The notes: generated from the letters alone by a model not told the origin. Shown: positions 1-64,000, numbered from the stretch's first letter. The stretch: DNA of 64,000 bases from Minisyncoccia bacterium (GCA_044356725.1 JBIKVS010000002.1:36023-100022), one strand, 5' to 3'. Program-made: numbers and translations.

Positions 1-981
1 TAGTCCCTCTCTCACATCATCTCCTGTTAGATTTTCGTCTTTTTCTTTGAGAATTCCTTTCTTTTTGGCATAATCATTCAAAACTCTTGTCAAAGCTGTT
101 CTAAATCCAGTGACATGAGTTCCTCCTCCTGGGGTAATAATATTATTAACAAAAGATAATTCAGTAGATTGTAAATCACGAGAATATTGAAAAGCAACTT
201 CTACCAAAATATTATCTTTTTCTTGATTACAATAAAATGGAGTTGAGTGTCTAGGCTCTTCTCCATGGAATAAATAGCTTAAGTATGAAACAATTCCACT
301 ATCAAAGAAAAATGTATAATCTAGAGGTTTAGTCTCTTCTCTTAGGTCATTGACTTTAATTTGAGTTCCCTTGGTAAGATAAGCTTGAGACCTTAAATAG
401 GTATAGATTTTTTCTCTGTTGAATTTTGTCTCTGAGAAAATAGTTTCATCAGGCTTGAATACAACCTCAGTTCCATTTGGATGAGTAGTTTTGCCCACTT
501 TTTTGAGTGATCCTTGAGGAAACCCTATAGAGAAACTCTGTGTATATTCATATCCATCCTTCCAAACTGTGACTTTAGTGTCAGTGGACAATGCATTTAC
601 TACTGAGATTCCTACTCCATGCAATCCTCCAGAAACTTGATATCCACCTTTTCCAAATTTACCTCCAGCATGAAGCTTAGTCATAATAGTCTCAAGAGTG
701 GAAACTCCAGTCTTAGGGTGAATGTCTACTGGGATACCTCTTCCATTATCCTCTACTCTGACCATATCATTTGGTAATAAATCTACCGTGATAGTATCAC
801 AGTATCCTCCCATAGCCTCATCAATGGAGTTATTAACGATTTCCCAAACTAAATGATGCAACCCTTCTGTTCCGGTTGATCCAATATACATTCCAGGTCT
901 TACTCTGACTGGCTCTAATCCTTCTAATACATCGATTTGTGCTGCTGAATATTCTTGAACTGGTTGCTGTTTTTTTGCCAT
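1..981 (-). CDS. gyrB: DNA gyrase subunit B, N-terminal part (runs off the window's left edge)
   Basis: Manual translation from ATG at 981 gives MAKKQQPVQEYSAAQIDVLEGLEPVRVRPGMYIGSTG, then HHLVWEIVNNSIDE, DNGRGIP and GGLHGVG GHKL ATPase motifs. Not in the ORF track because it is truncated. Confidence 0.95.
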   Translation of the reverse strand, partial: MAKKQQPVQEYSAAQIDVLEGLEPVRVRPGMYIGSTGTEGLHHLVWEIVNNSIDEAMGGYCDTITVDLLPNDMVRVEDNGRGIPVDIHPKTGVSTLETIMTKLHAGGKFGKGGYQVSGGLHGVGISVVNALSTDTKVTVWKDGYEYTQSFSIGFPQGSLKKVGKTTHPNGTEVVFKPDETIFSETKFNREKIYTYLRSQAYLTKGTQIKVNDLREETKPLDYTFFFDSGIVSYLSYLFHGEEPRHSTPFYCNQEKDNILVEVAFQYSRDLQSTELSFVNNIITPGGGTHVTGFRTALTRVLNDYAKKKGILKEKDENLTGDDVREGL

Positions 982-1036
982 ATATGTTACTATTCTGTTA
1001 TACTTTATTATACCATATTTAGCCAAATAAGTCTAT

Positions 1037-1954
1037 ATGCAATCTATTATTACTATTTTAGGTCCAACTGCGATTGGTAAATCTAAGTTAGCCGTGGAGT
1101 TAGCTAAGGAATTTTCTGGATCTATCATCTCTGCTGATTCTAGACAAATTTATAAAGAATTTGATATTGGTAGTGGTAAAATTACTCAGAAAGAGATGCA
1201 GAATGTTCCCCATTATATGCTTGATATCCAAAAATTATGGGAAGATTATAATGTAGCTGAATTTCAAAAAGATGTGGAATCTATTTTACAAGAATTAGAA
1301 GTGCAAAAAACTTTACCATTCTTGGTAGGTGGGACTGGCTTATATATTGAGTCTATTATATATGATTATCAGCTACCTAATATACCTATTCAAAATCAAT
1401 TACGACAAGAGTTGTCTCAGATGAATAAATTAGAACTTCAAAATAAACTTTTATCCCTAACCCCCCAAATTAACTTAAATCAATCCGACTGGAATAATCC
1501 TGTTCGATTAATTAGGGCTATTGAAAAAAACATTTTAGGAATTAAGCCTACAGACACAAACCCATCCCCTATCTATAAACCTCTATTAATTGGCTTAAAA
1601 TCTGATTTAAATAATATAAGGGATAGAATTACACTTAGGGTAGAAGAAAGACTATCACAAGGTGCTATTGACGAGGTGCAGAATATAAAAACAATTCTAA
1701 ACTCACAACTATCCCCTATTATGGCTCAAAAAAAACTTCAACAATTTGGGCTAGGTACTATAGCTATCTGTGATTATCTGGATAAAAAAATTGACTATGA
1801 AAAAATGAAGAGTAAATATATTCAATCCGAGTACCAATATGCTAGAAGACAAATGACTTGGTTTCGTCGTATGTCAGACATTCATTGGTTTGAGGCTGAT
1901 GATAAAAATTTATTAATTAAAACTAGTCAACTGATTTCTGACTTTCTTGAATAG
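1037..1954 (+). CDS. miaA: tRNA dimethylallyltransferase
   Basis: GPTAIGKS, ISADSRQIY, VGGTGLY and YARRQMTWF motifs. Confidence 0.96.
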   Translation: MQSIITILGPTAIGKSKLAVELAKEFSGSIISADSRQIYKEFDIGSGKITQKEMQNVPHYMLDIQKLWEDYNVAEFQKDVESILQELEVQKTLPFLVGGTGLYIESIIYDYQLPNIPIQNQLRQELSQMNKLELQNKLLSLTPQINLNQSDWNNPVRLIRAIEKNILGIKPTDTNPSPIYKPLLIGLKSDLNNIRDRITLRVEERLSQGAIDEVQNIKTILNSQLSPIMAQKKLQQFGLGTIAICDYLDKKIDYEKMKSKYIQSEYQYARRQMTWFRRMSDIHWFEADDKNLLIKTSQLISDFLE

Positions 1955-2609
1955 CAGTCTTGATGGTAGTGTGTCCAAGAACTAGAGTATCATAAATAAA
2001 TACATAAAATCTAAATCCAAGTACAAATACTCCAAAACTAAATAAAATAAGGGATAAAGGTGGGTACAATATATCTGAGTTGATATAATTTTGCCAGACT
2101 GGTAGCTTTGCTAAATATATATGCATAGTAGCTAATATAAAAGCTGTATAACTTACATATCTAATTAATCTTCGCCATCTTTTTGGACCTAATGTCTTGA
2201 TTACTATAATCTCAGAAATAGCATAGCAAATATAAAATAAATATAAGGCTATAATGCCTAAAGCAACTGCCCAATAGTTTATAATTAGAATATCAGGGTT
2301 TGGGAATACATATATCATTGTACCCACAACTCCGTGGATTAAGGCATACATAAATCCAATTATCCCTAATTGTTTACGATAAGTTAAAAACTGGTCAAAA
2401 TAATTCCAAAATTTACCAAAAGGCCCTAGTATTAATGACAGTCCTATTAGCAAATACCCTGTATTAGTAAATCCTTTAAGCACCATCTCAACTACAGACA
2501 CCGATTCAGAAACTGTCCCTACATAATAAACAGAGAAAAAAGGTATGGTTGTCAGACTAAAAAGTATAATATTTTTCCAAGGATTTCTTTTTTTTATAAT
2601 ATTGGCCAT
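1923..2609 (-). CDS. Ferric reductase-like transmembrane protein (MsrQ/YedZ-like heme-binding membrane subunit)
   Basis: About 6 TM helices; RKQLGIIGFMYALIH and LGPKRWRRL...H signatures of the YedZ family. Confidence 0.75.
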   Translation of the reverse strand: MANIIKKRNPWKNIILFSLTTIPFFSVYYVGTVSESVSVVEMVLKGFTNTGYLLIGLSLILGPFGKFWNYFDQFLTYRKQLGIIGFMYALIHGVVGTMIYVFPNPDILIINYWAVALGIIALYLFYICYAISEIIVIKTLGPKRWRRLIRYVSYTAFILATMHIYLAKLPVWQNYINSDILYPPLSLILFSFGVFVLGFRFYVFIYDTLVLGHTTIKTAIQESQKSVD

Positions 2610-2611
2610 AT

Positions 2612-3700
2612 TTATTTTAAAATAATATTTTTAGTATTTTCTATAGTGTCTTTAAAGTTGAATTTTTGACTATAATCTTTAAGAGCTTTGATATCTTCTT
2701 TAGATAAATTAGTAGCTAATATTTTTATAATAGCCTTAGCCCAAGCTCTGACATCCTCAACTTCTACATATTCTATCATAGACTTTCCAATTTCTCTAGA
2801 ACTGGGAATATCTGAGGCAATCACTGGGACACCTTGTTGCAAAGCCTCCAAAATTGGAAACCCAAATCCCTCATAATAAGATGGGTATAATACAGCTTTT
2901 GCCTTTTGATATAATGTCAATTTTTCTAAATTATTAACTCGATTGAGATTGATAATATCTTTTTTATACTCTGATTTATCAATGACTTTGACTATATCTT
3001 GATATCCATATCCTGGGATACCAGCTAATACTAATTTCAAATCTGGATGACTTAATTTAACTAAATCAAAGGCTTCAATAATAGTTATTAGATTTTTTCT
3101 TAACTCTTTTCTACCAATAAATAAAAGATACTCTTTACCCTCTAACGCTGTAATTGTTGTCTTTATCTTATCCTTCTGATTGATATCTAAACTTGGAATT
3201 CCTGATGGTATGACTTTAATTTTATCAGGGTTAATCTCATATTCACTTGACAGGTCATCTTTGGTAGATTGACTAGGAGTGATTATAGTAGATGCCCATT
3301 TAGCTGATAACTTTGTAAAAATAGCCAAATGCCAAAACCTGAATAAAGAATAGGCTTGAGGGAAAGCTTCATACTCTAAACCGTGGATTACTATAATGCT
3401 ATTTTTAGGATGAATTGGTGGGATAATACTAGCTGGGGTATAAAATCTATCTGGCTTATCTTTTAGCAAAGCCAATGACAATCCCCATAATGTCCATACA
3501 AATTTAGTATTAATAATCTGGTTAGTAATGTTCGGTTGTAAATCTAAAATTTCTCTATCTAAAGGTGCTCGTGAATACAGAATAATTTCATGCTCCGCTG
3601 GGATTGATTGAAGTAAGCCTAAAATTATATTTTGGGCATAATATTCAGTACCTGTTTTATTTTTAACTTCTAATTTGGAAGCATCAATGGCTATTTTCAT
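2612..3700 (-). CDS. Glycosyltransferase, GT4 (group 1) family
   Basis: MKIAID start, RKNL and YPSYYEGFGFPILEA motifs. Confidence 0.9.
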   Translation of the reverse strand: MKIAIDASKLEVKNKTGTEYYAQNIILGLLQSIPAEHEIILYSRAPLDREILDLQPNITNQIINTKFVWTLWGLSLALLKDKPDRFYTPASIIPPIHPKNSIIVIHGLEYEAFPQAYSLFRFWHLAIFTKLSAKWASTIITPSQSTKDDLSSEYEINPDKIKVIPSGIPSLDINQKDKIKTTITALEGKEYLLFIGRKELRKNLITIIEAFDLVKLSHPDLKLVLAGIPGYGYQDIVKVIDKSEYKKDIINLNRVNNLEKLTLYQKAKAVLYPSYYEGFGFPILEALQQGVPVIASDIPSSREIGKSMIEYVEVEDVRAWAKAIIKILATNLSKEDIKALKDYSQKFNFKDTIENTKNIILK

Positions 3701-3720
3701 ATAATATTATTTAATTATTT

Positions 3721-4722
3721 TTATCTTTGATAACCTAATACTCTCTTATACTTATCGAGACTATCGAGCATTATACCAGTACCTTTAGCGACACAGTATA
3801 ATGGATCCTCCGCAATACTACAAGGCACACCTGTTGACTTAGAAATAAGCTCAGCTATATTCTTAAGCAATGCTCCCCCTCCGGTTATAACAATTCCTTT
3901 TTCTATGATATCACTAGCTAGTTCAGGTGGAGTTTCTTGCAGCACATTTTTGACTGTTTGAATTATTTCTCTTAGCTCGGCTTGCATAGCTATAGTTACC
4001 TCTTCTGAAGTAATTGTGACATTTTTAGGCAGACCAGTTAAGACATCTCGTCCTCTAATATCCATTGTGTCTGTTTCAATTGGAAGAGCTGAGCCAAGTT
4101 GTTTTTTGATATCCTCAGCGGTTTGCTCTCCTATAGCTAGGCTATATTTTTTCTTGATATGAGTCACAATGGCTTCTGTTAATTTATCTCCTGCTACTCT
4201 AGCTGAGGCAAAGGCAACAATTCCACCTAGAGAAATAACTCCTACTTCAGTTGTCCCTCCACCAATATCAATCACCATACTTCCTGAAGGAATATCAATA
4301 GGAATCCCAGCTCCTAGGGCTGCTAGAATTGGCTCTTTGACTACATAGGCATTCTTTGCCCCTACATTTAGAGCAACTTCAATCACCGCTCTTTTTTCGG
4401 TAGAGGTAATGGAGGCAGGTACAGATATAATACAATCTGGTCTAAAAACTCTAATTCGCCCACTGACTTTATGAATTAAATACCCAATCAAAGCTTCAGT
4501 CATACGATAATCAGCAATTACCCCATCTCTAATTGGTCTGACTGCTTTAATGCCATCTGGTGTTCGGCCAATCATTTCTTTAGCTTGATTACCAACTGCT
4601 AGAATAGAATTAGTATAAAGATCTACTGCTACTACAGATGGCTCATCCACTACAATACCTTTATTAGGCAAAAATACTAATACATTTGCTGTTCCTAAAT
4701 CTATACCTATTCTTTTTACCAT
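3721..4722 (-). CDS. mreB: Rod shape-determining protein MreB
   Basis: IGIDLGTAN, DIGGGTTE and ITGGGALL actin-fold motifs. Confidence 0.95.
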   Translation of the reverse strand: MVKRIGIDLGTANVLVFLPNKGIVVDEPSVVAVDLYTNSILAVGNQAKEMIGRTPDGIKAVRPIRDGVIADYRMTEALIGYLIHKVSGRIRVFRPDCIISVPASITSTEKRAVIEVALNVGAKNAYVVKEPILAALGAGIPIDIPSGSMVIDIGGGTTEVGVISLGGIVAFASARVAGDKLTEAIVTHIKKKYSLAIGEQTAEDIKKQLGSALPIETDTMDIRGRDVLTGLPKNVTITSEEVTIAMQAELREIIQTVKNVLQETPPELASDIIEKGIVITGGGALLKNIAELISKSTGVPCSIAEDPLYCVAKGTGIMLDSLDKYKRVLGYQR

Positions 4723-4759
4723 ATCAATTCTTAACTATCTTTATACTATTATATCATCT

Positions 4760-6250
4760 TTATCCTAATTTGACTCCTTGTTTTCTCAAATTATTCCTGA
4801 TGGCTCGGGCAGCCGAACCAGTTTTAACCATATTAAGCCAATCGCGATGAGGTTTTTGCTTTTTATCGGTAATAATTTCTACTATATCTCCATTTTGTAA
4901 ACTTGCTGATAATTTAACTGGACTACCATTAACTTTAGCTAGAACTGCATGCTTACCTATATCTTGATGTATTCTAAAAGCAAAATCAAGGGCGGTGGAG
5001 CCCTGCAATAACCTGATAGCATCTCCTTTTGGAGTCATTACAAAAATCTGGTCTTGAAATAAATCTAATTTAACATGCTGTAAATATTCTTCTTCCGATA
5101 AAGGTTCTTTACCTAAATTTACTAAATCTTGAATCCATTTAAATCTATCTGTATCAATAAAAGAATGTTTGTCTAAATCTGATTTTTGCTTATATGCCCA
5201 ATGTGAAGCCACTCCATATTCACAGTATTCATGCATCTCTTCAGTCCTAATTTGTACTTCAAAGATAGTATCTGTCTGCTTGTCCCTGACAGTAGTATGA
5301 ATACTTTGATAGCCATTGTCTTTTGGACTAGCAGTATAATCTTTGACCCTATTTGGCAGAGGCTCAAAATATGATTGTATAACAGAAAATACCTGATAAC
5401 AAGTAGCTAAGTCTGGGGTTATAATTCTCAAGGCTATTAAATCATACACCTGCTCTAACTTTTTACCTGTACCTAATTTTTTATATAAAGAATAGTATTT
5501 TTTGGCTCTACCATATAAGCGACCATAGTTAATATTCTCTGATTGTAAGACATTTTCTAAATTTAATTCAATTTTTTCTAAGATCTCTTGTCTTGTCGTA
5601 TATTCTTGTTTTACTTGTGAAATTAATGACTTATATTCCTCAGGATAGGCATAAGGAAAACTTAAATTTTCTAACTTCTCTTGCAATTTTCCCATTCCTA
5701 ATCTTTCTGCAATAGGGGCATATATTTCTAAACTCTCAAGAGCAATTCTTTGAGCTTTTTCTTGAGGTAGAGCTGATAATGTTTCTAGATTATGTAATCT
5801 ATCTGCTAGCTTGATAAAGATAACCCTAATATCGCGACTCATAGCTACAAACATCCTTCTTAAATTCTCAGCATATCTATCCTCACCCTTATATTTAATC
5901 ACAGATAATTTGGTGACTCCTGAAATCAAGAAAATCACTTCTCTACTAAATACTTTAGATAATTGACTTAAACTAACTTCAGTATCCTCAGGTACATCGT
6001 GGAGTAACATAGCAATTAGACTATCTCTATCTAATTGCATATCAGCTAGTATAATACAAGCTGAAACAGGGTGAATAATATAAAAATCACCACTTTTTCT
6101 TCTCTGCTCCTGATGGGCTTCAACCATTTGGATAAAAGCCATCTCAACTTGATCTAAATCAGTGTTTGAAAGATACTCTAAATGTGGTTTTAGTACATCC
6201 CAGAGTTGCTGACTTGCTAACTCTAGATTATCCTTGCTAATATTATCCAT
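4760..6250 (-). CDS. RelA/SpoT family (p)ppGpp synthetase/hydrolase (HD + synthetase + TGS, no ACT domain)
   Basis: LLHDVPED, IKLADRLHN, NGYQSIHT and FEVQIRT motifs; TGS STALDFAFRIH; protein ends just after TGS. Confidence 0.92.
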   Translation of the reverse strand: MDNISKDNLELASQQLWDVLKPHLEYLSNTDLDQVEMAFIQMVEAHQEQRRKSGDFYIIHPVSACIILADMQLDRDSLIAMLLHDVPEDTEVSLSQLSKVFSREVIFLISGVTKLSVIKYKGEDRYAENLRRMFVAMSRDIRVIFIKLADRLHNLETLSALPQEKAQRIALESLEIYAPIAERLGMGKLQEKLENLSFPYAYPEEYKSLISQVKQEYTTRQEILEKIELNLENVLQSENINYGRLYGRAKKYYSLYKKLGTGKKLEQVYDLIALRIITPDLATCYQVFSVIQSYFEPLPNRVKDYTASPKDNGYQSIHTTVRDKQTDTIFEVQIRTEEMHEYCEYGVASHWAYKQKSDLDKHSFIDTDRFKWIQDLVNLGKEPLSEEEYLQHVKLDLFQDQIFVMTPKGDAIRLLQGSTALDFAFRIHQDIGKHAVLAKVNGSPVKLSASLQNGDIVEIITDKKQKPHRDWLNMVKTGSAARAIRNNLRKQGVKLG

Positions 6251-6282
6251 GTCTAAAACTTAGATTGTTGATAATTATTTCT

Positions 6283-7557
6283 CTAATTCACCCTCACTAT
6301 ATCAAAGCCTAGCTGAGTTAATCTTTGTTCAATCTGCTCATACCCTCTATCTATATGATGAATATTATCAATGATGCTATCTCGCTCTGAAATTAAAGCT
6401 GCCAATAAAAAAGTCATCCCTGCCCTAATATCAGGACTCTCAATTTTTTTACCATATAATTTAGTTGGGCCATTTACTACCACTCGATAAGGGTCACACA
6501 TAATTATATTGGCACCCATCTGATTCAAAATATCAGTATAGAATAATCTTCCATCAAAAATAGTCTCTTGCACCACTGATGTCCCCTCAGCCTGGGTCAA
6601 CAACAAAGTAAATGGTGCTTGCAGGTCTGTTACAAATCCAGGATATTCGTGAGTTTTTAGTTGTAATCCTTGATAAGGCTCATTATGAGATATAATTTGT
6701 ATAAAATCATCACCCAATTCATATTTTACCCCAGCTAAATCTAAAAACTTCCAAAATACTCGCAAATGCCTTGGTTCAATACCTGTCACCTTAATATCAC
6801 TTCTAGTCAAAGCTCCTAATATAGCAAAAGTTCCCGCCTCCAATCTATCGGGTATATTAGTATACTCCAGGGAGTTAGAGTCTAAAACATCTACCCCCTC
6901 AATAATAATCTCAGAAGTACCATCACCTGTAATCTTAGCTCCAGCTAATCTTAACATATCACAGAGAGCTGTAATTTCAGGTTCTAGGGCTGCATTATAA
7001 ATAGTAGTCTTCCCCCTAGCCTTAACTGCTGCCATAATAAGATGTTCTGTAGCAGTATGAGAAATCCATTTGAATACATATTCTATACCATTGAGAGATT
7101 TATTTGGTAGTCTAAATATATATTGGCTACTCTCCTCTATTACCTCAGCTCCCATTAGAGAAAGACTTTCTAAAGTCATATCAATCGGCCTTCTGCCAAT
7201 AGCATCTCCACCTGGATGAGGGAATACTACCTCCCCAAATCGTATCAATAATGGGGCAATAAACAGAAAGGAAGCTCGCATTTTTACAGCTAAGTCGGTT
7301 GGAATAATATTAGTATAGACTTTAGTAGTATCTATATTATAGGAATGATGAGATACTCTCTCTACTATTGCTCCCAATGACTCTAAAATGGCAATCATAT
7401 CTCTAATATCCTCAATGTCTGGAATATTACGTAGAGTTATTTGACCATCTATCAAAAGTGTAGCTGGCAAAAGCTTTATAGCTGAATTTTTAGCTCCATA
7501 AACTGGAATTTCTCCCTTTTTACCAAATTGATTACCTTTAATTTGAAACTTTGCCAT
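6283..7557 (-). CDS. murA: UDP-N-acetylglucosamine 1-carboxyvinyltransferase
   Basis: GAKNS, MRAS, PGGDAIGRRP (Asp at the Cys115 position), PGFVTDLQ, DIRAG and HIDRGYE. Confidence 0.96.
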   Translation of the reverse strand: MAKFQIKGNQFGKKGEIPVYGAKNSAIKLLPATLLIDGQITLRNIPDIEDIRDMIAILESLGAIVERVSHHSYNIDTTKVYTNIIPTDLAVKMRASFLFIAPLLIRFGEVVFPHPGGDAIGRRPIDMTLESLSLMGAEVIEESSQYIFRLPNKSLNGIEYVFKWISHTATEHLIMAAVKARGKTTIYNAALEPEITALCDMLRLAGAKITGDGTSEIIIEGVDVLDSNSLEYTNIPDRLEAGTFAILGALTRSDIKVTGIEPRHLRVFWKFLDLAGVKYELGDDFIQIISHNEPYQGLQLKTHEYPGFVTDLQAPFTLLLTQAEGTSVVQETIFDGRLFYTDILNQMGANIIMCDPYRVVVNGPTKLYGKKIESPDIRAGMTFLLAALISERDSIIDNIHHIDRGYEQIEQRLTQLGFDIVRVN

Positions 7558-7563
7558 ATAATT

Positions 7564-8862
7564 TTAATTTAATAATTTTAGAATCTCCTCTGTATCATTC
7601 CAATTTTCTTTAACCCCTCCAGCTCTCATAATACTAGTCTCACTGCCTTTACCTGTGATTATAATTATATATTCATTCTGAGATAATTCTATAGCTTTTT
7701 TGAAGGCCTCTCGACGAGATAAAATTCGCCAAGCATTTTTATGTTCTTGTTTACCAGCTTCCAATACTCCAGCAAAAACCTCATCTATAATAGCTTGTGG
7801 ATTCTCATCATAAGGATCCTCATCGGTAATGATAACATAATCATTCATCTCACCTGCCACTCTTCCCATTGGAGATCTTTTCCAAGTGTCCCTACCACCA
7901 CCACAAGAACCCAAGATAGCAATAGTCTTACCATTATCCTTAAAGCTAGTATTAATAGTCTGATAGACTTTCTCTAATGCCTCTGGGATATGTGCATAAT
8001 CTACAAATACAGTAGGATTAGTATACACTTTATTCATCCTACCTGGAATATCGTTTAAGTTGGCTAAAACTTTATTAATCTTATCATAATCATACCCCAA
8101 CCAATGGACAATTCCAATTACAAATAAAAGATTATAGCCCATAAATTCTCCTAAAACTGGCGTTTTTACATTATATTCTTGGTTAGTATTATTATCTTTA
8201 TACCTAAATTCTAGCCCATTTTGGTCTGATTTAATAGATAGCATTTGCAAAGTAGCTTGACTGGACTTACCAGTAGAATATACTTGCTTATCAGTAAGGC
8301 TGCGATAATAGTCTTGATGAGCATCATCTTGATTCACCCAAGAGAGAGGTTTTATAATTTTAGAGTTGATTGTCTTAGATTGAGACTTATCAAAGGACTG
8401 GAACAATAATCCTTTAGCTTTCTTATAATTCTCAAAGCCTCCATGAGCCTCTAAATGTTCAGGATATAAGTTAGTAATGACAACTGAATCAAAATGTATA
8501 CCTCGATGCCGATTCTGAGCTAGTCCCTCACTAGTGACTTCTACTATGAAGACTGTTGCTCCATTATTCTTAGCCTCTCGCATCAATTTATGAATTTGTC
8601 CTCTACCAGGCATAGAGTTACGGATTTTATTCTTAGATAATTCTATACCGTTGCTAGAGTAGACCGAAGAAGTAAGCCCCACCTTCAACCCTAATTTAAT
8701 TAAGGTCTGATACAGAGTATAAACTGTACTAGTCTTACCTTTTGTACCTGTAATACCGATTACAATCAGACCTTCACTAGGTTTGCCTAATATAATATTA
8801 ACTCCATAGTTTAAAACCAAGTGATAGAATGATTTTAACTGTTTTAATATTTTTTTTATCAT
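7564..8862 (-). CDS. murE: Mur ligase, MurE-like UDP-MurNAc-tripeptide synthetase
   Basis: GITGTKGKTS, EVTSEG, TNLYPEHL, PGRM, VDYAH, GSCGGGRD, TDEDP and GKGSE. Confidence 0.85.
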   Translation of the reverse strand: MIKKILKQLKSFYHLVLNYGVNIILGKPSEGLIVIGITGTKGKTSTVYTLYQTLIKLGLKVGLTSSVYSSNGIELSKNKIRNSMPGRGQIHKLMREAKNNGATVFIVEVTSEGLAQNRHRGIHFDSVVITNLYPEHLEAHGGFENYKKAKGLLFQSFDKSQSKTINSKIIKPLSWVNQDDAHQDYYRSLTDKQVYSTGKSSQATLQMLSIKSDQNGLEFRYKDNNTNQEYNVKTPVLGEFMGYNLLFVIGIVHWLGYDYDKINKVLANLNDIPGRMNKVYTNPTVFVDYAHIPEALEKVYQTINTSFKDNGKTIAILGSCGGGRDTWKRSPMGRVAGEMNDYVIITDEDPYDENPQAIIDEVFAGVLEAGKQEHKNAWRILSRREAFKKAIELSQNEYIIIITGKGSETSIMRAGGVKENWNDTEEILKLLN

Positions 8863-8871
8863 ACTGATAAA

Positions 8872-9534
8872 TTAACTTTGCAATTTGTCTACTAAATCTT
8901 GATAACTTTGTGCTGGATTATCTGACTTAAATATAGTGCTACCAACTGCAATTCTTGTTACTCCCAGACTTTGAATATGATCAATATTATCTAAACTCAC
9001 AGCCCCATCCCAAGCAATATCTCCCTCATACATAGTATAGCGATTCTTAAAATCTACTACCTTATCATATACTTTATCCTGTAAGGCTGATCCATAAAAC
9101 CCTGGATTTACTCCCATAAATTGTACTCCGTCAATTTTTTTCACCACTTTACCGATATCTCTTATATCAGTATCTGGATTAAGTGCAATTGCCACTTCTT
9201 TATTGATAGATTTAATCAAATTGACTAGTTGACGAAGTTGTTCCAAGTTAGCACAAATCTCTTGATGCACAATAATGCGAGAACAAGGCTTAAAGGATTT
9301 GACACTTTCAATAATATCACGAGTATTATTGAAGTTAGCCATAATATGTAGTTCGACCTGTAAGTCTCCAAAGTCTTCATAGAAGAATTCTCTTGGCAAC
9401 AAAGATTTAGACTCTACGAACTCCCCATCCATAATGTCAATTTGAATAATTTTAGCTACAGGCTTAATGCTAGACAAATATTCTCTAAACTCTTGTTTAG
9501 AATTAGTCAAAATAGCAGGGATAATAATACTCAT
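8872..9534 (-). CDS. rpe: Ribulose-phosphate 3-epimerase
   Basis: IDIMDGEFV, ELHIM, MGVNPGFYG, WDGAV and VGSTIF. Confidence 0.9.
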   Translation of the reverse strand: MSIIIPAILTNSKQEFREYLSSIKPVAKIIQIDIMDGEFVESKSLLPREFFYEDFGDLQVELHIMANFNNTRDIIESVKSFKPCSRIIVHQEICANLEQLRQLVNLIKSINKEVAIALNPDTDIRDIGKVVKKIDGVQFMGVNPGFYGSALQDKVYDKVVDFKNRYTMYEGDIAWDGAVSLDNIDHIQSLGVTRIAVGSTIFKSDNPAQSYQDLVDKLQS

Positions 9535-9578
9535 AGTTTATAAGTTAACTTGAACATAATTATAGCATATATTAAAAA

Positions 9579-9882
9579 AATTATGAATTGTAGGTTGTGA
9601 ATGGTAAATTGTGAGTTATGAATTATTAACTGTAGGGCTTTTGTAAAGAGATATTAGGAGGGGGCGACCTTTCAGTCGCCTGAATCCTCCTCCGTCACCT
9701 ACGGTGCCACCTCCCCCAAGGGAGGACAGTTCTTATCTTGTCTCCCTTTGGAGGGCGACAGAGACGGAAACTCAAATCACAAAACACTCCACCCCGTCCA
9801 GCATAGCTGTCCACCCCTCAAGAGGGGAATTTTAATACAAAAGACCCTAAAATTCATAATTTACAATTCACAATTTATAATT
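9579..9882. repeat. Composite palindromic (REP-like) intergenic element, copy A
   Basis: Left TGAATTA/TGAGTTA-type heptamer tract; modules ggggcgacctttcagtcgcctg, tcctcctccgtcacctacggtgccacctcccccaagggaggac and ccaccccg..ccacccctcaagaggggaatt; inverted heptamer tract on the right. Confidence 0.85.
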
Positions 9883-9887
9883 AAAGC

Positions 9888-11057
9888 CTACAGCCCAAAT
9901 CTACCTCTAGTTACATTGAAGTTTTGTTGGACTTCTTGTAGTGTTAGACCTTTTCCCTTATAAACTAAAATATTAGCAATATTACCTTGATGAATATATC
10001 CTCCACCCCCATATCTTCCTATATTGAAATTAGTTCCCCATGTACCAATATTCCCTGAATCATTAGCACTATTTATTAAAACACCATTAGAATAAAACTT
10101 AGTACTACCTGATATCCTTGAGATTACAATATTATACCAAGTATTAATACTATGTGTTGGTCCAGAAGTATAAAGTACTCCTCTAACTCCTATAGTTGGA
10201 TTATAATATCTAAATCCATTATTAATACTAGTTCCAGTTGATAGAGTCCCTCCATTAGCACCAAAATCCCAAATGTATCTATTTGCAACTATTTCTGTTT
10301 TATATACCCAAGCAGCAACAGAGAAATCGCCAGTTCCTGGGGAGATATTATTGGAAACTATTACATAATCATTTATCCCATCAAAAATAAGAGAACCTCC
10401 ATTAGCAATATTATACCCGACTCCATTGATGAGAGTTCCATGATTATTTCCCCCACTCAAATCAAACCAAGTTGTACCAGATCCAGGATAACTAGCTGGA
10501 ATACCTGCATCTAAATTCAATATTAGACCATCTGTCACGATTGGTAACTTTGGCACAGTAGCTGCTAAAGGAGTATTGGCATTACTAGTTTCTACACTAG
10601 GTAGGGGGTCATTTATTTTAATATCCACACCTCCTTCTCTTAATGCTTCTTTTAATCTAATACTAACAGTACTGCTAGCTTCATCTACTGCTATCTCATA
10701 ACCCGAGCCACCTATATTATCGGTGTCATTTGGATCCTGTGGTATAGCTTGGATAAAATCAGGGACTAGAGATGATTTTAAATCGATAAATCCTGTACAA
10801 GAAGTAGCATCTGGGTCACAAATTTCCTGATAATCTCGGGTAAGACCTGCTGGATAGCTTCCTTTTTGTAACTTATATTGGGTAATAGTGCTTTCTAAAG
10901 TTTGAATATGAGTCTTTCTAATATCATTACGAGCATCAATAAATCTAGCATCAGCATTAAAATTTACTAAACCAATAGTTAGCAATATACCTATTAGGGT
11001 AATTACTAATAATACTTCTATCAGAGTAAATCCTTTATTTACATTTTTAGTTTTCAT
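9888..11057 (-). CDS. Type IV pilin/pseudopilin fused to a C-terminal LamG-like (concanavalin A-like) domain
   Basis: KGFTLIEVLLVI prepilin site; C-terminal GLILNLDAG..SYPGSGTTWFDLSG..FDGINDYV..QQNFN..RGRFGL jelly-roll motif. Confidence 0.85.
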   Translation of the reverse strand: MKTKNVNKGFTLIEVLLVITLIGILLTIGLVNFNADARFIDARNDIRKTHIQTLESTITQYKLQKGSYPAGLTRDYQEICDPDATSCTGFIDLKSSLVPDFIQAIPQDPNDTDNIGGSGYEIAVDEASSTVSIRLKEALREGGVDIKINDPLPSVETSNANTPLAATVPKLPIVTDGLILNLDAGIPASYPGSGTTWFDLSGGNNHGTLINGVGYNIANGGSLIFDGINDYVIVSNNISPGTGDFSVAAWVYKTEIVANRYIWDFGANGGTLSTGTSINNGFRYYNPTIGVRGVLYTSGPTHSINTWYNIVISRISGSTKFYSNGVLINSANDSGNIGTWGTNFNIGRYGGGGYIHQGNIANILVYKGKGLTLQEVQQNFNVTRGRFGL

Positions 11058-11080
11058 TGATTTAATATTAACTTAACTTT

Positions 11081-12361
11081 TTATTCTGACCTTAATGCTT
11101 TAACTGGATTTAAGCTAGCTGCCTTAAGAGATGGGTATATTCCTGCTAATATTCCAATCCCTATACTAATAGCCACTACAATGAGAGTAGAGACTAAGTC
11201 AAAGTTAAAGAAAGTCTCAACTTGGAATCCAATTTGATTCAATTGCTCTACAATAAATATATTCCCTATTTGCATACTAAGTATAACTATTATCAATCCT
11301 GTAACTCCACCTAAGAGACCTATTATAGCTGACTGGATTAAGAACACTCCTAATATCTGTCCATTAGAGGCTCCCATAGATTTTAGAATTCCGATTTCCT
11401 TAGTTTGCTCATAAATACTCATTATCATAGTATTAGTAATACCAATCGAGGCAATTACAGCAGAGATTGCTCCAAATGCAAATAAAGCTATAGTGAATGC
11501 CTGAATAATATCATCTAAAAATCCTAAGACATCATCGGCGGTGAATATACCTTGAAAATTATATTTTTCATCAATAGCAGTTTTAATAGCTTGCAATTTT
11601 GCTTCCTCTCCAGTTACTCTTAATAGATCATATCCCACGGATGAGACATATTCTTCTTTAGAATCAAAACCTCCAATATCAGCTAAAATAGAAGTTGAAG
11701 TTGTGAGAGATACAATGGCATCATTTCTATCAGAACCTGGGTCGAATACTCCTTTAATAGTATAATCATATTGTTTATCAAGAATTTCCTTAGTCTTGAC
11801 TGTTCCAAACAAAGCACTCTTAGAGGTTACAAAGCTAACTTTTTTGCCTATCAACTCTTCTGGAGCGACATTATAAAAATCTGCTACGAACTTGGAGACA
11901 AAGATATTATCTCCAGTTGGTTTACTTTTATCTCCCCAGAAATCTACAAAATATGAATCATCCCCTGTCAAATCCCAACCTGAGATGAAGGCAGGAGCAT
12001 AAGCTTTATCTTGACCATCTAGTTTGATCTCTAAATTATTGACAACTGTTACTGGGACTATATCCGTCACTCCATCTATTTTAGCAATATTATCTACTAC
12101 TTCCTGTGTAATAAGGGTTGTTTCATTCACATCGGTACTCTCTGCAGAGGGTGGGTTAAAAGCTCCTGGACCACTGGAATTGGTAATAAATATTTCATTA
12201 GATTTAAATTGAGTCTGGATAGCAGAGACTAACAATGTCCTTAAATCTTGCATTCCAAAGATTATTAAAGACAATAAAATTACCGCAATTGTAATACCTA
12301 AACTAGTCAAAATTGTTCTTAATTTCCGTCTTGCCACTAGACTAATAGCATATTTAATCAT
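11081..12361 (-). CDS. ABC transporter permease (MacB/FtsX family)
   Basis: RTILTSLGITIAV, ITNTMIMSIYEQTKEIGILKSMGA and YPSLKAASLNPVKALR. Confidence 0.92.
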   Translation of the reverse strand: MIKYAISLVARRKLRTILTSLGITIAVILLSLIIFGMQDLRTLLVSAIQTQFKSNEIFITNSSGPGAFNPPSAESTDVNETTLITQEVVDNIAKIDGVTDIVPVTVVNNLEIKLDGQDKAYAPAFISGWDLTGDDSYFVDFWGDKSKPTGDNIFVSKFVADFYNVAPEELIGKKVSFVTSKSALFGTVKTKEILDKQYDYTIKGVFDPGSDRNDAIVSLTTSTSILADIGGFDSKEEYVSSVGYDLLRVTGEEAKLQAIKTAIDEKYNFQGIFTADDVLGFLDDIIQAFTIALFAFGAISAVIASIGITNTMIMSIYEQTKEIGILKSMGASNGQILGVFLIQSAIIGLLGGVTGLIIVILSMQIGNIFIVEQLNQIGFQVETFFNFDLVSTLIVVAISIGIGILAGIYPSLKAASLNPVKALRSE

Positions 12362-12365
12362 ATAT

Positions 12366-13034
12366 TTAAATATTATCTACTAATTGACCGTCTTTTAGGA
12401 ATAATTTTCTGTCAATTCCTTCAGCTAAATGTAAATCATGAGTTACGAGGAACATTGTCATATTTTCCTCAGCATTAAGTTCAAACAAAAGATGCATTAT
12501 TTCCTTACCTGTTACTGAGTCTAGATTACCAGTTGGCTCATCAGCTAATAAGATTTCTGGTTTAGCAACTAAAGCTCTTGCTATAGCGACTCTTTGCATC
12601 TGCCCACCAGACAGCTCATTTGGTCTATGCTTCAATCTATCTGACAGCCCCACTTTATCTAGAAGATATCTAGCCCTATCTTCTGCCTCTGAACCTGCGA
12701 GTTGATGACCAAATTTAAGTGGCAATAATACATTTTCGATGACATTGAGTGCTGAGATTAAATTAAATTGTTGAAATATAGTCCCGACTTTAAATCTTCT
12801 ATATATATTGGGATTATAATCTTTAATATCTTTATTATCTACAATTACTTGTCCTTCATAAATTCTATCCAAGCCACCTAATATATTAAGTAAAGTGGAT
12901 TTACCTGATCCTGAGCTACCAATTATAGCTACCATTTCTTTGGTTTGAGCGGTAAATGAAATATCATTTAAGGCAATAACTATATTGTCCTTATTCATTT
13001 GATAGACTTTTTTGAGATTTTTGACCTCTATCAT
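12366..13034 (-). CDS. ABC transporter ATP-binding protein (LolD/MacB type)
   Basis: GSSGSGKST, LSGGQMQRVAIARAL, LADEPTGNLD and VTHD. Confidence 0.95.
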   Translation of the reverse strand: MIEVKNLKKVYQMNKDNIVIALNDISFTAQTKEMVAIIGSSGSGKSTLLNILGGLDRIYEGQVIVDNKDIKDYNPNIYRRFKVGTIFQQFNLISALNVIENVLLPLKFGHQLAGSEAEDRARYLLDKVGLSDRLKHRPNELSGGQMQRVAIARALVAKPEILLADEPTGNLDSVTGKEIMHLLFELNAEENMTMFLVTHDLHLAEGIDRKLFLKDGQLVDNI

Positions 13035-14872
13035 ATAGATTGTCTTAGATTTTCTACTTGTTCCACAATGCTATCTACATTTATTTGCTCAAATTGTAAT
13101 AACTCTTCTGGAGTTCCGCTCCTTGGAGTTTCTTGTACCGATAAAGATCTAATTGGAATATGTACATCCTCTAATTCAGATCTAATCGCTTCAGCTATAC
13201 CTCCAGCTTGATGATGATCTTCCACCACAATCAAACCTTTAGTCTCCCGAGCAGCTAAATGTAGTGTTGCAGTATCAAGAGGTTTTATACTATATAAATC
13301 TATCACTCTAACACTAACCCCTCTTTCTCTTAGTATATCATAGGCTTTCAAACATTCATAGAGAGTAATACCTGCTCCAACTAAAGTTATCTCATCTAAT
13401 TCACTATTATAAATAGTTTTACTACCTCCAACAACAAAGGTTTCATTATTACTATATAGAGTCGGAACACCCGCCCTGGTTAATCTTAGATAGCTAAGAC
13501 CTTCATACAAATAAGCTTGTTCAGTTAATTTAAGAGTTGATATTGAATCACTGGGATATAAAACTACCGAACCAAACATACCTCTAAAAAAAGCAATATC
13601 ATTCAGAGCCATTTGAGAGGGTCCATCAGCTCCAATTGAAACTCCTGGATGAGTTCCTACTATCACAATATTAGCTTCATTGTATTGAGCCATACGAATT
13701 TGGTCATAGGCTCTAGTTAGAAACCCAGCAAAGGATGAAACAAATGGCTTTTTACCAGTCAGGGACAATCCTGTGGCTACGGATAGCATATTTTGCTCAG
13801 CGATAAACATTTCTAAAAATCTATTCTCATCAATATGATTAGCATAAGTAGAATTACTTACTTCAGCATCAAGTACAATAATATCATTATAATTACTGGT
13901 TAAAATTTTCATAGCTTCTCCAAAAGCTTTACGGGGAGAGACTAATTCATCCAAACTATAATTAGGATATATTGTATCATCTACTTGTGGTGGAGTATAA
14001 TTGTATGGAGATAACTTAATAGGAGCTTCAATTTCAGCCCGCAAATCTAAATTAAGTTGTCCTAACTCTTCAATATAAACCTCAAATTGCTCTTGAGTAA
14101 GAGCCTTACCATGCCAATTATCTTTATCCTCAATCAAAGATATTCCCTTACCTTTAAGGGTTTTAGCTAATATAACTGTAGGCTTATCTGAGTTTTTTGC
14201 TTGCTTCAAAGCATCTAAAACTTCATCTAGATTATGACCATCTATTATAATAGCCTCCCAACCAAAAGATTCAAATTTTTTCTTATAAATTTCAATATTA
14301 TGACCCTCCATAGTCTCTCCTCGTTGCCCTAATCTATTGATATCTACTATAGCAACTAGATTATTAATTCCATAATGAGCAGCACTGGCAACACTTTCCC
14401 AAACCGAACCTTCTGCCAATTCACTATCCCCTAACATAACATAAGTGTATGAATTAACTTGGTCAAATTTTTTAGCATTAATTGCATAGCCAATACCAAT
14501 CCCTAATCCTTGCCCAAGAGACCCGGTGGCAGCATCTGTAAATATAAATCTACGACTAGGATGCCCCTCTAAAACACTTGTGAATTGTCGCAATGTTTGA
14601 ATTTCCTCAGGGGTAATTACTCCAGATAATAACCAAAGACTATATAATAATGGTGAAGCATGGCCTTTAGATAAAATAAATCTATCATTATTTATATCCC
14701 TAGAATTATTAATATCATACTTAAACTCACCTCCAAAAAATAGTCCTACCCCTAATTCAACAGACGATAAAGAGGAAGTGGGATGCCCTGAACCAGCCTG
14801 AGTTGTAGAATATAAAATCCAATATCTAACTAATTTGGATATTTCCTCAAGTTGATTAATTGTATATTTCAT
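13031..14872 (-). CDS. tkt: Transketolase (single-chain, short type)
   Basis: GHPTSSLS, LSKGHA, GSLGQG, TPP motif GDSELAEG..N, FIAEQNM and GADGPSQ. Confidence 0.93.
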   Translation of the reverse strand: MKYTINQLEEISKLVRYWILYSTTQAGSGHPTSSLSSVELGVGLFFGGEFKYDINNSRDINNDRFILSKGHASPLLYSLWLLSGVITPEEIQTLRQFTSVLEGHPSRRFIFTDAATGSLGQGLGIGIGYAINAKKFDQVNSYTYVMLGDSELAEGSVWESVASAAHYGINNLVAIVDINRLGQRGETMEGHNIEIYKKKFESFGWEAIIIDGHNLDEVLDALKQAKNSDKPTVILAKTLKGKGISLIEDKDNWHGKALTQEQFEVYIEELGQLNLDLRAEIEAPIKLSPYNYTPPQVDDTIYPNYSLDELVSPRKAFGEAMKILTSNYNDIIVLDAEVSNSTYANHIDENRFLEMFIAEQNMLSVATGLSLTGKKPFVSSFAGFLTRAYDQIRMAQYNEANIVIVGTHPGVSIGADGPSQMALNDIAFFRGMFGSVVLYPSDSISTLKLTEQAYLYEGLSYLRLTRAGVPTLYSNNETFVVGGSKTIYNSELDEITLVGAGITLYECLKAYDILRERGVSVRVIDLYSIKPLDTATLHLAARETKGLIVVEDHHQAGGIAEAIRSELEDVHIPIRSLSVQETPRSGTPEELLQFEQINVDSIVEQVENLRQSI

Positions 14873-15332
14873 AGTCTGTATTATTATTTTCTAATTCTGT
14901 AATTTTAGACACTCTTCTAATATGTCTTTCTTGATATGATGGTTCGGTTATAATAAAAGTTTCCACAATATCTGGCATTATATCCAATTCTAGAGAGGCT
15001 GATAGTGCTAAAACATTAATATGATTATGAGCTCTTGCAATAGCGGTAGTCTCAATTGAATCCAATAAAGCAGCTCTTGCTCCTGCAATTTTATTAGCTG
15101 CAATACTAGCTCCCACCCCAGTACCACAAATCACAATACCTAAAGCATCGCTATCCTCTACTACTCGTTTAGATACCTCAGAAGCATATTCTGGATAATC
15201 ATCATCTGGATCATAGACTGTATTACCACAATCTATTACCTGTAAGTTTTTGGCATTTAAAAACTGAATAATTTCTTGTTTAAGTTCAAATCCTCTATGA
15301 TCTGAGCCTATGTAAATTGTATCTATATTCAT
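14856..15332 (-). CDS. rpiB: Ribose-5-phosphate isomerase B
   Basis: GSDHRG, DYP, ICGTGVG, ANKIAGARAA and RHIRRV. Confidence 0.93.
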   Translation of the reverse strand: MNIDTIYIGSDHRGFELKQEIIQFLNAKNLQVIDCGNTVYDPDDDYPEYASEVSKRVVEDSDALGIVICGTGVGASIAANKIAGARAALLDSIETTAIARAHNHINVLALSASLELDIMPDIVETFIITEPSYQERHIRRVSKITELENNNTDYEIYN

Positions 15333-15342
15333 ATATTTAGAG

Positions 15343-15939
15343 TTATTTTTGTAATAATTTAAGAGCTAAGCGAATTTGTTCTGAGACCTCAAGAGTACCG
15401 TCTAAATTTGAGAGTACTTTTTGAATTTGAGACGGTTTATATCCAAGAGACTCCAAAGCATCCCAAACATCTTGAGTATTTTGAGATGAAGCTGAGTTAG
15501 TAGAAATATCATCAGCAATAGTAATATGATTATATAGTGGGCTTAATTTATCTTTTAACTCTAAAATTATTCTTTCAGCAGTTTTTTTCCCAATTCCAGA
15601 GGCTTGATTCAAGACACTGATTCTTTCTTGTTGAATTGACTGCATAATAGCTTCTGGTTGGTCTAAATCTAGAATTGCAAGTGCACTTTTAGCTCCTACT
15701 CCATTCACTGAAATTAAATATTTGAATAACTCAAATGAAATCATATCCAAAAAACCAAATAGAGTAAGGCTATCTTCTTTTACATCTAAATATGTTATCA
15801 AAGAAACATTTTCCCCAACAGAACCAACTGAAGTATAAGTAATACTATTTACCAAAACACTATACCCCACTCCACGCACATCCACAATTAGGTTGTTATT
15901 TTGTTTGTATTGAATTGTTCCAGCTAAACTAGCTATCAT
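15343..15939 (-). CDS. ruvA: Holliday junction branch migration protein RuvA
   Basis: MIASLAG, GVGY, KEDSLTLFGF, SVNGVGAKSA, GIGKKTAERIILELKDK and ALESLGY. Confidence 0.96.
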   Translation of the reverse strand: MIASLAGTIQYKQNNNLIVDVRGVGYSVLVNSITYTSVGSVGENVSLITYLDVKEDSLTLFGFLDMISFELFKYLISVNGVGAKSALAILDLDQPEAIMQSIQQERISVLNQASGIGKKTAERIILELKDKLSPLYNHITIADDISTNSASSQNTQDVWDALESLGYKPSQIQKVLSNLDGTLEVSEQIRLALKLLQK

Positions 15940-15984
15940 AAAGTGATTTATATTTATATTTTTATTATATCATATAAATTTTTA

Positions 15985-16194
15985 ATTATGAATGGTGGAT
16001 AATTTAATTATGAATTGTAAGTTGTGAATTATGAATGGCGCTTCTGTCTCCCTTCGGAGGGAGTACCCGTAGGGGGAGGGAGGACTTCAGACAACACAAG
16101 ATAACCCCCTCCTAAACTAAAGTATAGGAGGGGCTTAAGAACAATGTCGGCGAGGGCGCCGACTCTACGAACTTACAATTTAGAATTCATAATT
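15985..16194. repeat. Composite palindromic element, copy B
   Basis: Heptamer tracts at both ends; tgtctcccttcggagggagtacccgtagggggagggaggac and tgtcggcgagggcgccgactctac modules. Confidence 0.85.
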
Positions 16195-16262
16195 ATATTA
16201 TTTTATGCTATAATATATAAGGTATAATTTTATACCCGATTATTAAATTAAATAAAATCATT

Positions 16263-16784
16263 ATGATGAAAGTAGGACAACCAGCTCCTGACTTTACCTT
16301 ACAAGGTTATCAGGACGGAAAATTTGCAGAATATTCACTATCTCAAATCACTGGTTCTGGGAAATGGGTGGTATTATTCTTCTATCCTCTAGACTTTACT
16401 TTTGTATGTCCAACAGAAATTACTGGATTTAACAAAAAAATTGAGGAGTTTGATAAGTTAGGAGCTCAAGTATTAGGAGCTAGCGTAGATAGCGTTCACT
16501 CTCACAAAGCTTGGGTTGAGAAAGATTTAGGAAAATTAGAATTCCCTCTTCTATCTGACTTCAAAAAAGAAACAGCTGATAGCTACAATATTCTAGTTGA
16601 TGAAGATGGTGGTGTAGCCTTAAGAGGAACATTTATTATTGACCCTGATGGAATCTTACGCTACTCAGTAGTTTCTGACTTGAATGTAGGACGAAGCATT
16701 GATGAGACTGTAAGAGTATTATCTGCTCTTAAAAATGGAGGTCTTTGCCCGGTAGAATGGGAAGAAGGAGAAGCTACCTTATAA
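16263..16784 (+). CDS. ahpC: 2-Cys peroxiredoxin (AhpC/TSA)
   Basis: FFYPLDFTFVCPTE, RGTFIIDP and LCPVEW. Confidence 0.93.
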   Translation: MMKVGQPAPDFTLQGYQDGKFAEYSLSQITGSGKWVVLFFYPLDFTFVCPTEITGFNKKIEEFDKLGAQVLGASVDSVHSHKAWVEKDLGKLEFPLLSDFKKETADSYNILVDEDGGVALRGTFIIDPDGILRYSVVSDLNVGRSIDETVRVLSALKNGGLCPVEWEEGEATL

Positions 16785-16803
16785 TAGCTATCCCTTAGAT
16801 AAT

Positions 16804-16832
16804 AAAAAAGGCGGTTTTAAACCGTCTTTTTT
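16804..16832. terminator. Bidirectional intrinsic terminator
   Basis: A-run, ggcggttt-t-aaaccgtc hairpin, then T-run, between convergent genes. Confidence 0.8.
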
Positions 16833-16856
16833 ATTTAATATTCTTTAAACAGTGTA

Positions 16857-17102
16857 TTATGCTTCTATACCAACTAATTTAGCTAAAGTAGCTCTGTCAT
16901 ATCCAATTAGAATTTGACCATCTACATCAATAACAGGGACTCCCATCTGTCCGCTTTTTTCAACTAATTCATTACGCTTTTCTGCATCTGCAGCAACATT
17001 ATATTCTACAAAAGGAACATTGTTTTCAGCTAAAAACTCCTTAGCTTGCTTACAAAAACCACAAGTTGGGGTGGAATAAATCTGTATATTTGGTGTGCTC
17101 AT
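16857..17102 (-). CDS. Glutaredoxin-like (NrdH/YruB family) protein
   Basis: YSTPTCGFC and SGQMGVPVI. Confidence 0.9.
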   Translation of the reverse strand: MSTPNIQIYSTPTCGFCKQAKEFLAENNVPFVEYNVAADAEKRNELVEKSGQMGVPVIDVDGQILIGYDRATLAKLVGIEA

Positions 17103-17143
17103 AATTTTAATAGTTAATTTAATACTCTTATATTATATCACAA

Positions 17144-17887
17144 TTATTGTAAGAATTCATCTATATATGTCTTAAAGGTATCAATTGGTAAAGCTCCAGC
17201 AATTCTAATACCTTGAGTTAACTTCCCATCTTCCAGTTTACCTATTATGAATCCTGGAGTTCCATTAACACCATTTTGATTAGCAAAATCCATATCAGCT
17301 TTTACTTTATCCAAAGTCTCTTCTTCTTTAAGACAGGTATCAAATTTATTAGTATCTAAGTCTTGAATCTCCCTTGCCAATTCATTAAGCTTGGATTCTT
17401 GCATACCCTCTCCTCCACTTTCAGTATTAGCAAAAATTAAATCCACATATTCAAAGTAAGCTTGATTTCCTTTTTGCTCATACACACATTGAGCTGCTAC
17501 AGCTTGTTTAGTAGCTAATGGATCATGAAAATCTAGGGGATAATCTTTCCAAGCTAAGATTGCTTTATCTGTATTCACGTATTGTTCTATAATTTCCTTA
17601 CGAGCCTCATCATGGAATTTTTTACAAAATGGACATTCAAAATCACTAAATTCAATAATAGCAATTTGTGATTTTGACTTAGAACCCAGATAAGGCGTAT
17701 CTTTTGATAAATCTACAGATATATTCCTAGCATCTACTGGGTCATCTTGTTCTTGCTGGGAATCTGTATTGGAAGCTGTATTATTGTTAGCTCGAGACTG
17801 TGCTCCATTATACAAAACTGCCGAAGCAATCATCATACCAGATAAAAGAATCGAAGCGACTATTAATAGAATTGATTTATTTTCCAT
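17144..17887 (-). CDS. DsbA-family thioredoxin-fold protein, membrane anchored
   Basis: N-terminal TM helix; EFSDFECPFC and GVNGTP. Confidence 0.9.
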   Translation of the reverse strand: MENKSILLIVASILLSGMMIASAVLYNGAQSRANNNTASNTDSQQEQDDPVDARNISVDLSKDTPYLGSKSKSQIAIIEFSDFECPFCKKFHDEARKEIIEQYVNTDKAILAWKDYPLDFHDPLATKQAVAAQCVYEQKGNQAYFEYVDLIFANTESGGEGMQESKLNELAREIQDLDTNKFDTCLKEEETLDKVKADMDFANQNGVNGTPGFIIGKLEDGKLTQGIRIAGALPIDTFKTYIDEFLQ

Positions 17888-17981
17888 ATTATATTATGCT
17901 AATTATATAGATATATTATATCATATATTTTTATCTACATCAAAACACCTTATAAATTTATAATTAAACAACAATATTACT

Positions 17982-18920
17982 ATGATTTATGACACTATTA
18001 TAATCGGAGGAGGACCTACAGGAACAGCTGCCTCTATCTATGCTGCCCGAAAACAACTCAAAGCTATTCTTATCACTGATAGCTTTGGTGGACAATCTGT
18101 AGTATCCAATGACATAGACAATTGGATTGGAGACATTAGAATTTCTGGTTTTGACTTAGCTCAAAAGTTTGAGGCTCACATCAAAGCTCAACCTGGTCTT
18201 GAGACTTTAGTAGATAGAGTTGCTAAAATTGACCAAGTCTCAGAGAATCCTTACCCAATTTATGAAGTTGTGACTGAGGGTGGTAAAACTTTTCAAACTA
18301 AAACTCTTATTCTTGGAATGGGAGCACATAGAAGGAAATTAGATGTACCAGGAGAAGCAGAATTTAGCGCAAAAGGAGTAGCCTACTGTGCAACTTGTGA
18401 TGCTCCATTCTTTGAAGGTAAAAAAGTAGCCGTAGTTGGAGGCGGGAATGCTGGACTTGAAAGTGCCCTTGACTTACTTGCCTATGCTAGTGAAGTATAT
18501 CTATTCAATCGTAGTGATGAGTTGAAAGGAGACCCTCAAACAGCTGAGAAAATTCAAAAGCACCCTAACTTTAAGGGGATTCTATATAATACAGTTGTAA
18601 CTGATATTTTTGGTGAGACTATGATGACAGGAGTGCATTATCAGAATGTATTAACTCAAGAAATAACGGAGTTAGAATTAGATGGATTATTCATTGAAAT
18701 TGGATCTCTGCCAAATTCAGATATAGTCAAACATTTAGTAAACACTAATCAAATTGGGGAGATTATCATTGATCATAAATACTCCACCACCTCTCGAGCA
18801 GGGATATTCGCAGCTGGAGATATCACTGATGAGGCTTATAAACAGAATAATATCTCAGCTGGAGATGCTGTCAAAGCTGCCCTCTCAGCTTATGCTTATA
18901 TTCATAAATTGGAGGGGTAG
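17982..18920 (+). CDS. Thioredoxin reductase / AhpF C-terminal-like FAD-dependent oxidoreductase
   Basis: GGGPTG, YCATCDAP, VVGGGNAG and GIFAAGD. Confidence 0.92.
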   Translation: MIYDTIIIGGGPTGTAASIYAARKQLKAILITDSFGGQSVVSNDIDNWIGDIRISGFDLAQKFEAHIKAQPGLETLVDRVAKIDQVSENPYPIYEVVTEGGKTFQTKTLILGMGAHRRKLDVPGEAEFSAKGVAYCATCDAPFFEGKKVAVVGGGNAGLESALDLLAYASEVYLFNRSDELKGDPQTAEKIQKHPNFKGILYNTVVTDIFGETMMTGVHYQNVLTQEITELELDGLFIEIGSLPNSDIVKHLVNTNQIGEIIIDHKYSTTSRAGIFAAGDITDEAYKQNNISAGDAVKAALSAYAYIHKLEG

Positions 18921-18979
18921 TTATTATAATTGCTCTAAAGTAAAAAGAGTATCTTATGGTTAGGATACCCTTTTTATAG

Positions 18980-19264
18980 TTATTTACAAGGAAGAGAATA
19001 TAAAATAAGTATATTATTTTTATCTATCAGCTCTATTGGATCTCCAGGATATAAAATTATATGTCCTGAATTTTGGTTTTCATTAACTATTTCATTACAC
19101 CGAACAGCGTATATAGTGTATAAATATGATCCATACCTTAATAAAATTTTAGATCCGTGATTTATCCTTAAAGCATTATATGTTCTTTCTTTTATTGGTT
19201 TTGACAAGATAGGTTCTGGGAAAAAAATTAATCCCAATAATAAGATAAAGAACAACCTTTTCAT
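18980..19264 (-). CDS. Hypothetical protein with signal-peptide-like N-terminus
   Basis: ORF fills the gap after a terminator; MKRLFFILLLGLIFF. Confidence 0.45.
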   Translation of the reverse strand: MKRLFFILLLGLIFFPEPILSKPIKERTYNALRINHGSKILLRYGSYLYTIYAVRCNEIVNENQNSGHIILYPGDPIELIDKNNILILYSLPCK

Positions 19265-19375
19265 AAATCGATTCCTAAGAACTGGAACACAAATACTATA
19301 TCATAAAAAGTAGTTATATACAATTGTCTGTACTAGATGATATGATCGAAATATATAGAGTACTAAATAAGCAAT

Positions 19376-19520
19376 TGTCCTCCTTTGGAGGAGGTGGCAC
19401 GAAGTGCCGGAGGAGGACTAAGGCTGATGTTGTTGTTATAAAGTTTATTCTAATATTTTAGTATTTCAAGTATAGTCCTCCCTCCCCCTACGGGTACTCC
19501 CTCCAAAGGGAGACAAAATA
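19376..19520. repeat. Composite palindromic element, copy C
   Basis: gtcctcctttggaggaggtggcacgaagtgccggaggaggac and gtcctccctccccctacgggtactccctccaaagggagac. Confidence 0.85.
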
Positions 19521-19659
19521 AAGTTCAACCTTTTGAATATAAGAATCTAAAAATAAATCTATGTATGCAAGATGAAACTGATTTGATTTAAGATTTTCAG
19601 GATTCACATTGTTTCTCCATTGATCAAATACTATTTTGATTTCAACTATATCAATCATC

Positions 19660-20217
19660 CTACCTCTCCATAAACTCCTGAAACACCTTCGTTTTTTCCA
19701 ATAATCTCAATTCCTCTTTACACCATTCTGAAAAGGTTGTCTCATCGGCAAAGGCTCTCGCCACAAATTCTTCCCAGTCAAGCCAACGATAATTCTCTAC
19801 TTCCTCGGGGTGGGGCTTGATAATATCTGAGCTAATACCAAAGAATATTGGGCAAATTTCATTTTCTACCACTCCATCTCGCTCAAAACGGTAACGATAA
19901 GGACTAGCCTCTACTAAAATCTCAAAATTTTCAATCCCTAATTCATATTTAGCTCCTCTTCTTACAGCATCTATAGTATCCTCACCAAGTTCAGGGTGAC
20001 CACAACAGCTATTAGACCAAACTAATGGCCAAGTTTTTTTACCACTCCACCTTTGTTGAATTAAAAACTTTTTATCCTCAGGACGGAATACGAATAAAGA
20101 AAAAGCTCGATGAAGCGGAGTGTCTGCAGTATGAACATCAGATTTAGGAGCAACTCCAATTACTTCATCAAGATCCGTCACTAAAACAACATGTTCAAAA
20201 TCTGGTTTCTGTAGCAT
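19660..20217 (-). CDS. idi: Isopentenyl-diphosphate delta-isomerase, type 1
   Basis: LHRAFS, WSNSCCGHP, ENEICP and FSEW. Confidence 0.93.
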   Translation of the reverse strand: MLQKPDFEHVVLVTDLDEVIGVAPKSDVHTADTPLHRAFSLFVFRPEDKKFLIQQRWSGKKTWPLVWSNSCCGHPELGEDTIDAVRRGAKYELGIENFEILVEASPYRYRFERDGVVENEICPIFFGISSDIIKPHPEEVENYRWLDWEEFVARAFADETTFSEWCKEELRLLEKTKVFQEFMER

Positions 20218-20226
20218 TGCAAAAAT

Positions 20227-20880
20227 TTATTTCTTTAATTCGGCATCTATTAGAGCTTTGAATTCATCTACTGTTTGAGGATTTTTAATAACAACCCCAT
20301 TTAAAATGAAGGTTGGAGTTGAATTAACCCCAAGTGCTACTCCTGATTGATAATCTTTCTCTACTCGCTCTTTAGCATCATCTTCAGGTAATAAATCTTC
20401 ATCAAATTCAGCTACATCAAGACCAATAGCTTTAGCATAAGCTCCAAATAAACCTCTTGGATCTTCTTCTTTAGACCATTCTGCTTGATTTTTGAAAAGC
20501 TCATCTTTCATCTCCCAGAATTTACCTTCCTCACCTGCAGCCTCAGCAGCTTGAGCAGCTAGGCCGGCATTAGGATGAATACTTCTTAGAGGGAAATGCC
20601 TATAAACTATTCTCAAATCCTCAGCACTATAGTCTGATCTTAATTGTTTTACAATATCTTCATAAGCCTTACAGGCTGGACATTGAAAGTCAGAATATTC
20701 AACTAGAGTAACTTTTGCATCTTTATTCCCCAAATAAGTATCCTCATCTGTAACCTCTACATTCACATTCCTTGAACCTGTATCTTGAGTTCTAATTCCC
20801 CAAAACACTGCACCTGCTACTACCAAAATTGTAATTATAACTATTACTTTTCCGATTAAATTATTTTCCGTTGCTTCCAT
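20227..20880 (-). CDS. DsbA-family protein, membrane anchored
   Basis: TM anchor; EYSDFQCPAC, RHFPL and GVNSTPTF. Confidence 0.9.
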   Translation of the reverse strand: MEATENNLIGKVIVIITILVVAGAVFWGIRTQDTGSRNVNVEVTDEDTYLGNKDAKVTLVEYSDFQCPACKAYEDIVKQLRSDYSAEDLRIVYRHFPLRSIHPNAGLAAQAAEAAGEEGKFWEMKDELFKNQAEWSKEEDPRGLFGAYAKAIGLDVAEFDEDLLPEDDAKERVEKDYQSGVALGVNSTPTFILNGVVIKNPQTVDEFKALIDAELKK

Positions 20881-20958
20881 ATATATCTGTTAATAATTAA
20901 TTTATAATCCTTTTTTATTATACCATATTTTACATTAAATTAACAATAATATGAATTA

Positions 20959-22200
20959 TTAATGACTATGCCCGTGATGATGTGTATGTTCTGTTTGAGA
21001 TCTTGGCTTATGAACGTATTTATCAAACACCTTAGCAGCAATCAAACTAGTAATTGGTACAGCTAGTATAATAGCAATACTTCCTGAAAGAGTTCTTATT
21101 AATTCCTGTCCAATAAATTCCGAATTTAAGGTCACCCAAATTGGAATATTGGAACTATTAATATACAATAGTAAGAATAGTGGCAAGCTAGATCCCACAT
21201 AAGCTAAAGCGAGAGTATTGACTAATGATGCAATATGATCTCTTCCAACTGACATCCCAGCACTATATAATTGCTTAAACTTAGTCTTGGGATTTGCTCT
21301 TTTTATCTCATCTATGGTGGCAGCTTGAGCTACGGTAACATCATCTAGAACCCCAAGCATACCTACAATTACTCCTGCTAATAGTATTCCTCTTAGGTCT
21401 AAATCCGAATTTACAACTGAAGCTAAATAAAAGGTATCTTCACTACCAACCCCAAACATCTGTGCCAAATAGACAAAAATTGCTGAAATACCATAAGCCA
21501 GTATTAAGGTTAGGTTCATACTAACAAAAGCGATAAAAGTACGAGTCCTAAATCCATGAGATACAAATATAGTTAAAGTAATAATTGTAAAACTAGCTAT
21601 AAAAGTTACTAAAACTGGATTTTGCCCTCCTAGTAATGAAGGTACTAGATACCCAACCAGTACAGCTACACTAGCAATTAAGCCTATCATAGAACCTATC
21701 CCTTGCCTGCCAGCAAAGATTACAGTTAAAATCAGAAAAAAGACAAGCATTCCAAGCAAGCCCGGCAATCTATACCTATCCTGAATATAGTACTGCTCAT
21801 TATCACCTACCATTGTCCTTACCACTACCAAAACATCTCCTTTTTTATAAATTTGACTTTCTTGCAAATCAGTCCCTCCCCCATTTTCAACTACTATAAT
21901 TTCACCATTTTTATCTTTATCTAAAATTTTGAGAGTCAAATTTTGAGTTATAAGTTTACGGCCTAATAATTCACCTTCTTCTGTTTCTACTGCTTGTACC
22001 TCCGCTCTATAAAATCCATCTGGCTCAGTATATTGATCACTTTGACCCCCCTTTCTATTGTCATTATCTATAGGAGTCTCATCTAAAATTTCTTGTTCCT
22101 CTAAATTATTAATCAATTCACTTTCTTGCTCTTGAGCAAAATTATATTTGGGTAAAAAAATTAAAGATATAATTCCAAGAGTATAGATAAATTTTTGCAT
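20959..22200 (-). CDS. YibE/F family membrane protein with His-rich tail
   Basis: GMLGVLDDVTVAQ and GRDHIASLVNTLALAYVGSSLP; C-terminal HTHHHGHSH. Confidence 0.88.
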   Translation of the reverse strand: MQKFIYTLGIISLIFLPKYNFAQEQESELINNLEEQEILDETPIDNDNRKGGQSDQYTEPDGFYRAEVQAVETEEGELLGRKLITQNLTLKILDKDKNGEIIVVENGGGTDLQESQIYKKGDVLVVVRTMVGDNEQYYIQDRYRLPGLLGMLVFFLILTVIFAGRQGIGSMIGLIASVAVLVGYLVPSLLGGQNPVLVTFIASFTIITLTIFVSHGFRTRTFIAFVSMNLTLILAYGISAIFVYLAQMFGVGSEDTFYLASVVNSDLDLRGILLAGVIVGMLGVLDDVTVAQAATIDEIKRANPKTKFKQLYSAGMSVGRDHIASLVNTLALAYVGSSLPLFLLLYINSSNIPIWVTLNSEFIGQELIRTLSGSIAIILAVPITSLIAAKVFDKYVHKPRSQTEHTHHHGHSH

Positions 22201-22216
22201 ATTTTATAATTATAGA

Positions 22217-23542
22217 TTATTTACTTTTTGAAATAATGTCTTTAGCAAGATATGGTCTTAATACCTTAGGGATTACAATACTACCATCAGCTTGCTGATA
22301 GTTTTCCATAATCGCAATTATAATTCTACCGATAGCAAAGACAGTAGCATCATTCATATGTACAAAATTCTTTTTGCCATCGACATCTCTGTATCTGGTC
22401 TGCAATCTACGAGCTTGGAAATCTCCCATATAATCTGAAGTATGCGTTTCACGATATTGATTTTGTCCAGGTAGCCAAGTTTCTATATCATAAGCTCTTA
22501 TATCTGGAGTTCCCATATCAGCAGTACATTTTAGTACCACCTGATAAGGTAATTCTAATTGTTGCATAAGATATTCTTGAATAGCTACAATCAAATCTTG
22601 TTCTGCAAACCCTGAGTCCTTATCACTAAATACTTCAATTTCAATTTTATCAAATTGATGTAATCTCAAAATACCCTTCATATCCTTACCATAAGTACCA
22701 GCTTCTCGTCTAAAAGCAGTTGAATACCCCACATATCTAAGAGGTAGTTGTTTATAATCTAAAATTTCATCCATATGAAGTGGTCCCAAAGTATGCTCAG
22801 CACTACCAACCAACATCAATCCATCCTCAGTAGTCTGATACCTATCATCAATTGGATCAAGCCTTCCCATTCTCTTCATAACTTCTGCCTTCATCAAAAC
22901 TGGGGGAACAACAGGGGTATAGGCTTTATAAGATATATTTCCAAGCCCTGATTTATGAATAATTGCTTGAATAGTATTACTGTCTTTGAGTGTAGATAAC
23001 ACCCATTGCACTAAAGCAAATTGCAAAAGCACTAAATCTCCTTTTAGATAAGCAAATCTTGCCCCCGAGACTTCGGCTGACTTTTCAGTATCAATTAAAT
23101 CCAAAGTTTTACCCAATTGCCAATGTTCCAAAGGAGTAAAGCTAAAGACTGGCTTTTCCCCAACTTGTCTTAATACCACATTCTCATCCTCAGACAATCC
23201 AATTGGAGTATCATCTGAATAAGTATTAGGAATTTTATACATTAAGTCACTATAAATCTCATCAACTTTCACAAAATCTAAATCTAGCTGAGATAATTTA
23301 TCTTTAATATCTTTACCTTTTTGAATTAAAGCCTTTTTCTCATCATCTGTAAGAGTAGACATTTGCTTCATTTGCTCAGCAATAGAGTTTTTGTCAGTCC
23401 TCAAACTTTCAATTCTTTGTAATAAACCCTGCCTTTCCTCAAATACAGACATCAGATAATCTATATCTACTACTACTTTTTTATTCTTTGCAACTTCAAT
23501 CAGAAAATCTCGATTGGCTTTAATATAAGATATATCTAACAT
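22217..23542 (-). CDS. serS: Serine--tRNA ligase
   Basis: N-terminal coiled coil; GSAEH, FRREAG, LRLHQFDKIE and DFQARRL. Confidence 0.96.
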   Translation of the reverse strand: MLDISYIKANRDFLIEVAKNKKVVVDIDYLMSVFEERQGLLQRIESLRTDKNSIAEQMKQMSTLTDDEKKALIQKGKDIKDKLSQLDLDFVKVDEIYSDLMYKIPNTYSDDTPIGLSEDENVVLRQVGEKPVFSFTPLEHWQLGKTLDLIDTEKSAEVSGARFAYLKGDLVLLQFALVQWVLSTLKDSNTIQAIIHKSGLGNISYKAYTPVVPPVLMKAEVMKRMGRLDPIDDRYQTTEDGLMLVGSAEHTLGPLHMDEILDYKQLPLRYVGYSTAFRREAGTYGKDMKGILRLHQFDKIEIEVFSDKDSGFAEQDLIVAIQEYLMQQLELPYQVVLKCTADMGTPDIRAYDIETWLPGQNQYRETHTSDYMGDFQARRLQTRYRDVDGKKNFVHMNDATVFAIGRIIIAIMENYQQADGSIVIPKVLRPYLAKDIISKSK

Positions 23543-23642
23543 ATTTATGCATAATTTTATATAATATTAAGTATATCACAGCTAAGCTATACACTCAACA
23601 CAAATTATATGATATAATGAGACATATTATTAAGTAATAAAA

Positions 23643-25967
23643 ATGAAAATAAGAATTAATAAAGGTTTTTCACTCCTAGAAATACTCTTAGTAATAACAT
23701 TATTGTCTATATTGTTTACTATATTAGTGGTGAGAATAAATCCTCGAAATATAGTTTATATATCAGAAGACAATAAAAGAGAGGCTGATGCATTGACAAT
23801 TTATCAAGCCTTAGAGCAATATGCTATCAAGAATAATGCCTATCCAGAGAGTATAAAGAATATGCCTAATAATAGTTCAGCTTATATCTGTAAAACCTCC
23901 GCCCCAAATTGCCAAGCCCCAAAAATAAATTTATCTTCCATACTAGTACCAACATATTTCTCTAAAATTCCAGAATATTCTACAGATAATACTAATAGTG
24001 GGTTTTATGTAATTAAAGATATTAATGGTAAAATTGGAGTTGGAGGAGTAAGACAATTAGACGAGACGACCTTTGTCAAAGGATTGGAGAGTCAAAGTTT
24101 TGCGACGATTCCAAATCAACCATCAAAGTTAGCTGTAACCTCCTGTACATATGCGAATAAAAAAATAAGTATACCCTATACAGCAGGAGAAGTAGGCTAT
24201 AATTATGCTAGTCAAACAATTAACTCCACGGGAGTAACCGGATTAACAGCAACATTATTAGGAGATGAACCTCTCGCAACAGGAGGCACCGTCATAGATA
24301 GTGGAGGTTTCCGCTATCACGTCTTTACGAGTAGCGGAACATTTAATGTAACAACTACCAACCAGATGACTGTTGTTCTTGTCGGCGGTGGGGGTGGCGG
24401 TGGTGGTGGACACGCTAATGCAGGTGCAGGTGCAGGTGCGGGCGGTAAACTTGTCACACTTGCTGAATCTATTCCATCAGGCTCATTTAACATTGTTATC
24501 GGTGACGCCGGAGGCGGAGGAGCAAATGGTGTCGCCGGGAATAACGGCCAAGCGTCAACAGGATTCAGTTATACGGCTACCGGTGGACAGGGCGGAGGAT
24601 CGGGTTGGATCGGAGATTCACGAAATGGCCAAGGTGGGACTACGGGTGGTTCTGCGGGTGGGGCCAGTGGTCTTGCAGGAAGCCAAGGTGGTGCAAACGG
24701 TGGCGGATGGGATGACGGAGCAGAGGTTCTTAATTCGTTTATCGGCAACGGTGCCGGCGGAGCAGATGTAGGTGGTACTTATTCTGGTGGAGGCGGCGGA
24801 GGTGGTGTTACGGTATCACTTTCCAGTGTGGCGGCGATAAATGGCACCATAGGTTCAAATGCGGTCAAGTACTACACAGAAAATGCAGGCCCTGGCGGAG
24901 CTGGGTATGGGGCTGGCGGTGGAGGTGCATCTGGACCGAATGCCGGGGGTGCAGGAGCAAAAGGGATTGTCATAGTGAGGTATCAATTAGCAACAGGAGG
25001 TAACTTAGCTACCAGTGGACTTCTAGAATATACAGTCACAGGGACTCCTAGTGGAGTAGGAACCGCTAATTTTGATCTTAGCAATATTGGTAATATGGGA
25101 GTTGGTTGTAATAATAGTAATATAGCGGTTAATGTGACAGGAACTCTCGCAACAGGAGGAGATACTACAACAGATATAACAGTAGGAGCCGATACATATA
25201 GAGTACACACATTTACAACCGTCGGTACATCTAGTTTGAATGTAACACAAGGTGGAGAGTTTGAATATCTAGTAGTTGGTGGAGGCGGTGCTGGAGGTCC
25301 TACATATCATGGCGCCGGGGGAGGAGCAGGGGGATATCGTTCTTCAGTGATAGGAGAAATGTCTGGTGGAGGAAGTATGGCAGAGCCAAGTTTAACTATA
25401 AATAGTGGATCCTATCAAGTTACGGTTGGAGCTGGTGGAATTGGAGGAGTGAATAATGGTAATGGCGTAAATTCAACATTTTCTAATATAATAGCACTAG
25501 GTGGTGGAGGCGGTAATGGCAGAACTGGAGGATCAGGGTCAGGTACTTCTTACGGTTCCTCAGGTGTTAGTGTTGGTTTAGGAACTGCTAGCCAAGGATA
25601 TAATGGTGGTACGGGACTTATGACATCTGCTGCACCTAATTATGGCTCAGGTGGTGGTGGTGGTGCCGGAGGAGTAGGCCAAACAGGGACATCTACTTCT
25701 GGTGGAAATGGAGGTATAGGTTTAACCTCATCAATTAATGGGACTCCGATGACACGTGCAGGTGGTGGTGGTGGATCTACATATAATGGGGGCTCCCCAG
25801 GACAAGGTATTGCTGGCGGTGGAAATGGAAGTAACGGACAAGGTACATCTGCAGCATTAAACTCTGGAAGTGGAGGTGGAGGATCTGAACGATCTGCTGG
25901 AATAATTCAAGGTGGCTCCGGTGGTTCCGGCATCGTAATCGTGAGGTATAAGTTATTTGACTATTGA
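23643..25967 (+). CDS. Type IV pilin-like protein with two glycine-rich (phage-tail-like) modules and an interrupted beta-sandwich
   Basis: KGFSLLEILLVI prepilin site; two ATGG..HxFT..VGGGG..GIVIVRY modules. Confidence 0.85.
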   Translation: MKIRINKGFSLLEILLVITLLSILFTILVVRINPRNIVYISEDNKREADALTIYQALEQYAIKNNAYPESIKNMPNNSSAYICKTSAPNCQAPKINLSSILVPTYFSKIPEYSTDNTNSGFYVIKDINGKIGVGGVRQLDETTFVKGLESQSFATIPNQPSKLAVTSCTYANKKISIPYTAGEVGYNYASQTINSTGVTGLTATLLGDEPLATGGTVIDSGGFRYHVFTSSGTFNVTTTNQMTVVLVGGGGGGGGGHANAGAGAGAGGKLVTLAESIPSGSFNIVIGDAGGGGANGVAGNNGQASTGFSYTATGGQGGGSGWIGDSRNGQGGTTGGSAGGASGLAGSQGGANGGGWDDGAEVLNSFIGNGAGGADVGGTYSGGGGGGGVTVSLSSVAAINGTIGSNAVKYYTENAGPGGAGYGAGGGGASGPNAGGAGAKGIVIVRYQLATGGNLATSGLLEYTVTGTPSGVGTANFDLSNIGNMGVGCNNSNIAVNVTGTLATGGDTTTDITVGADTYRVHTFTTVGTSSLNVTQGGEFEYLVVGGGGAGGPTYHGAGGGAGGYRSSVIGEMSGGGSMAEPSLTINSGSYQVTVGAGGIGGVNNGNGVNSTFSNIIALGGGGGNGRTGGSGSGTSYGSSGVSVGLGTASQGYNGGTGLMTSAAPNYGSGGGGGAGGVGQTGTSTSGGNGGIGLTSSINGTPMTRAGGGGGSTYNGGSPGQGIAGGGNGSNGQGTSAALNSGSGGGGSERSAGIIQGGSGGSGIVIVRYKLFDY

Positions 25968-26222
25968 TTCTATATTAAGTGTACTAATTCATAAAGTTAA
26001 TAAACATATCGACATAGTATTTTAGCACTTTGAGTTCCTGGACTCCTTGATGGGAGGTGGAACCGTAGGTGTCGTAAGAGTGCAGATTTAAATTTCCCTC
26101 TATTCCTTAACTTAATAAAAAAATAAAGTCACCCGTAGTAGAAAAAATGTTTTCCCCTACCCCCTCCCTGTCCGTTCCCAACATAAAAATAATCCCCAAG
26201 TTTTTGGGGATTATTTTTATTG

Positions 26223-26305
26223 TGCTGGTGAACGGACTTGAACCGTTACGGAGTTGCCTCCAAAGGATTTTGAGTCCTTCGTGTCTACCATTCCACCACA
26301 CCAGC
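26223..26305 (-). tRNA. tRNA-Leu (CAA)
   Basis: GCTGGTGTGGTGGAATGGTAGACACGAAGGACT-CAA-AATCCTT, long variable arm, GGTTCAAGTCC T-arm; CCA not encoded; terminator hairpin at about 26185-26220. Confidence 0.95.
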
Positions 26306-26427
26306 TATGTATTATTATAATTGTGGATAACTATGTTAGTATACCTGTCTATAAACCCCTTGTCAATAATTTTAAAGTATGTTATAATATAAAAGTATTA
26401 GCGATATCAAAATAAAATATTAAAGAT

Positions 26428-27123
26428 ATGCATAACTCAGACGACAAATCTCAGCAAATTGCTGAACTAGAACAAATTGTAAAAGAAGCAGAAGCTAGGC
26501 TAAACCAAGCAAGGGCTATGTTAACTCAAGTTGCTGGAGCTAGCCAACCCTACACAAGTGTAGCTGGACAAGCAGAAAAAATTGTATTGGGAGAATTTAC
26601 CGGAGAATATATGGTAGATGAAAACAAAAAACAATATCCTGTACCTGCCAACTATGCTAGTAAATCTAAGTTGATTGAAGGAGATCAGCTTAAGCTTACA
26701 ATAACTGCAGATGGAGCTTTCATTTATAAGCAAATTGGTCCAGCTCCTCGTAGAAGAGCTATTGGAATTATTACCTATCAGGATAATAGTTATTTTGCTA
26801 AAGTTGGAGATGAGCTTTATAGATTATTAACTGCTTCTGTTACCTACTTTAGATTATCTCCAGGAGATGAAGTAACAATTTTAACTCCTTTAACCAAAAA
26901 AAGTGAATGGGCAGCTATTGAAAATGTAGTTAGTTCTGTAACACTTGGAATAGTTAATCCTAATGCTCCCTCACAACTTGGAACTACAACTGTGACTAAT
27001 TATCAAACTTCTACCCCTAATAACCCTACTGTTACTGAGACTGAACCAGAAACTACGCCAGCCGATGAAACTGATTCTGATGAAAAATCAGATGATGAGG
27101 AATTAAAAATACAGCCTTGGTAA
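26428..27123 (+). CDS. Conserved hypothetical protein typical of CPR genomes (YPVPANYASKSKL motif), acidic tail
   Basis: N-terminal coiled coil; GEFTGEYM..YPVPANYASKSKLIEGD..FIYKQIGP, recalled from CPR genomes; function unknown. Confidence 0.7.
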   Translation: MHNSDDKSQQIAELEQIVKEAEARLNQARAMLTQVAGASQPYTSVAGQAEKIVLGEFTGEYMVDENKKQYPVPANYASKSKLIEGDQLKLTITADGAFIYKQIGPAPRRRAIGIITYQDNSYFAKVGDELYRLLTASVTYFRLSPGDEVTILTPLTKKSEWAAIENVVSSVTLGIVNPNAPSQLGTTTVTNYQTSTPNNPTVTETEPETTPADETDSDEKSDDEELKIQPW

Positions 27124-27548
27124 ATCTCAGAGAAATTATAGTATTTGGTATAATTGGAGTCATAAATACCTCGATTGATATCGGGGTATTTATGTTTTTA
27201 AAATATATATTTCAGATTAATAATCAATCTGATTGGCTAATTTTCATAAATCTAATCGCTATTATATTAGCAATTATTTTTAGTTATTTTGCTAATAAAT
27301 ACTTTACTTTTCAACATAAAGCAAAAACTAATACTAAAGAAATAACTAGTTTTCTAATTGTAAATTTAGTTGGATTTTTAGTTAATACAAGTATTTTAAG
27401 GCTTGTTATTTATTTATTACCTAGTGAAGTTAGTTTGCCTGTAATTCCATTCTTGATAGATCCTGCCTTTATTGGTAAAATATTAGGAACAGCTGGCTCA
27501 ATGGTAGTTACCTTTATTGGATATAAATTTTTTGTATTTAATAAATAA
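27117..27548 (+). CDS. GtrA family protein
   Basis: FGIIGVINTSID, SYFANKYFTF, 4 TM helices, YKFFVF end. Confidence 0.88.
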   Translation: MVNLREIIVFGIIGVINTSIDIGVFMFLKYIFQINNQSDWLIFINLIAIILAIIFSYFANKYFTFQHKAKTNTKEITSFLIVNLVGFLVNTSILRLVIYLLPSEVSLPVIPFLIDPAFIGKILGTAGSMVVTFIGYKFFVFNK

Positions 27549-27560
27549 AAGAATAGTTTT

Positions 27561-29192
27561 ATGCCCGCTTTATATCGTACTTATAGACCTCAAAACTTCA
27601 AGCAAGTTATAGGTCAAGAAATTATTAAAACCACCCTACAAAATGCGATTATCAACAATCGCACTGTACATTCATATCTTTTCAGTGGACCTCGTGGAAC
27701 TGGGAAAACCACAATGGCTAGAATTTTTGCAAAAGCCTTAAATTGTATCAATCGACAACCTAATTCAGCCGAACCTTGTAATCTTTGTGATAATTGTAAA
27801 TCTATTAACGATAATTCATTTATTGACTTAGTTGAAATTGATGCCGCTTCCAATCGTGGAATCGATGAAATTCGTAATTTAAAGGAAGCTATTCGATTTG
27901 CCCCTTCTCAGAAAAATGGCTATAAAATATATATTATAGATGAGTCTCATATGTTAACCAAAGATGCGTCCAATGCTCTTTTAAAAACACTAGAAGAACC
28001 CCCTCATAATACCATTTTTATTTTAGCTACGACTGATGCTCATAAAATGCTACCCACCATTCTCTCGAGAGTTCAAAAATTTGATTTCAAACCATTAGCT
28101 CACTCAGAGTTAAAGCAAAAGATTTTATTTATAACCAAAGAAGAACAAATCAAAATCGACGAGCAAGTAGTGAATCAAATTATATTACAAGCGATGGGAG
28201 GAGCTAGAGATGCTGAGAGTATTCTAGGTAAATTAATCTCAGCTGGAACAGAAGATATTACAATAGATTTTGCCTCCACAATTCTAGGTAAAAATTCTTA
28301 CTTTGAAGCTTATACTTTATTGGAATTTTTATCACACAATCAACTATATTTAGCTATTCAACATATTCATAAATTATATAATGATGGTTATGGAATGGAA
28401 CAATTAATCACTAATTTACTAACTATTAGTCATAATATATTTTTATTACAAATTGATAAAAATCTAATTCAACAAGAATCTTTATTGGATGATGAATATT
28501 CCCGATTAGAAATATTAGCTACAGATATATCTAAAATGAAAGTTAGAGATTTTATTCAGGATCTTGAGACTATTAAATCACAAACCCACTCAGCTTATTT
28601 ACCATATCTACCTTTGGAATTAGTTATAGCTAAAATTTGGGATATAGATAGTATGAATCAAAATTCAAATAATATTATCCCCGATAATATAGATAAGACA
28701 ACAATTATAAATTCTGATACAAAATTAGCCCCTAAAACTAAGCCTATAGAGAATATTCCTCCCCAGAATACACCTCCACCAGCTCCTACAACACCCCAAC
28801 CTAAAGATAACCCAATAGTCAAAGAAACATCTGGCTCTGCAGATATTTATAGTGTATACAAAGTGTATCCCGCTATTAATAAATCCTTAACTAAAACTAA
28901 CAAAAGTTTAGCTATAATTTTTGCTCAAACCCATCCTGTTGAGATAATAGATAATATCATTATAATCGCCGTAGAATCTGATTTTTATAGATCTAGATTA
29001 GAGAAAACCACCAAGCTTATCTTAGAATATATAACAGAACACTTTCCTTCTATAATGGGAATAAATTTTATTACTAAAAAAGTTGAACCTGTTTCATTTG
29101 ATTTCAACCAAAACCCAGAATCTGATGTTGAAAATGATAAGCCTAAAGATATTAATGATACTATAGCCGATATTTTTAAGGATAGTCTATAA
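27561..29192 (+). CDS. dnaX: DNA polymerase III subunit gamma/tau
   Basis: LYRTYRPQNF, GPRGTGKTT, PCNLCDNC, EIDAASNRG, LLKTLEEPP and TILSR. Confidence 0.96.
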   Translation: MPALYRTYRPQNFKQVIGQEIIKTTLQNAIINNRTVHSYLFSGPRGTGKTTMARIFAKALNCINRQPNSAEPCNLCDNCKSINDNSFIDLVEIDAASNRGIDEIRNLKEAIRFAPSQKNGYKIYIIDESHMLTKDASNALLKTLEEPPHNTIFILATTDAHKMLPTILSRVQKFDFKPLAHSELKQKILFITKEEQIKIDEQVVNQIILQAMGGARDAESILGKLISAGTEDITIDFASTILGKNSYFEAYTLLEFLSHNQLYLAIQHIHKLYNDGYGMEQLITNLLTISHNIFLLQIDKNLIQQESLLDDEYSRLEILATDISKMKVRDFIQDLETIKSQTHSAYLPYLPLELVIAKIWDIDSMNQNSNNIIPDNIDKTTIINSDTKLAPKTKPIENIPPQNTPPPAPTTPQPKDNPIVKETSGSADIYSVYKVYPAINKSLTKTNKSLAIIFAQTHPVEIIDNIIIIAVESDFYRSRLEKTTKLILEYITEHFPSIMGINFITKKVEPVSFDFNQNPESDVENDKPKDINDTIADIFKDSL

Positions 29193-30287
29193 TAGATTGT
29201 CTCTTTCTTTCAATAAAATTTCTAACTGAATATTGGTGTTTTGAATATGAATGAAAGCTTCATACGGAGAGCTAAATTGTAATATTTGTTTCTTATTATA
29301 ATTGTAATAATTAACATAATAAAAGAAATCTCTATTCATACTATAGAACAAATTCCTCATCAAAGGGTCATCGTCAATTGTATCAATTTCTGCATGTTCT
29401 TTACCTAGCATATAAGTAGCATATTCCCAAAGCCGAAATATAGCTTTTTCTAAATTAGAATATCGTGACCAATTTCTCTCTTCTTGAATACGAATGGAAG
29501 ATTGTTTTTTAGATTTATTTTTAATAATTTGAGCTTTAGTAGCCGTCAAGGCAATTTCAAGCCCCATAGATTTGGTCATTAAATCTATATCTTTATGGTT
29601 TTTTATATTCATTAAATCAAAATAATTATTACAGGTATACCAGTGAATATGAATATCTTTTTGCTCCACTTCACGAATCCAAGTCACGCGACCTCCTCTA
29701 AACCGTCTAAAGGACTTCAAAGACATAGTCACTGAGCCTCCTTTTCTTTCATTCACTGTAGTTATAAAATTTTTAATTCCAAGTCCAGTTAATAATTTTT
29801 CTAACGGTAATTGTCTATATATAAGTGGGATATAGACCGAATTTGGATTAAAATCTAAATAAGTTTTAATCCTATCTATTGTCCCTGCTATTTCATCCTT
29901 CCACCAGTCAAAATAATACATACTAAGATGACTACTTCCCCAATAGGCATCTGGTATTATATAGATTAAATCTTTTTGTAACATTTGCTGCAAAATATCC
30001 ATAAATTCAGGATATTTTGTATTAGCTACATCTAGAAAATGTCCCGTCACAATCACCGAAACCTTAATATTTTGAGTATATAGAAACTTAAATAATGGAA
30101 TATAAATTTGTTCAAATTCTCTTTGCCAAACAGATTCACTTTGTTGCTTATTTACAAATGGTAATTTCGGATTTTGTAATATATCCACCAAAGACTTAGA
30201 AGTATAAGAGAATATCAAAGATAGAGAAATAACTACAGGATATTCTTGCGGGATTGAAATCAAATTTATTTTATCTTTATTACTCAT
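29187..30287 (-). CDS. Divergent glycoside hydrolase family 57-like / polysaccharide deacetylase-fold protein
   Basis: Pattern YIPL..KVSVIVTGHFLD..KYPEFMD and C-terminal DFFYY..FSSPYEAFI resemble GH57 amylases; coupled to a glycogen synthase-like gene; catalytic motifs not recognisable. Confidence 0.5.
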   Translation of the reverse strand: MSNKDKINLISIPQEYPVVISLSLIFSYTSKSLVDILQNPKLPFVNKQQSESVWQREFEQIYIPLFKFLYTQNIKVSVIVTGHFLDVANTKYPEFMDILQQMLQKDLIYIIPDAYWGSSHLSMYYFDWWKDEIAGTIDRIKTYLDFNPNSVYIPLIYRQLPLEKLLTGLGIKNFITTVNERKGGSVTMSLKSFRRFRGGRVTWIREVEQKDIHIHWYTCNNYFDLMNIKNHKDIDLMTKSMGLEIALTATKAQIIKNKSKKQSSIRIQEERNWSRYSNLEKAIFRLWEYATYMLGKEHAEIDTIDDDPLMRNLFYSMNRDFFYYVNYYNYNKKQILQFSSPYEAFIHIQNTNIQLEILLKERDNLL

Positions 30288-31558
30288 ACCTTATCAATTA
30301 ATCCTAGTAACTTAGATACTTCCTGTGGCCAATTATGTTTAGCTAAATCTTCCTGTTGCCTTGTTAAAAGGTCAACTCTAGCATCTTTACCCTGAATGAA
30401 ATGTAAGATACTATTTGCAAAGGCCTCAATATCATAATAGGCAAAAGTAGGAGTGGATGGAACCACACTAATAAATCCACTAGTCTCCGAGGCGATAGTA
30501 GGGACGCCTGAGCGAATTGCCTCAAGAGCAGTCAAACCAAAAGGCTCATTAGGAGATGGCATCACGAATAATTGGCTCGTTTTATAAAGTTGATTTCGTG
30601 AATTTTCATTCACCCAACCTGTAAATAAAATATTTCTCTCTAACTTTCTTTTCGCCACATGCTCTACAATTTCTGGCAATAAATTACCTTCTGTAGACCC
30701 ATCTCCTGCAATAATAAAAGTCACTTGAGAGTCAATTTGTAAGACTCTGACCGCCGTCTCGAGAAGGAAAAATAAACCTTTCTGCCCAACTACCCTACCC
30801 ACAAAAAGCACATTCTTACCCTTATCTAAATGCTCAAAACCAATTTTTTCCGGCTCAAAACTAATATCATTATAAATAGGATAAATTTTATTCTCATCAA
30901 TATTATAGTCTTCAATCAAAATCTGCTTAGATATATCAGAGACAACTGCTACTTTAGAAGCTTGATAAAAACCTTTTTTTTCCAGCTCATACAAAGCCTT
31001 AGCTGTATGGTCATTATTCTGTATATACCCACCCGATCTATCTACCTCACTGGAATTAATATGATAATAAAAAGGTGTCTCAATCTTATGACGCAAAAGC
31101 AAAAAATGAGCAGGGATAGCCATCCAATCCATACCATAAATCACATCAAATTTCTGCTTGTTTTTGGTAAGCCAATCATACACAGCATAGGCATAAGCTC
31201 TGGTCAACACGGGAGCATTATTGGGGTATAAAGTTTCTTTTTTATTCTCACCCTTGCTATACAATAAAGGCCATTTGATATTATTTTGTTTCTTTTTACC
31301 TTTTGGGACAAATTCAGTTAAAGTAAAGTCTTCTAGGCCAGGAATAGGACTGTCTGTTTTCGCATATTTTTTGACAGCAGTTTCTAATGATATTATATCA
31401 GGGATATTATCAGCATTATGAGGGACTAGAACTGTAACCTCAGCACCTTGACTTCTTAGCTCATCTACCAAACTTCTCACCAAAACCCCCAAACCACCTT
31501 CCATCAAAGGCAAAATCTCCCAAGATAAAATCAGAATTTTTTTGGGAGTTTGTACCAT
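30284..31558 (-). CDS. Glycogen synthase-like GT4 glycosyltransferase
   Basis: ILILSWEILPLMEGGLGV, MDWM, FVGRVVGQKG and PSPNEPFGLTALEA. Confidence 0.85.
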   Translation of the reverse strand: MVQTPKKILILSWEILPLMEGGLGVLVRSLVDELRSQGAEVTVLVPHNADNIPDIISLETAVKKYAKTDSPIPGLEDFTLTEFVPKGKKKQNNIKWPLLYSKGENKKETLYPNNAPVLTRAYAYAVYDWLTKNKQKFDVIYGMDWMAIPAHFLLLRHKIETPFYYHINSSEVDRSGGYIQNNDHTAKALYELEKKGFYQASKVAVVSDISKQILIEDYNIDENKIYPIYNDISFEPEKIGFEHLDKGKNVLFVGRVVGQKGLFFLLETAVRVLQIDSQVTFIIAGDGSTEGNLLPEIVEHVAKRKLERNILFTGWVNENSRNQLYKTSQLFVMPSPNEPFGLTALEAIRSGVPTIASETSGFISVVPSTPTFAYYDIEAFANSILHFIQGKDARVDLLTRQQEDLAKHNWPQEVSKLLGLIDKV

Positions 31559-31629
31559 ATTTATAATATATTATATTTCTTATATTATATCATAAAATTT
31601 TAAAATAGGCGAATTTGTGTAAACCAATC

Positions 31630-33150
31630 TTACAAGATTCTTTTATATAAAGAATATCCCTCTTGATTATCCATATTAGGAGCTAATACCCTCACACTAT
31701 TCGGAGCCATAGTAATATTTAATAACCCTGCATAACCTCCTAAAGGTTCTGTTTTCCCTGTATATAATAAATCTTTAAGCATAGCCACTTCTGTAATAGC
31801 CCCATTTCGCCATTGTATATGTTCTGTAACAGCATAATCATTTGGATTTATAATAATCAAAACCGTATCAGCAACATTATTAGTATATCTTTCAAAAGCT
31901 AATAATTGATGAGCAGGAGCTATACGAAAATCACCTATTCTCAAAGCTCTATTTTGTTTATGTAAATTGATAAGGCTTTGTATCCATTCTAAATCAGGGT
32001 GATTTTGCTCTACTTTATCCCACTCCATAGCCCCTCTTTGTTCTGGGTCCCAGTGACCTGTCATCCCAATTTCACTACCATAATAAATATTGGGTGATCC
32101 TGGTAAAGTAAATTGTAAAACTTGAGCCAATTTTCTTTTGGCATTGTCAGGTATTCTAGAAGCTAATCGCTCTAAATCATGATTATCTAAAAATATCCAA
32201 CTCTTCAGTAAAGATTCTATTCCTATATCTTTGACCATATGCCTAAGCATATAAGCTACTGTTTCGACTTTGATTTCTCCCTCTAACATTAATATAATTA
32301 AACTTCTCAAATGATAATTCACAACCCCATCCATAGCAGGCATCCAACCAGCTGGATAATTGATAATCTCCCCTACCACTAAAGAATTTTCTTTTTCTTG
32401 ATGCGAAACTGCTGTAATTTGGGATAAAAAGTTATGCCCCAAATCATAAGCAGTATCCAATCTTAAACCATCAATATCATCCTGCATATATGCTCTAATA
32501 ACTGAATCTTGAGCTTGCCATAAATACTCTTGTACTGCGGGATTTTCTAAATTTAATTCTGGTAAATTGAGTTGACCTCGCCAAGTACAAGCTCCTCCTG
32601 GTAAATTTTCATCAAAATAAAACCATTCCCTCCAAATACTATTAGGATTATGCATTGCATCTTGAAACTGAGTAGAATTTCGTCCAATATGATTAAAGAC
32701 GCCATCTAGAATTAATTTCATACCTCGCTTATGTAGATTCTCAGCTAATTTTCTCAAGTCTTCTCTAGAACCAAGCTCTGGAGAAATTTGCTTAAAATCT
32801 AAACAATCATATTTATGATTCGTAAAACCTAGTTGAATAGGACTTAAATATAAAACCTCAACACCCAAACTCTGTATATAATCTAATTTACTAATTAAAC
32901 TTGCTAAATCCCCTCCCCAAAATTCCAATTCTTGACTATATACTTTTAACTCCTCAATATACTCCCCTGCTGTGGGCTTATCATTCCAATTTTTAAGAAC
33001 TCTAGGAGCTGAATATAAGTCTTTTTTAGCTTCTAAATTCAAACTAGGAGCAAATCTATCGACAATAACTTGATACACAGTAGCCCCATTTCGCCAATCT
33101 AATTCTCTTGCCTGATAAACATCTATATTATCTTGACTGTAATCTGACAT
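31630..33150 (-). CDS. GH13 alpha-amylase / neopullulanase-like glycosidase
   Basis: YQVIVDRF, GGDL, NHKYD, LDGVFNH, DGLRLD, VGE and LDNHD catalytic regions. Confidence 0.92.
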   Translation of the reverse strand: MSDYSQDNIDVYQARELDWRNGATVYQVIVDRFAPSLNLEAKKDLYSAPRVLKNWNDKPTAGEYIEELKVYSQELEFWGGDLASLISKLDYIQSLGVEVLYLSPIQLGFTNHKYDCLDFKQISPELGSREDLRKLAENLHKRGMKLILDGVFNHIGRNSTQFQDAMHNPNSIWREWFYFDENLPGGACTWRGQLNLPELNLENPAVQEYLWQAQDSVIRAYMQDDIDGLRLDTAYDLGHNFLSQITAVSHQEKENSLVVGEIINYPAGWMPAMDGVVNYHLRSLIILMLEGEIKVETVAYMLRHMVKDIGIESLLKSWIFLDNHDLERLASRIPDNAKRKLAQVLQFTLPGSPNIYYGSEIGMTGHWDPEQRGAMEWDKVEQNHPDLEWIQSLINLHKQNRALRIGDFRIAPAHQLLAFERYTNNVADTVLIIINPNDYAVTEHIQWRNGAITEVAMLKDLLYTGKTEPLGGYAGLLNITMAPNSVRVLAPNMDNQEGYSLYKRIL

Positions 33151-33197
33151 TATTGAATTTAATATTATTATATTTATAATAGCATAAATTAAGAAAA

Positions 33198-33328
33198 GTA
33201 TGAATGGTGAGTTGTGAGTTCCGTAGGGGCGACCTTACAGTCGCCTGAGTCCTCCCTACATTAGAGTAATGTCGGCGAGTACATCGACTCTACAAAATTC
33301 ATAATTTATAATTCACAATTTATAATTA
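33198..33328. repeat. Composite palindromic element, copy E
   Basis: Heptamer tracts at both ends; gtaggggcgaccttacagtcgcctg and tgtcggcgagtacatcgactctac in inverted orientation (GTAG...CTAC). Confidence 0.85.
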
Positions 33329-33332
33329 TCTC

Positions 33333-36209
33333 CTATTCCAAAACTGTAATCTGGACTGAGATTTGTTCCTGTTCGAATTTGAAAGTATGAGTATTGGCTG
33401 ATTCGTCTAAATTACCAAAAACCCATTCTACTACTCCAACTGGCTGGCTGATAGTATCTTGATATTTATTGATTAAAGCTTGAATCTCTGTTGAAGCTTG
33501 TATTGCTAATCTAATATTCTGCTCTTTAGATAATTTGGAGTTCTTACGGGTAATTTGTAAGTTTCTGATTAACTCTCGGACTAGTCCTTCTTCTTTTAGT
33601 TCTGGAGTAATTGTATCATCTAAGCTCAAAGTAAGTCCCTGATATTGAATTATATTATCTGAGACTTTTTGAGCTGAGACTTCTTTAACATTAATTTCAG
33701 TTTTGATAATCTCTTGCATCCAAGTCTCTAATTCTATACCCTCGACTCCCATTGCTTGTAATGGTTGTCTAACTTTGATGGCTGAGACTTCTCTTAATTT
33801 GAACCCTTGTTCTAGAATTCCTTTGACTTGCTCTACTTTTTCTAATAATTGGGTATCCACTTGTCCTGTATATTCTGGATATATACTTAGGTGAATGGAC
33901 TCTACTGCCTCGGCATTTTGACTTACCACTAATTCCTGATATAGATATTCTGTGATAAATGGAGCAAATGGAGCTAAGAGATGAATCAAAGTCACAAAAT
34001 TATTATACAGCGATTGTAAAAATTCTATGTCGCCATTGGCAAAATCTGTACGAGCGGTGCGAATATACCATTTAGAGATATCCTCCATACAAGCTTTGAT
34101 TTCTCTTGTAGCTTGTGGGATACGATAATTATCTAATGCCTGATTGACTTCCTTAACTGCTTGATTAACTCTAGTATATAGCCATTGATTTTTTGGATTT
34201 AATGGATTATGTTCTCCGCCTTGAGGTTTCCAATCACTGACATTAGCATAAGTTACCAAAAAGCTATACATATTCCAAAGTGGTAATAGGTATTCTTGAG
34301 TAATGATTTTGACTGTTTTAGCTGAGACTGTAGTGTCCTCTCCAGATGAAATTGGGGTGGAGAAAAAGTTTAACCGCAGAGCATCGGCTCCGAATTGGTC
34401 AATCAAATCAATTGGATTGGCATAATTTTTCTTACTCTTTGATAGTTTTTGCCCGTCGTCAGCCAATACTAACCCATTTACAATTACACTTTTATAGCTT
34501 GGTTTATCGAATAAAGCCGTAGACAATGCTAATAATGAATAAAACCAACCTCTAGTCTGGTCTACTCCCTCAGCAATATATTCTGCTGGAAATTTGGACT
34601 CAAACAATTCCTTGTTCTCAAATGGATAGTGAAATCTAGCAAATGGCATCGCTCCAGAATCATACCAGACATCTAATACATCTGGAATTCGGTGATACTC
34701 TTCTCCGTCTATATTAAAGGTAATATCATCTACAAAGGGTCGATGCGGGTCATTAAGTTTAACCCCAGATAATTCCTCAAGCTCAGCGAATGAGCCTATA
34801 ATTTTAGTTTTCCCTGATTCAGACTTCCAAACTGGCAAAGGAGTACCCCAATATCTGGTACGAGAAATTCCCCAATCTTTGACTTCTTTTAGCCAATTAC
34901 CAAATCGCCCTTCTTTGATATGTTCAGGAATCCAATTGATACTATTATTATTAAAAACTAATTTTTCTCTAAGAGTACTCATAGATACATACCAAGATGT
35001 AATTGGCTTATAAATTAAAGGGGTATTAGTCCGCCAACACATTGGTAAATCATGCTCATAATCCTCTACTTTGAAGAGTTTATTAGCTTGTTTTAAGTCC
35101 TCAATTATATATTTATTAGCTTTGCGGTAAAACATACCAGCATAATTAGGAATAGCATCAGTAAAATCTCCCTGATCATTAATAACATCCACCGATACTA
35201 TACCTACCTTTTGGAAAATTTCATTATCCTCCGCACCATAAGGGGCGAGATGCACAATTCCAGTTCCTGAATCAGTAGTCACATAATCTCCTTCATAAAT
35301 CACAAACGCATTTTCTTTACCCACAAAATAATCAAATAAAGGCTTATAGGTCTTGCCTAATAAATCCTGCCCCTTATATTCTGCGATTACCTCATATTCA
35401 CTGCCGAAAACACTCTCCGCTAAGTCACGAGCTACAATATATTGCTCTTCAGTGTTAGGAATTTTAACCTGAATATAGTCAATCTTACTATTCACAGCCA
35501 GAGCAAAGTTAGTCGGTAAAGTCCAAGGTGTAGTAGTCCAAGCTAATACAAAAACATTAGGGCTATCTGTTAGCTCAAATTTAATCGTCACGGCTGGATC
35601 GACTTGTTTTTTATATCCTCCAAGAGCCACTTCAGCATTAGATAAAGTTGTCCCCGCTCGAGTGGAATATGGGACAACCTTGAAGCCTTCATAAAGTAGT
35701 CCTTTATTATATAATTCAGACAAGCTCCACCAAATAGATTCTATATAATTATCATCCATAGTGGCATATTCCTCATCGGAATTGGTGAGTCTTCCAATTT
35801 TATATTCAAGCTCAATAATTCCTTCTCGGTGTGCAGAGACAGACTCTCGGCAAAGTTGATTGAATTTATCGATACCATAGTCTTCTATGTCTTTTTTTTG
35901 TTGGAAACCTAATTTCTTCTCCACCTCATATTCTACTGGGATACCCTGACAATCCCAACCAAGACTACGAGTTACTCGATATCCTTTCATAGTCCAATAT
36001 CTTGGCATTATGTCTTTTAAAGCAAATGTTAGCATATGTCCAGCATGAGGTTCCCCATTAGCTGTAATTGGTCCATCATAAAAAGCTTTAGTCCTGTCAG
36101 CCGGTCTAGAATCTATAGATTTTTGTAGAATATTTTCAACTTTCCAAAACTCTAAAGTTTGTTTTTCTAACTCTGCAAAAGATACATTATAGGGTGGCTT
36201 GGTGAACAT
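33333..36209 (-). CDS. ileS: Isoleucine--tRNA ligase (type 2)
   Basis: YDGPITANGEPHAGH, WTTTPWT, DWGISRTRYWG, EGVDQTRGWFY and KLSKS. Confidence 0.96.
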   Translation of the reverse strand: MFTKPPYNVSFAELEKQTLEFWKVENILQKSIDSRPADRTKAFYDGPITANGEPHAGHMLTFALKDIMPRYWTMKGYRVTRSLGWDCQGIPVEYEVEKKLGFQQKKDIEDYGIDKFNQLCRESVSAHREGIIELEYKIGRLTNSDEEYATMDDNYIESIWWSLSELYNKGLLYEGFKVVPYSTRAGTTLSNAEVALGGYKKQVDPAVTIKFELTDSPNVFVLAWTTTPWTLPTNFALAVNSKIDYIQVKIPNTEEQYIVARDLAESVFGSEYEVIAEYKGQDLLGKTYKPLFDYFVGKENAFVIYEGDYVTTDSGTGIVHLAPYGAEDNEIFQKVGIVSVDVINDQGDFTDAIPNYAGMFYRKANKYIIEDLKQANKLFKVEDYEHDLPMCWRTNTPLIYKPITSWYVSMSTLREKLVFNNNSINWIPEHIKEGRFGNWLKEVKDWGISRTRYWGTPLPVWKSESGKTKIIGSFAELEELSGVKLNDPHRPFVDDITFNIDGEEYHRIPDVLDVWYDSGAMPFARFHYPFENKELFESKFPAEYIAEGVDQTRGWFYSLLALSTALFDKPSYKSVIVNGLVLADDGQKLSKSKKNYANPIDLIDQFGADALRLNFFSTPISSGEDTTVSAKTVKIITQEYLLPLWNMYSFLVTYANVSDWKPQGGEHNPLNPKNQWLYTRVNQAVKEVNQALDNYRIPQATREIKACMEDISKWYIRTARTDFANGDIEFLQSLYNNFVTLIHLLAPFAPFITEYLYQELVVSQNAEAVESIHLSIYPEYTGQVDTQLLEKVEQVKGILEQGFKLREVSAIKVRQPLQAMGVEGIELETWMQEIIKTEINVKEVSAQKVSDNIIQYQGLTLSLDDTITPELKEEGLVRELIRNLQITRKNSKLSKEQNIRLAIQASTEIQALINKYQDTISQPVGVVEWVFGNLDESANTHTFKFEQEQISVQITVLE

Positions 36210-36464
36210 ATTATTTTATTATATAACTAATCTATTATTAATATGTAGTGTAGCATAAGTCAGTATAGTATTCAAGATAAAAAAACCTAATCTTCTGTAT
36301 TAGATATATATAATGTCTTTCGTGTTCTATAAATTTCTTTCGAACATTGTATCGTCAGATATACAGTGAGAAAAAATTTGATAGAACTACAGAAAGACCA
36401 GATACTAGGATACATATAATTTAACTTCCTTTTCAATTCACCTAAAAAGGTATATAATATTTAC

Positions 36465-36601
36465 AAGCCTTCAGAATGGGGTTGCGAAAAATTGAAGCCC
36501 ACCTTGACTTACAGGGAAAAATATATTATTTTCCGATGTTTATATAAAGGGATTCAGACGCAGTATAGCAATATACATCACCCCTGCATTGAGGGCTTTT
36601 T
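36465..36601 (+). ncRNA. Candidate rod-shaped structured RNA (6S-like architecture)
   Basis: TATAAT at 36453-36458; closing stem aagccttca/tgagggctt followed by a T-run; inner stems tgaagccc/gggattca and ggaaaa/ttttcc; asymmetric central bubble. Confidence 0.45.
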
Positions 36602-36672
36602 ATATTGGGGAAAGAAAAAAGCCGACCACTGGGTAGTCGGAAAGGAGTCTTTGTCTTGAGTGATTAGGTAAA

Positions 36673-36858
36673 TTACCGATCTCTCCAATCTGGGATTACT
36701 GGTGCTTCGATTACTTCGCCACAATCGGCTTGATATAGCTTAGTTGCAGGAGGAAATGCATAGACATGTTTTTGTGGTTCTTCATTGGTTGGGTTACCAG
36801 TTGAACCAAAATTTTGCTCTTGATCCATCTCTTTGTTAGTTGATCGAACATTCCCCAT
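36673..36858 (-). CDS. Small hypothetical protein (probable start at MDQEQ, since the first ATG overlaps the -10 box)
   Basis: Lies between a consensus promoter (36857-36884) and a terminator (ccgactacccagtggtcggc + T-run, about 36611-36641). Confidence 0.45.
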   Translation of the reverse strand: MGNVRSTNKEMDQEQNFGSTGNPTNEEPQKHVYAFPPATKLYQADCGEVIEAPVIPDWRDR

Positions 36859-37140
36859 TATACTCCACCGAATAAATCTGTCAAGCCTAATTGAGTTATT
36901 TCATCAATCAAACAAAATATTAGCCTGATTATAAATGGGTTGAATGAGTAAGCTACACTTTTATCTTTTGTCCTTGAAAGACTAGTTTCAAAATATGAGG
37001 ATGTATGATATGGTTGTTTTATATTGTGTATTAGCTTTAAAATAACATAAAATCTTAAGACTATCGTTTGATTTGGAACCATTTTGAAAAATCTCCAATC
37101 AGAACATTCCCAATTATACTCTCCTCAATAAATCTGTCAA
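36857..37140 (-). promoter_or_regulatory. Two duplicated sigma70 consensus promoters (TTGACA-16-TATAAT) at 36857-36884 and 37113-37140
   Basis: Roughly 50-bp direct repeat caattag(g/t)cttgacagatttatt....gagtataat(g/t)gggaatgttc. Confidence 0.75.
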
Positions 37141-37190
37141 GACTAATTGAATTTTGTTTACTCTCAAGCTGTATGTTATAATAAAATTAT

Positions 37191-37739
37191 ATGAAAATAA
37201 TACCAACCAAAATTCCAGATGTACTAATCATAGAACCTCAAGTTTTTAAAGATAGTCGAGGTTATTTTGTAGAAACCTATAATCAAGCTAAATTTGAAGC
37301 TAATGGTCTTAAATATAATTTTGTGCAAGATAATCAATCATTTTCCCAGTATGGTACAATTCGGGGCTTACATTTTCAGACTGGAGAATATGCCCAAGCT
37401 AAATTAGTCCGAGCTATGCAAGGCACAGTGCTAGATGTAGTGGTGGACTTGAGGGAAAATTCTCATACTAAAGGTCAGTATGTAGCCGTAGAATTATCTG
37501 ATACCAATTTCAGACAATTATTGATCCCGAGAGGGTTTGCTCATGGCTTTGCGGTATTATCAGAGACTGCAATCTTTGCCTATAAATGTGACAATATCTA
37601 CCATAAAGACTCAGAGGCTGGTATTTTATACTCCGATACTGAACTACAGATTGACTGGCAAATACCAACGGACAAACAAATTATCTCGGACAAAGACCAA
37701 ACTTGGCTAACATTACAAGAATATTTACAAAAAATATGA
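37191..37739 (+). CDS. rfbC: dTDP-4-dehydrorhamnose 3,5-epimerase
   Basis: DSRGYF, FVQDNQS, RGLHFQ, GFAHGF and YKCD. Confidence 0.96.
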   Translation: MKIIPTKIPDVLIIEPQVFKDSRGYFVETYNQAKFEANGLKYNFVQDNQSFSQYGTIRGLHFQTGEYAQAKLVRAMQGTVLDVVVDLRENSHTKGQYVAVELSDTNFRQLLIPRGFAHGFAVLSETAIFAYKCDNIYHKDSEAGILYSDTELQIDWQIPTDKQIISDKDQTWLTLQEYLQKI

Positions 37740-38572
37740 TATTAATCACAGGAGCTAATGGACAATTAGGACAGACATTTAGAACTTTAATCTCCCCCAA
37801 GCAAGCTATTTTCAAAGGGAGAGAATTAGATATTACCAACTTTGAGCTAGTAGAAGATTTTATTGCTAAGCATTCTGTTACTGCAATTATCAATGCAGCC
37901 GCCTATACTGCGGTTGACTTAGCTGAGACTGAATCTGCTCTGGCATTTCATATTAATAGTTTTGGGGCTCGTAATCTTGCCTTAATTAGTCAGAAATTTG
38001 AAATTCCACTAATACATATATCAACCGACTATGTCTTTGATGGGACAAATTATAAACCCTATGTTGAGACAGATATACCCAATCCAATTTCAACTTATGG
38101 TAAGTCCAAATTAGAGGGTGAAGAAGCCGTCTTAGAATTAGCCCACTCGGCTTATATAATTCGCACATCCTGGTTATATTCAGGTTTTGGAAAGAATTTC
38201 TTAACCAATATTACCAAATTAGCTCTGGAGCGAGAAAGTCTATCGATTGTAGCTGACCAAATTGGAACTCCAACCTATGCTCAAGATTTAGCAGAAGTGA
38301 TTTTAGAATTATTACCAAACTTAGAGGCAGGAACTAGACAAATCCTACATTATTCCAATCAAGGCGTAGCATCTTGGTATGATTTTGCCTATGAAATTAT
38401 CAATTTACAAAATATCGACTGCAAGCTCACACCAATACCAACTACCAGCTACCCCACTCCTGCAGCTAGACCTTATTATTCTATTTTAGATAAAACCTTA
38501 ATCTCTAGTTTACTCCAATCTCCAATTCCACACTGGAAAGACAGTCTCAAAAGGAATCTTATACCTGAATAA
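37736..38572 (+). CDS. rfbD: dTDP-4-dehydrorhamnose reductase (start at ATG 37736, overlapping the rfbC stop)
   Basis: MILITGANGQLG, NAAAYTAVD, ISTDYVFDG, YGKSK and DQIGTPT. Confidence 0.95.
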   Translation: MILITGANGQLGQTFRTLISPKQAIFKGRELDITNFELVEDFIAKHSVTAIINAAAYTAVDLAETESALAFHINSFGARNLALISQKFEIPLIHISTDYVFDGTNYKPYVETDIPNPISTYGKSKLEGEEAVLELAHSAYIIRTSWLYSGFGKNFLTNITKLALERESLSIVADQIGTPTYAQDLAEVILELLPNLEAGTRQILHYSNQGVASWYDFAYEIINLQNIDCKLTPIPTTSYPTPAARPYYSILDKTLISSLLQSPIPHWKDSLKRNLIPE

Positions 38573-39095
38573 AGCTTTTTATTTGCTCTAATCTCTCTTC
38601 TACGCTGCCTCTTGCAATACAATATTGCTCTGGTTTCAACCATAATTGAAGATGCTCTTCCAAAACTTGAGCTACTTGTTCTTGAGACTTTGGATGAGCT
38701 CTTAGATACTCTGGCTCAGCTGGGAATTCCACCGGCAAATATATAATATAATCATATTGCAATAATCTCTCTCTAATTAAAGCTTTATACAAATCTAAAT
38801 CTGTCTTGGACATAGAACTTGCCACCACGGCATAACCAAGATAATCCAAAACCGATCTATCAGTAATAAATCCTTGCTCCCAGATTGAATTTTCTTTCTC
38901 TAATTGATTTAGTAATAAATGCTTTTGAAACACCGCCCGCACATCAGTAGGCAATAATTCAAAATCACTAATACCATTATCCTCCCAGAAGTTCCTAACC
39001 GTTCTCTGTAAAAACTCTAGATTATATTCTTGAGCTAAAGGCTTTACTAAAGTGCTTTTACCAGTACCGTGAGCACCTGTGAGAATAATTTTCAT
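38559..39095 (-). CDS. NadR/Ttd14-like AAA domain P-loop kinase
   Basis: LTGAHGTGKSTL and ITDRSVLDYLGY. Confidence 0.8.
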   Translation of the reverse strand: MKIILTGAHGTGKSTLVKPLAQEYNLEFLQRTVRNFWEDNGISDFELLPTDVRAVFQKHLLLNQLEKENSIWEQGFITDRSVLDYLGYAVVASSMSKTDLDLYKALIRERLLQYDYIIYLPVEFPAEPEYLRAHPKSQEQVAQVLEEHLQLWLKPEQYCIARGSVEERLEQIKSFIQV

Positions 39096-39137
39096 ATTTT
39101 TATGATATAATATTAATATAACTAAATTATAACATAT

Positions 39138-40037
39138 ATGAATATTGGAATTATAGGACTAGGAAGAATGGGAATGGCAATTGCAAAAAGAGCTATTCAA
39201 CACAATCACACTGTATCAGGGTTTGCACCTTCATTAGAAACTAGAGAGTTAGCAGCCACTTTTGGAGTCACACCTTATGAGTCCATCCCTGAATTAGTAG
39301 CTAATCTACCCACACCCAGAACAGTTTGGTTAATGGTACCAGCTGGAGAAATCACCCGCTCTATAATCACTATTTTGGCCGAAATTTTAGAAACTGGCGA
39401 CACCGTGATTGATGGAGGAAATAGTTATTTCAAAGATTCTCAAGCTCAAGCTGAATTATTAGAATCAAAATCAATTAATTTTATTGATGTTGGAACTAGT
39501 GGCGGACTGAAAGGAGAGCAAATTGGATTTTCTCTAATGATAGGAGGACAAAGAGAACTCATGAATTCGTATAATTCCCTTTGGGAGGCTTTAGCAGCCC
39601 CTGAAGCTTATACCTATATTGGACCAGCTGGGTCAGGTCACTTTGTCAAAATGGTACACAATGGAGTAGAGTACGGAATTATGCAAGCTATGGCAGAAGG
39701 TTTTGAGCTAGTCAAAAACGGTCCATATCCTAATCTAGACCTACAACAAGTCTCAAAAGTATGGAAAAACGGATCTATTATTCGGTCATTCTTAATGGAC
39801 TTAGCCTATGATGCCTTCCAAAAAGATGCCAACCTAGATTCTTTAACCGACTATGTAGATGATAATGGAATGGGACGCTGGACCGTAGATACAGCTATTG
39901 AACATGCCGTACCCGCTCCAGTAATTACAGATGCTGTATTTGCAAGATTTAGGTCCAGACAAAATGAATCTTTTGCTGGTAAAGCTCTAGCCGCTCTTCG
40001 CAATGAATTTGGCGGACATGAAGTTAAAAAGAAATAG
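39138..40037 (+). CDS. gnd: 6-phosphogluconate dehydrogenase (decarboxylating, short form)
   Basis: GLGRMG, WLMVPAG, IDGGNS, GHFVKMVHNGVEYG and LRNEFGGH. Confidence 0.95.
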   Translation: MNIGIIGLGRMGMAIAKRAIQHNHTVSGFAPSLETRELAATFGVTPYESIPELVANLPTPRTVWLMVPAGEITRSIITILAEILETGDTVIDGGNSYFKDSQAQAELLESKSINFIDVGTSGGLKGEQIGFSLMIGGQRELMNSYNSLWEALAAPEAYTYIGPAGSGHFVKMVHNGVEYGIMQAMAEGFELVKNGPYPNLDLQQVSKVWKNGSIIRSFLMDLAYDAFQKDANLDSLTDYVDDNGMGRWTVDTAIEHAVPAPVITDAVFARFRSRQNESFAGKALAALRNEFGGHEVKKK

Positions 40038-40119
40038 TTATATACTTTAACTTAATTAAAGAAAAGACCCAGGAATTACCCTGGGTTTTATGGTCATAGA
40101 ATTTTATTCCTCACCTCTA

Positions 40120-40530
40120 TCAACCCTCTTGTGAATATAACTTTATATATTTCTGCAAGGCTTGTTCAAGAATAGTAGGCTTGTCCAAGTTCTTCTTAAC
40201 TACAACTTCTTGCCACCTTCTAACTAAATCTTCGCTCAATCCTATAATTTCCTTATCTCCCAATCTAGATTTCTTCTGAGACCTGAGTTGACGGATGAAG
40301 AACAAAGCTACTCTCTGTAGAAGACCCAGCTGATTATTTGTGTAATCCACAAAAATTGTCGCTCTATATAATTCTAAGTCACAATACTTATCTAAAGCAT
40401 TTTCCAGAACTCTTTTCACACTCATGTTTTCCATAAGTGCTATCTCTTCTATTACTCTCAGTAGCTCCTCCTCCAACCGAATTTCAAAATAACGTAAGGG
40501 TCTGATTTCAACCGAAAGAGCATTAGCCAT
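40120..40530 (-). CDS. Hypothetical protein, possible tandem ribbon-helix-helix domains
   Basis: Two similar segments: IRLEEELLRVIEEIA..VLENALDKY and IGLSEDLVRRWQEVV..ILEQALQKY; own TTGACA/TATAAA promoter and GAGG RBS. Confidence 0.55.
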   Translation of the reverse strand: MANALSVEIRPLRYFEIRLEEELLRVIEEIALMENMSVKRVLENALDKYCDLELYRATIFVDYTNNQLGLLQRVALFFIRQLRSQKKSRLGDKEIIGLSEDLVRRWQEVVVKKNLDKPTILEQALQKYIKLYSQEG

Positions 40531-40600
40531 GAGTAGACCTCATTTTAGAGAACCACCTAGTTTATAGCATATATAGCCTTAGCTGTCAAAATAAATAAAT

Positions 40601-41143
40601 TTATTTACTATATTCCTTAATTAAACTATTATACTTTTTATTCTGCTCGACAATATCTTTTAACTGTTCCTCACTCACAGGAAATTCAAAACAATCTTGA
40701 GTATAATTGTCTTTATTTTTACAATTATCTTTAACTTCGGTATAAAAAGCAGCTTGACTTTCTGTTTGAGTAAAATCTTGAGTGCTAACAGTCAAGACTT
40801 CGACAGATTTACCAAAAGCCTCTGACAGGACTAGAATATACTGCTTGCCTTCCTTTTGTCTACCTAATTTATATTCAGCCTGATTACAAGGCAAATCTTC
40901 TGAGCACTCTCTTAAAGTTATTTTTTTATCTCCTTGAGTTAACTCACAAGCAACCCCAGTTAAATCTGTCTTGGCACATCCCTCTCCAGTTAAAGCAATT
41001 TTAATAATTTCAGTACGAGGACTAAAAAAAGCAAAGATAGCTGTCACTAATACAACCACTATAACCGCAATAGAATTACGCCATAATCTTTGCCTCCCTA
41101 GATTGGGAGTTGCTGCTGATGATAAATCTATTCGATCGGACAT
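40601..41143 (-). CDS. Hypothetical membrane-anchored Cys-containing protein
   Basis: Single N-terminal TM helix; six Cys in the soluble domain. Confidence 0.65.
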   Translation of the reverse strand: MSDRIDLSSAATPNLGRQRLWRNSIAVIVVVLVTAIFAFFSPRTEIIKIALTGEGCAKTDLTGVACELTQGDKKITLRECSEDLPCNQAEYKLGRQKEGKQYILVLSEAFGKSVEVLTVSTQDFTQTESQAAFYTEVKDNCKNKDNYTQDCFEFPVSEEQLKDIVEQNKKYNSLIKEYSK

Positions 41144-41415
41144 ACTTTAGGAGTATTATCTTCAGTTTTTTGCTCTGTTTTAGAGTAATTAGCATATAGA
41201 TATTCTACAATAGCATCAGATTCATATAGCATAACTCCCTTTTCTTGGTCTACCAAAAATGGCACTTGAGGTTTATCCCCTAACTTCATCATCACTTCTC
41301 TCTGAGCTGAGCCGGTCTTTGAAATACGACAAATAAAGTCTAGCTCTAAGTCATTCAAAGCCACTCTTACTTTATGACAAAATGGACATTCTTCTCTTTG
41401 ATATAATTCCAACAT
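41128..41415 (-). CDS. Glutaredoxin / GST N-terminal domain protein
   Basis: LYQREECPFC, QVPFLVD and YESDAIVEYL. Confidence 0.88.
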   Translation of the reverse strand: MLELYQREECPFCHKVRVALNDLELDFICRISKTGSAQREVMMKLGDKPQVPFLVDQEKGVMLYESDAIVEYLYANYSKTEQKTEDNTPKVCPIE

Positions 41416-41502
41416 ATATTTTTGATTAAGTTAATAATATAATTATATTATATCATAAAAAAGCCCGTGATGAAATACCACGAGCCAGAAATGCTAGGTA
41501 AG

Positions 41503-41799
41503 CTATGTCCGTTTGGGACCAAAGCCTCTCCCATTAACACCCCCTGTAGAAATAGGAGGTTTGTTTTTTGGAGTATATCGTTTTTTCCTTTCTCTTGTTC
41601 TCATATTATCCCAAGCTTGGATATCGACTCCAACTACGAATACTTCCTCTTTTAGAGACACTTCTTCTATTTGAGATTGATGAGTTAAAGTGTTTAATAC
41701 AATACGCATTCTGCATGTACAAGTATCAGATATACATGGTACAATTACCCACTTTGAATTATTATGTGGCCTTATTGGAGGTGATAATAAAGCTGTCAT
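41503..41799 (-). CDS. Hypothetical protein
   Basis: ORF with an upstream TTGACA-17-TATATA promoter-like site (about 41824-41852). Confidence 0.35.
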   Translation of the reverse strand: MTALLSPPIRPHNNSKWVIVPCISDTCTCRMRIVLNTLTHQSQIEEVSLKEEVFVVGVDIQAWDNMRTRERKKRYTPKNKPPISTGGVNGRGFGPKRT

Positions 41800-41855
41800 T
41801 TTCTTAAAGCAGATTCATTTATTTATATAACACAATATAAAACATTTGTCAACAT

Positions 41856-42833
41856 TTATCTACAAAGTGTAGTTTTTGAATAAAAAAGCCCCTGCCAAAA
41901 GCAAGAGCTTGTAAAGTTATTCGCACGGTTGACTATATAGTCAATTAGAGCTAATAGTGGCTCTGATTGACCATTTTTGTTATATGGTTCCAGAGCTTGG
42001 TTTCCTTCCTCCATTAGAGATGTAACACGCCTCCTACACTCCGCTAAACCCAATAACTTTGGATAAGTAGATTTATCCGCTGTCAGGTCTTTACCCGCCA
42101 TCTTACCGAAAACTTTAGCACTAGCGGTGACATCAAGTATATCATCACTTATCTGAAAGCCCAGACAAACACACTTAGCATAGACTCGCAGAGCCTCTAT
42201 CAAATCCTTATCTGCTCCACCGATTATAGCTCCACTGACTACAGAAGCTCGTAATAAAGAGCCTGTCTTATGGAGATGTATGTATTCAAGGGTGTCTAAA
42301 TCAACTTCTTTACCCTCAAACTCTAAACCTACTGCCTGACCACCCATTAGACCAGAAGCACCAGAGGCAAGCGAGAGCTCGCCCACAACTGCAAGCAAAC
42401 GCTCAGCTGGCACATCAGGACTCTGCAAGGCAATCTTCTCAAAAGCACGGACTAGCAGGGAGTTCCCTGCAAGAATAGCCATTGCCTCCCCATAAACTTT
42501 ATGATTAGTCGGCCTCCGCCCTCGACGAAAATTACAATTGCCAAGAGGGGGTAGATCATCGTGAATAAGAGATGAAATGTGTATCATCTCTAGTGCCACC
42601 GATGTGGGCATAGCTTGGGTTACCGTACCCCCAGCTAACTCGCAAGCAGCTAGACACAGAATTGGCCTTAACCGCTTACCACCATTCAGAAGAGAATACC
42701 TCATTGACTCCTTAAGTTTATTTAGCCTATAAATATCCAGACTCAATGCTTGATCAAGAGCAGCCTCAATCTGTAGACGCCTATTTTCAATATATTGAGC
42801 AAAATCAAACTTAGCAGAATTTTTACTAGCCAT
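41856..42833 (-). CDS. crtE: Geranylgeranyl diphosphate synthase-like polyprenyl synthetase with degenerate first Asp-rich motif
   Basis: MRYSLL.GGKRLRPILC, LIHDDLPPLGNCNFRRG, HLHKTG, FQISDDILD, GKDL and TYPKLLGL. Confidence 0.85.
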   Translation of the reverse strand: MASKNSAKFDFAQYIENRRLQIEAALDQALSLDIYRLNKLKESMRYSLLNGGKRLRPILCLAACELAGGTVTQAMPTSVALEMIHISSLIHDDLPPLGNCNFRRGRRPTNHKVYGEAMAILAGNSLLVRAFEKIALQSPDVPAERLLAVVGELSLASGASGLMGGQAVGLEFEGKEVDLDTLEYIHLHKTGSLLRASVVSGAIIGGADKDLIEALRVYAKCVCLGFQISDDILDVTASAKVFGKMAGKDLTADKSTYPKLLGLAECRRRVTSLMEEGNQALEPYNKNGQSEPLLALIDYIVNRANNFTSSCFWQGLFYSKTTLCR

Positions 42834-42935
42834 TTTAAAGAACTCCCTCTCGCTGAAGCGAGAATAGATTAACCCTACACTTATACCATATACTCCTCTC
42901 TTTGTCTACGATGTTCCTCATCTTATTTAGTATTT

Positions 42936-43054
42936 AAATTCCCCTCTTGAGGGGTGGATTCCTGCTATGTTTACATAGTAGGGAGACGGGGTGGAATAAA
43001 ATATCAAAACAACACTCCACCCCACCCTGCGGGTACCCCTCAAGAGGGGAATTT
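42936..43054. repeat. Composite palindromic element, copy F (inverted pair of the cccctcttgaggggtgg module)
   Basis: aaattcccctcttgaggggtgg...gacggggtgg and ccaccccaccctgcgggtacccctcaagagggggaattt. Confidence 0.85.
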
Positions 43055-43204
43055 AAGTTCAGCACACATCAGAATCAGACTATAAAGCCAAATTCTCCAA
43101 AAGAGGATAGTTTATAGCTAATATATACATATTGTATACTTTCATTGAATAAAATCTCTAGATTTGCTATAATTAAACTTAAATATAGCTTAATCTAACA
43201 AACT

Positions 43205-45568
43205 ATGCCTCTTGTATCCAAATACGAAATTACCGAACGCGAAGCCTATTGGCGTGAATTTTGGGCGAAACAGAATATCTATGCCTTTGATGAGAATTCG
43301 GAGAAGCCTATTTTCTCCGTAGATACTCCTCCACCCTATGTCTCAGCAGATCACTTACATCCAGGACATATTATGAGCTATTCTCAAGCTGAATTTGTCG
43401 TACGATTCAAGCGAATGCAAGGTTATAATGTGTTTTATCCAATGGGATTTGATAATAATGGACTGCCAACTGAAAGGCATGTAGAGAAAAAATATAAAAT
43501 CAAGAATAAAGATGCCATTAGTCGCTCTGAATTTATCAAATTATGTCTCGAAGAAACTCAAAAAGGAATCCAAACCTATCGCAATCTCTGGTCACTTTTA
43601 GGAGTTTCAGTTGATTGGTCTAAGACTTACTCCTCTATCAATCCTCACTCCCAGAAAATTGCTCAGTGGTCATTTTTAGATTTATATAAAAAAGGCTTAT
43701 TAACTCAAAGAGAAGAGCCAATAATGTGGGATATTAGCTTTCAATCGGCTCTAGCTCAGACTGATCTTGAAGACTCCGAGCAAGACTCTCACCTCAATGA
43801 TATAATCTTCAAAGCCGAAGAATCTGGTGAAGACTTAATTATAGCTACCACCAGACCCGAGTTAATCCCAGCAGCAGTGGCTTTGTTCTTCCACCCAGAA
43901 GATAGCCGATATCAGCATCTTATTGGTACTAAAGCTATCGCCCCGATTTCTGGACACACTGTGCCAATTTTGACAGACGAGAGCGTCGACAAAGATTTTG
44001 GAACAGGTTTGATGATGGTTTGTACTTGGGGAGATACTGAGGATATAGCCAAATGGAAAAAATATAATCTGGAGACTAGACTAATCTTCAATCAAAAAGG
44101 GATTTTGAATGACCTAGCAGGAGCTTATGCTGGAGGACATATTAGTAAATTAAGAAAGACGATATTAGAAGATTTACAAACCCAAAACTTATTAGTCAAA
44201 CAAACCCCCATCACCCACACCGTCCAAGTTTCTGAAAGGTCAGGTACTCCAATAGAATTTATCCTGACCAAACAATGGTTTATCAATGTAGTAGAGCATA
44301 AAGAAGCCCTATTAGAGCAAGGTAAAAAACTCAATTGGTATCCAAAGAGAATGTTTTCTATCTACTCTGACTGGGTTAGCTCACTCAAATGGGACTGGTG
44401 CATCTCCAGACAAAGATATTATGGAGTTCCAATACCAGTCTGGTATCATAAACAAACTGGGGAAGTAATCCTACCTCAAGAAGATGAATTGCCAGTTGAC
44501 CCAACCGAATATACCCCTAGAGGCTATAATGCTGAAGATTTAATCCCTGAGCACGATGTGCTAGACACTTGGATGACCTCCTCAATGTCGCCTGAAATTG
44601 GAGCCAAATTAGTAGCAGACACGGAGATTAGTGCTAAATTATTCCCATCCAGCCTGCGACCTCAAGCCTTCGAGATAATCCGAACATGGCTATTCTATAC
44701 AGTCACTAAAGCCTACTTTCATCATAATAGTCTACCCTTTAGTGATGTGATGATATCAGGACACGGACTAGACAATCAAGGACGGAAAATTAGCAAAAGA
44801 CTAGGCAATTTCACCCCACCAGAGCAAACTATAGCAACCTATGGAGCAGATGCTATGAGATATTGGGCTACAGGTACCACTCTGGGAGAGAATATCCGAT
44901 ACAATGAAGATGAAATCAAAAAAGGCAAGAAAACAGTCAATAAACTATTCAATGTTGGTAAATTTTCTGAATTACATCTGCAGAATTTCACTCTACCCGC
45001 GCAAACACCTGAACTAGAATTAATCGATAAATGGATTTTAGCTGAATTAAATCAAACTATTAAGACCGCAACTGAGAGCTTCGAGCAATATGAATACTAC
45101 AGAGCAAAAACCGCTGTGGATAGCCTATTCTGGAATAAACTTACCGATTATTATCTAGAATTAATCAAATACAGACTATATGATGAGACCCCAGAAGGCC
45201 AAAATTCCCGCCTAGCAGCTCAGTATACTCTATATATAGTATTAGAACAGATACTCAAATTATATGCCCCAATTTTGCCATTTATAACTGAGGAGATATA
45301 TCACGGACTATATGCTCAATCAGAAAATGAAAGTATTCATCAATCCAATTGGCCAAAGACAAATACAAATTGGCAACTCTCTAGTGACGAACACAATCTA
45401 ATGACAGATATTCTAGCAGTCATCGAGTCCGTAAGAGCTTATAAATCTCAGAATAGTATTTCTCTAGGAAAGGAAATTGAAACTTATACCTATACTTCTA
45501 CTCAAGACTTAAGCCCATACGAAGACTTCCTAGCCAAGGCTCTCAGAGTTGGCAAGTTGGTGAAGTAG
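43205..45568 (+). CDS. valS: Valine--tRNA ligase (short, archaeal-like type)
   Basis: DTPPPYVS..HPGH, ATTRPE, GTGLMM, WDWCISRQRYYG, LDTWMTSS and KISKR; lacks the C-terminal coiled coil. Confidence 0.95.
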   Translation: MPLVSKYEITEREAYWREFWAKQNIYAFDENSEKPIFSVDTPPPYVSADHLHPGHIMSYSQAEFVVRFKRMQGYNVFYPMGFDNNGLPTERHVEKKYKIKNKDAISRSEFIKLCLEETQKGIQTYRNLWSLLGVSVDWSKTYSSINPHSQKIAQWSFLDLYKKGLLTQREEPIMWDISFQSALAQTDLEDSEQDSHLNDIIFKAEESGEDLIIATTRPELIPAAVALFFHPEDSRYQHLIGTKAIAPISGHTVPILTDESVDKDFGTGLMMVCTWGDTEDIAKWKKYNLETRLIFNQKGILNDLAGAYAGGHISKLRKTILEDLQTQNLLVKQTPITHTVQVSERSGTPIEFILTKQWFINVVEHKEALLEQGKKLNWYPKRMFSIYSDWVSSLKWDWCISRQRYYGVPIPVWYHKQTGEVILPQEDELPVDPTEYTPRGYNAEDLIPEHDVLDTWMTSSMSPEIGAKLVADTEISAKLFPSSLRPQAFEIIRTWLFYTVTKAYFHHNSLPFSDVMISGHGLDNQGRKISKRLGNFTPPEQTIATYGADAMRYWATGTTLGENIRYNEDEIKKGKKTVNKLFNVGKFSELHLQNFTLPAQTPELELIDKWILAELNQTIKTATESFEQYEYYRAKTAVDSLFWNKLTDYYLELIKYRLYDETPEGQNSRLAAQYTLYIVLEQILKLYAPILPFITEEIYHGLYAQSENESIHQSNWPKTNTNWQLSSDEHNLMTDILAVIESVRAYKSQNSISLGKEIETYTYTSTQDLSPYEDFLAKALRVGKLVK

Positions 45569-45571
45569 CGA

Positions 45572-45803
45572 TAATTATAAATGTTGAGTTGTGAATTTCA
45601 TAGCGGAGCCGTCCCTATGGGAGTTAAACGTTTATCCCTCCATATCGTAGAGTCGGTGCCCTCGCCGACATTGTTCTAATGTAGGGTAGACCTTTCAGTA
45701 GCCTATGTCCTCCCTCCCCCTGCGGGTACTCCCTCCAAAGGGAGACAAAATAAAAACTATCCTCCCTTGGGGGAGGTGGCACCGTAGGTGACGGAGGAGG
45801 ACT
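45572..45803. repeat. Composite palindromic element, copy G (45646-45803 is a direct repeat of 46148-46305)
   Basis: Heptamer tract followed by five modules; about 158 bp nearly identical to copy H. Confidence 0.9.
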
Positions 45804-45902
45804 ATTGTATAAAAGTCATAACTAAAAATTTTTAAACGAAGAAAACACCGGTCATTGACCAGTGCTCATAGATTGAATTAAAGAGGGAAATCCCTAGTAA
45901 AA

Positions 45903-45973
45903 TCGAAGCGGCAGGATTTGAACCTACGACCCCCTGCATGTGCAGGTGCGCTACCAGACTGCGCTACGCCCCG
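45903..45973 (-). pseudogene. tRNA-Pro-like gene with anticodon loop reduced to 4 nt (no anticodon)
   Basis: CGGGGCGTAGCGCAGTCTGGTAGCGCA-CCTGC-ACAT-GCAGG-GGGTCGTAGGTTCAAATCCTGCCGCTTCGA; acceptor, D and T arms typical of tRNA-Pro. Confidence 0.8.
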
Positions 45974-45982
45974 ATGGAGAAA

Positions 45983-46058
45983 CGGTGAGTGGTGGATTCG
46001 AACCCCTGAAACTTATCACGAATTGAGACAAGTAGCTCCCAAGAGCAACTACCCCACC
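45983..46058 (-). pseudogene. Degenerate tRNA-like sequence (identity unclear)
   Basis: GGTGGGG...CTCACC-G acceptor-like stem, GGTTCGAATCC T-loop, and a 7-bp stem with a 9-nt loop in the anticodon position. Confidence 0.55.
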
Positions 46059-46115
46059 ATAATCCGTATATTATTATACTTATATTTTCTTAATTGTCAA
46101 GAGTTGAGGCGGTAC

Positions 46116-46305
46116 AATTATAGATTATGAATTATTAATGATAAATTCGTAGAGTCGGTGCCCTCGCCGACATTGTTCTAGTGTAGGGGCGACCTTTCAG
46201 TCGCCTGTGTCCTCCCTCCCCCTGCGGGGACTCCCTCCAAAGGGAGACAAAATAAAAACTGTCCTCCCTTGGGGGAGGTGGCACCGTAGGTGACGGAGGA
46301 GGACT
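46116..46305. repeat. Composite palindromic element, copy H
   Basis: Heptamer tract plus gtagagtcggtgccctcgccgaca, gtaggggcgacctttcagtcgcctg, gtcctccctccccctgcgggg..ggagac and gtcctcccttgggggaggtggcaccgtaggtgacggaggaggac. Confidence 0.9.
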
Positions 46306-46329
46306 GAGCTAAATTTACCCTATCCCCAC

Positions 46330-48645
46330 CTACCTATACAAATACTTCTGAAATTCTATGAATAAATCTCGAATAGACTCAACCCCACCCAAATTCTGTT
46401 GAGCCTCTGCCAGAGAATGATATTTATTCTGTAATAAAATAGCTAATCTATCCTGATCCAATTCCTCGAATCCAGATTGAATATATTTATCCAACACAAA
46501 TTGCAAAAATTGCTTCTGAGACTCACTTAAATCATCTAAAATATCCTGCTTGGATTGCAAAACTCTCATTTCCCTTGAAATTGGTTTATTCTCAGCATTA
46601 AAGACATATTCCAAAACATCAAACAAATCACTATTCTCCGCATCCACTAATTTTTGTAAAGTTTTCAGCTTATCTTGACTAAACCCAGCTTGACCTAATT
46701 TTTCCAAAAGCTGTTTACGAGTAATTGGACTACCCCAAATAGCCCTTAATTCCTGCTCTGTGGTGAATAATTTTGGCAATTCCCCAAATAAATTATGCAT
46801 AAATTCTTCCACTGAAACCGGTCTTCCTTGAGCATCCCAAAAAGAAGTCGAGACCATAGACTGAATTTCCCTAATTTTACCATCTCTTAATTTCACTTTA
46901 ATCTTTTTATTCTCACCTACTATAGGAGGAATTGTAGCTCCAGTTGGAGGATATACTTTAGTCCCAGAATCTCCCACAGGACTTACAGACCCATCTTCTA
47001 TAACTCCACCTTCCCACTTTGGATCCGCAAACAACCGATAAGCCTCCACAAAATCATAAATAGTAAAGAAATCCTTACCCTCAAAGACTCTCGTGCCCCT
47101 ACCAATAATTTGTTTGAACTCAATCATAGAATTAATCGGTCGCATCAAGACAATATTCCTGACATTACGAGCATCCACCCCAGTAGATAATTTTTGAGAA
47201 GTAGTCAAAATAGTTGGGATAGTCTTCTCGTTATCCTGAAATTCCCGCAAATACTGCTCCCCCACCTCACCATCATTAGCCGTCACTCTGACACAATAAT
47301 TCGGATTAGTGCTAAGTTTTTGCTGATTAATCAAATCTCGCACCAAAGCCGCATGAGCCTGATTAGCACAGAACACAATAGTCTTCTCATCCTGATTGAT
47401 AAGATTCATAAAAGTCTGCACCCGATAAGCCTCCCGCTCCTCAATCACAATTTTACGATTAAAATCACCCTCAGTATATAATTTACCAGTCTCAATATCT
47501 CCCTCCACCACATCATCATCCGGAGTATACAAATAATCATCCATCGTAGTGTGAATTCGCTTCACCTTAAATGGAGTCAAAAACCCATCCTCAATCCCAT
47601 CTTTCAGAGAATAAGTATATACCGAATCCCCAAAATACCTATAAGTATCCGCATTCGCCTCTTGTTTTGGAGTAGCTGTAAGCCCCAATTGCACAGCTGG
47701 AGAGAAATATTCTAGAATTTTTCGCCATCTACCCTCATCATTGGCTCCACCACGATGACATTCATCAATAATAATAAAATCAAAATAATCCTCAGGATAC
47801 TCCCGAACCCGCTCACTCAATACTTCATCTTCTGGATTATCCCCACTCATAAAAGTCTGGAAAATCGTAAAGAAAACACTACCATTTTTAGGCATTTCAC
47901 CCTTATGTCGAATTTGTTTTGGGTCAATTCTAACCAATGCATCCTCAGGGAAAGCCGAAAAAGAATTAAAAGCCTGATTAGCCAGAATATTCCTGTCCGC
48001 TAAAAACAAAATTCTAGGCCGACGACCACCATCCTCCTGCAAATTCCATCTAGTCTGATACAATTTCCAAGCAATCTGAAAAGCAATCGCCGTCTTACCA
48101 GTCCCAGTAGCCAAAGTCAATAAAATTCTATCATCCCCCTCAGCAATCGCCTCTAGCACCTTATTGACCGCAATCTCCTGATAATACCTCAACTCCCAAG
48201 ACCCACCTCTACTCTCAAACGGAATAGTATTGAATTTATCTCTCCATAAATTAACCTGTTCAAAGACCCGCGACCATAATTCCTCTGGAGTAGGAAATCT
48301 CTCCACAAGAGCCTCAGTCCCAGACTCCATATCAATCTCATAAATCTCCCGACCATTAGTCGCATAAGTCAACTTGAGTTGTAATTTGTGAGCATAATCT
48401 TTAGCCTGTTGCACACCCTCACCCACCACATTATCCGCACTTTTGGCCTCAATCACCGCCAACTTCACACCTTTATATTCCAAAATATAATCCGCCTTCA
48501 AAAGAGAAGCCCTCACACTAGAAGTCTGAATTTTACCCTTCGTAATATTATACTCTCGCAAAACCCGTGACTCATCCACCACACCCCAACCTTGGGCAGT
48601 CAATTTCGGATCAATCAGCTCCGCTCTAGTCTCAGCTTCATTCAT
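46330..48645 (-). CDS. hsdR: Type I restriction endonuclease subunit R (EcoEI/EcoAI-like)
   Basis: NEAETR, ADYIL..VIEAK nuclease motif, LRYYQ, LATGTGKT, IIIDECHR, GLTATP and FKQIIGRGTR. Confidence 0.95.
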   Translation of the reverse strand: MNEAETRAELIDPKLTAQGWGVVDESRVLREYNITKGKIQTSSVRASLLKADYILEYKGVKLAVIEAKSADNVVGEGVQQAKDYAHKLQLKLTYATNGREIYEIDMESGTEALVERFPTPEELWSRVFEQVNLWRDKFNTIPFESRGGSWELRYYQEIAVNKVLEAIAEGDDRILLTLATGTGKTAIAFQIAWKLYQTRWNLQEDGGRRPRILFLADRNILANQAFNSFSAFPEDALVRIDPKQIRHKGEMPKNGSVFFTIFQTFMSGDNPEDEVLSERVREYPEDYFDFIIIDECHRGGANDEGRWRKILEYFSPAVQLGLTATPKQEANADTYRYFGDSVYTYSLKDGIEDGFLTPFKVKRIHTTMDDYLYTPDDDVVEGDIETGKLYTEGDFNRKIVIEEREAYRVQTFMNLINQDEKTIVFCANQAHAALVRDLINQQKLSTNPNYCVRVTANDGEVGEQYLREFQDNEKTIPTILTTSQKLSTGVDARNVRNIVLMRPINSMIEFKQIIGRGTRVFEGKDFFTIYDFVEAYRLFADPKWEGGVIEDGSVSPVGDSGTKVYPPTGATIPPIVGENKKIKVKLRDGKIREIQSMVSTSFWDAQGRPVSVEEFMHNLFGELPKLFTTEQELRAIWGSPITRKQLLEKLGQAGFSQDKLKTLQKLVDAENSDLFDVLEYVFNAENKPISREMRVLQSKQDILDDLSESQKQFLQFVLDKYIQSGFEELDQDRLAILLQNKYHSLAEAQQNLGGVESIRDLFIEFQKYLYR

Positions 48646-48735
48646 AGCTATAATTTGTATCTAATATATATAGTTTAGTATAACAGTTTGTCCCCCCGCA
48701 AGCAATAGAAAAGATGTTAAGTGTAAATTGTATTT

Positions 48736-48985
48736 CTGTCTCCCTTTGGAGGGAGTCCCCGTAAAAAGGCTTTAGCCTTTGGGAAAGGGGTCGGGAAAAC
48801 GGTAGTTTTCCCGTGGAGGAAGGTTGGGAAACCGTGAGGTTTCACAGGAGCAAATCTCATTTGCGACGGTGGAGTGAGGACTGAGCTAAATTCCCCTCTT
48901 GAGGGGTGGCAGGCTTCGCCTGACGGGGTGGATGCATTTCTGTCCTCCCTTGGGGGAGGTGGCCGTTAGGCCGGAGGAGGACAGT
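48736..48985. repeat. Composite palindromic element, copy I, with nested extra hairpins
   Basis: tgtctccctttggagggagtcccc interrupted by aaaggctttagccttt, cgggaaaacggtagttttcccg and gaaaccgtgaggtttc; then the cccctcttgaggggtgg and gtcctcccttgggggagg modules. Confidence 0.85.
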
Positions 48986-49076
48986 TGCAACGAGGTGAGT
49001 GTAGACACACAAAATCCAAAGAAAAAACCCTCCAGCCAGTCGGCGAAGAGGGGGGATAAAGTTTTGGTGAGGGAGA

Positions 49077-49343
49077 CTACGAAGGAGTAGGCCTGCCTTC
49101 CAGGAACATTGAGTTCCGAGTATCTTGTTGAGTACCACTGGGGATACCCAAGACAGTACAAGCAGACTCCAAGAACGAGTACTGACAAAAGAGTCTGCAA
49201 AATACATCACCTGTGATTTTGCTTTCAGCAGCAGTCCTGTAAAACCAGTAAACTGCATCCCTCAATTCATCAAAGCACTCTCGGGAGTGATTCAGAATAT
49301 ACTGACTATAGCTATCACCAATAACTTGGATGAAAGGCTCCAC
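49077..49343 (-). CDS. Hypothetical protein in a self-contained cassette
   Basis: GGAGG RBS before GTG; promoter TTGCAT-17-TATAAG at about 49377-49406; terminator hairpin + T-run at about 49021-49056. Confidence 0.55.
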   Translation of the reverse strand: MEPFIQVIGDSYSQYILNHSRECFDELRDAVYWFYRTAAESKITGDVFCRLFCQYSFLESACTVLGIPSGTQQDTRNSMFLEGRPTPS

Positions 49344-49442
49344 TGTTAAACCTCCACTTGAAAAAGGGGCATTATTCTTATACCATATTCTATTTTTTTA
49401 TGCAAGCATATACAATAATGATTCTGAATTATAAAGCCATAA

Positions 49443-49520
49443 AGTCGGCGCCCTCGCCGACATTTCTCTAAAAATTCCCCTCTTGAGGGGTGGCAGGCTT
49501 CGCCTGACGGGGTGGATGCA
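49443..49520. repeat. Composite palindromic element, copy J
   Basis: agtcggcgccctcgccgaca plus aaattcccctcttgaggggtggcaggcttcgcctgacggggtggatgcattt (the latter identical to 48888-48939). Confidence 0.88.
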
Positions 49521-49532
49521 TTTTTGCCCCCC

Positions 49533-50678
49533 TTATTTATCCCTAAATATATCCAAGTATTCGCGATACATATACGACTGACCATAAGTGATATCCTCAT
49601 CCTTAGGAGAAAGTATTCCCAAATTCACAAATCGATCAATAACCCTTTGAGCTCCAGCCCAAGAAAACCCAGTCCACTTTTGAATAGTAGCCACATTGAC
49701 AATAGGTTGTCCATAAAGCTGAGGCAAGACCAACATAGCACTCTCTGAAGCTCTAGCACTCAATACATTAAGCCTATCCCTATCTCTTTCTCGAAGTTCT
49801 GTAATTGCCCCAACAATATCAATAGCCTCTTGTGCAATCGTAATCACACCATCAAGGAAAAACTCAAGCCACTCATTCACCTCTCCCTTATGATAAGCAT
49901 TCAGTTTCTCATAATAAACTTGTTGATATCGCCGAAAATACGAAGATAAAAATAATACCGGCTTCTCGATAAAGCCTTGTTGCCAAAGATAAAAAGTAAT
50001 CAACATTCGCCCCGTACGACCATTCCCATCCAAAAATGGATGAATAGTCTCAAATTGCGAATGAATCAACCCAGCTTTAATAAGAGTCAATATATCATCC
50101 TCAGAATGAAAAAACTTTTCCAAATCATCCAAAGCCTTATTCATTTCATCCACTGGAGGAGGTACAAACCTTGCATTATCTAAATTAGTCCCTCCAATCC
50201 AATTCTGACTATTACGAAATTCCCCAGGATCAGCAAAATGAGAAGCTCTAGCATCATTCATCAACATACTATGTAATTCACGAATAAATCTTAGAGAAAG
50301 CGGAAAATTATCTTCTTCTACCCTATTCATACCATAATTCAAAGCTTTGATATAATGAAGAATATCTTGTACATCATCAGGAATATTCATATTTGTATTT
50401 GCCTCAGCTTCGATAGCATCAATCATAGTAGCCCGAGTCCCTTCAATCTGACTGGAAGAAGCCGCGTCTTTTCTCAAATACATCAGTAAGAAAAAATCAG
50501 AATCAGGTAATAATCGAGTAATCCCATCTAATTTACCTAATAATCTGGTTGCTTGGTCATTCTTTTTTAGAACAATTGAGCTAAAATTAAAACCACCCTC
50601 AGGAGGGAAAGGCAAAGGGATAAAGGCATTGTACCCCTTAGGTTGCAAAATTATCTTACCGATTGACATATGATTCAT
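49533..50678 (-). CDS. Fic family protein (Fic_N + Fic + C-terminal wHTH); start probably 50678 or 50669
   Basis: HPFLDGNGRTGR Fic motif; SSQIEG inhibitory motif; PGEFRNSQNWIG. Confidence 0.93.
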   Translation of the reverse strand: MNHMSIGKIILQPKGYNAFIPLPFPPEGGFNFSSIVLKKNDQATRLLGKLDGITRLLPDSDFFLLMYLRKDAASSSQIEGTRATMIDAIEAEANTNMNIPDDVQDILHYIKALNYGMNRVEEDNFPLSLRFIRELHSMLMNDARASHFADPGEFRNSQNWIGGTNLDNARFVPPPVDEMNKALDDLEKFFHSEDDILTLIKAGLIHSQFETIHPFLDGNGRTGRMLITFYLWQQGFIEKPVLFLSSYFRRYQQVYYEKLNAYHKGEVNEWLEFFLDGVITIAQEAIDIVGAITELRERDRDRLNVLSARASESAMLVLPQLYGQPIVNVATIQKWTGFSWAGAQRVIDRFVNLGILSPKDEDITYGQSYMYREYLDIFRDK

Positions 50679-50680
50679 AA

Positions 50681-50795
50681 TTGTATATATTGATAGCTTG
50701 AATATATACAAAGTATATCAGTTTGTATATATTAGGTCAATAGATATATACAAAGCACCCTAGTTTGTATATATCTACACCCGAGATGTATACAA
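50681..50795. promoter_or_regulatory. Three tandem palindromic operator-like sites TTGTATATAT-N11-AT(A/G)TATACAA with a 42-bp period
   Basis: Sites start at 50681, 50723 and 50765, immediately upstream of the fic gene. Confidence 0.7.
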
Positions 50796-50798
50796 ACT

Positions 50799-51893
50799 TT
50801 ACAATTCCCCCGCGAAGGCTTTTTGGAGAATAGATTTTTTGAGCTCTTCTAATCTAAGTAATTTATCTCTATAAATAAACTCTAATCTCTGAGTCTCGGC
50901 TCTGAGGGCATCTAATCGCTGGACAATGGCTTTTTGTTCGGTGAGTGGTGGGAGAGGGATAGAAATATTTTCAATTTGTGTTTTATTAATTGAATTAAAA
51001 ACTGCTCCTGCATTTCCTTCAATTTCATTTTCATGATTTATAAGAAAATTAAAAAGAAACTCTTTATCAATACTCTTACTAGCTCTAATTGCAGCAAGCC
51101 CTCTACCAATACAGATTTTTTGTGTAGAAAAATTTACAGGACCAACTGGTGCCCTAACAGACATTAAAATATCTTCTGCCTCTGCTTCTTTGGTAATTTT
51201 GGTTGTCCATATTCTAGGTTCTCCAATATATTTATCTCCGTATTCTTTTTTACCTTGATAAAATGGCAAGCCTTTACCTTCTGAATTATAATATTTACCT
51301 TCTGGAGATTGTCCAGCAATAACCTCACACACATCCCCCAATTTCTTCTCCTCCCAATCATCACCTTTATTCTCGAACACACCTTGCAAATAACTTTGGA
51401 AAAGTTCTTTAGCATTTTTGAGATTTTGCTCCGTATTAGCCTTGACCTTATCAATCGCTTCGAAAGCCTGGTCTAAAATAGCTACAATCCGCTTTTGCTC
51501 GGTGAGTGAAATTTTTGGAAATTGTTCAAATTTATAATCTTTGAAATAAATATGTGGTATGGTACTACCATTTTTATATTTTATAAAATCTACTCCTTCT
51601 AGAAAATATTTAATGAAATCTATATCAAAACCATCTTTGGGTAACAGATATTGCATTGTTGCTACTATAGATGATTTTTCTGGATGTTTAGTAATTCTAC
51701 CTATCCCAGCACCATCTTTAATAATTGACAGATACTCTTTTTCCTGATGATAAAAAGATACATTTTGAACAAAACCTTGTGCACCAAATACAGGATATAT
51801 TCCGTCTTCATTTTCAATTTTATTAAGAGAAATATTAGATGATTCTTTTGATACTACTTCCTCCAAATTACAATATTGCCAATCTTTTTTCAT
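50799..51893 (-). CDS. hsdS: Type I R-M specificity subunit S (start ATG 51893)
   Basis: Two TRDs separated by conserved LTEQKRIVAILD and PLPPLTEQKAIV helices; KSILQKAFAGEL end. Confidence 0.93.
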   Translation of the reverse strand: MKKDWQYCNLEEVVSKESSNISLNKIENEDGIYPVFGAQGFVQNVSFYHQEKEYLSIIKDGAGIGRITKHPEKSSIVATMQYLLPKDGFDIDFIKYFLEGVDFIKYKNGSTIPHIYFKDYKFEQFPKISLTEQKRIVAILDQAFEAIDKVKANTEQNLKNAKELFQSYLQGVFENKGDDWEEKKLGDVCEVIAGQSPEGKYYNSEGKGLPFYQGKKEYGDKYIGEPRIWTTKITKEAEAEDILMSVRAPVGPVNFSTQKICIGRGLAAIRASKSIDKEFLFNFLINHENEIEGNAGAVFNSINKTQIENISIPLPPLTEQKAIVQRLDALRAETQRLEFIYRDKLLRLEELKKSILQKAFAGEL

Positions 51894-51894
51894 A

Positions 51895-53355
51895 TTATTT
51901 TTTAATTTCATCAAACTTATTATTTATAAAATCTATAAGAAGATCATAATATAAGTTTTTATAATTTTGATCAAGGCTTTGTTGTTTAATTGTTACTGTC
52001 TCCCCATAATGACTTCCTTCAAAAACTAACATATATTTACCGTACTCTGCATACTGAGAAGGTGAAGCTTGTTTGGGGTTAATTTTATTAGGATGAATAA
52101 TTATATATAGTTCTCTAATAATACTTCTATATTTGTATAATTCAGCTTCAAATTCAAAACCGTCATAAATATTACTATCTTTAATTTTTTGAATCCTACT
52201 GATTAAAGAGTCCTTTGTTTCAAACATATCAATCAAAATATCTACTGTTGTAAAAAGATAAGATGAATCAATAGGGATATTAGAAATTTTGTCTTTTACT
52301 GGAACTAGTTTTATTTTTGTATGTTTTAACAACTTCCGTAAATTAATAATATCTAAACTAATAGTTTTTCGTATAATATCTTGTATTATGAAATATGAGT
52401 AGTCTAAATTATTCTTTGGTGAATCTTCTCTCTGATATTTTTTTAATAAATCTCCTAGATTAGCTAAGAGAACTTTTCTATTATCAAACTCAAAAGGTTT
52501 TACTGTATAAAACTTATCTATATATCCATCAAAATCAGCTTTTTTCCCATATTTATGATGAAATATACTTTGAATATTATGATAATCTCCAACGATGATA
52601 ATATAATCAAATCCAAATTTATTATCTCCTTCTTGCTCTTTCCCTTGATCAAAATGAGCTGAAAGAATATTCAGTATCCTAAATATATGTTCAGGATCAA
52701 GTCTATCAAGATCATCTATGATGAGTACACTTTTCTTACTTCCTTTAATTTCTTGAATTTTATCTTTAATTAATTGACTAATTATATCGGTTTCAGTTAT
52801 GTCTTTAGATTCATTAGCTGATAAATAATTTTTTACAAGACCTTTTTCTCCCTCTTCATATGTAACCTTAACTTCTTGAAAGTTTTTATCTATATCTAAT
52901 AGTGTTTTTAGTGGTCTACCTAATTTACCTATTATTGGTATATCCTGAATCAATGGAATAGCTTCAAGCATATTAATAGTACCTGATAATATTTCATTTG
53001 TATTCTTCTGTGAGATATAATTCTTTATAAAAGAGTACCATGGAATATTTTGATTGGTCTTAAAATATTCTTCATATTTATCAAATAATTCAATCAATAT
53101 ATCGTACTTAATTAAATCAATAATATCCTCATTTGTAGATATCTGATAATTAACTGGGTATAAGTGTATTTTGAAATAGTCATTTTGCTTAGAGTCAAAG
53201 AATCTTTCAAGAAATTTAGTTTTCCCTACCCCATACTTACCCGAAAAGAATATACGAGCTGAACCATTATATTGATTTAACTCCTTTTCAAAACTATCCT
53301 GTACCGACTTGGTATCTATAAGATATTCTGGTTTTCTTGAGATCTCTGTTGTCAT
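51895..53355 (-). CDS. KAP family P-loop NTPase
   Basis: Walker A SGKYGVGKT, Walker B LIIDDLDRLDP and YIDKF; very AT-rich. Confidence 0.82.
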   Translation of the reverse strand: MTTEISRKPEYLIDTKSVQDSFEKELNQYNGSARIFFSGKYGVGKTKFLERFFDSKQNDYFKIHLYPVNYQISTNEDIIDLIKYDILIELFDKYEEYFKTNQNIPWYSFIKNYISQKNTNEILSGTINMLEAIPLIQDIPIIGKLGRPLKTLLDIDKNFQEVKVTYEEGEKGLVKNYLSANESKDITETDIISQLIKDKIQEIKGSKKSVLIIDDLDRLDPEHIFRILNILSAHFDQGKEQEGDNKFGFDYIIIVGDYHNIQSIFHHKYGKKADFDGYIDKFYTVKPFEFDNRKVLLANLGDLLKKYQREDSPKNNLDYSYFIIQDIIRKTISLDIINLRKLLKHTKIKLVPVKDKISNIPIDSSYLFTTVDILIDMFETKDSLISRIQKIKDSNIYDGFEFEAELYKYRSIIRELYIIIHPNKINPKQASPSQYAEYGKYMLVFEGSHYGETVTIKQQSLDQNYKNLYYDLLIDFINNKFDEIKK

Positions 53356-53479
53356 ATAACCTGCTTAATTTCATTTAATAATTTTTCTACTGAACTTATT
53401 CCTAATTACCAGTAGAATATTTTATATCTCTATTATACCAGTATTTTATATATTTTCTAAGGGGGGGGCGATAGATAAT

Positions 53480-54050
53480 GGAGGGATAAACGTTTACCTC
53501 CCGTAGGGACGGCTCCGCTACGAAAACAATGTCCCTCGCTGGCGAGAAAGGGGATCCCTCCTATACCTTGTTTAGGAGGGATGGGTGTGGACAAAATTCA
53601 TAATTTATCATTCACCATTCACAATTTATTTTTCCACCCCGTCTTTGTTTCACAAAGCCACCCCTCAAGAGGGGAATTTTTAGCTCAGTCCTACTCCGTC
53701 ACCTACGGTGCCACCTCCCCCACCTGTCTACCTTAGGTAGAAAGGAGGACATTTCTTAATTTGTCCCCCTTCGGAGGGGGAAGCCTGAAAGGCGGGGGTG
53801 GATAGAGTTTAATATAAAAGTTATTTAGGGTACAATTCTAAGATTATAAATTTTATAATTATCCACCACCGGCACTTCGTGCCACCTCCTCCACCTGTCT
53901 ACCTTAGGTAGAAAGGAGGACAAAATGACTCAAAACACAAAAGCACTCTCCCCCCGTCTTTGTTTCACAAAGCCACCCCCTCCCAAACTAAGGTATGGGA
54001 GGGACGAAAGCCCTCAATTTATCGACCGTAGGTGGAGAGGGGAATTTTTT
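53480..54050. repeat. Large composite palindromic element cluster, copy K
   Basis: Contains most module types; two copies carry the loop insertion cacctgtctaccttaggtagaaagg; two copies of ccccgtctttgtttcacaaagccacccc; internal heptamer tract. Confidence 0.88.
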
Positions 54051-54169
54051 TCAAAAAATATCCTTTAATTACAGACATCTGTAAGCCCCATCCTACAAAA
54101 TTAATTCCTCAATTTAACCTCTCATATACAAGTATAATTAACAATTTTATAATTATTATACATAAACCC

Positions 54170-54198
54170 TTGACAAATTTTGAAAAGTATGATATATT
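54170..54198 (+). promoter_or_regulatory. Sigma70-type promoter TTGACA-17-TATATT with extended -10 TG
   Basis: ttgacaaattttgaaaagtatgatatatt. Confidence 0.7.
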
Positions 54199-54207
54199 CT
54201 TTCACAA

Positions 54208-54288
54208 GCTTCGGCTAAAGGAAAAGTCTACATAGTCTTAACTTATCTGATAAAGATAATTAACCGAGACAACTCCTTTAGCCCGAGC
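54208..54288 (+). ncRNA. Candidate structured RNA / leader hairpin
   Basis: gcttcggctaaagga pairs with tcctttagcccgagc; inner stems gtct/agac and ttatct/agataa; directly after the promoter. Confidence 0.45.
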
Positions 54289-54342
54289 CTAACCCACGGT
54301 ACGCTGACTCGCTGTCACCGTGCCACTACCGGAGGAATCTCC

Positions 54343-54426
54343 ATGGCCAAAGCCAGAGCTGGTCCTGCCCACACCAATTTTGTGGGCACTTCCAACAACA
54401 ACGGCAGTTTCGCCAACTTCTCCTGA
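54343..54426 (+). CDS. Micro-ORF, 27 aa (MAKARAGPAHTNFVGTSNNNGSFANFS)
   Basis: GGAGG at 54331-54335 before ATG; inside a promoter-terminator unit. Confidence 0.35.
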   Translation: MAKARAGPAHTNFVGTSNNNGSFANFS

Positions 54427-54714
54427 CCATTGAGGTCGTCCAATGAAAAAACGACGAACATTGGGGCTACTCGCCCCCGACAACTACCGTCAATAAAAAC
54501 ACTGCTCTCCCTTGTGGAGAGATTCCAGAGAGCTAAAAGTTCAAATCACGACCCCTGTTGCTTGCATCAGGGGTTTAGACTTTATATAAAGTTATGTTAT
54601 TTTATACACCTTACTATACTAGGCAACTGTCGCAAATTTTGCGATAGTTCAATGTTTATCTAATATTTAATTAGTGAATATATTTTCTAAGGGGGAGGAA
54701 GTAAGTTTATAGCT

Positions 54715-54962
54715 TTGTCCACACCCACCACTTCGTGGCCCCCCCTCGCCAGCGAGGGACAGTTTGTAACTGTCCTCCCTTCTACCCAAGGTAGACAGGT
54801 GGGGGAGGTGGCGCCGTAGGTGACGGAGGAGGACATAAACTCAAGTCACATAAACCATTTCACCCCGTCAGGCAAAGCCTGCCACCCCTCAAGAGGGGAA
54901 TTTTAAAAACATGTCGGCGAGGGTGCCGAATCTACAAATTTACAATTCATCATTCATAATTC
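54715..54962. repeat. Composite palindromic element, copy L
   Basis: acacccaccacttcgtgg..cctcgccagcgagggac; gtcctcc module with ctacccaaggtagacaggt insertion; cccctcaagagggg and gtcggcgagggtgccga modules; right heptamer tract. Confidence 0.88.
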
Positions 54963-54971
54963 AAACTTCCC

Positions 54972-56426
54972 CTACACCAACTTCTCTAATTTTGAGAGTA
55001 TGGCTTGGCTGTCGGTATCGAGGGTTTGGATTTCACTTAATATCTCTTGTGGGTCTCGAAGTTGGGTGTCGTCTTTTTTATTGGGGTTTTTGACTGAGAG
55101 GTCAAAGGTGGTCTGATCGATATCGGCTATATTGACTGTCCAAGAATTCTCACTATCTGATTTAGTTTTCTGTAATTCTACAAATTCGGCTAAATCTTGC
55201 TCATTGAGAGGATTAGTTTTACCTAGATTACGATTGAGATTGAGCTGATAATACCAAATTTTAGAGGTTGACTCACCTTTGGTGAAGAATAAAACTACAG
55301 TTTTGACTCCTGCTCCGGTGAATGTCCCGCTCGGTAGGTCTAATATGGTATGTAGATTACAATTTTCTAATAATTGTTGTCTCAAGGCTATGCTAGCATT
55401 GTCGGTATTGGAGAGGAAGGTATTCTTGATAACTATACCTGAGTTTCCTCCAGCTTTCAGGATTTTGATAAAATGTTGTAAGAAAAGTGATGCGGTCTCT
55501 CCAGTTTTGATGGGGAAATTTTGTTGTATTTCGGCTCTTTCTTTACCTCCAAAGGGTGGATTAGCAAGTACGATGTCATAGCGGTCTTTTTCTTGTATGT
55601 CTTGTAAATTCTCGGTCAGGGTATTCTTATGAATAATATTCGGAGCTTCGATACCATGTAATATCATATTCATTATGGCGATGATATAGGCAAGGGAACC
55701 TTTTTCCTTACCATAAAAAGTTTGTTTTTGTAATATTTCGGTGTCTTTACTACTAAGAGACTTGCCTTCGGTTAGATAATTATAGGCTTCGACCAAAAAG
55801 CCGGCTGAACCTACGGCTCCATCATAAATGGTTTGTCCAATTTTAGGGTCTATGACTTTGACTATGGTGGTGATTAGCGGTCTTGGGGTGTAATATTCTC
55901 CCCCATTTCGTCCAGCATTACCCATATTCTTGATCTTGGCTTCGTATAGATGGCTCATTTCATGCTTTTCGGTAGAGGTGCGGAATTTGAGTTTGCTGAT
56001 TAGCTCAATGATTTCTCTCAAGGCATAACCGCTGGCGATTTTATTTTTGAGTTCGCTAAAAATTTCTCCAATTTTATATTCGATGGTGTTGGTTTCTAAG
56101 AATTGAGTTTTAAATTTTTTGAGATATGGGAAAAGTTTGAGATTTACAAAATCTGTTAAATCATCTCCTGTCAGAGCTTTGTTATGGTCATATTTGTCAT
56201 TGCTATCTAGTGGCATTGCCCAAGTACTCCATTGATATTCTGGAGCTATGATGGGTTGATATTCTCTATCTTCTAATTGAGCAATGAGGGCTTTATCTTT
56301 TTCTAAATCGTCTAAATATTTGAGAAATAAGATCCAAGAGGTCTGCTCAATATAGTCAAGTTCAGTCTGAGAGCCGCCGGCTTTCCTGAGTATGTCGTCT
56401 ATATTTTTGAATGTTTGCTCGAACAT
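54972..56426 (-). CDS. hsdM: Type I R-M DNA methyltransferase subunit M (N6-adenine)
   Basis: GEYYTPR, IYDGAVGSAGFL and VLANPPFGG. Confidence 0.96.
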   Translation of the reverse strand: MFEQTFKNIDDILRKAGGSQTELDYIEQTSWILFLKYLDDLEKDKALIAQLEDREYQPIIAPEYQWSTWAMPLDSNDKYDHNKALTGDDLTDFVNLKLFPYLKKFKTQFLETNTIEYKIGEIFSELKNKIASGYALREIIELISKLKFRTSTEKHEMSHLYEAKIKNMGNAGRNGGEYYTPRPLITTIVKVIDPKIGQTIYDGAVGSAGFLVEAYNYLTEGKSLSSKDTEILQKQTFYGKEKGSLAYIIAIMNMILHGIEAPNIIHKNTLTENLQDIQEKDRYDIVLANPPFGGKERAEIQQNFPIKTGETASLFLQHFIKILKAGGNSGIVIKNTFLSNTDNASIALRQQLLENCNLHTILDLPSGTFTGAGVKTVVLFFTKGESTSKIWYYQLNLNRNLGKTNPLNEQDLAEFVELQKTKSDSENSWTVNIADIDQTTFDLSVKNPNKKDDTQLRDPQEILSEIQTLDTDSQAILSKLEKLV

Positions 56427-56534
56427 AGTGTTGTTTAGGTTATATATTTTATATTATAGCATTTTTTGGAGCAAATTATGAGTGTATAAAAAACTACCCT
56501 CCCAGCTGATGCGGGGAGGGGGGGGGTGATGGAA

Positions 56535-56783
56535 TTAAGCTCGGGATTGTTGTATTAAACTCCTAATCATACTATCTTCATCATAAGTTAGATAAAGTGA
56601 ATACATAGAGACTATAGAATTTTTTAAATGTAATTCAATTTTTTCTTCTTGATTGCGAAGCATCCCTAATAACATGCGTTCTTTATCCGAGTGTTGATGG
56701 GTAGTCTGTTCTAATATAGTTATCGCATCCAATAAATCTTGATTGAAATGAGCCCTGATTCTCATAGTGCTATCAGAAGACAT
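56535..56783 (-). CDS. Hypothetical protein
   Basis: ORF with an upstream TTGCCA/TATAGA promoter-like site and a downstream GC hairpin terminator (about 56486-56522). Confidence 0.45.
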   Translation of the reverse strand: MSSDSTMRIRAHFNQDLLDAITILEQTTHQHSDKERMLLGMLRNQEEKIELHLKNSIVSMYSLYLTYDEDSMIRSLIQQSRA

Positions 56784-56879
56784 AACTCAAGTTTTGATAA
56801 ACTCAATATAATCTATACCATATAATTTTTATCTTGGCAATATTATAAATAAAATACCTCCCCAGCTAGGATAGTTTTT

Positions 56880-56967
56880 AATTGTCCTACCTTGGGGGAG
56901 ACATAAACTAAAGTTCAAAAAACATCACCATGTCGGTGAGGGCGCCGACTCTACGAAATTTATAATT
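56880..56967. repeat. Composite palindromic element, copy M (short)
   Basis: tgtcctaccttgggggagac and tgtcggtgagggcgccgactctac plus a heptamer tract. Confidence 0.75.
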
Positions 56968-57731
56968 CACCATTCATAATTCAAAACTACCCTCACCCAC
57001 CATATATAAACTATTCCAGCTATTACTAACCACCAAAAGCCTAGCCAAGCTGCAATACCTATCCAAAAAGCTAAGCTCCAAATTCCTGACAAACTCAACC
57101 AAAAACCTATATTATTATCTATTTCTTTTTTCACTGGGAATAAAACATACCAGCCAGCAAAAGCTATGATGCTCGTCACCATCCAACCAAAGAAATTCAT
57201 CAAGGGCACTCCATAATACCAGCCATCTATTTCCCAAAGCCAAAATCCTAAGGCTGTTGCTCCTGGATCAAGTATCAGGTCAAAAGTTGTCATCAGCACT
57301 GCTCCTAAGATTATTTTAAGCCAAAGTTTGTATATTTTTAATTTTTGCACTAAAACTAAACTTAAGAAAAATATAGGAGTCCAAGACAAACTAACCGTCC
57401 ATGGCACTAGTCCAAAGATTTTGATATCCCCTAAAACCTCCCCATATACAAAAGCACTATAGGGCCAACTTGTGGCTATAGCAAAGGATTCTATCAGCAA
57501 GGGATAGCTAAAAATTAAAATGATTTTCCACCAGTCTTGCCTCCAAGCACACCATTTATGTAGTCCATATAATATTGGCAAAGCAATCAGTACATTTGTA
57601 GCTTGAGATATAGCTTGGAATATCCAAAATGGAAAAGGTAATTCTTCTGGCCTGAAGCTAAAATACACTACAAAGAATCCACTCAGGATTAAGCTAATAC
57701 TTGGAATTAAAAATAATAATTTTTTCTGCAT
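56967..57731 (-). CDS. cruF: Carotenoid 1,2-hydratase CruF-like (DUF422) membrane protein
   Basis: WPYSAFVY, GLVPWTVSLSW, FDLILDPGA..GFWLW and YYGVPLMNFFGW. Confidence 0.85.
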   Translation of the reverse strand: MQKKLLFLIPSISLILSGFFVVYFSFRPEELPFPFWIFQAISQATNVLIALPILYGLHKWCAWRQDWWKIILIFSYPLLIESFAIATSWPYSAFVYGEVLGDIKIFGLVPWTVSLSWTPIFFLSLVLVQKLKIYKLWLKIILGAVLMTTFDLILDPGATALGFWLWEIDGWYYGVPLMNFFGWMVTSIIAFAGWYVLFPVKKEIDNNIGFWLSLSGIWSLAFWIGIAAWLGFWWLVIAGIVYIWWVRVVLNYEW

Positions 57732-57766
57732 ATATGCTATACTTATTATTATATAATTATATCATA

Positions 57767-58606
57767 ATGAGTATTACGAAACTATTAAGAATTTCAAGAC
57801 CCAGATTTTGGATTTATTTATTAGGACCTTTTTTGATTGGGAGCATTTTGAGTTTAGAGCCTTTAGAAGTTGTAAGTAAGTGGCAATTTTGGCTTGGATT
57901 TATTTATTTTACCTTGCCTGCTAATCTTTTAATCTATGGGGTTAATGATATTTTTGACTATGAGACAGATAAATTAAACCCTAAAAAACAAAATTATGAG
58001 GAATTAGTCACTCCGTCCGAGCATATCTGGTTATGGATTTGGATTATTCTTACTAATATACCTTTTATTATAGCCCTATATCTGATTAATCCTTTGACTT
58101 TATTTGGTTGGCTTGGATTTATTATTCTGGGAGTGCAATACTCTGCCCTACCAATTCGAGCTAAAGCTAAGCCCTTCTTGGACTCTATATTTAATATACT
58201 ATATGTCTTCCCTGGTGTAATTGGCTATACTTTATTTGCTCAGAGCCTCACTTTAGATTGGAGATTATTACTAAGTGCCGGACTTTGGACTATGGCTATG
58301 CATACCTATTCAGCAATTCCTGACATTGAAGCGGATAGAGAGAGTAAAACCCCCACTATTGCCACAGTATTGGGAGCTAAATTAACTTTGGTCTATTGTT
58401 TTGTCTGTTATACCTTGTCTGGAATATTGTTAGCTCAGTTTAGTACAGTTCTTGGAATTTTAATTGCTATTGTATATGGGTTTATGATTGGCTTTAGCTG
58501 GTCAGATAATACAGCTAAAATATTCAAATTATATACTTATTTCCCTGTACTTAATACTATTATTGGGTTTATTTTGTTTTGGAGCATTGTGATTTGGTAT
58601 AGGTAG
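57767..58606 (+). CDS. UbiA-family prenyltransferase, lycopene elongase (CrtEb/LyeJ)-like; start at ATG 57767
   Basis: SRPRFWIY, YGVNDIFDYETD..NPKK, YSALPIRAK.KPFLDS and MHTYSAIPDIEAD. Confidence 0.82.
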   Translation: MSITKLLRISRPRFWIYLLGPFLIGSILSLEPLEVVSKWQFWLGFIYFTLPANLLIYGVNDIFDYETDKLNPKKQNYEELVTPSEHIWLWIWIILTNIPFIIALYLINPLTLFGWLGFIILGVQYSALPIRAKAKPFLDSIFNILYVFPGVIGYTLFAQSLTLDWRLLLSAGLWTMAMHTYSAIPDIEADRESKTPTIATVLGAKLTLVYCFVCYTLSGILLAQFSTVLGILIAIVYGFMIGFSWSDNTAKIFKLYTYFPVLNTIIGFILFWSIVIWYR

Positions 58607-58677
58607 GGAGATAATTGTGAGTGGTGAATTGTTCAATACCTATTGACAAATATTAGAAAATATGATATATATTTATA

Positions 58678-58829
58678 TGAACATGAGGTGATATTCAGTA
58701 ATAGTACATATATATGGTTAGATACCTATATATTACATTACTAGATATTAGTCTAATAGTTACTATTTAATAGGCATAGGTATTTGAGATATATACAAAC
58801 TCGGATACCACATAATACACCTCTGTTCA
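58678..58829 (+). ncRNA. Candidate rod-shaped structured RNA (6S-like architecture)
   Basis: TTGACA at 58643; closing stem tgaacatgaggtg/cacctctgttca, central bubble, inner stem agatacctat/ataggtattt; terminator gatcctagc..gctgggatc + T-run at 58855-58891. Confidence 0.5.
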
Positions 58830-58944
58830 AGACAATGTCTCTTTTCTTCATTCCGATCCTAGCGCCACTTTGGTTGCTGGGATCTTTTTTTATAAAGAAT
58901 TTCATAGTAGCTCGTATATTCTATACTCAAAAGGAGGATAAAAT

Positions 58945-59116
58945 AAAAACTGTCCTCCCTTGGGGGAGGTGGCATCGTAGGTGACGGAGGAGGACTTCCA
59001 TTGAAATCAATTTATAAATCTTTTGTCTACACCCACCACTTCGTGGTCACCCCTCGCCAGCGAGGGACAAAAATACAGGCGCCTGCAAGGTCCCCACACA
59101 ATTCATAATTCACAAT
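58945..59116. repeat. Composite palindromic element, copy N (paired left heptamer tract at 58612-58631)
   Basis: gtcctcccttgggggaggtggcatcgtaggtgacggaggaggac, acacccaccacttcgtgg..cctcgccagcgagggac, caggcg..aaggtcccc, then a right heptamer tract. Confidence 0.85.
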
Positions 59117-60618
59117 TATTTCTCCCCTCCTAATGGGCTATCTTGTTTGATTTTAGCAATTCTTTTATAAACCATTTCGGCACTAATTAACTGGATTGGG
59201 ACTCCAATTCCTGGATTGGTGCCGGCTCCGACATAGTATAAATTTTTAACCTTCTTGGAATAATTATTTGGCCTAAATATAGCTGTTTGATTGATAGTGT
59301 GAGCTAGCCCGAGAGCGGTTCCTTTATAGGCATTATAATCTTGCTGAAAATCTTTGACGCTGTATAGTCTTTTATAAATAATCCTATCTTTCAGGTCTGT
59401 AATATTCATTTCCTCTTGCATAATAGTCAAGATTTTGTCCGCATAAGCTTCAAGATGCTCCTCAGTATACTCAAGTCCAGCGGCGATTGGGACTAATACG
59501 AATAAATTCTCATCCTCTGCTGGGGCTACATTAGGATCGGTTTTAGATGGGGCACAGACATAGAGAGAGGGATCTTCCGGCCACATTGGATCATCGAATA
59601 TTTGCTTAAAATTAGTTTTCCAATCTTGGGAAAATAGTAGATTATGATGTACTAAAATATCTACTTTACCTTTGATTCCTAGATACATAATCAAGGCTGA
59701 TGGGGCTAGAACTTTTTTATCCCAGTATTTCTCGTCATATTGTCTATTTTCGGCTGGGAGTAAATTCATTTCGGTATGAGTCATATCAGCATTGGAGACA
59801 ACTATATCGGCTTTGACTATTTCTCTTGATTCTAATTCTACTCCTACGGCTTTACCTTGCTCAACTATAATTTGCTTTACTCCATTGCTACTAACTAGTT
59901 TTACCCCGTTTTTCTTGGCTATATTAACTAAGGCTTCAGTAATTTTATACATTCCACCTTGTGGGTAAAATACTCCCATATTAAAGTCAATATGATTCAT
60001 TATGCTGTATAGTGCTGGGGTATTATATGGGGAACTTCCCAAGAATACTAGTGGATATTGTAGAACTTTTTTAACTAAATCATTTTTGAAATATTTACTG
60101 ACATAGGCGTCCATATCACTGAATACGGATAATTTGGAGCCTTCTATCATTGTCCTGAAGTTGATAAAATCAAAGATAGAATCATAATTCTTATACATAA
60201 AACCTTCTTTGGCGATCTCATATTGCTGGCGGGCTTTATCTAAATATTCTTTTAGTTTCTCCCCCGCTCCTGGTTCTAGCTCTTCTAATACTGGGATATC
60301 TCGCTCTAAATCAGAGAACATATCGATGACTTTATTATCATCTTTGAAAAATATTCTATAAGATGGCTCTAGTCTGATTAGTTCTAAGTGATCTTCCACT
60401 TTTTCTCCCATAAATTCAAAAAAGTTCTCAAAGACATCTGGCATTAGATACCAAGATGGTCCCATATCAAACTTAAATCCTTCAGCTTCAAAAACATTAG
60501 CTCGTCCCCCTAAGTTTTGGTTTTTCTCATATAGACTTACTTCATAACCTTTACGAGCTAAGATACAAGCAGTGGCCAATCCACCAATTCCTCCACCAAT
60601 AATTATGACTTTTTGCAT
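59116..60618 (-). CDS. crtI: Phytoene desaturase family carotenoid desaturase
   Basis: IIGGGIGGLA, GGRA..GFKFDMGPSWYLMP, YPQGG, GTALGLAH..Q..FRP and YYVGAGTNPGIGVP. Confidence 0.9.
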   Translation of the reverse strand: MQKVIIIGGGIGGLATACILARKGYEVSLYEKNQNLGGRANVFEAEGFKFDMGPSWYLMPDVFENFFEFMGEKVEDHLELIRLEPSYRIFFKDDNKVIDMFSDLERDIPVLEELEPGAGEKLKEYLDKARQQYEIAKEGFMYKNYDSIFDFINFRTMIEGSKLSVFSDMDAYVSKYFKNDLVKKVLQYPLVFLGSSPYNTPALYSIMNHIDFNMGVFYPQGGMYKITEALVNIAKKNGVKLVSSNGVKQIIVEQGKAVGVELESREIVKADIVVSNADMTHTEMNLLPAENRQYDEKYWDKKVLAPSALIMYLGIKGKVDILVHHNLLFSQDWKTNFKQIFDDPMWPEDPSLYVCAPSKTDPNVAPAEDENLFVLVPIAAGLEYTEEHLEAYADKILTIMQEEMNITDLKDRIIYKRLYSVKDFQQDYNAYKGTALGLAHTINQTAIFRPNNYSKKVKNLYYVGAGTNPGIGVPIQLISAEMVYKRIAKIKQDSPLGGEK

Positions 60619-60683
60619 ATATAAATAATTTAACTTTATATCTCTATTATAGCATACATTTAGAGATATAAGTATGTTATAAT

Positions 60684-60899
60684 ATGATTACTCTATTTGA
60701 AGGTTTAGCGATGACTGATTGGCAAATTTTGCTAGGAGTTGGGATAATATTCCTTATAGTAGCCGCTATAAGCTTTATATCTCACCTAAGAACTCCAAAA
60801 GATAAGAATAAAAATGAGCAAACACATCCCTATCAAATAATACTTTGGGTAGATATTGGAATCATATTAACTAGCATTGTATTCTATATTTTTAGATAA
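60684..60899 (+). CDS. Small two-TM membrane protein
   Basis: Two hydrophobic helices; extended -10 tgttataat directly upstream. Confidence 0.6.
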   Translation: MITLFEGLAMTDWQILLGVGIIFLIVAAISFISHLRTPKDKNKNEQTHPYQIILWVDIGIILTSIVFYIFR

Positions 60900-61045
60900 G
60901 AATATCCGAACAGTTTTATTCTAAAGCCTCGCATCACTCACGGGGCTAATTTTTTGCCTTTAAATCAATTCTCTATGGCTCAAATTATTTGCAATTATTT
61001 TTTAGATATGGTATAAAGAATATGTTGTTGCTTTGAGCAAAATAG

Positions 61046-61204
61046 ATGATTACCAGCCCAGTTTATGATCCATTTGACGAGTTCAGCCCCCCTCCAGATA
61101 ACCCACCCTGTAATAGGGATTGCGCAAAATGTAAAACAAAAAAGGAGCTGGAGAAAGTACAACCGAATCAACCACCACCACTAAACACCCCACCCCCGGA
61201 CTAA
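61046..61204 (+). CDS. Small Pro-rich protein with CxxxCxxC (52 aa), not in the ORF track
   Basis: MITSPVYDPFDEFSPPPDNPPCNRDCAKCKTKKELEKVQPNQPPPLNTPPPD; upstream TTGCAA/TATAAA promoter-like site; terminator acccccgga..tccgggggt + T-run. Confidence 0.4.
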   Translation: MITSPVYDPFDEFSPPPDNPPCNRDCAKCKTKKELEKVQPNQPPPLNTPPPD

Positions 61205-61322
61205 CATTGGTCTCCGGGGGTCTTTTCTTTTTATACTATAATTTCATTTATAAAATATCTCTAAACCAAAAAAGTAGATAATATATACAAGACTATCTAC
61301 TTTTTATATGCTGAATATATAC

Positions 61323-61616
61323 TTATTCTACAGCTGGAGTTTCTTCAAATAGAGGTTCTGACATCATATCACTTTCCATATCTAAACTTGGATCTGATAC
61401 AGTATCATCTAACGGTAATGTTTCTATACTTTCTAGTGTATCATCTTCAACTTGAACATTATTAACTACAGGTGTTACCTCTGATGTAGTATTATTAATA
61501 GTCTCATATGTTAAATTAGAAAATTGCCCATAAAAGAATAATGCTGCTGAAGCAATTGCAAATACTAGTAGAAGATAGGTTGTGGTATTGCTAAGTTTGG
61601 TCTGTAATATTTTCAT
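61323..61616 (-). CDS. Hypothetical membrane-anchored acidic protein
   Basis: N-terminal TM helix followed by a D/E/T/P-rich tail. Confidence 0.6.
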   Translation of the reverse strand: MKILQTKLSNTTTYLLLVFAIASAALFFYGQFSNLTYETINNTTSEVTPVVNNVQVEDDTLESIETLPLDDTVSDPSLDMESDMMSEPLFEETPAVE

Positions 61617-61733
61617 ATATTCATATAATTTATATTTGTTAATAATTATAAATTTATTATATGCTATTTTATTTTTTTATGCAATAGGAAAATTATAATT
61701 TTTATGGTATAATTTCAACAGTTGATATATTTT

Positions 61734-63032
61734 ATGGTTAAAAAGTTTATAAAAAAACAATATAATAGCCCTCTCTTTAGAGGAGGTATGATTATGTTTG
61801 TCAGCTCTTTTGGGGTGGGTGCTTTGAATTATATTTTCAATATTATTGTTGCTCGTATTCTAGACAAAGAACAGTTTGGGGCTTTTTCTAGCCTCTTTTC
61901 TCTTTTGACTATTCTCTTAATTCTAGGTGGTGGAATTAGTTTAGTATTAATCAAATTCTCAGCTGTATTATATGCTAAAAAAGATTATACTGCTCTAGCT
62001 AATTTTATTCGACTTGCCTTTTACTATTTAGGCTTTGCTTCGATTGGACTAATGATTATATTTGGAATAGCAAGTCCATTTATATATGACTTCTTAAAAT
62101 TAGAATCTTTTGGGCCTCTGATTATCTTAGCACTGTCCATTGGCCTAGCTCTAACTGGGTCTGTGGGTGGTAGTGTCTTAAAAGGGATACAACATTTTGG
62201 TCAATCTTCCGGATCAAGTATTGTTGGAGCTATCACCAAAATACTAGCTTTAATATTATTTACCTTGCCATTTTGGCCAATGTCACCTGTAACTGGAGCT
62301 ATGCTATCTGTGCCTGCTTCAGCAATGATTATGATTGGCTTAGATTTATTTTTCTTAAAAAATATCTTGGCGAAATATAATCCCAAAAAACCCAAATTAC
62401 CTCATTTTGCCTGGAGAGATGTATTAGTCTACAGTATCCCTGCTACTATAGCTGTATTGGGAATTACTATGTTAAACTCAATTGATGTGATTCTTGCTCG
62501 AAACTATCTATCCCCTGAAGCATCAGGAGATTATGCTGCACTGGCAACTCTAGGTAAAATTATATTTTTTGCTACCTCAGCCATCCCAATGGCTATGTTC
62601 CCAATAGTCTCAGCTCGTCATGCTGTGAATGAGCCTCATCGAAAAATGCTTTTTGCTTCTTTGGGTGTAGTAGGTTTGATGAGTTTAGGTGCTTTTGGAG
62701 TTTATCAGTTTTTCTCTGAGTTTATAATTACTCTGTTGATTGGAGAAAAATTCTTATCTACAGCTCCATTATTAGGTAAGTTTGCCCTGATTATGGGTAT
62801 GTACTCCCTAGTAAATGTGATTGTAAACTACTATCTATCCATTCAAAAATATACTCTCAGTATACTTCCCTTATTAGCTAGCATTGCTTTAATTGTTATG
62901 ATGAGATATAGCCCTAGCTCTGTAGAACAAATTGTTAATACTGTTTTCTGGAATATGACTGGATTATTCATACTCACTATAGTCTTAAGTATTTATCAGA
63001 GCTGGAATAAGAAAAAAGATTTGAAAAGTTAG
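61734..63032 (+). CDS. Polysaccharide flippase (Wzx/MATE-like); probable start ATG 61734
   Basis: About 12 TM helices; LNYIFNIIVARIL...FG and SIDVILARNYL...GDYAA..LGKI..MFP. Confidence 0.85.
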   Translation: MVKKFIKKQYNSPLFRGGMIMFVSSFGVGALNYIFNIIVARILDKEQFGAFSSLFSLLTILLILGGGISLVLIKFSAVLYAKKDYTALANFIRLAFYYLGFASIGLMIIFGIASPFIYDFLKLESFGPLIILALSIGLALTGSVGGSVLKGIQHFGQSSGSSIVGAITKILALILFTLPFWPMSPVTGAMLSVPASAMIMIGLDLFFLKNILAKYNPKKPKLPHFAWRDVLVYSIPATIAVLGITMLNSIDVILARNYLSPEASGDYAALATLGKIIFFATSAIPMAMFPIVSARHAVNEPHRKMLFASLGVVGLMSLGAFGVYQFFSEFIITLLIGEKFLSTAPLLGKFALIMGMYSLVNVIVNYYLSIQKYTLSILPLLASIALIVMMRYSPSSVEQIVNTVFWNMTGLFILTIVLSIYQSWNKKKDLKS

Positions 63033-63083
63033 ATTTTTTGTGATATATTGAGTTTACATTTTATGTTCTTTTTGGAGAATTTT

Positions 63084-63365
63084 ATGCAATTAAGACAATG
63101 GTTTTCTGATCGACTACCAAACCCTAGAAGCTCAATAGAAAGCGATGTTAGAAATTTACTAATAAGCTTTATATACGAATATTATATTAAATATAATAGA
63201 TTTGTTACAGTAGTTGAAATTTGGAAAATGTTTCAAAAGCATCCCAGTATAAAAAATGATAGAGAGTATATACTATTCTTTTTGTTAATCTTAGGTAACT
63301 ACAAAGCTAATGCTAAACTATATTTAGATGCGTCTCATAATATAATTCAAACTGAACCCGAGTGA
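63084..63365 (+). CDS. Hypothetical protein (probable start ATG 63084)
   Basis: GGAG RBS before ATG; promoter-like TTGAAA/TATATT upstream. Confidence 0.45.
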   Translation: MQLRQWFSDRLPNPRSSIESDVRNLLISFIYEYYIKYNRFVTVVEIWKMFQKHPSIKNDREYILFFLLILGNYKANAKLYLDASHNIIQTEPE

Positions 63366-63453
63366 CACTTATGCGCTCGGGTTTTAAATTTATAAAAGTA
63401 AAAAGCCACTATGACAAAGCATGTGGCTGATAAAAAATATAATTCAAATTTAT

Positions 63454-63693
63454 TTAAAGTCTCACTTTGCGACTTATTTTGCGCCACAATAAGTACCAAC
63501 TGTTGATTTGTATTCCATTAAGTTCTAATGTCGCTCTTTTACACCTTTTTTCCAGACCTATAAAGTATTTATCAAACTTGTCTGGATCTTCAGAATATAA
63601 TCTATCTAAACTTAACAATCTCAAATCCTCAATTTGTGATTTAACCTTTCTGAAAAGATGTCTAATTTTGACAAATTGAGATTGTGATGTCAT
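63454..63693 (-). CDS. Hypothetical protein
   Basis: ORF coupled by an ATGA overlap to an upstream small ORF; convergent terminator at about 63400-63430. Confidence 0.45.
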   Translation of the reverse strand: MTSQSQFVKIRHLFRKVKSQIEDLRLLSLDRLYSEDPDKFDKYFIGLEKRCKRATLELNGIQINSWYLLWRKISRKVRL

Positions 63694-63851
63694 TGTACGC
63701 GCTTAACAAGTGAGGTGTTTCTATTGTCATTTTTATCCTGTTGCCAGACTAAAATACCTATACTAAGACATGACACAATCAAAAGTATGAATATGCATAA
63801 ACATGCATTAGTAAAACTTATTTTAGATTGTGGTTGAATAAGCTTTGACAT
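63690..63851 (-). CDS. Small single-TM protein (53 aa), not in the ORF track
   Basis: MSKLIQPQSKISFTNACLCIFILLIVSCLSIGILVWQQDKNDNRNTSLVKRVQ; its TGA overlaps the ATG of the 63693 ORF. Confidence 0.45.
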   Translation of the reverse strand: MSKLIQPQSKISFTNACLCIFILLIVSCLSIGILVWQQDKNDNRNTSLVKRVQ

Positions 63852-64000
63852 AACCAGACAAATGTCAAGGTACTGTATAGGACGAATACATCGTGGAAAA
63901 ATTAGAGAGGAAAGAGAAAGGAGATAAATAGTTAAGAGAAGTATGAGGACGTTTAGTATTATAATAGTAAATGTATTCTATTAAAGATTTGTTAAAATCT

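What the first reader, a model, noticed from the sequence alone, without database searches (positions are those of the whole stretch)
45572..59116. Repeat mosaics bracket self-contained promoter-to-terminator cassettes (integron-like array without an integrase)
Seen: several accessory units sit between two repeat clusters and carry their own promoter and terminator. The tRNA-like pair lies between 158-bp direct repeats (45646-45803 and 46148-46305). The 88-aa ORF lies between identical copies of module c (48888 and 49472). The hairpin plus micro-ORF unit (54170-54576) lies between clusters K and L. The rod RNA (58643-58891) lies inside inverted heptamer tracts (58612 and 59100). Inference: the repeats act as recombination or capture handles for gain and loss of small expression cassettes, which would explain why hsdM, hsdS and hsdR are spread over 10 kb. 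This is my best candidate for an undescribed system in the window.
Basis: partly seen in the sequence, partly recalled or inferred. Interest (0 to 1): 0.8.

Follow-up and report, generated by a model that had tools for sequence, protein, structure and literature searches.

The report
Dispersed hairpin repeats around a defence island
The repeats are real, but they are copies of small GC-rich hairpin elements scattered over this tiny freshwater bacterium's whole genome, piled up in a variable slot holding a restriction-modification defence island; it is not an integron-like gene-capture array.

Summary

The integron-like reading is not supported.
- The repeats are not specific to this locus. About 20 families of GC-rich hairpin modules cover 25 kb (2.8%) of this 0.9-Mb Paceibacteria (CPR) genome. 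They lie in about 100 of 830 intergenic gaps and occur in all 11 other genomes of the genus.
- The 10-kb spread of the hsd genes comes from embedded defence genes, SoFic and a KAP NTPase. A relative carries the same gene order in a compact island with almost no spacers.
- Two of the four "cassettes" are ancestral residents of the slot between valS and the carotenoid gene: the tRNA-like pair and the 88-aa ORF.
- Near-identical direct repeats also flank ordinary syntenic genes elsewhere in the genome.
- No integron integrase or transposase was found. The only tyrosine recombinase is Xer-like.

The elements are mobile. At 465 conserved gene junctions they are present only here at 20, only in the closest relative at 3, and in both at 9. 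One family has 25-nt terminal inverted repeats. Other modules sit nested in the loops of bigger hairpins.

Some facts keep a weaker repeat-mediated shuffling idea alive. One small RNA gene has changed locus. Nearby repeat pairs are mostly direct. Three recently exchanged accessory genes end at repeats.

The parts
43205..45568 (+). valS (valyl-tRNA synthetase), the conserved left anchor of the variable slot
   Evidence: Pfam tRNA-synt_1 and Anticodon_1. It is syntenic at 78-88% DNA identity on a contig that also holds the carotenoid genes in 8 of 11 same-genus genomes; G001 and G002 have it on other contigs, and no valS match was listed for G011.
45572..45814 (.). Repeat cluster: heptamer tract, module e, then the composite copy R1 at 45645-45803
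   Evidence: D2, I5; up to 41 other genomic copies per position.
45840..46100 (-). tRNA-like pair unit. It holds the promoter at 46100-46073, a degenerate tRNA-Val-like gene at 45983-46063, an anticodon-less tRNA-like gene at 45902-45974, and the terminator at 45867-45843.
   Evidence: It is ancestral beside valS in relatives.
46116..46327 (.). Repeat cluster with the composite copy R2 at 46147-46305
46330..48645 (-). hsdR, the type I restriction subunit
   Evidence: Pfam ResIII, EcoEI_R_C and HSDR_N. PADLOC REase_I, E 6.5e-133.
48704..48990 (.). Repeat cluster. It holds the 150-nt five-hairpin element at 48727-48880, then module c and module b.
   Evidence: There are 24 copies in G000 and 4 in G004 with an aligned length of at least 110 nt.
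49077..49343 (-). 88-aa ORF with no known family, an ancestral resident of the slot
   Evidence: Homologues occur in 5 of 17 family genomes, all between valS and the carotenoid gene.
49410..49534 (.). Repeat cluster: heptamers, module a, module c
   Evidence: (D8, D4).
49533..50711 (-). Fic-domain protein similar to SoFic, a defence gene embedded in the type I operon
   Evidence: Pfam Fic_N and Fic. PADLOC SoFic, E 2e-109. NCBIfam SoFic scores 131.9 bits, below the 550 cut-off.
50681..50801 (.). Three 42-bp tandem copies of an AT-rich palindrome (TTGTATATAT...ATATACAA) between Fic and hsdS
   Evidence: D9, I18, I20, I22. It does not belong to the GC-rich families.
50799..51914 (-). hsdS, the specificity subunit
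   Evidence: Pfam Methylase_S and PADLOC Specificity_I.
51895..53355 (-). KAP-family P-loop NTPase, the second embedded gene
   Evidence: Pfam KAP_NTPase. Weak PADLOC match to PDC-S20. The same position is occupied in G011.
53477..54049 (.). Repeat clusters standing where G011 and G002 carry a 313-aa ORF6N / PDC-S05 gene
54170..54585 (+). Small-RNA-like unit: promoter, 85-nt long hairpin, micro-ORF at 54343-54429, terminator
   Evidence: The first 130 nt or so are homologous to units at another locus in G005 and G002.
54714..54981 (.). Repeat cluster ending in a heptamer tract at the hsdM stop codon
   Evidence: (I1, I2, I4).
54972..56426 (-). hsdM, the type I methyltransferase
   Evidence: Pfam N6_Mtase and HsdM_N. 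PADLOC MTase_I, E 1.1e-158.
56535..56783 (-). Orphan 82-aa ORF
56857..57000 (.). Repeat cluster with a heptamer tract overlapping the stop codon of the carotenoid gene
   Evidence: (I13, D5).
56967..58606 (.). Caroten_synth gene (minus strand) and UbiA prenyltransferase gene (plus strand), the conserved right anchor of the slot
   Evidence: Syntenic in the genus.
58645..58895 (+). The 'rod RNA' unit: consensus promoter, a structured RNA of about 220 nt, terminator. Found only in this genome.
58926..59127 (.). Repeat cluster ending in a heptamer tract at the crtI stop codon
   Evidence: (D1, D10, D7).
59116..60618 (-). crtI-like phytoene desaturase
   Evidence: The protein is 88-97% identical in the genus.

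Best explanation
The interval is a hypervariable accessory slot downstream of valS in a freshwater Paceibacteria genus.

In this genome the slot holds a composite defence island: type I R-M genes hsdR, hsdS and hsdM, with a SoFic-like Fic gene and a KAP NTPase gene embedded between them. It also holds older residents, namely a tRNA-like pair and an 88-aa ORF, and two orphan small-RNA-like units.

The DNA between these genes has been colonised by small, selfish, non-autonomous GC-rich hairpin elements, which resemble REP/BIME, BOX and MITE elements. They occur all over the genome and throughout the genus. They insert into intergenic DNA, preferentially beside or inside earlier copies and even into hairpin loops. 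In this way they build mosaics, and they spread locally to neighbouring gaps.

Bracketing of the units is a by-product: any independently transcribed gene in a repeat-laden region ends up between clusters. Many modules are a hairpin followed by a T-run, so they probably also act as terminators or insulators between units.

Shown here: the genome-wide distribution, presence or absence at orthologous sites, terminal inverted repeats in one family, nested loop insertions, the ancestral island order, and the ancestry of two units.

Inferred: the insertion chemistry (a single-strand HUH/Y1-type enzyme or another enzyme acting in trans, now lost or not assembled), the local-hopping origin of the near-identical flanking copies, and terminator activity.
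For: Distribution in the genome:
- Modules of the interval recur in 129 clusters (18,092 bp) on 18 of 20 contigs.
- A de novo search gave 22 seeds with 11 to 41 exact copies each.
- 25,005 bp lie at a repeat depth of 5 or more, and 3,252 bp of that fall inside called ORFs.
- Repeats occupy 57 of 616 tandem gaps, 26 of 108 convergent gaps and 17 of 106 divergent gaps.
- All 11 other genomes of the genus carry the modules, often at 88-97% identity, while valS is 78-88% identical.

Comparison with the closest relative, G004 (618 reciprocal orthologues):
- The repeat share of intergenic DNA is 17% (6,035 of 34,603 bp) at conserved junctions and 21% (10,467 of 50,579 bp) where a neighbour lacks an orthologue.
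- Of 465 conserved junctions, 20 have repeats only in G000, 3 only in G004, 9 in both and 433 in neither.
- There are clean insertions of 250 to 460 bp between genes that lie 3 to 84 bp apart in G004. Three of them carry inverted ends of the type ...ATCGTAGACA.
- Hairpin loop lengths are bimodal. For the h1 stem, 30 copies have 6-nt loops and 7 have 25-nt loops that are themselves CTAC/GTAG hairpins; 12 of the 25 stem matches with longer loops, across the three stems tested, repeat one of these two forms, and two c1 copies are doubly nested.

The island:
- G011 has hsdR-Fic-hsdS-KAP-ORF6N-hsdM in 9.4 kb at another locus.
- The Fic protein matches SoFic and the ORF6N protein matches PDC-S05.
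- Genes embedded in type I R-M operons are described in the literature (PMC11411939, passages read).

Ancestry of the units:
- The tRNA-like gene lies beside valS in G003, G007 and G008 and in the slot in G009, and G005 and G010 have matching DNA there.
- 88-aa ORF homologues occur in G004, G005, G006 and G009, all in the slot and in the same orientation.

Other points:
- Near-identical direct repeats also flank syntenic orthologous genes on C10, C13 and C15.
- The units' shared promoter is simply the genome's consensus promoter: 29 strict instances, mostly 14 to 60 nt before ordinary genes.
- In G000 I found no Y1, rve, DDE_Tnp_1, TnpB or resolvase gene, and a single Xer-like tyrosine recombinase.
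Against: - The interval carries more repeat than average. 38% of its intergenic DNA (1,418 of 3,701 bp) is repeat, against about 21-24% genome-wide, and it ranks 26th of 1304 windows.
- Junctions with a non-conserved neighbour have repeats three times as often as conserved ones: 67 of 347 against 29 of 465, Fisher p = 2e-8.
- The two flanking 159-nt copies are each other's nearest relatives, 96% against 79% or less. Close high-identity pairs are direct in 12 of 14 cases. Random colonisation alone does not predict this; local hopping, local duplication or gene conversion must be added.
- One RNA unit has moved between loci that both carry repeats.
- Of the 5 protein-coding tracts of 300 bp or more at 96.5% identity or more between G000 and G004 (background 85-87%), 3 end within 18 bp of repeats on both sides.
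- No mobilising enzyme was identified.
- Target-site duplications were resolved in only 1 of 3 insertions with terminal inverted repeats (a possible TA).
- Stems are often broken. In module m4, 45 of 67 changed pairs are broken.
- My gene calls are a crude ORF filter, not a trained gene caller.
Confidence: 0.66

Rival explanations
1. Integrase-free cassette shuffling. The dispersed repeats, which are conserved between species, serve as portable homology arms. RecA-type recombination between direct copies loops units out as circles. Recombination with a copy elsewhere, or on incoming DNA from a congener, loops them in. Small expression units and defence genes would be gained, lost and exchanged in this way.
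For: - The flanking copies are each other's nearest relatives.
- Close high-identity pairs are direct in 12 cases and inverted in 2.
- The RNA unit at 54144-54330 is present in the island here. In G005 and G002 it lies between a small ORF and murI. The orthologous G000 slot, C10:96400-96030, holds only a repeat mosaic, and repeats flank the unit in G005 too.
- Relative to G011, the hsdR|Fic junction gained repeat-ORF88-repeat. Homology to G004 ends 27 nt and 4 nt from the repeats.
- Three accessory-gene tracts at about 98% identity to G004 end at repeats: a RhuM gene, a PemK-like gene and a 101-aa ORF.
- Repeats are enriched threefold at non-syntenic junctions.
- The empty site in G000 that corresponds to the G011 island carries a repeat cluster.
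Against: - Two of the four units are ancestral to the slot.
- The RNA unit shares only its promoter and 130 to 180 nt with its relatives, and the breakpoints lie about 90 and 400 nt from the repeats.
- Direct repeats flank syntenic orthologous genes as well.
- The RhuM tract lies at the same syntenic place in G000, G004 and G011, so it is an allelic exchange and not a relocation.
- Repeat density per intergenic base is nearly the same at conserved and non-conserved junctions.
- Alignments tend to stop at mosaics for technical reasons.
- Repeat-bounded segments are the places where metagenome assemblies are most likely to be chimeric, and G004 is a co-assembly bin by its title.
Confidence: 0.17
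2. The hairpin clusters are selected host elements and not selfish DNA. They would act as bidirectional transcription terminators, RNA-stabilising 3' structures or insulators that the cell keeps between independently expressed accessory genes.
For: - There are 24 terminator-like sites against 9.8 +/- 3.4 expected. Many lie inside modules, such as GTCGGTGCCCTCGCCGAC followed by T-rich sequence, and CCTCCCCCAAGGGAGG followed by ACAGTTTTT.
- Among gaps of at least 100 bp, clusters occupy 26 of 42 convergent, 57 of 151 tandem and 17 of 71 divergent gaps.
- Paired positions change less than unpaired ones in 10 of 11 modules tested. Some compensatory pairs occur: 9 of 37 changed pairs in h1, 6 of 13 in c2.
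- The module consensus is kept at 88-97% identity across species.
- Heptamer tracts abut the stop codons of hsdM, crtI and UbiA and overlap that of the Caroten_synth gene; valS is followed by a looser tract.
Against: - Orientation is only weakly tied to the flanking genes, for example 35:25 for module m0 and 9:9 for module m9.
- Of 21 strict intergenic heptamer tracts, only 3 lie within 10 nt of the end of a co-oriented called gene.
- 20 of 32 orthologous sites with repeats have them in G000 only, and G004 does without them.
- Most changed pairs are broken.
- Clusters of 3 to 8 hairpins are far more than termination needs.
- No RNA data could be obtained. None of the 24 runs found was on record as RNA.
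Confidence: 0.14
3. The array is an assembly artefact: repeat-induced mis-joins in a metagenome-assembled genome.
For: Contigs of relatives often end in these repeats. Logan contigs break at every cluster.
Against: - Independent runs reproduce the unique pieces and several junctions exactly. In X4 these are 54877-58969, which crosses the cluster at 56857-57000, 54015-54890 and 46358-48776. In X14 it is 45774-46177.
- The same modules occur in 12 of 12 genus genomes from different projects.
Confidence: 0.03

Closest known systems
REP sequences and their mosaics (BIMEs), including GTAG-tagged REPs mobilised by RAYT Y1 transposases
   Same: These are also short GC-rich extragenic palindromes in many copies, clustered into mosaics of several module types. 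At least two modules carry GTAG directly before the stem: a (CGTAG-AGTCGG...CCGAC) and m4 (GTAG-GGGCGAC...). Small GTAG/CTAC hairpins sit inside other palindromes. [quoted passage not shown]
   Different: No RAYT or Y1 gene was found in this 99%-complete genome. Y1 matches occur in 5 of 17 family genomes, intact in G005, G012 and G016. The G005 copy is an IS200-like gene flanked by different hairpins that have only 3-4 weak matches in G000. There are many more module families here, about 20, in a genome of only 0.9 Mb.
[quoted passage not shown]
   Same: The elements are non-coding and 250 to 460 bp long. They are present or absent at orthologous intergenic sites. One family has terminal inverted repeats of about 25 nt.
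   Different: No cognate transposase was found. A target-site duplication was seen in only 1 of 3 cases. Most clusters in the flagged interval lack clear terminal inverted repeats and look like assemblies of smaller modules.
BOX elements of Streptococcus pneumoniae (boxA-boxB-boxC modular repeats)
   Same: Intergenic repeats built from a few module types in variable number and order, with stable hairpins. This comparison is recalled knowledge; for PMC3049150 I saw only the search listing.
   Different: The sequences are unrelated, there are far more module types, and hairpins are nested inside loops.
Integrons (IntI, attI, arrays of attC-bounded cassettes)
   Same: Small units alternate with structured repeats, and the content varies between relatives.
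   Different: There is no integron integrase. The only tyrosine recombinase is Xer-like, lies on another contig, and scores 85 bits against a 265-bit cut-off on the integron-integrase model. The repeats are genome-wide and heterogeneous. The units carry their own promoters and lie on both strands. Two of them are ancestral.
Type I R-M operons with embedded defence genes (for example TgvAB in Vibrio cholerae VPI-2)
   Same: hsd genes are interrupted by unrelated defence genes. PMC11411939 (passages read) describes this and cites Payne et al. on genetically embedded defences.
   Different: The embedded genes here are a SoFic-like protein and a KAP NTPase, plus ORF6N/PDC-S05 in relatives. In this genome the operon is also broken up by repeat clusters, an 88-aa ORF and an RNA unit.

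Membership tests
Integron | An IntI-type tyrosine recombinase next to the array | tested here: not met
   There is one Phage_integrase match in the genome, on contig C19. Its best NCBIfam models are XerC and XerD. The integron-integrase models score 85 bits against a cut-off of 265, and 42 against 435.
Integron | Recombination sites (attC) confined to the cassette array | tested here: not met
   The same modules occur in 129 clusters on 18 of 20 contigs and belong to about 20 families. No attC covariance model was available, so attC structure itself was not scored.
Integron | Promoterless cassettes in one orientation, read from a common promoter | tested here: not met
   The units have their own consensus promoters and terminators and lie on both strands.
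REP / BIME with RAYT | Short GC-rich extragenic palindromes in high copy number, clustered in mosaics | tested here: met
   Only 3,252 of 25,005 repeat bp lie inside called ORFs.
REP / BIME with RAYT | A GTAG (or CGTC) tag at one end of the palindrome | tested here: inconclusive
   GTAG directly precedes the stem in modules a and m4 and lies within the nested mini-hairpins. Other abundant modules (b1, c1, h3) have no such tag.
REP / BIME with RAYT | A cognate Y1 (RAYT) transposase flanked by the repeats | tested here: not met
   There is no PF01797 match in G000. The intact Y1 gene in G005 is flanked by other hairpins.
MITE | Terminal inverted repeats | tested here: inconclusive
   One family has clear ends (...GATGAGAAACATCGTAGACA, with 20 core matches). 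The inverted heptamer tracts may play this role for others. Many clusters have none.
MITE | Insertion polymorphism at orthologous sites | tested here: met
   Repeats only in G000 at 20 junctions, only in G004 at 3, in both at 9, out of 465 conserved junctions. Clean insertions are shown.
MITE | Target-site duplication | tested here: inconclusive
   A possible TA duplication in 1 of 3 insertions with terminal inverted repeats. The flanks of the other two have diverged.
Type I restriction-modification system | HsdR, HsdS and HsdM encoded together | tested here: met
   Pfam. PADLOC REase_I E 6.5e-133, Specificity_I E 6.9e-85, MTase_I E 1.1e-158.
SoFic defence system | A Fic-domain protein matching the SoFic model over its full length | tested here: inconclusive
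   PADLOC SoFic E 2e-109, covering model positions 5-359 of 361. The NCBIfam equivalog scores 131.9 bits, below the 550 cut-off.

The most novel reading that the evidence does not exclude
In this CPR genus the conserved hairpin mosaics work as portable homology arms. Single defence, toxin-antitoxin or small-RNA units flanked by them would be looped out, looped in and exchanged between species by ordinary homologous recombination. This would be an integrase-free counterpart of a cassette array for organisms with 0.9-Mb genomes and almost no recognisable mobile-element enzymes.
Probability: 0.15. Interest if true: 0.7.

Novelty: new member of a known kind. Interest (0 to 1): 0.38.

Why it matters
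Patescibacteria (CPR) genomes are regarded as streamlined. This one nevertheless spends about 2.8% of 0.9 Mb on roughly 20 families of nested hairpin repeats, and no transposase is in sight.

The repeats concentrate where defence and toxin-antitoxin genes turn over. They therefore mark the accessory compartment of these genomes.

They also break metagenome assemblies there. This matters to anyone reading defence islands or gene order from CPR genomes assembled from metagenomes.

I found no description of such repeats in CPR in four full-text searches. This absence rests on those searches only.

If the repeats also mediate exchange of units, they would explain how organisms with so few mobile-element genes keep a fluid defence repertoire.

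Tried and rejected
Read evidence for excision. I laid Logan contigs of four lake runs (X4, X8, X11, X14) on 45000-59700. Every listed joint has only 20 to 41 nt on its shorter side and joins one module to another. These joints are therefore other genomic or other-organism copies of the mosaics. For example, '46181 to 45708, goes back 474' is equivalent to a copy lacking module m4. No contig bridges a deleted or circular form. Contigs cannot show absence, so this says nothing either way.

Metagenome contigs. A scan with the 88-aa protein found no relative. A scan with a 39-letter promoter and leader pattern of the RNA unit found no match.

Rfam. Nothing beyond two tRNAs reaches gathering scores in the window. 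Below threshold there are only whalefall-1, Methylosinus-1 and skipping-rope matches, which I treat as chance.

Identity of the unit at 54199-54585. I asked whether it is RNase P RNA, 6S RNA or SRP RNA. RNase P RNA lies on C17. The 6S and small-SRP models match nothing in the genome. So this remains unresolved, and the unit's patchy distribution (3 of 12 genus genomes) argues against a housekeeping RNA.

A relic of the ORF6N gene between KAP and hsdM. None was found by tblastn at E up to 10.

A shared mobile promoter module. I rejected this: the motif is the genome's general promoter consensus.

Heptamer tracts (TGAATKR)n as three-frame stop modules placed at gene ends. The tracts do give TGA in all three frames, and they abut five stop codons in the interval. 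Genome-wide, however, only 3 of 21 strict intergenic tracts lie within 10 nt of a co-oriented gene end. I leave this as an idea.

A recombination signature at the G011 island's empty site in G000. Only the gene flanks align.

I did not use the look-up of encoding contigs, which is closed. I did not request supplements. Additional files of PMC3733652 that list REPtrons could bear on the RAYT comparison.

Full report
WHAT IS THERE

The window is G000:C7:36023-100022 of an 897-kb assembly in 20 contigs, 33% G+C and 99% complete. Record titles of close relatives name Paceibacteria / Parcubacteria genomes assembled from lake and river metagenomes.

The genes of the interval, by Pfam and PADLOC, are:
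- valS (43205-45568, plus strand)
- hsdR (46330-48645, minus strand)
- a SoFic-like Fic protein (49533-50711, minus strand)
- hsdS (50799-51914, minus strand)
- a KAP NTPase (51895-53355, minus strand)
- hsdM (54972-56426, minus strand)
- a Caroten_synth gene (56967-57731, minus strand)
- a UbiA prenyltransferase (57701-58606, plus strand)
- crtI (59116-60618, minus strand)

Between these genes lie ten repeat segments, as BLAST against the genome delimits them (the parts list merges or trims a few), and four small units. The units do have consensus promoters, terminator-like hairpins and strongly structured bodies, with fold z-scores of -7.2 and -6.9.

THE REPEATS ARE GENOME-WIDE AND GENUS-WIDE

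BLAST of the interval against the genome gave 605 non-self hits, with up to 48 copies per position, confined to the intergenic segments. The modules recur in 129 clusters (18,092 bp) on 18 of 20 contigs.

A de novo seed-and-extend search gave 22 seeds, almost all of them short GC-rich hairpins. In total 25,005 bp (2.8%) lie at a repeat depth of 5 or more. With my own crude ORF-based gene calls (850 genes), only 3,252 of those bases fall inside ORFs.

Repeats occupy 57 of 616 tandem gaps, 26 of 108 convergent gaps and 17 of 106 divergent gaps. They are present in 59 of the 96 gaps of at least 300 bp. Their orientation is only weakly tied to the neighbouring genes.

All 11 other genomes of the genus carry the modules, often at 88-97% identity, although valS is only 78-88% identical. 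In the 14 genomes of other families searched, the only matches were 5 in 4 genomes: four weak ones (E of 1e-5 or worse) and one 64%-identity match to valS itself.

So these are not sites of a local array.

THE ELEMENTS ARE MOBILE, AND MOSAICS GROW BY NESTING

I rebuilt the closest relative, G004, from fetched pieces. It shares 618 reciprocal orthologues with G000, with a median protein identity of 90%.

Of 465 gene junctions conserved in both genomes, 20 have repeats only in G000, 3 only in G004, 9 in both and 433 in neither. In several cases genes that lie 3 to 84 bp apart in G004 are separated in G000 by a clean insertion of 250 to 460 bp. Three such insertions end in inverted ...ATCGTAGACA termini of about 25 nt, which is MITE-like. 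Others begin or end with (TGAATKR)n heptamer tracts.

Hairpin loop lengths are bimodal. There are 37 copies of the b1 stem, 30 of h1 and 30 of c1 with short loops. Beside them are variants whose loop holds a further CTAC...GTAG mini-hairpin of about 19 nt, and two are doubly nested.

Paired positions change less than unpaired ones in 10 of 11 modules tested, but most changed pairs are broken.

In G000 I found no Y1/RAYT, rve, DDE_Tnp_1, TnpB or resolvase gene. The single tyrosine recombinase is Xer-like. Y1 transposase matches occur in 5 of 17 family genomes. The intact one in the genus, in G005, is an IS200-like gene flanked by other hairpins.

WHAT EXPLAINS THE 10-KB SPREAD OF THE HSD GENES

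G011 carries the same island at a different locus, between a DUF4268 gene and tpiA. Its order is hsdR, Fic, hsdS, KAP, ORF6N, hsdM. It spans 9.4 kb, with gaps of 8 bp, 286 bp and about 0 bp. G002 has hsdM-ORF6N-hsdS on one contig.

The Fic protein matches SoFic (E 2e-109) and the ORF6N protein matches PDC-S05. Defence genes embedded in type I operons are described in the literature (PMC11411939, passages read).

The spread is therefore the island's own architecture. G000 differs from G011 in three ways:
- an 877-bp repeat-ORF88-repeat block at the hsdR|Fic junction
- loss of ORF6N, with no relic, replaced by repeats plus the RNA unit
- absence of a GIY-YIG domain that interrupts HsdR in G011; G002's HsdR has the same 887-aa length

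ARE THE FOUR UNITS CAPTURED CASSETTES?

(a) The tRNA-like pair is not. The odd tRNA-like gene lies directly beside valS in G003, G007 and G008 and within the slot in G009. G005 and G010 have homologous DNA there. G002 and G006 have a normal tRNA-Val(GAC) there.

(b) The 88-aa ORF is not. Homologues exist in 5 of 17 family genomes, namely G000, G004, G005, G006 and G009. All lie between valS and the carotenoid gene, in the same orientation. How it came to lie inside the operon is unresolved. Three scenarios remain possible: a two-step insertion of the island, a move through the module-c copies, or an ancestral island gene kept after loss of the hsd genes elsewhere.

(c) The RNA unit at 54170-54585 is a partial case. 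Its promoter and first 130 to 180 nt have homologues in G005 and G002 between a small ORF and murI. The orthologous G000 slot, C10:96400-96030, holds only a repeat mosaic. However, the 3' two-thirds, including the micro-ORF, are unrelated, and the homology breakpoints lie about 90 and 400 nt from the repeats.

(d) The 'rod RNA' has no homologue in 16 family genomes. Only the promoter matches, and that promoter is the genome's general consensus, with 29 strict instances, mostly in front of ordinary genes. G005 has a different small unit at the same place.

The slot itself is hypervariable. It holds a Type ISP enzyme in G009, NadE in G003, and various small ORFs elsewhere; 17 of the 20 ORFs tested have no Pfam family.

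EVIDENCE THAT KEEPS REPEAT-MEDIATED SHUFFLING ALIVE

- The two 159-nt copies are 96% alike, and the next best copy is 79% or less. The two module-c copies are each other's best full-length match.
- Genome-wide, high-identity pairs lying 100 to 2000 bp apart are direct in 12 cases and inverted in 2.
- Junctions with a non-conserved neighbour carry repeats in 67 of 347 cases, against 29 of 465 conserved junctions (p = 2e-8).
- Against a background of 85-87% identity, 9 tracts of at least 300 bp are 96.5% or more identical to G004. By my reading of their gene content and of the tRNA list, four look like rRNA or tRNA regions; I did not confirm this with an RNA search. Of the 5 protein-coding tracts, 3 end within 18 bp of repeats on both sides: a RhuM gene, a weak PemK-like gene and a 101-aa ORF.

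EVIDENCE AGAINST SHUFFLING

- The repeat share per intergenic base is nearly equal at the two kinds of junction, 17% and 21%.
- Direct pairs also flank syntenic orthologous genes on C10, C13 and C15. Flanking by repeats therefore does not imply that the enclosed gene moved.
- The RhuM tract lies at the same syntenic place in G000, G004 and G011.
- Alignments stop at mosaics for technical reasons.
- Repeat-bounded pieces are where metagenome bins are most likely to be chimeric.
- Local hopping, local duplication or gene conversion explains the nearest-neighbour direct copies equally well.

OTHER ARRAYS

Comparable alternations of clusters and single genes occur at three other places:
- C13, 26-29 kb: a PemK-like gene and an HATPase_c / DUF4325 pair
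- C15, 49.4-52.6 kb: RhuM and RhuM-Fic genes
- C20, 47-51 kb: beside a 1339-aa helicase-methylase, with Bro-N proteins

The repeats thus concentrate in the accessory, defence-rich compartment.

VERDICT

The interval is a defence-island hot spot colonised by a new set of REP/BIME/MITE-like hairpin elements. It is not an integron-like system. A general role of the repeats as recombination substrates remains possible, and I put it at about 15-17%. It needs read-level data that the contig-only runs could not give.

The most unusual single object in the interval is probably the conserved tRNA-like RNA whose anticodon loop is replaced by a tetraloop. It is recorded under things noticed in passing.

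Noticed in passing
window 45902-45974 (minus strand); orthologues in L014, L015, L017 and L018: A conserved tRNA-like RNA without an anticodon. The acceptor, D and T arms are intact, and the acceptor stem covaries (GGGGCG/CGCUUC against GGGAUG/CAUCCC). The anticodon arm is a 5-bp stem closed by a tetraloop: ACAU in G000, UUCG in G008 and G003, UUUG in G009, UACG in G007. It lies beside valS in four of these five genus genomes and further into the same slot in G009, and ARAGORN calls it 'tRNA-???'. Its function is unknown; it may be a non-decoding tRNA-like substrate or regulator.
   Followed up: partly
window 45983-46063 (minus strand): The upstream partner in the same transcription unit resembles the tRNA-Val(GAC) of G002 and G006 at its acceptor and T-arm ends. 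Its D arm is replaced by a long hairpin and its anticodon arm is altered. ARAGORN does not call it, and the Rfam tRNA-Sec model gives only 13 bits. It is either a decaying tRNA gene or a derived tRNA-like RNA.
   Followed up: partly
whole genome: ARAGORN finds 39 tRNA genes but no tRNA-Asn(GUU) and no tRNA-Gly(GCC). It does find a tRNA-Ile with anticodon UAU. The assembly is 99% complete by marker genes, but tRNA genes can remain unassembled.
   Followed up: no
window 50681-50801: Three tandem 42-bp copies of an AT-rich palindrome (TTGTATATAT-N12-ATATATACAA) fill the gap between Fic and hsdS. A promoter-like site overlaps them. G011 has a GC-rich repeat cluster at the same place. They may be an operator or an iteron array.
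   Followed up: no
L020:2924-5587 (G011); an ORF of the same 887-aa length in G002 (L024): The HsdR of G011 carries a GIY-YIG nuclease domain (residues 296-367) inserted in the helicase core. The G000 HsdR lacks about 116 residues at exactly that point.
   Followed up: partly
window 54343-54429 (plus strand): A 28-codon micro-ORF (MAKARAGPAHTNFVGTSNNNGSFANFS) with a GGAGGA Shine-Dalgarno sequence 7 nt upstream lies inside the structured RNA unit. It is not conserved in the G005 and G002 homologues of the unit's 5' part.
   Followed up: partly
heptamer tracts in the window at 45573, 53601-53635, 54936-54970, 56956-56990, 58612 and 59101; 21 strict intergenic tracts genome-wide: (TGAATKR)n tracts place a TGA codon in all three reading frames. 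In the interval they abut or overlap the stop codons of valS, hsdM, the Caroten_synth gene, UbiA and crtI. They also form the inverted ends of some mosaic insertions.
   Followed up: partly
G000 C7 end (window about 63700-64000) and C10 end (97350 downwards): Synteny with G005 and G002 shows that contig C7 continues into the reverse of contig C10.
   Followed up: partly
G000 C13:26330-27157, C15:50904-52151 and C18:16622-17025 against G004: Single accessory genes are 97.6-98.4% identical to G004 against a background of 85-87%: a PemK-like gene, a RhuM gene and a 101-aa ORF. The RhuM region is also 93% identical to G011. This is either recent exchange between species or chimeric binning.
   Followed up: partly
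L015:2987-6418 (G009): At the same slot, right after valS, G009 carries a 1143-aa Type ISP restriction-modification enzyme. Its 3' end runs into a repeat cluster.
   Followed up: no
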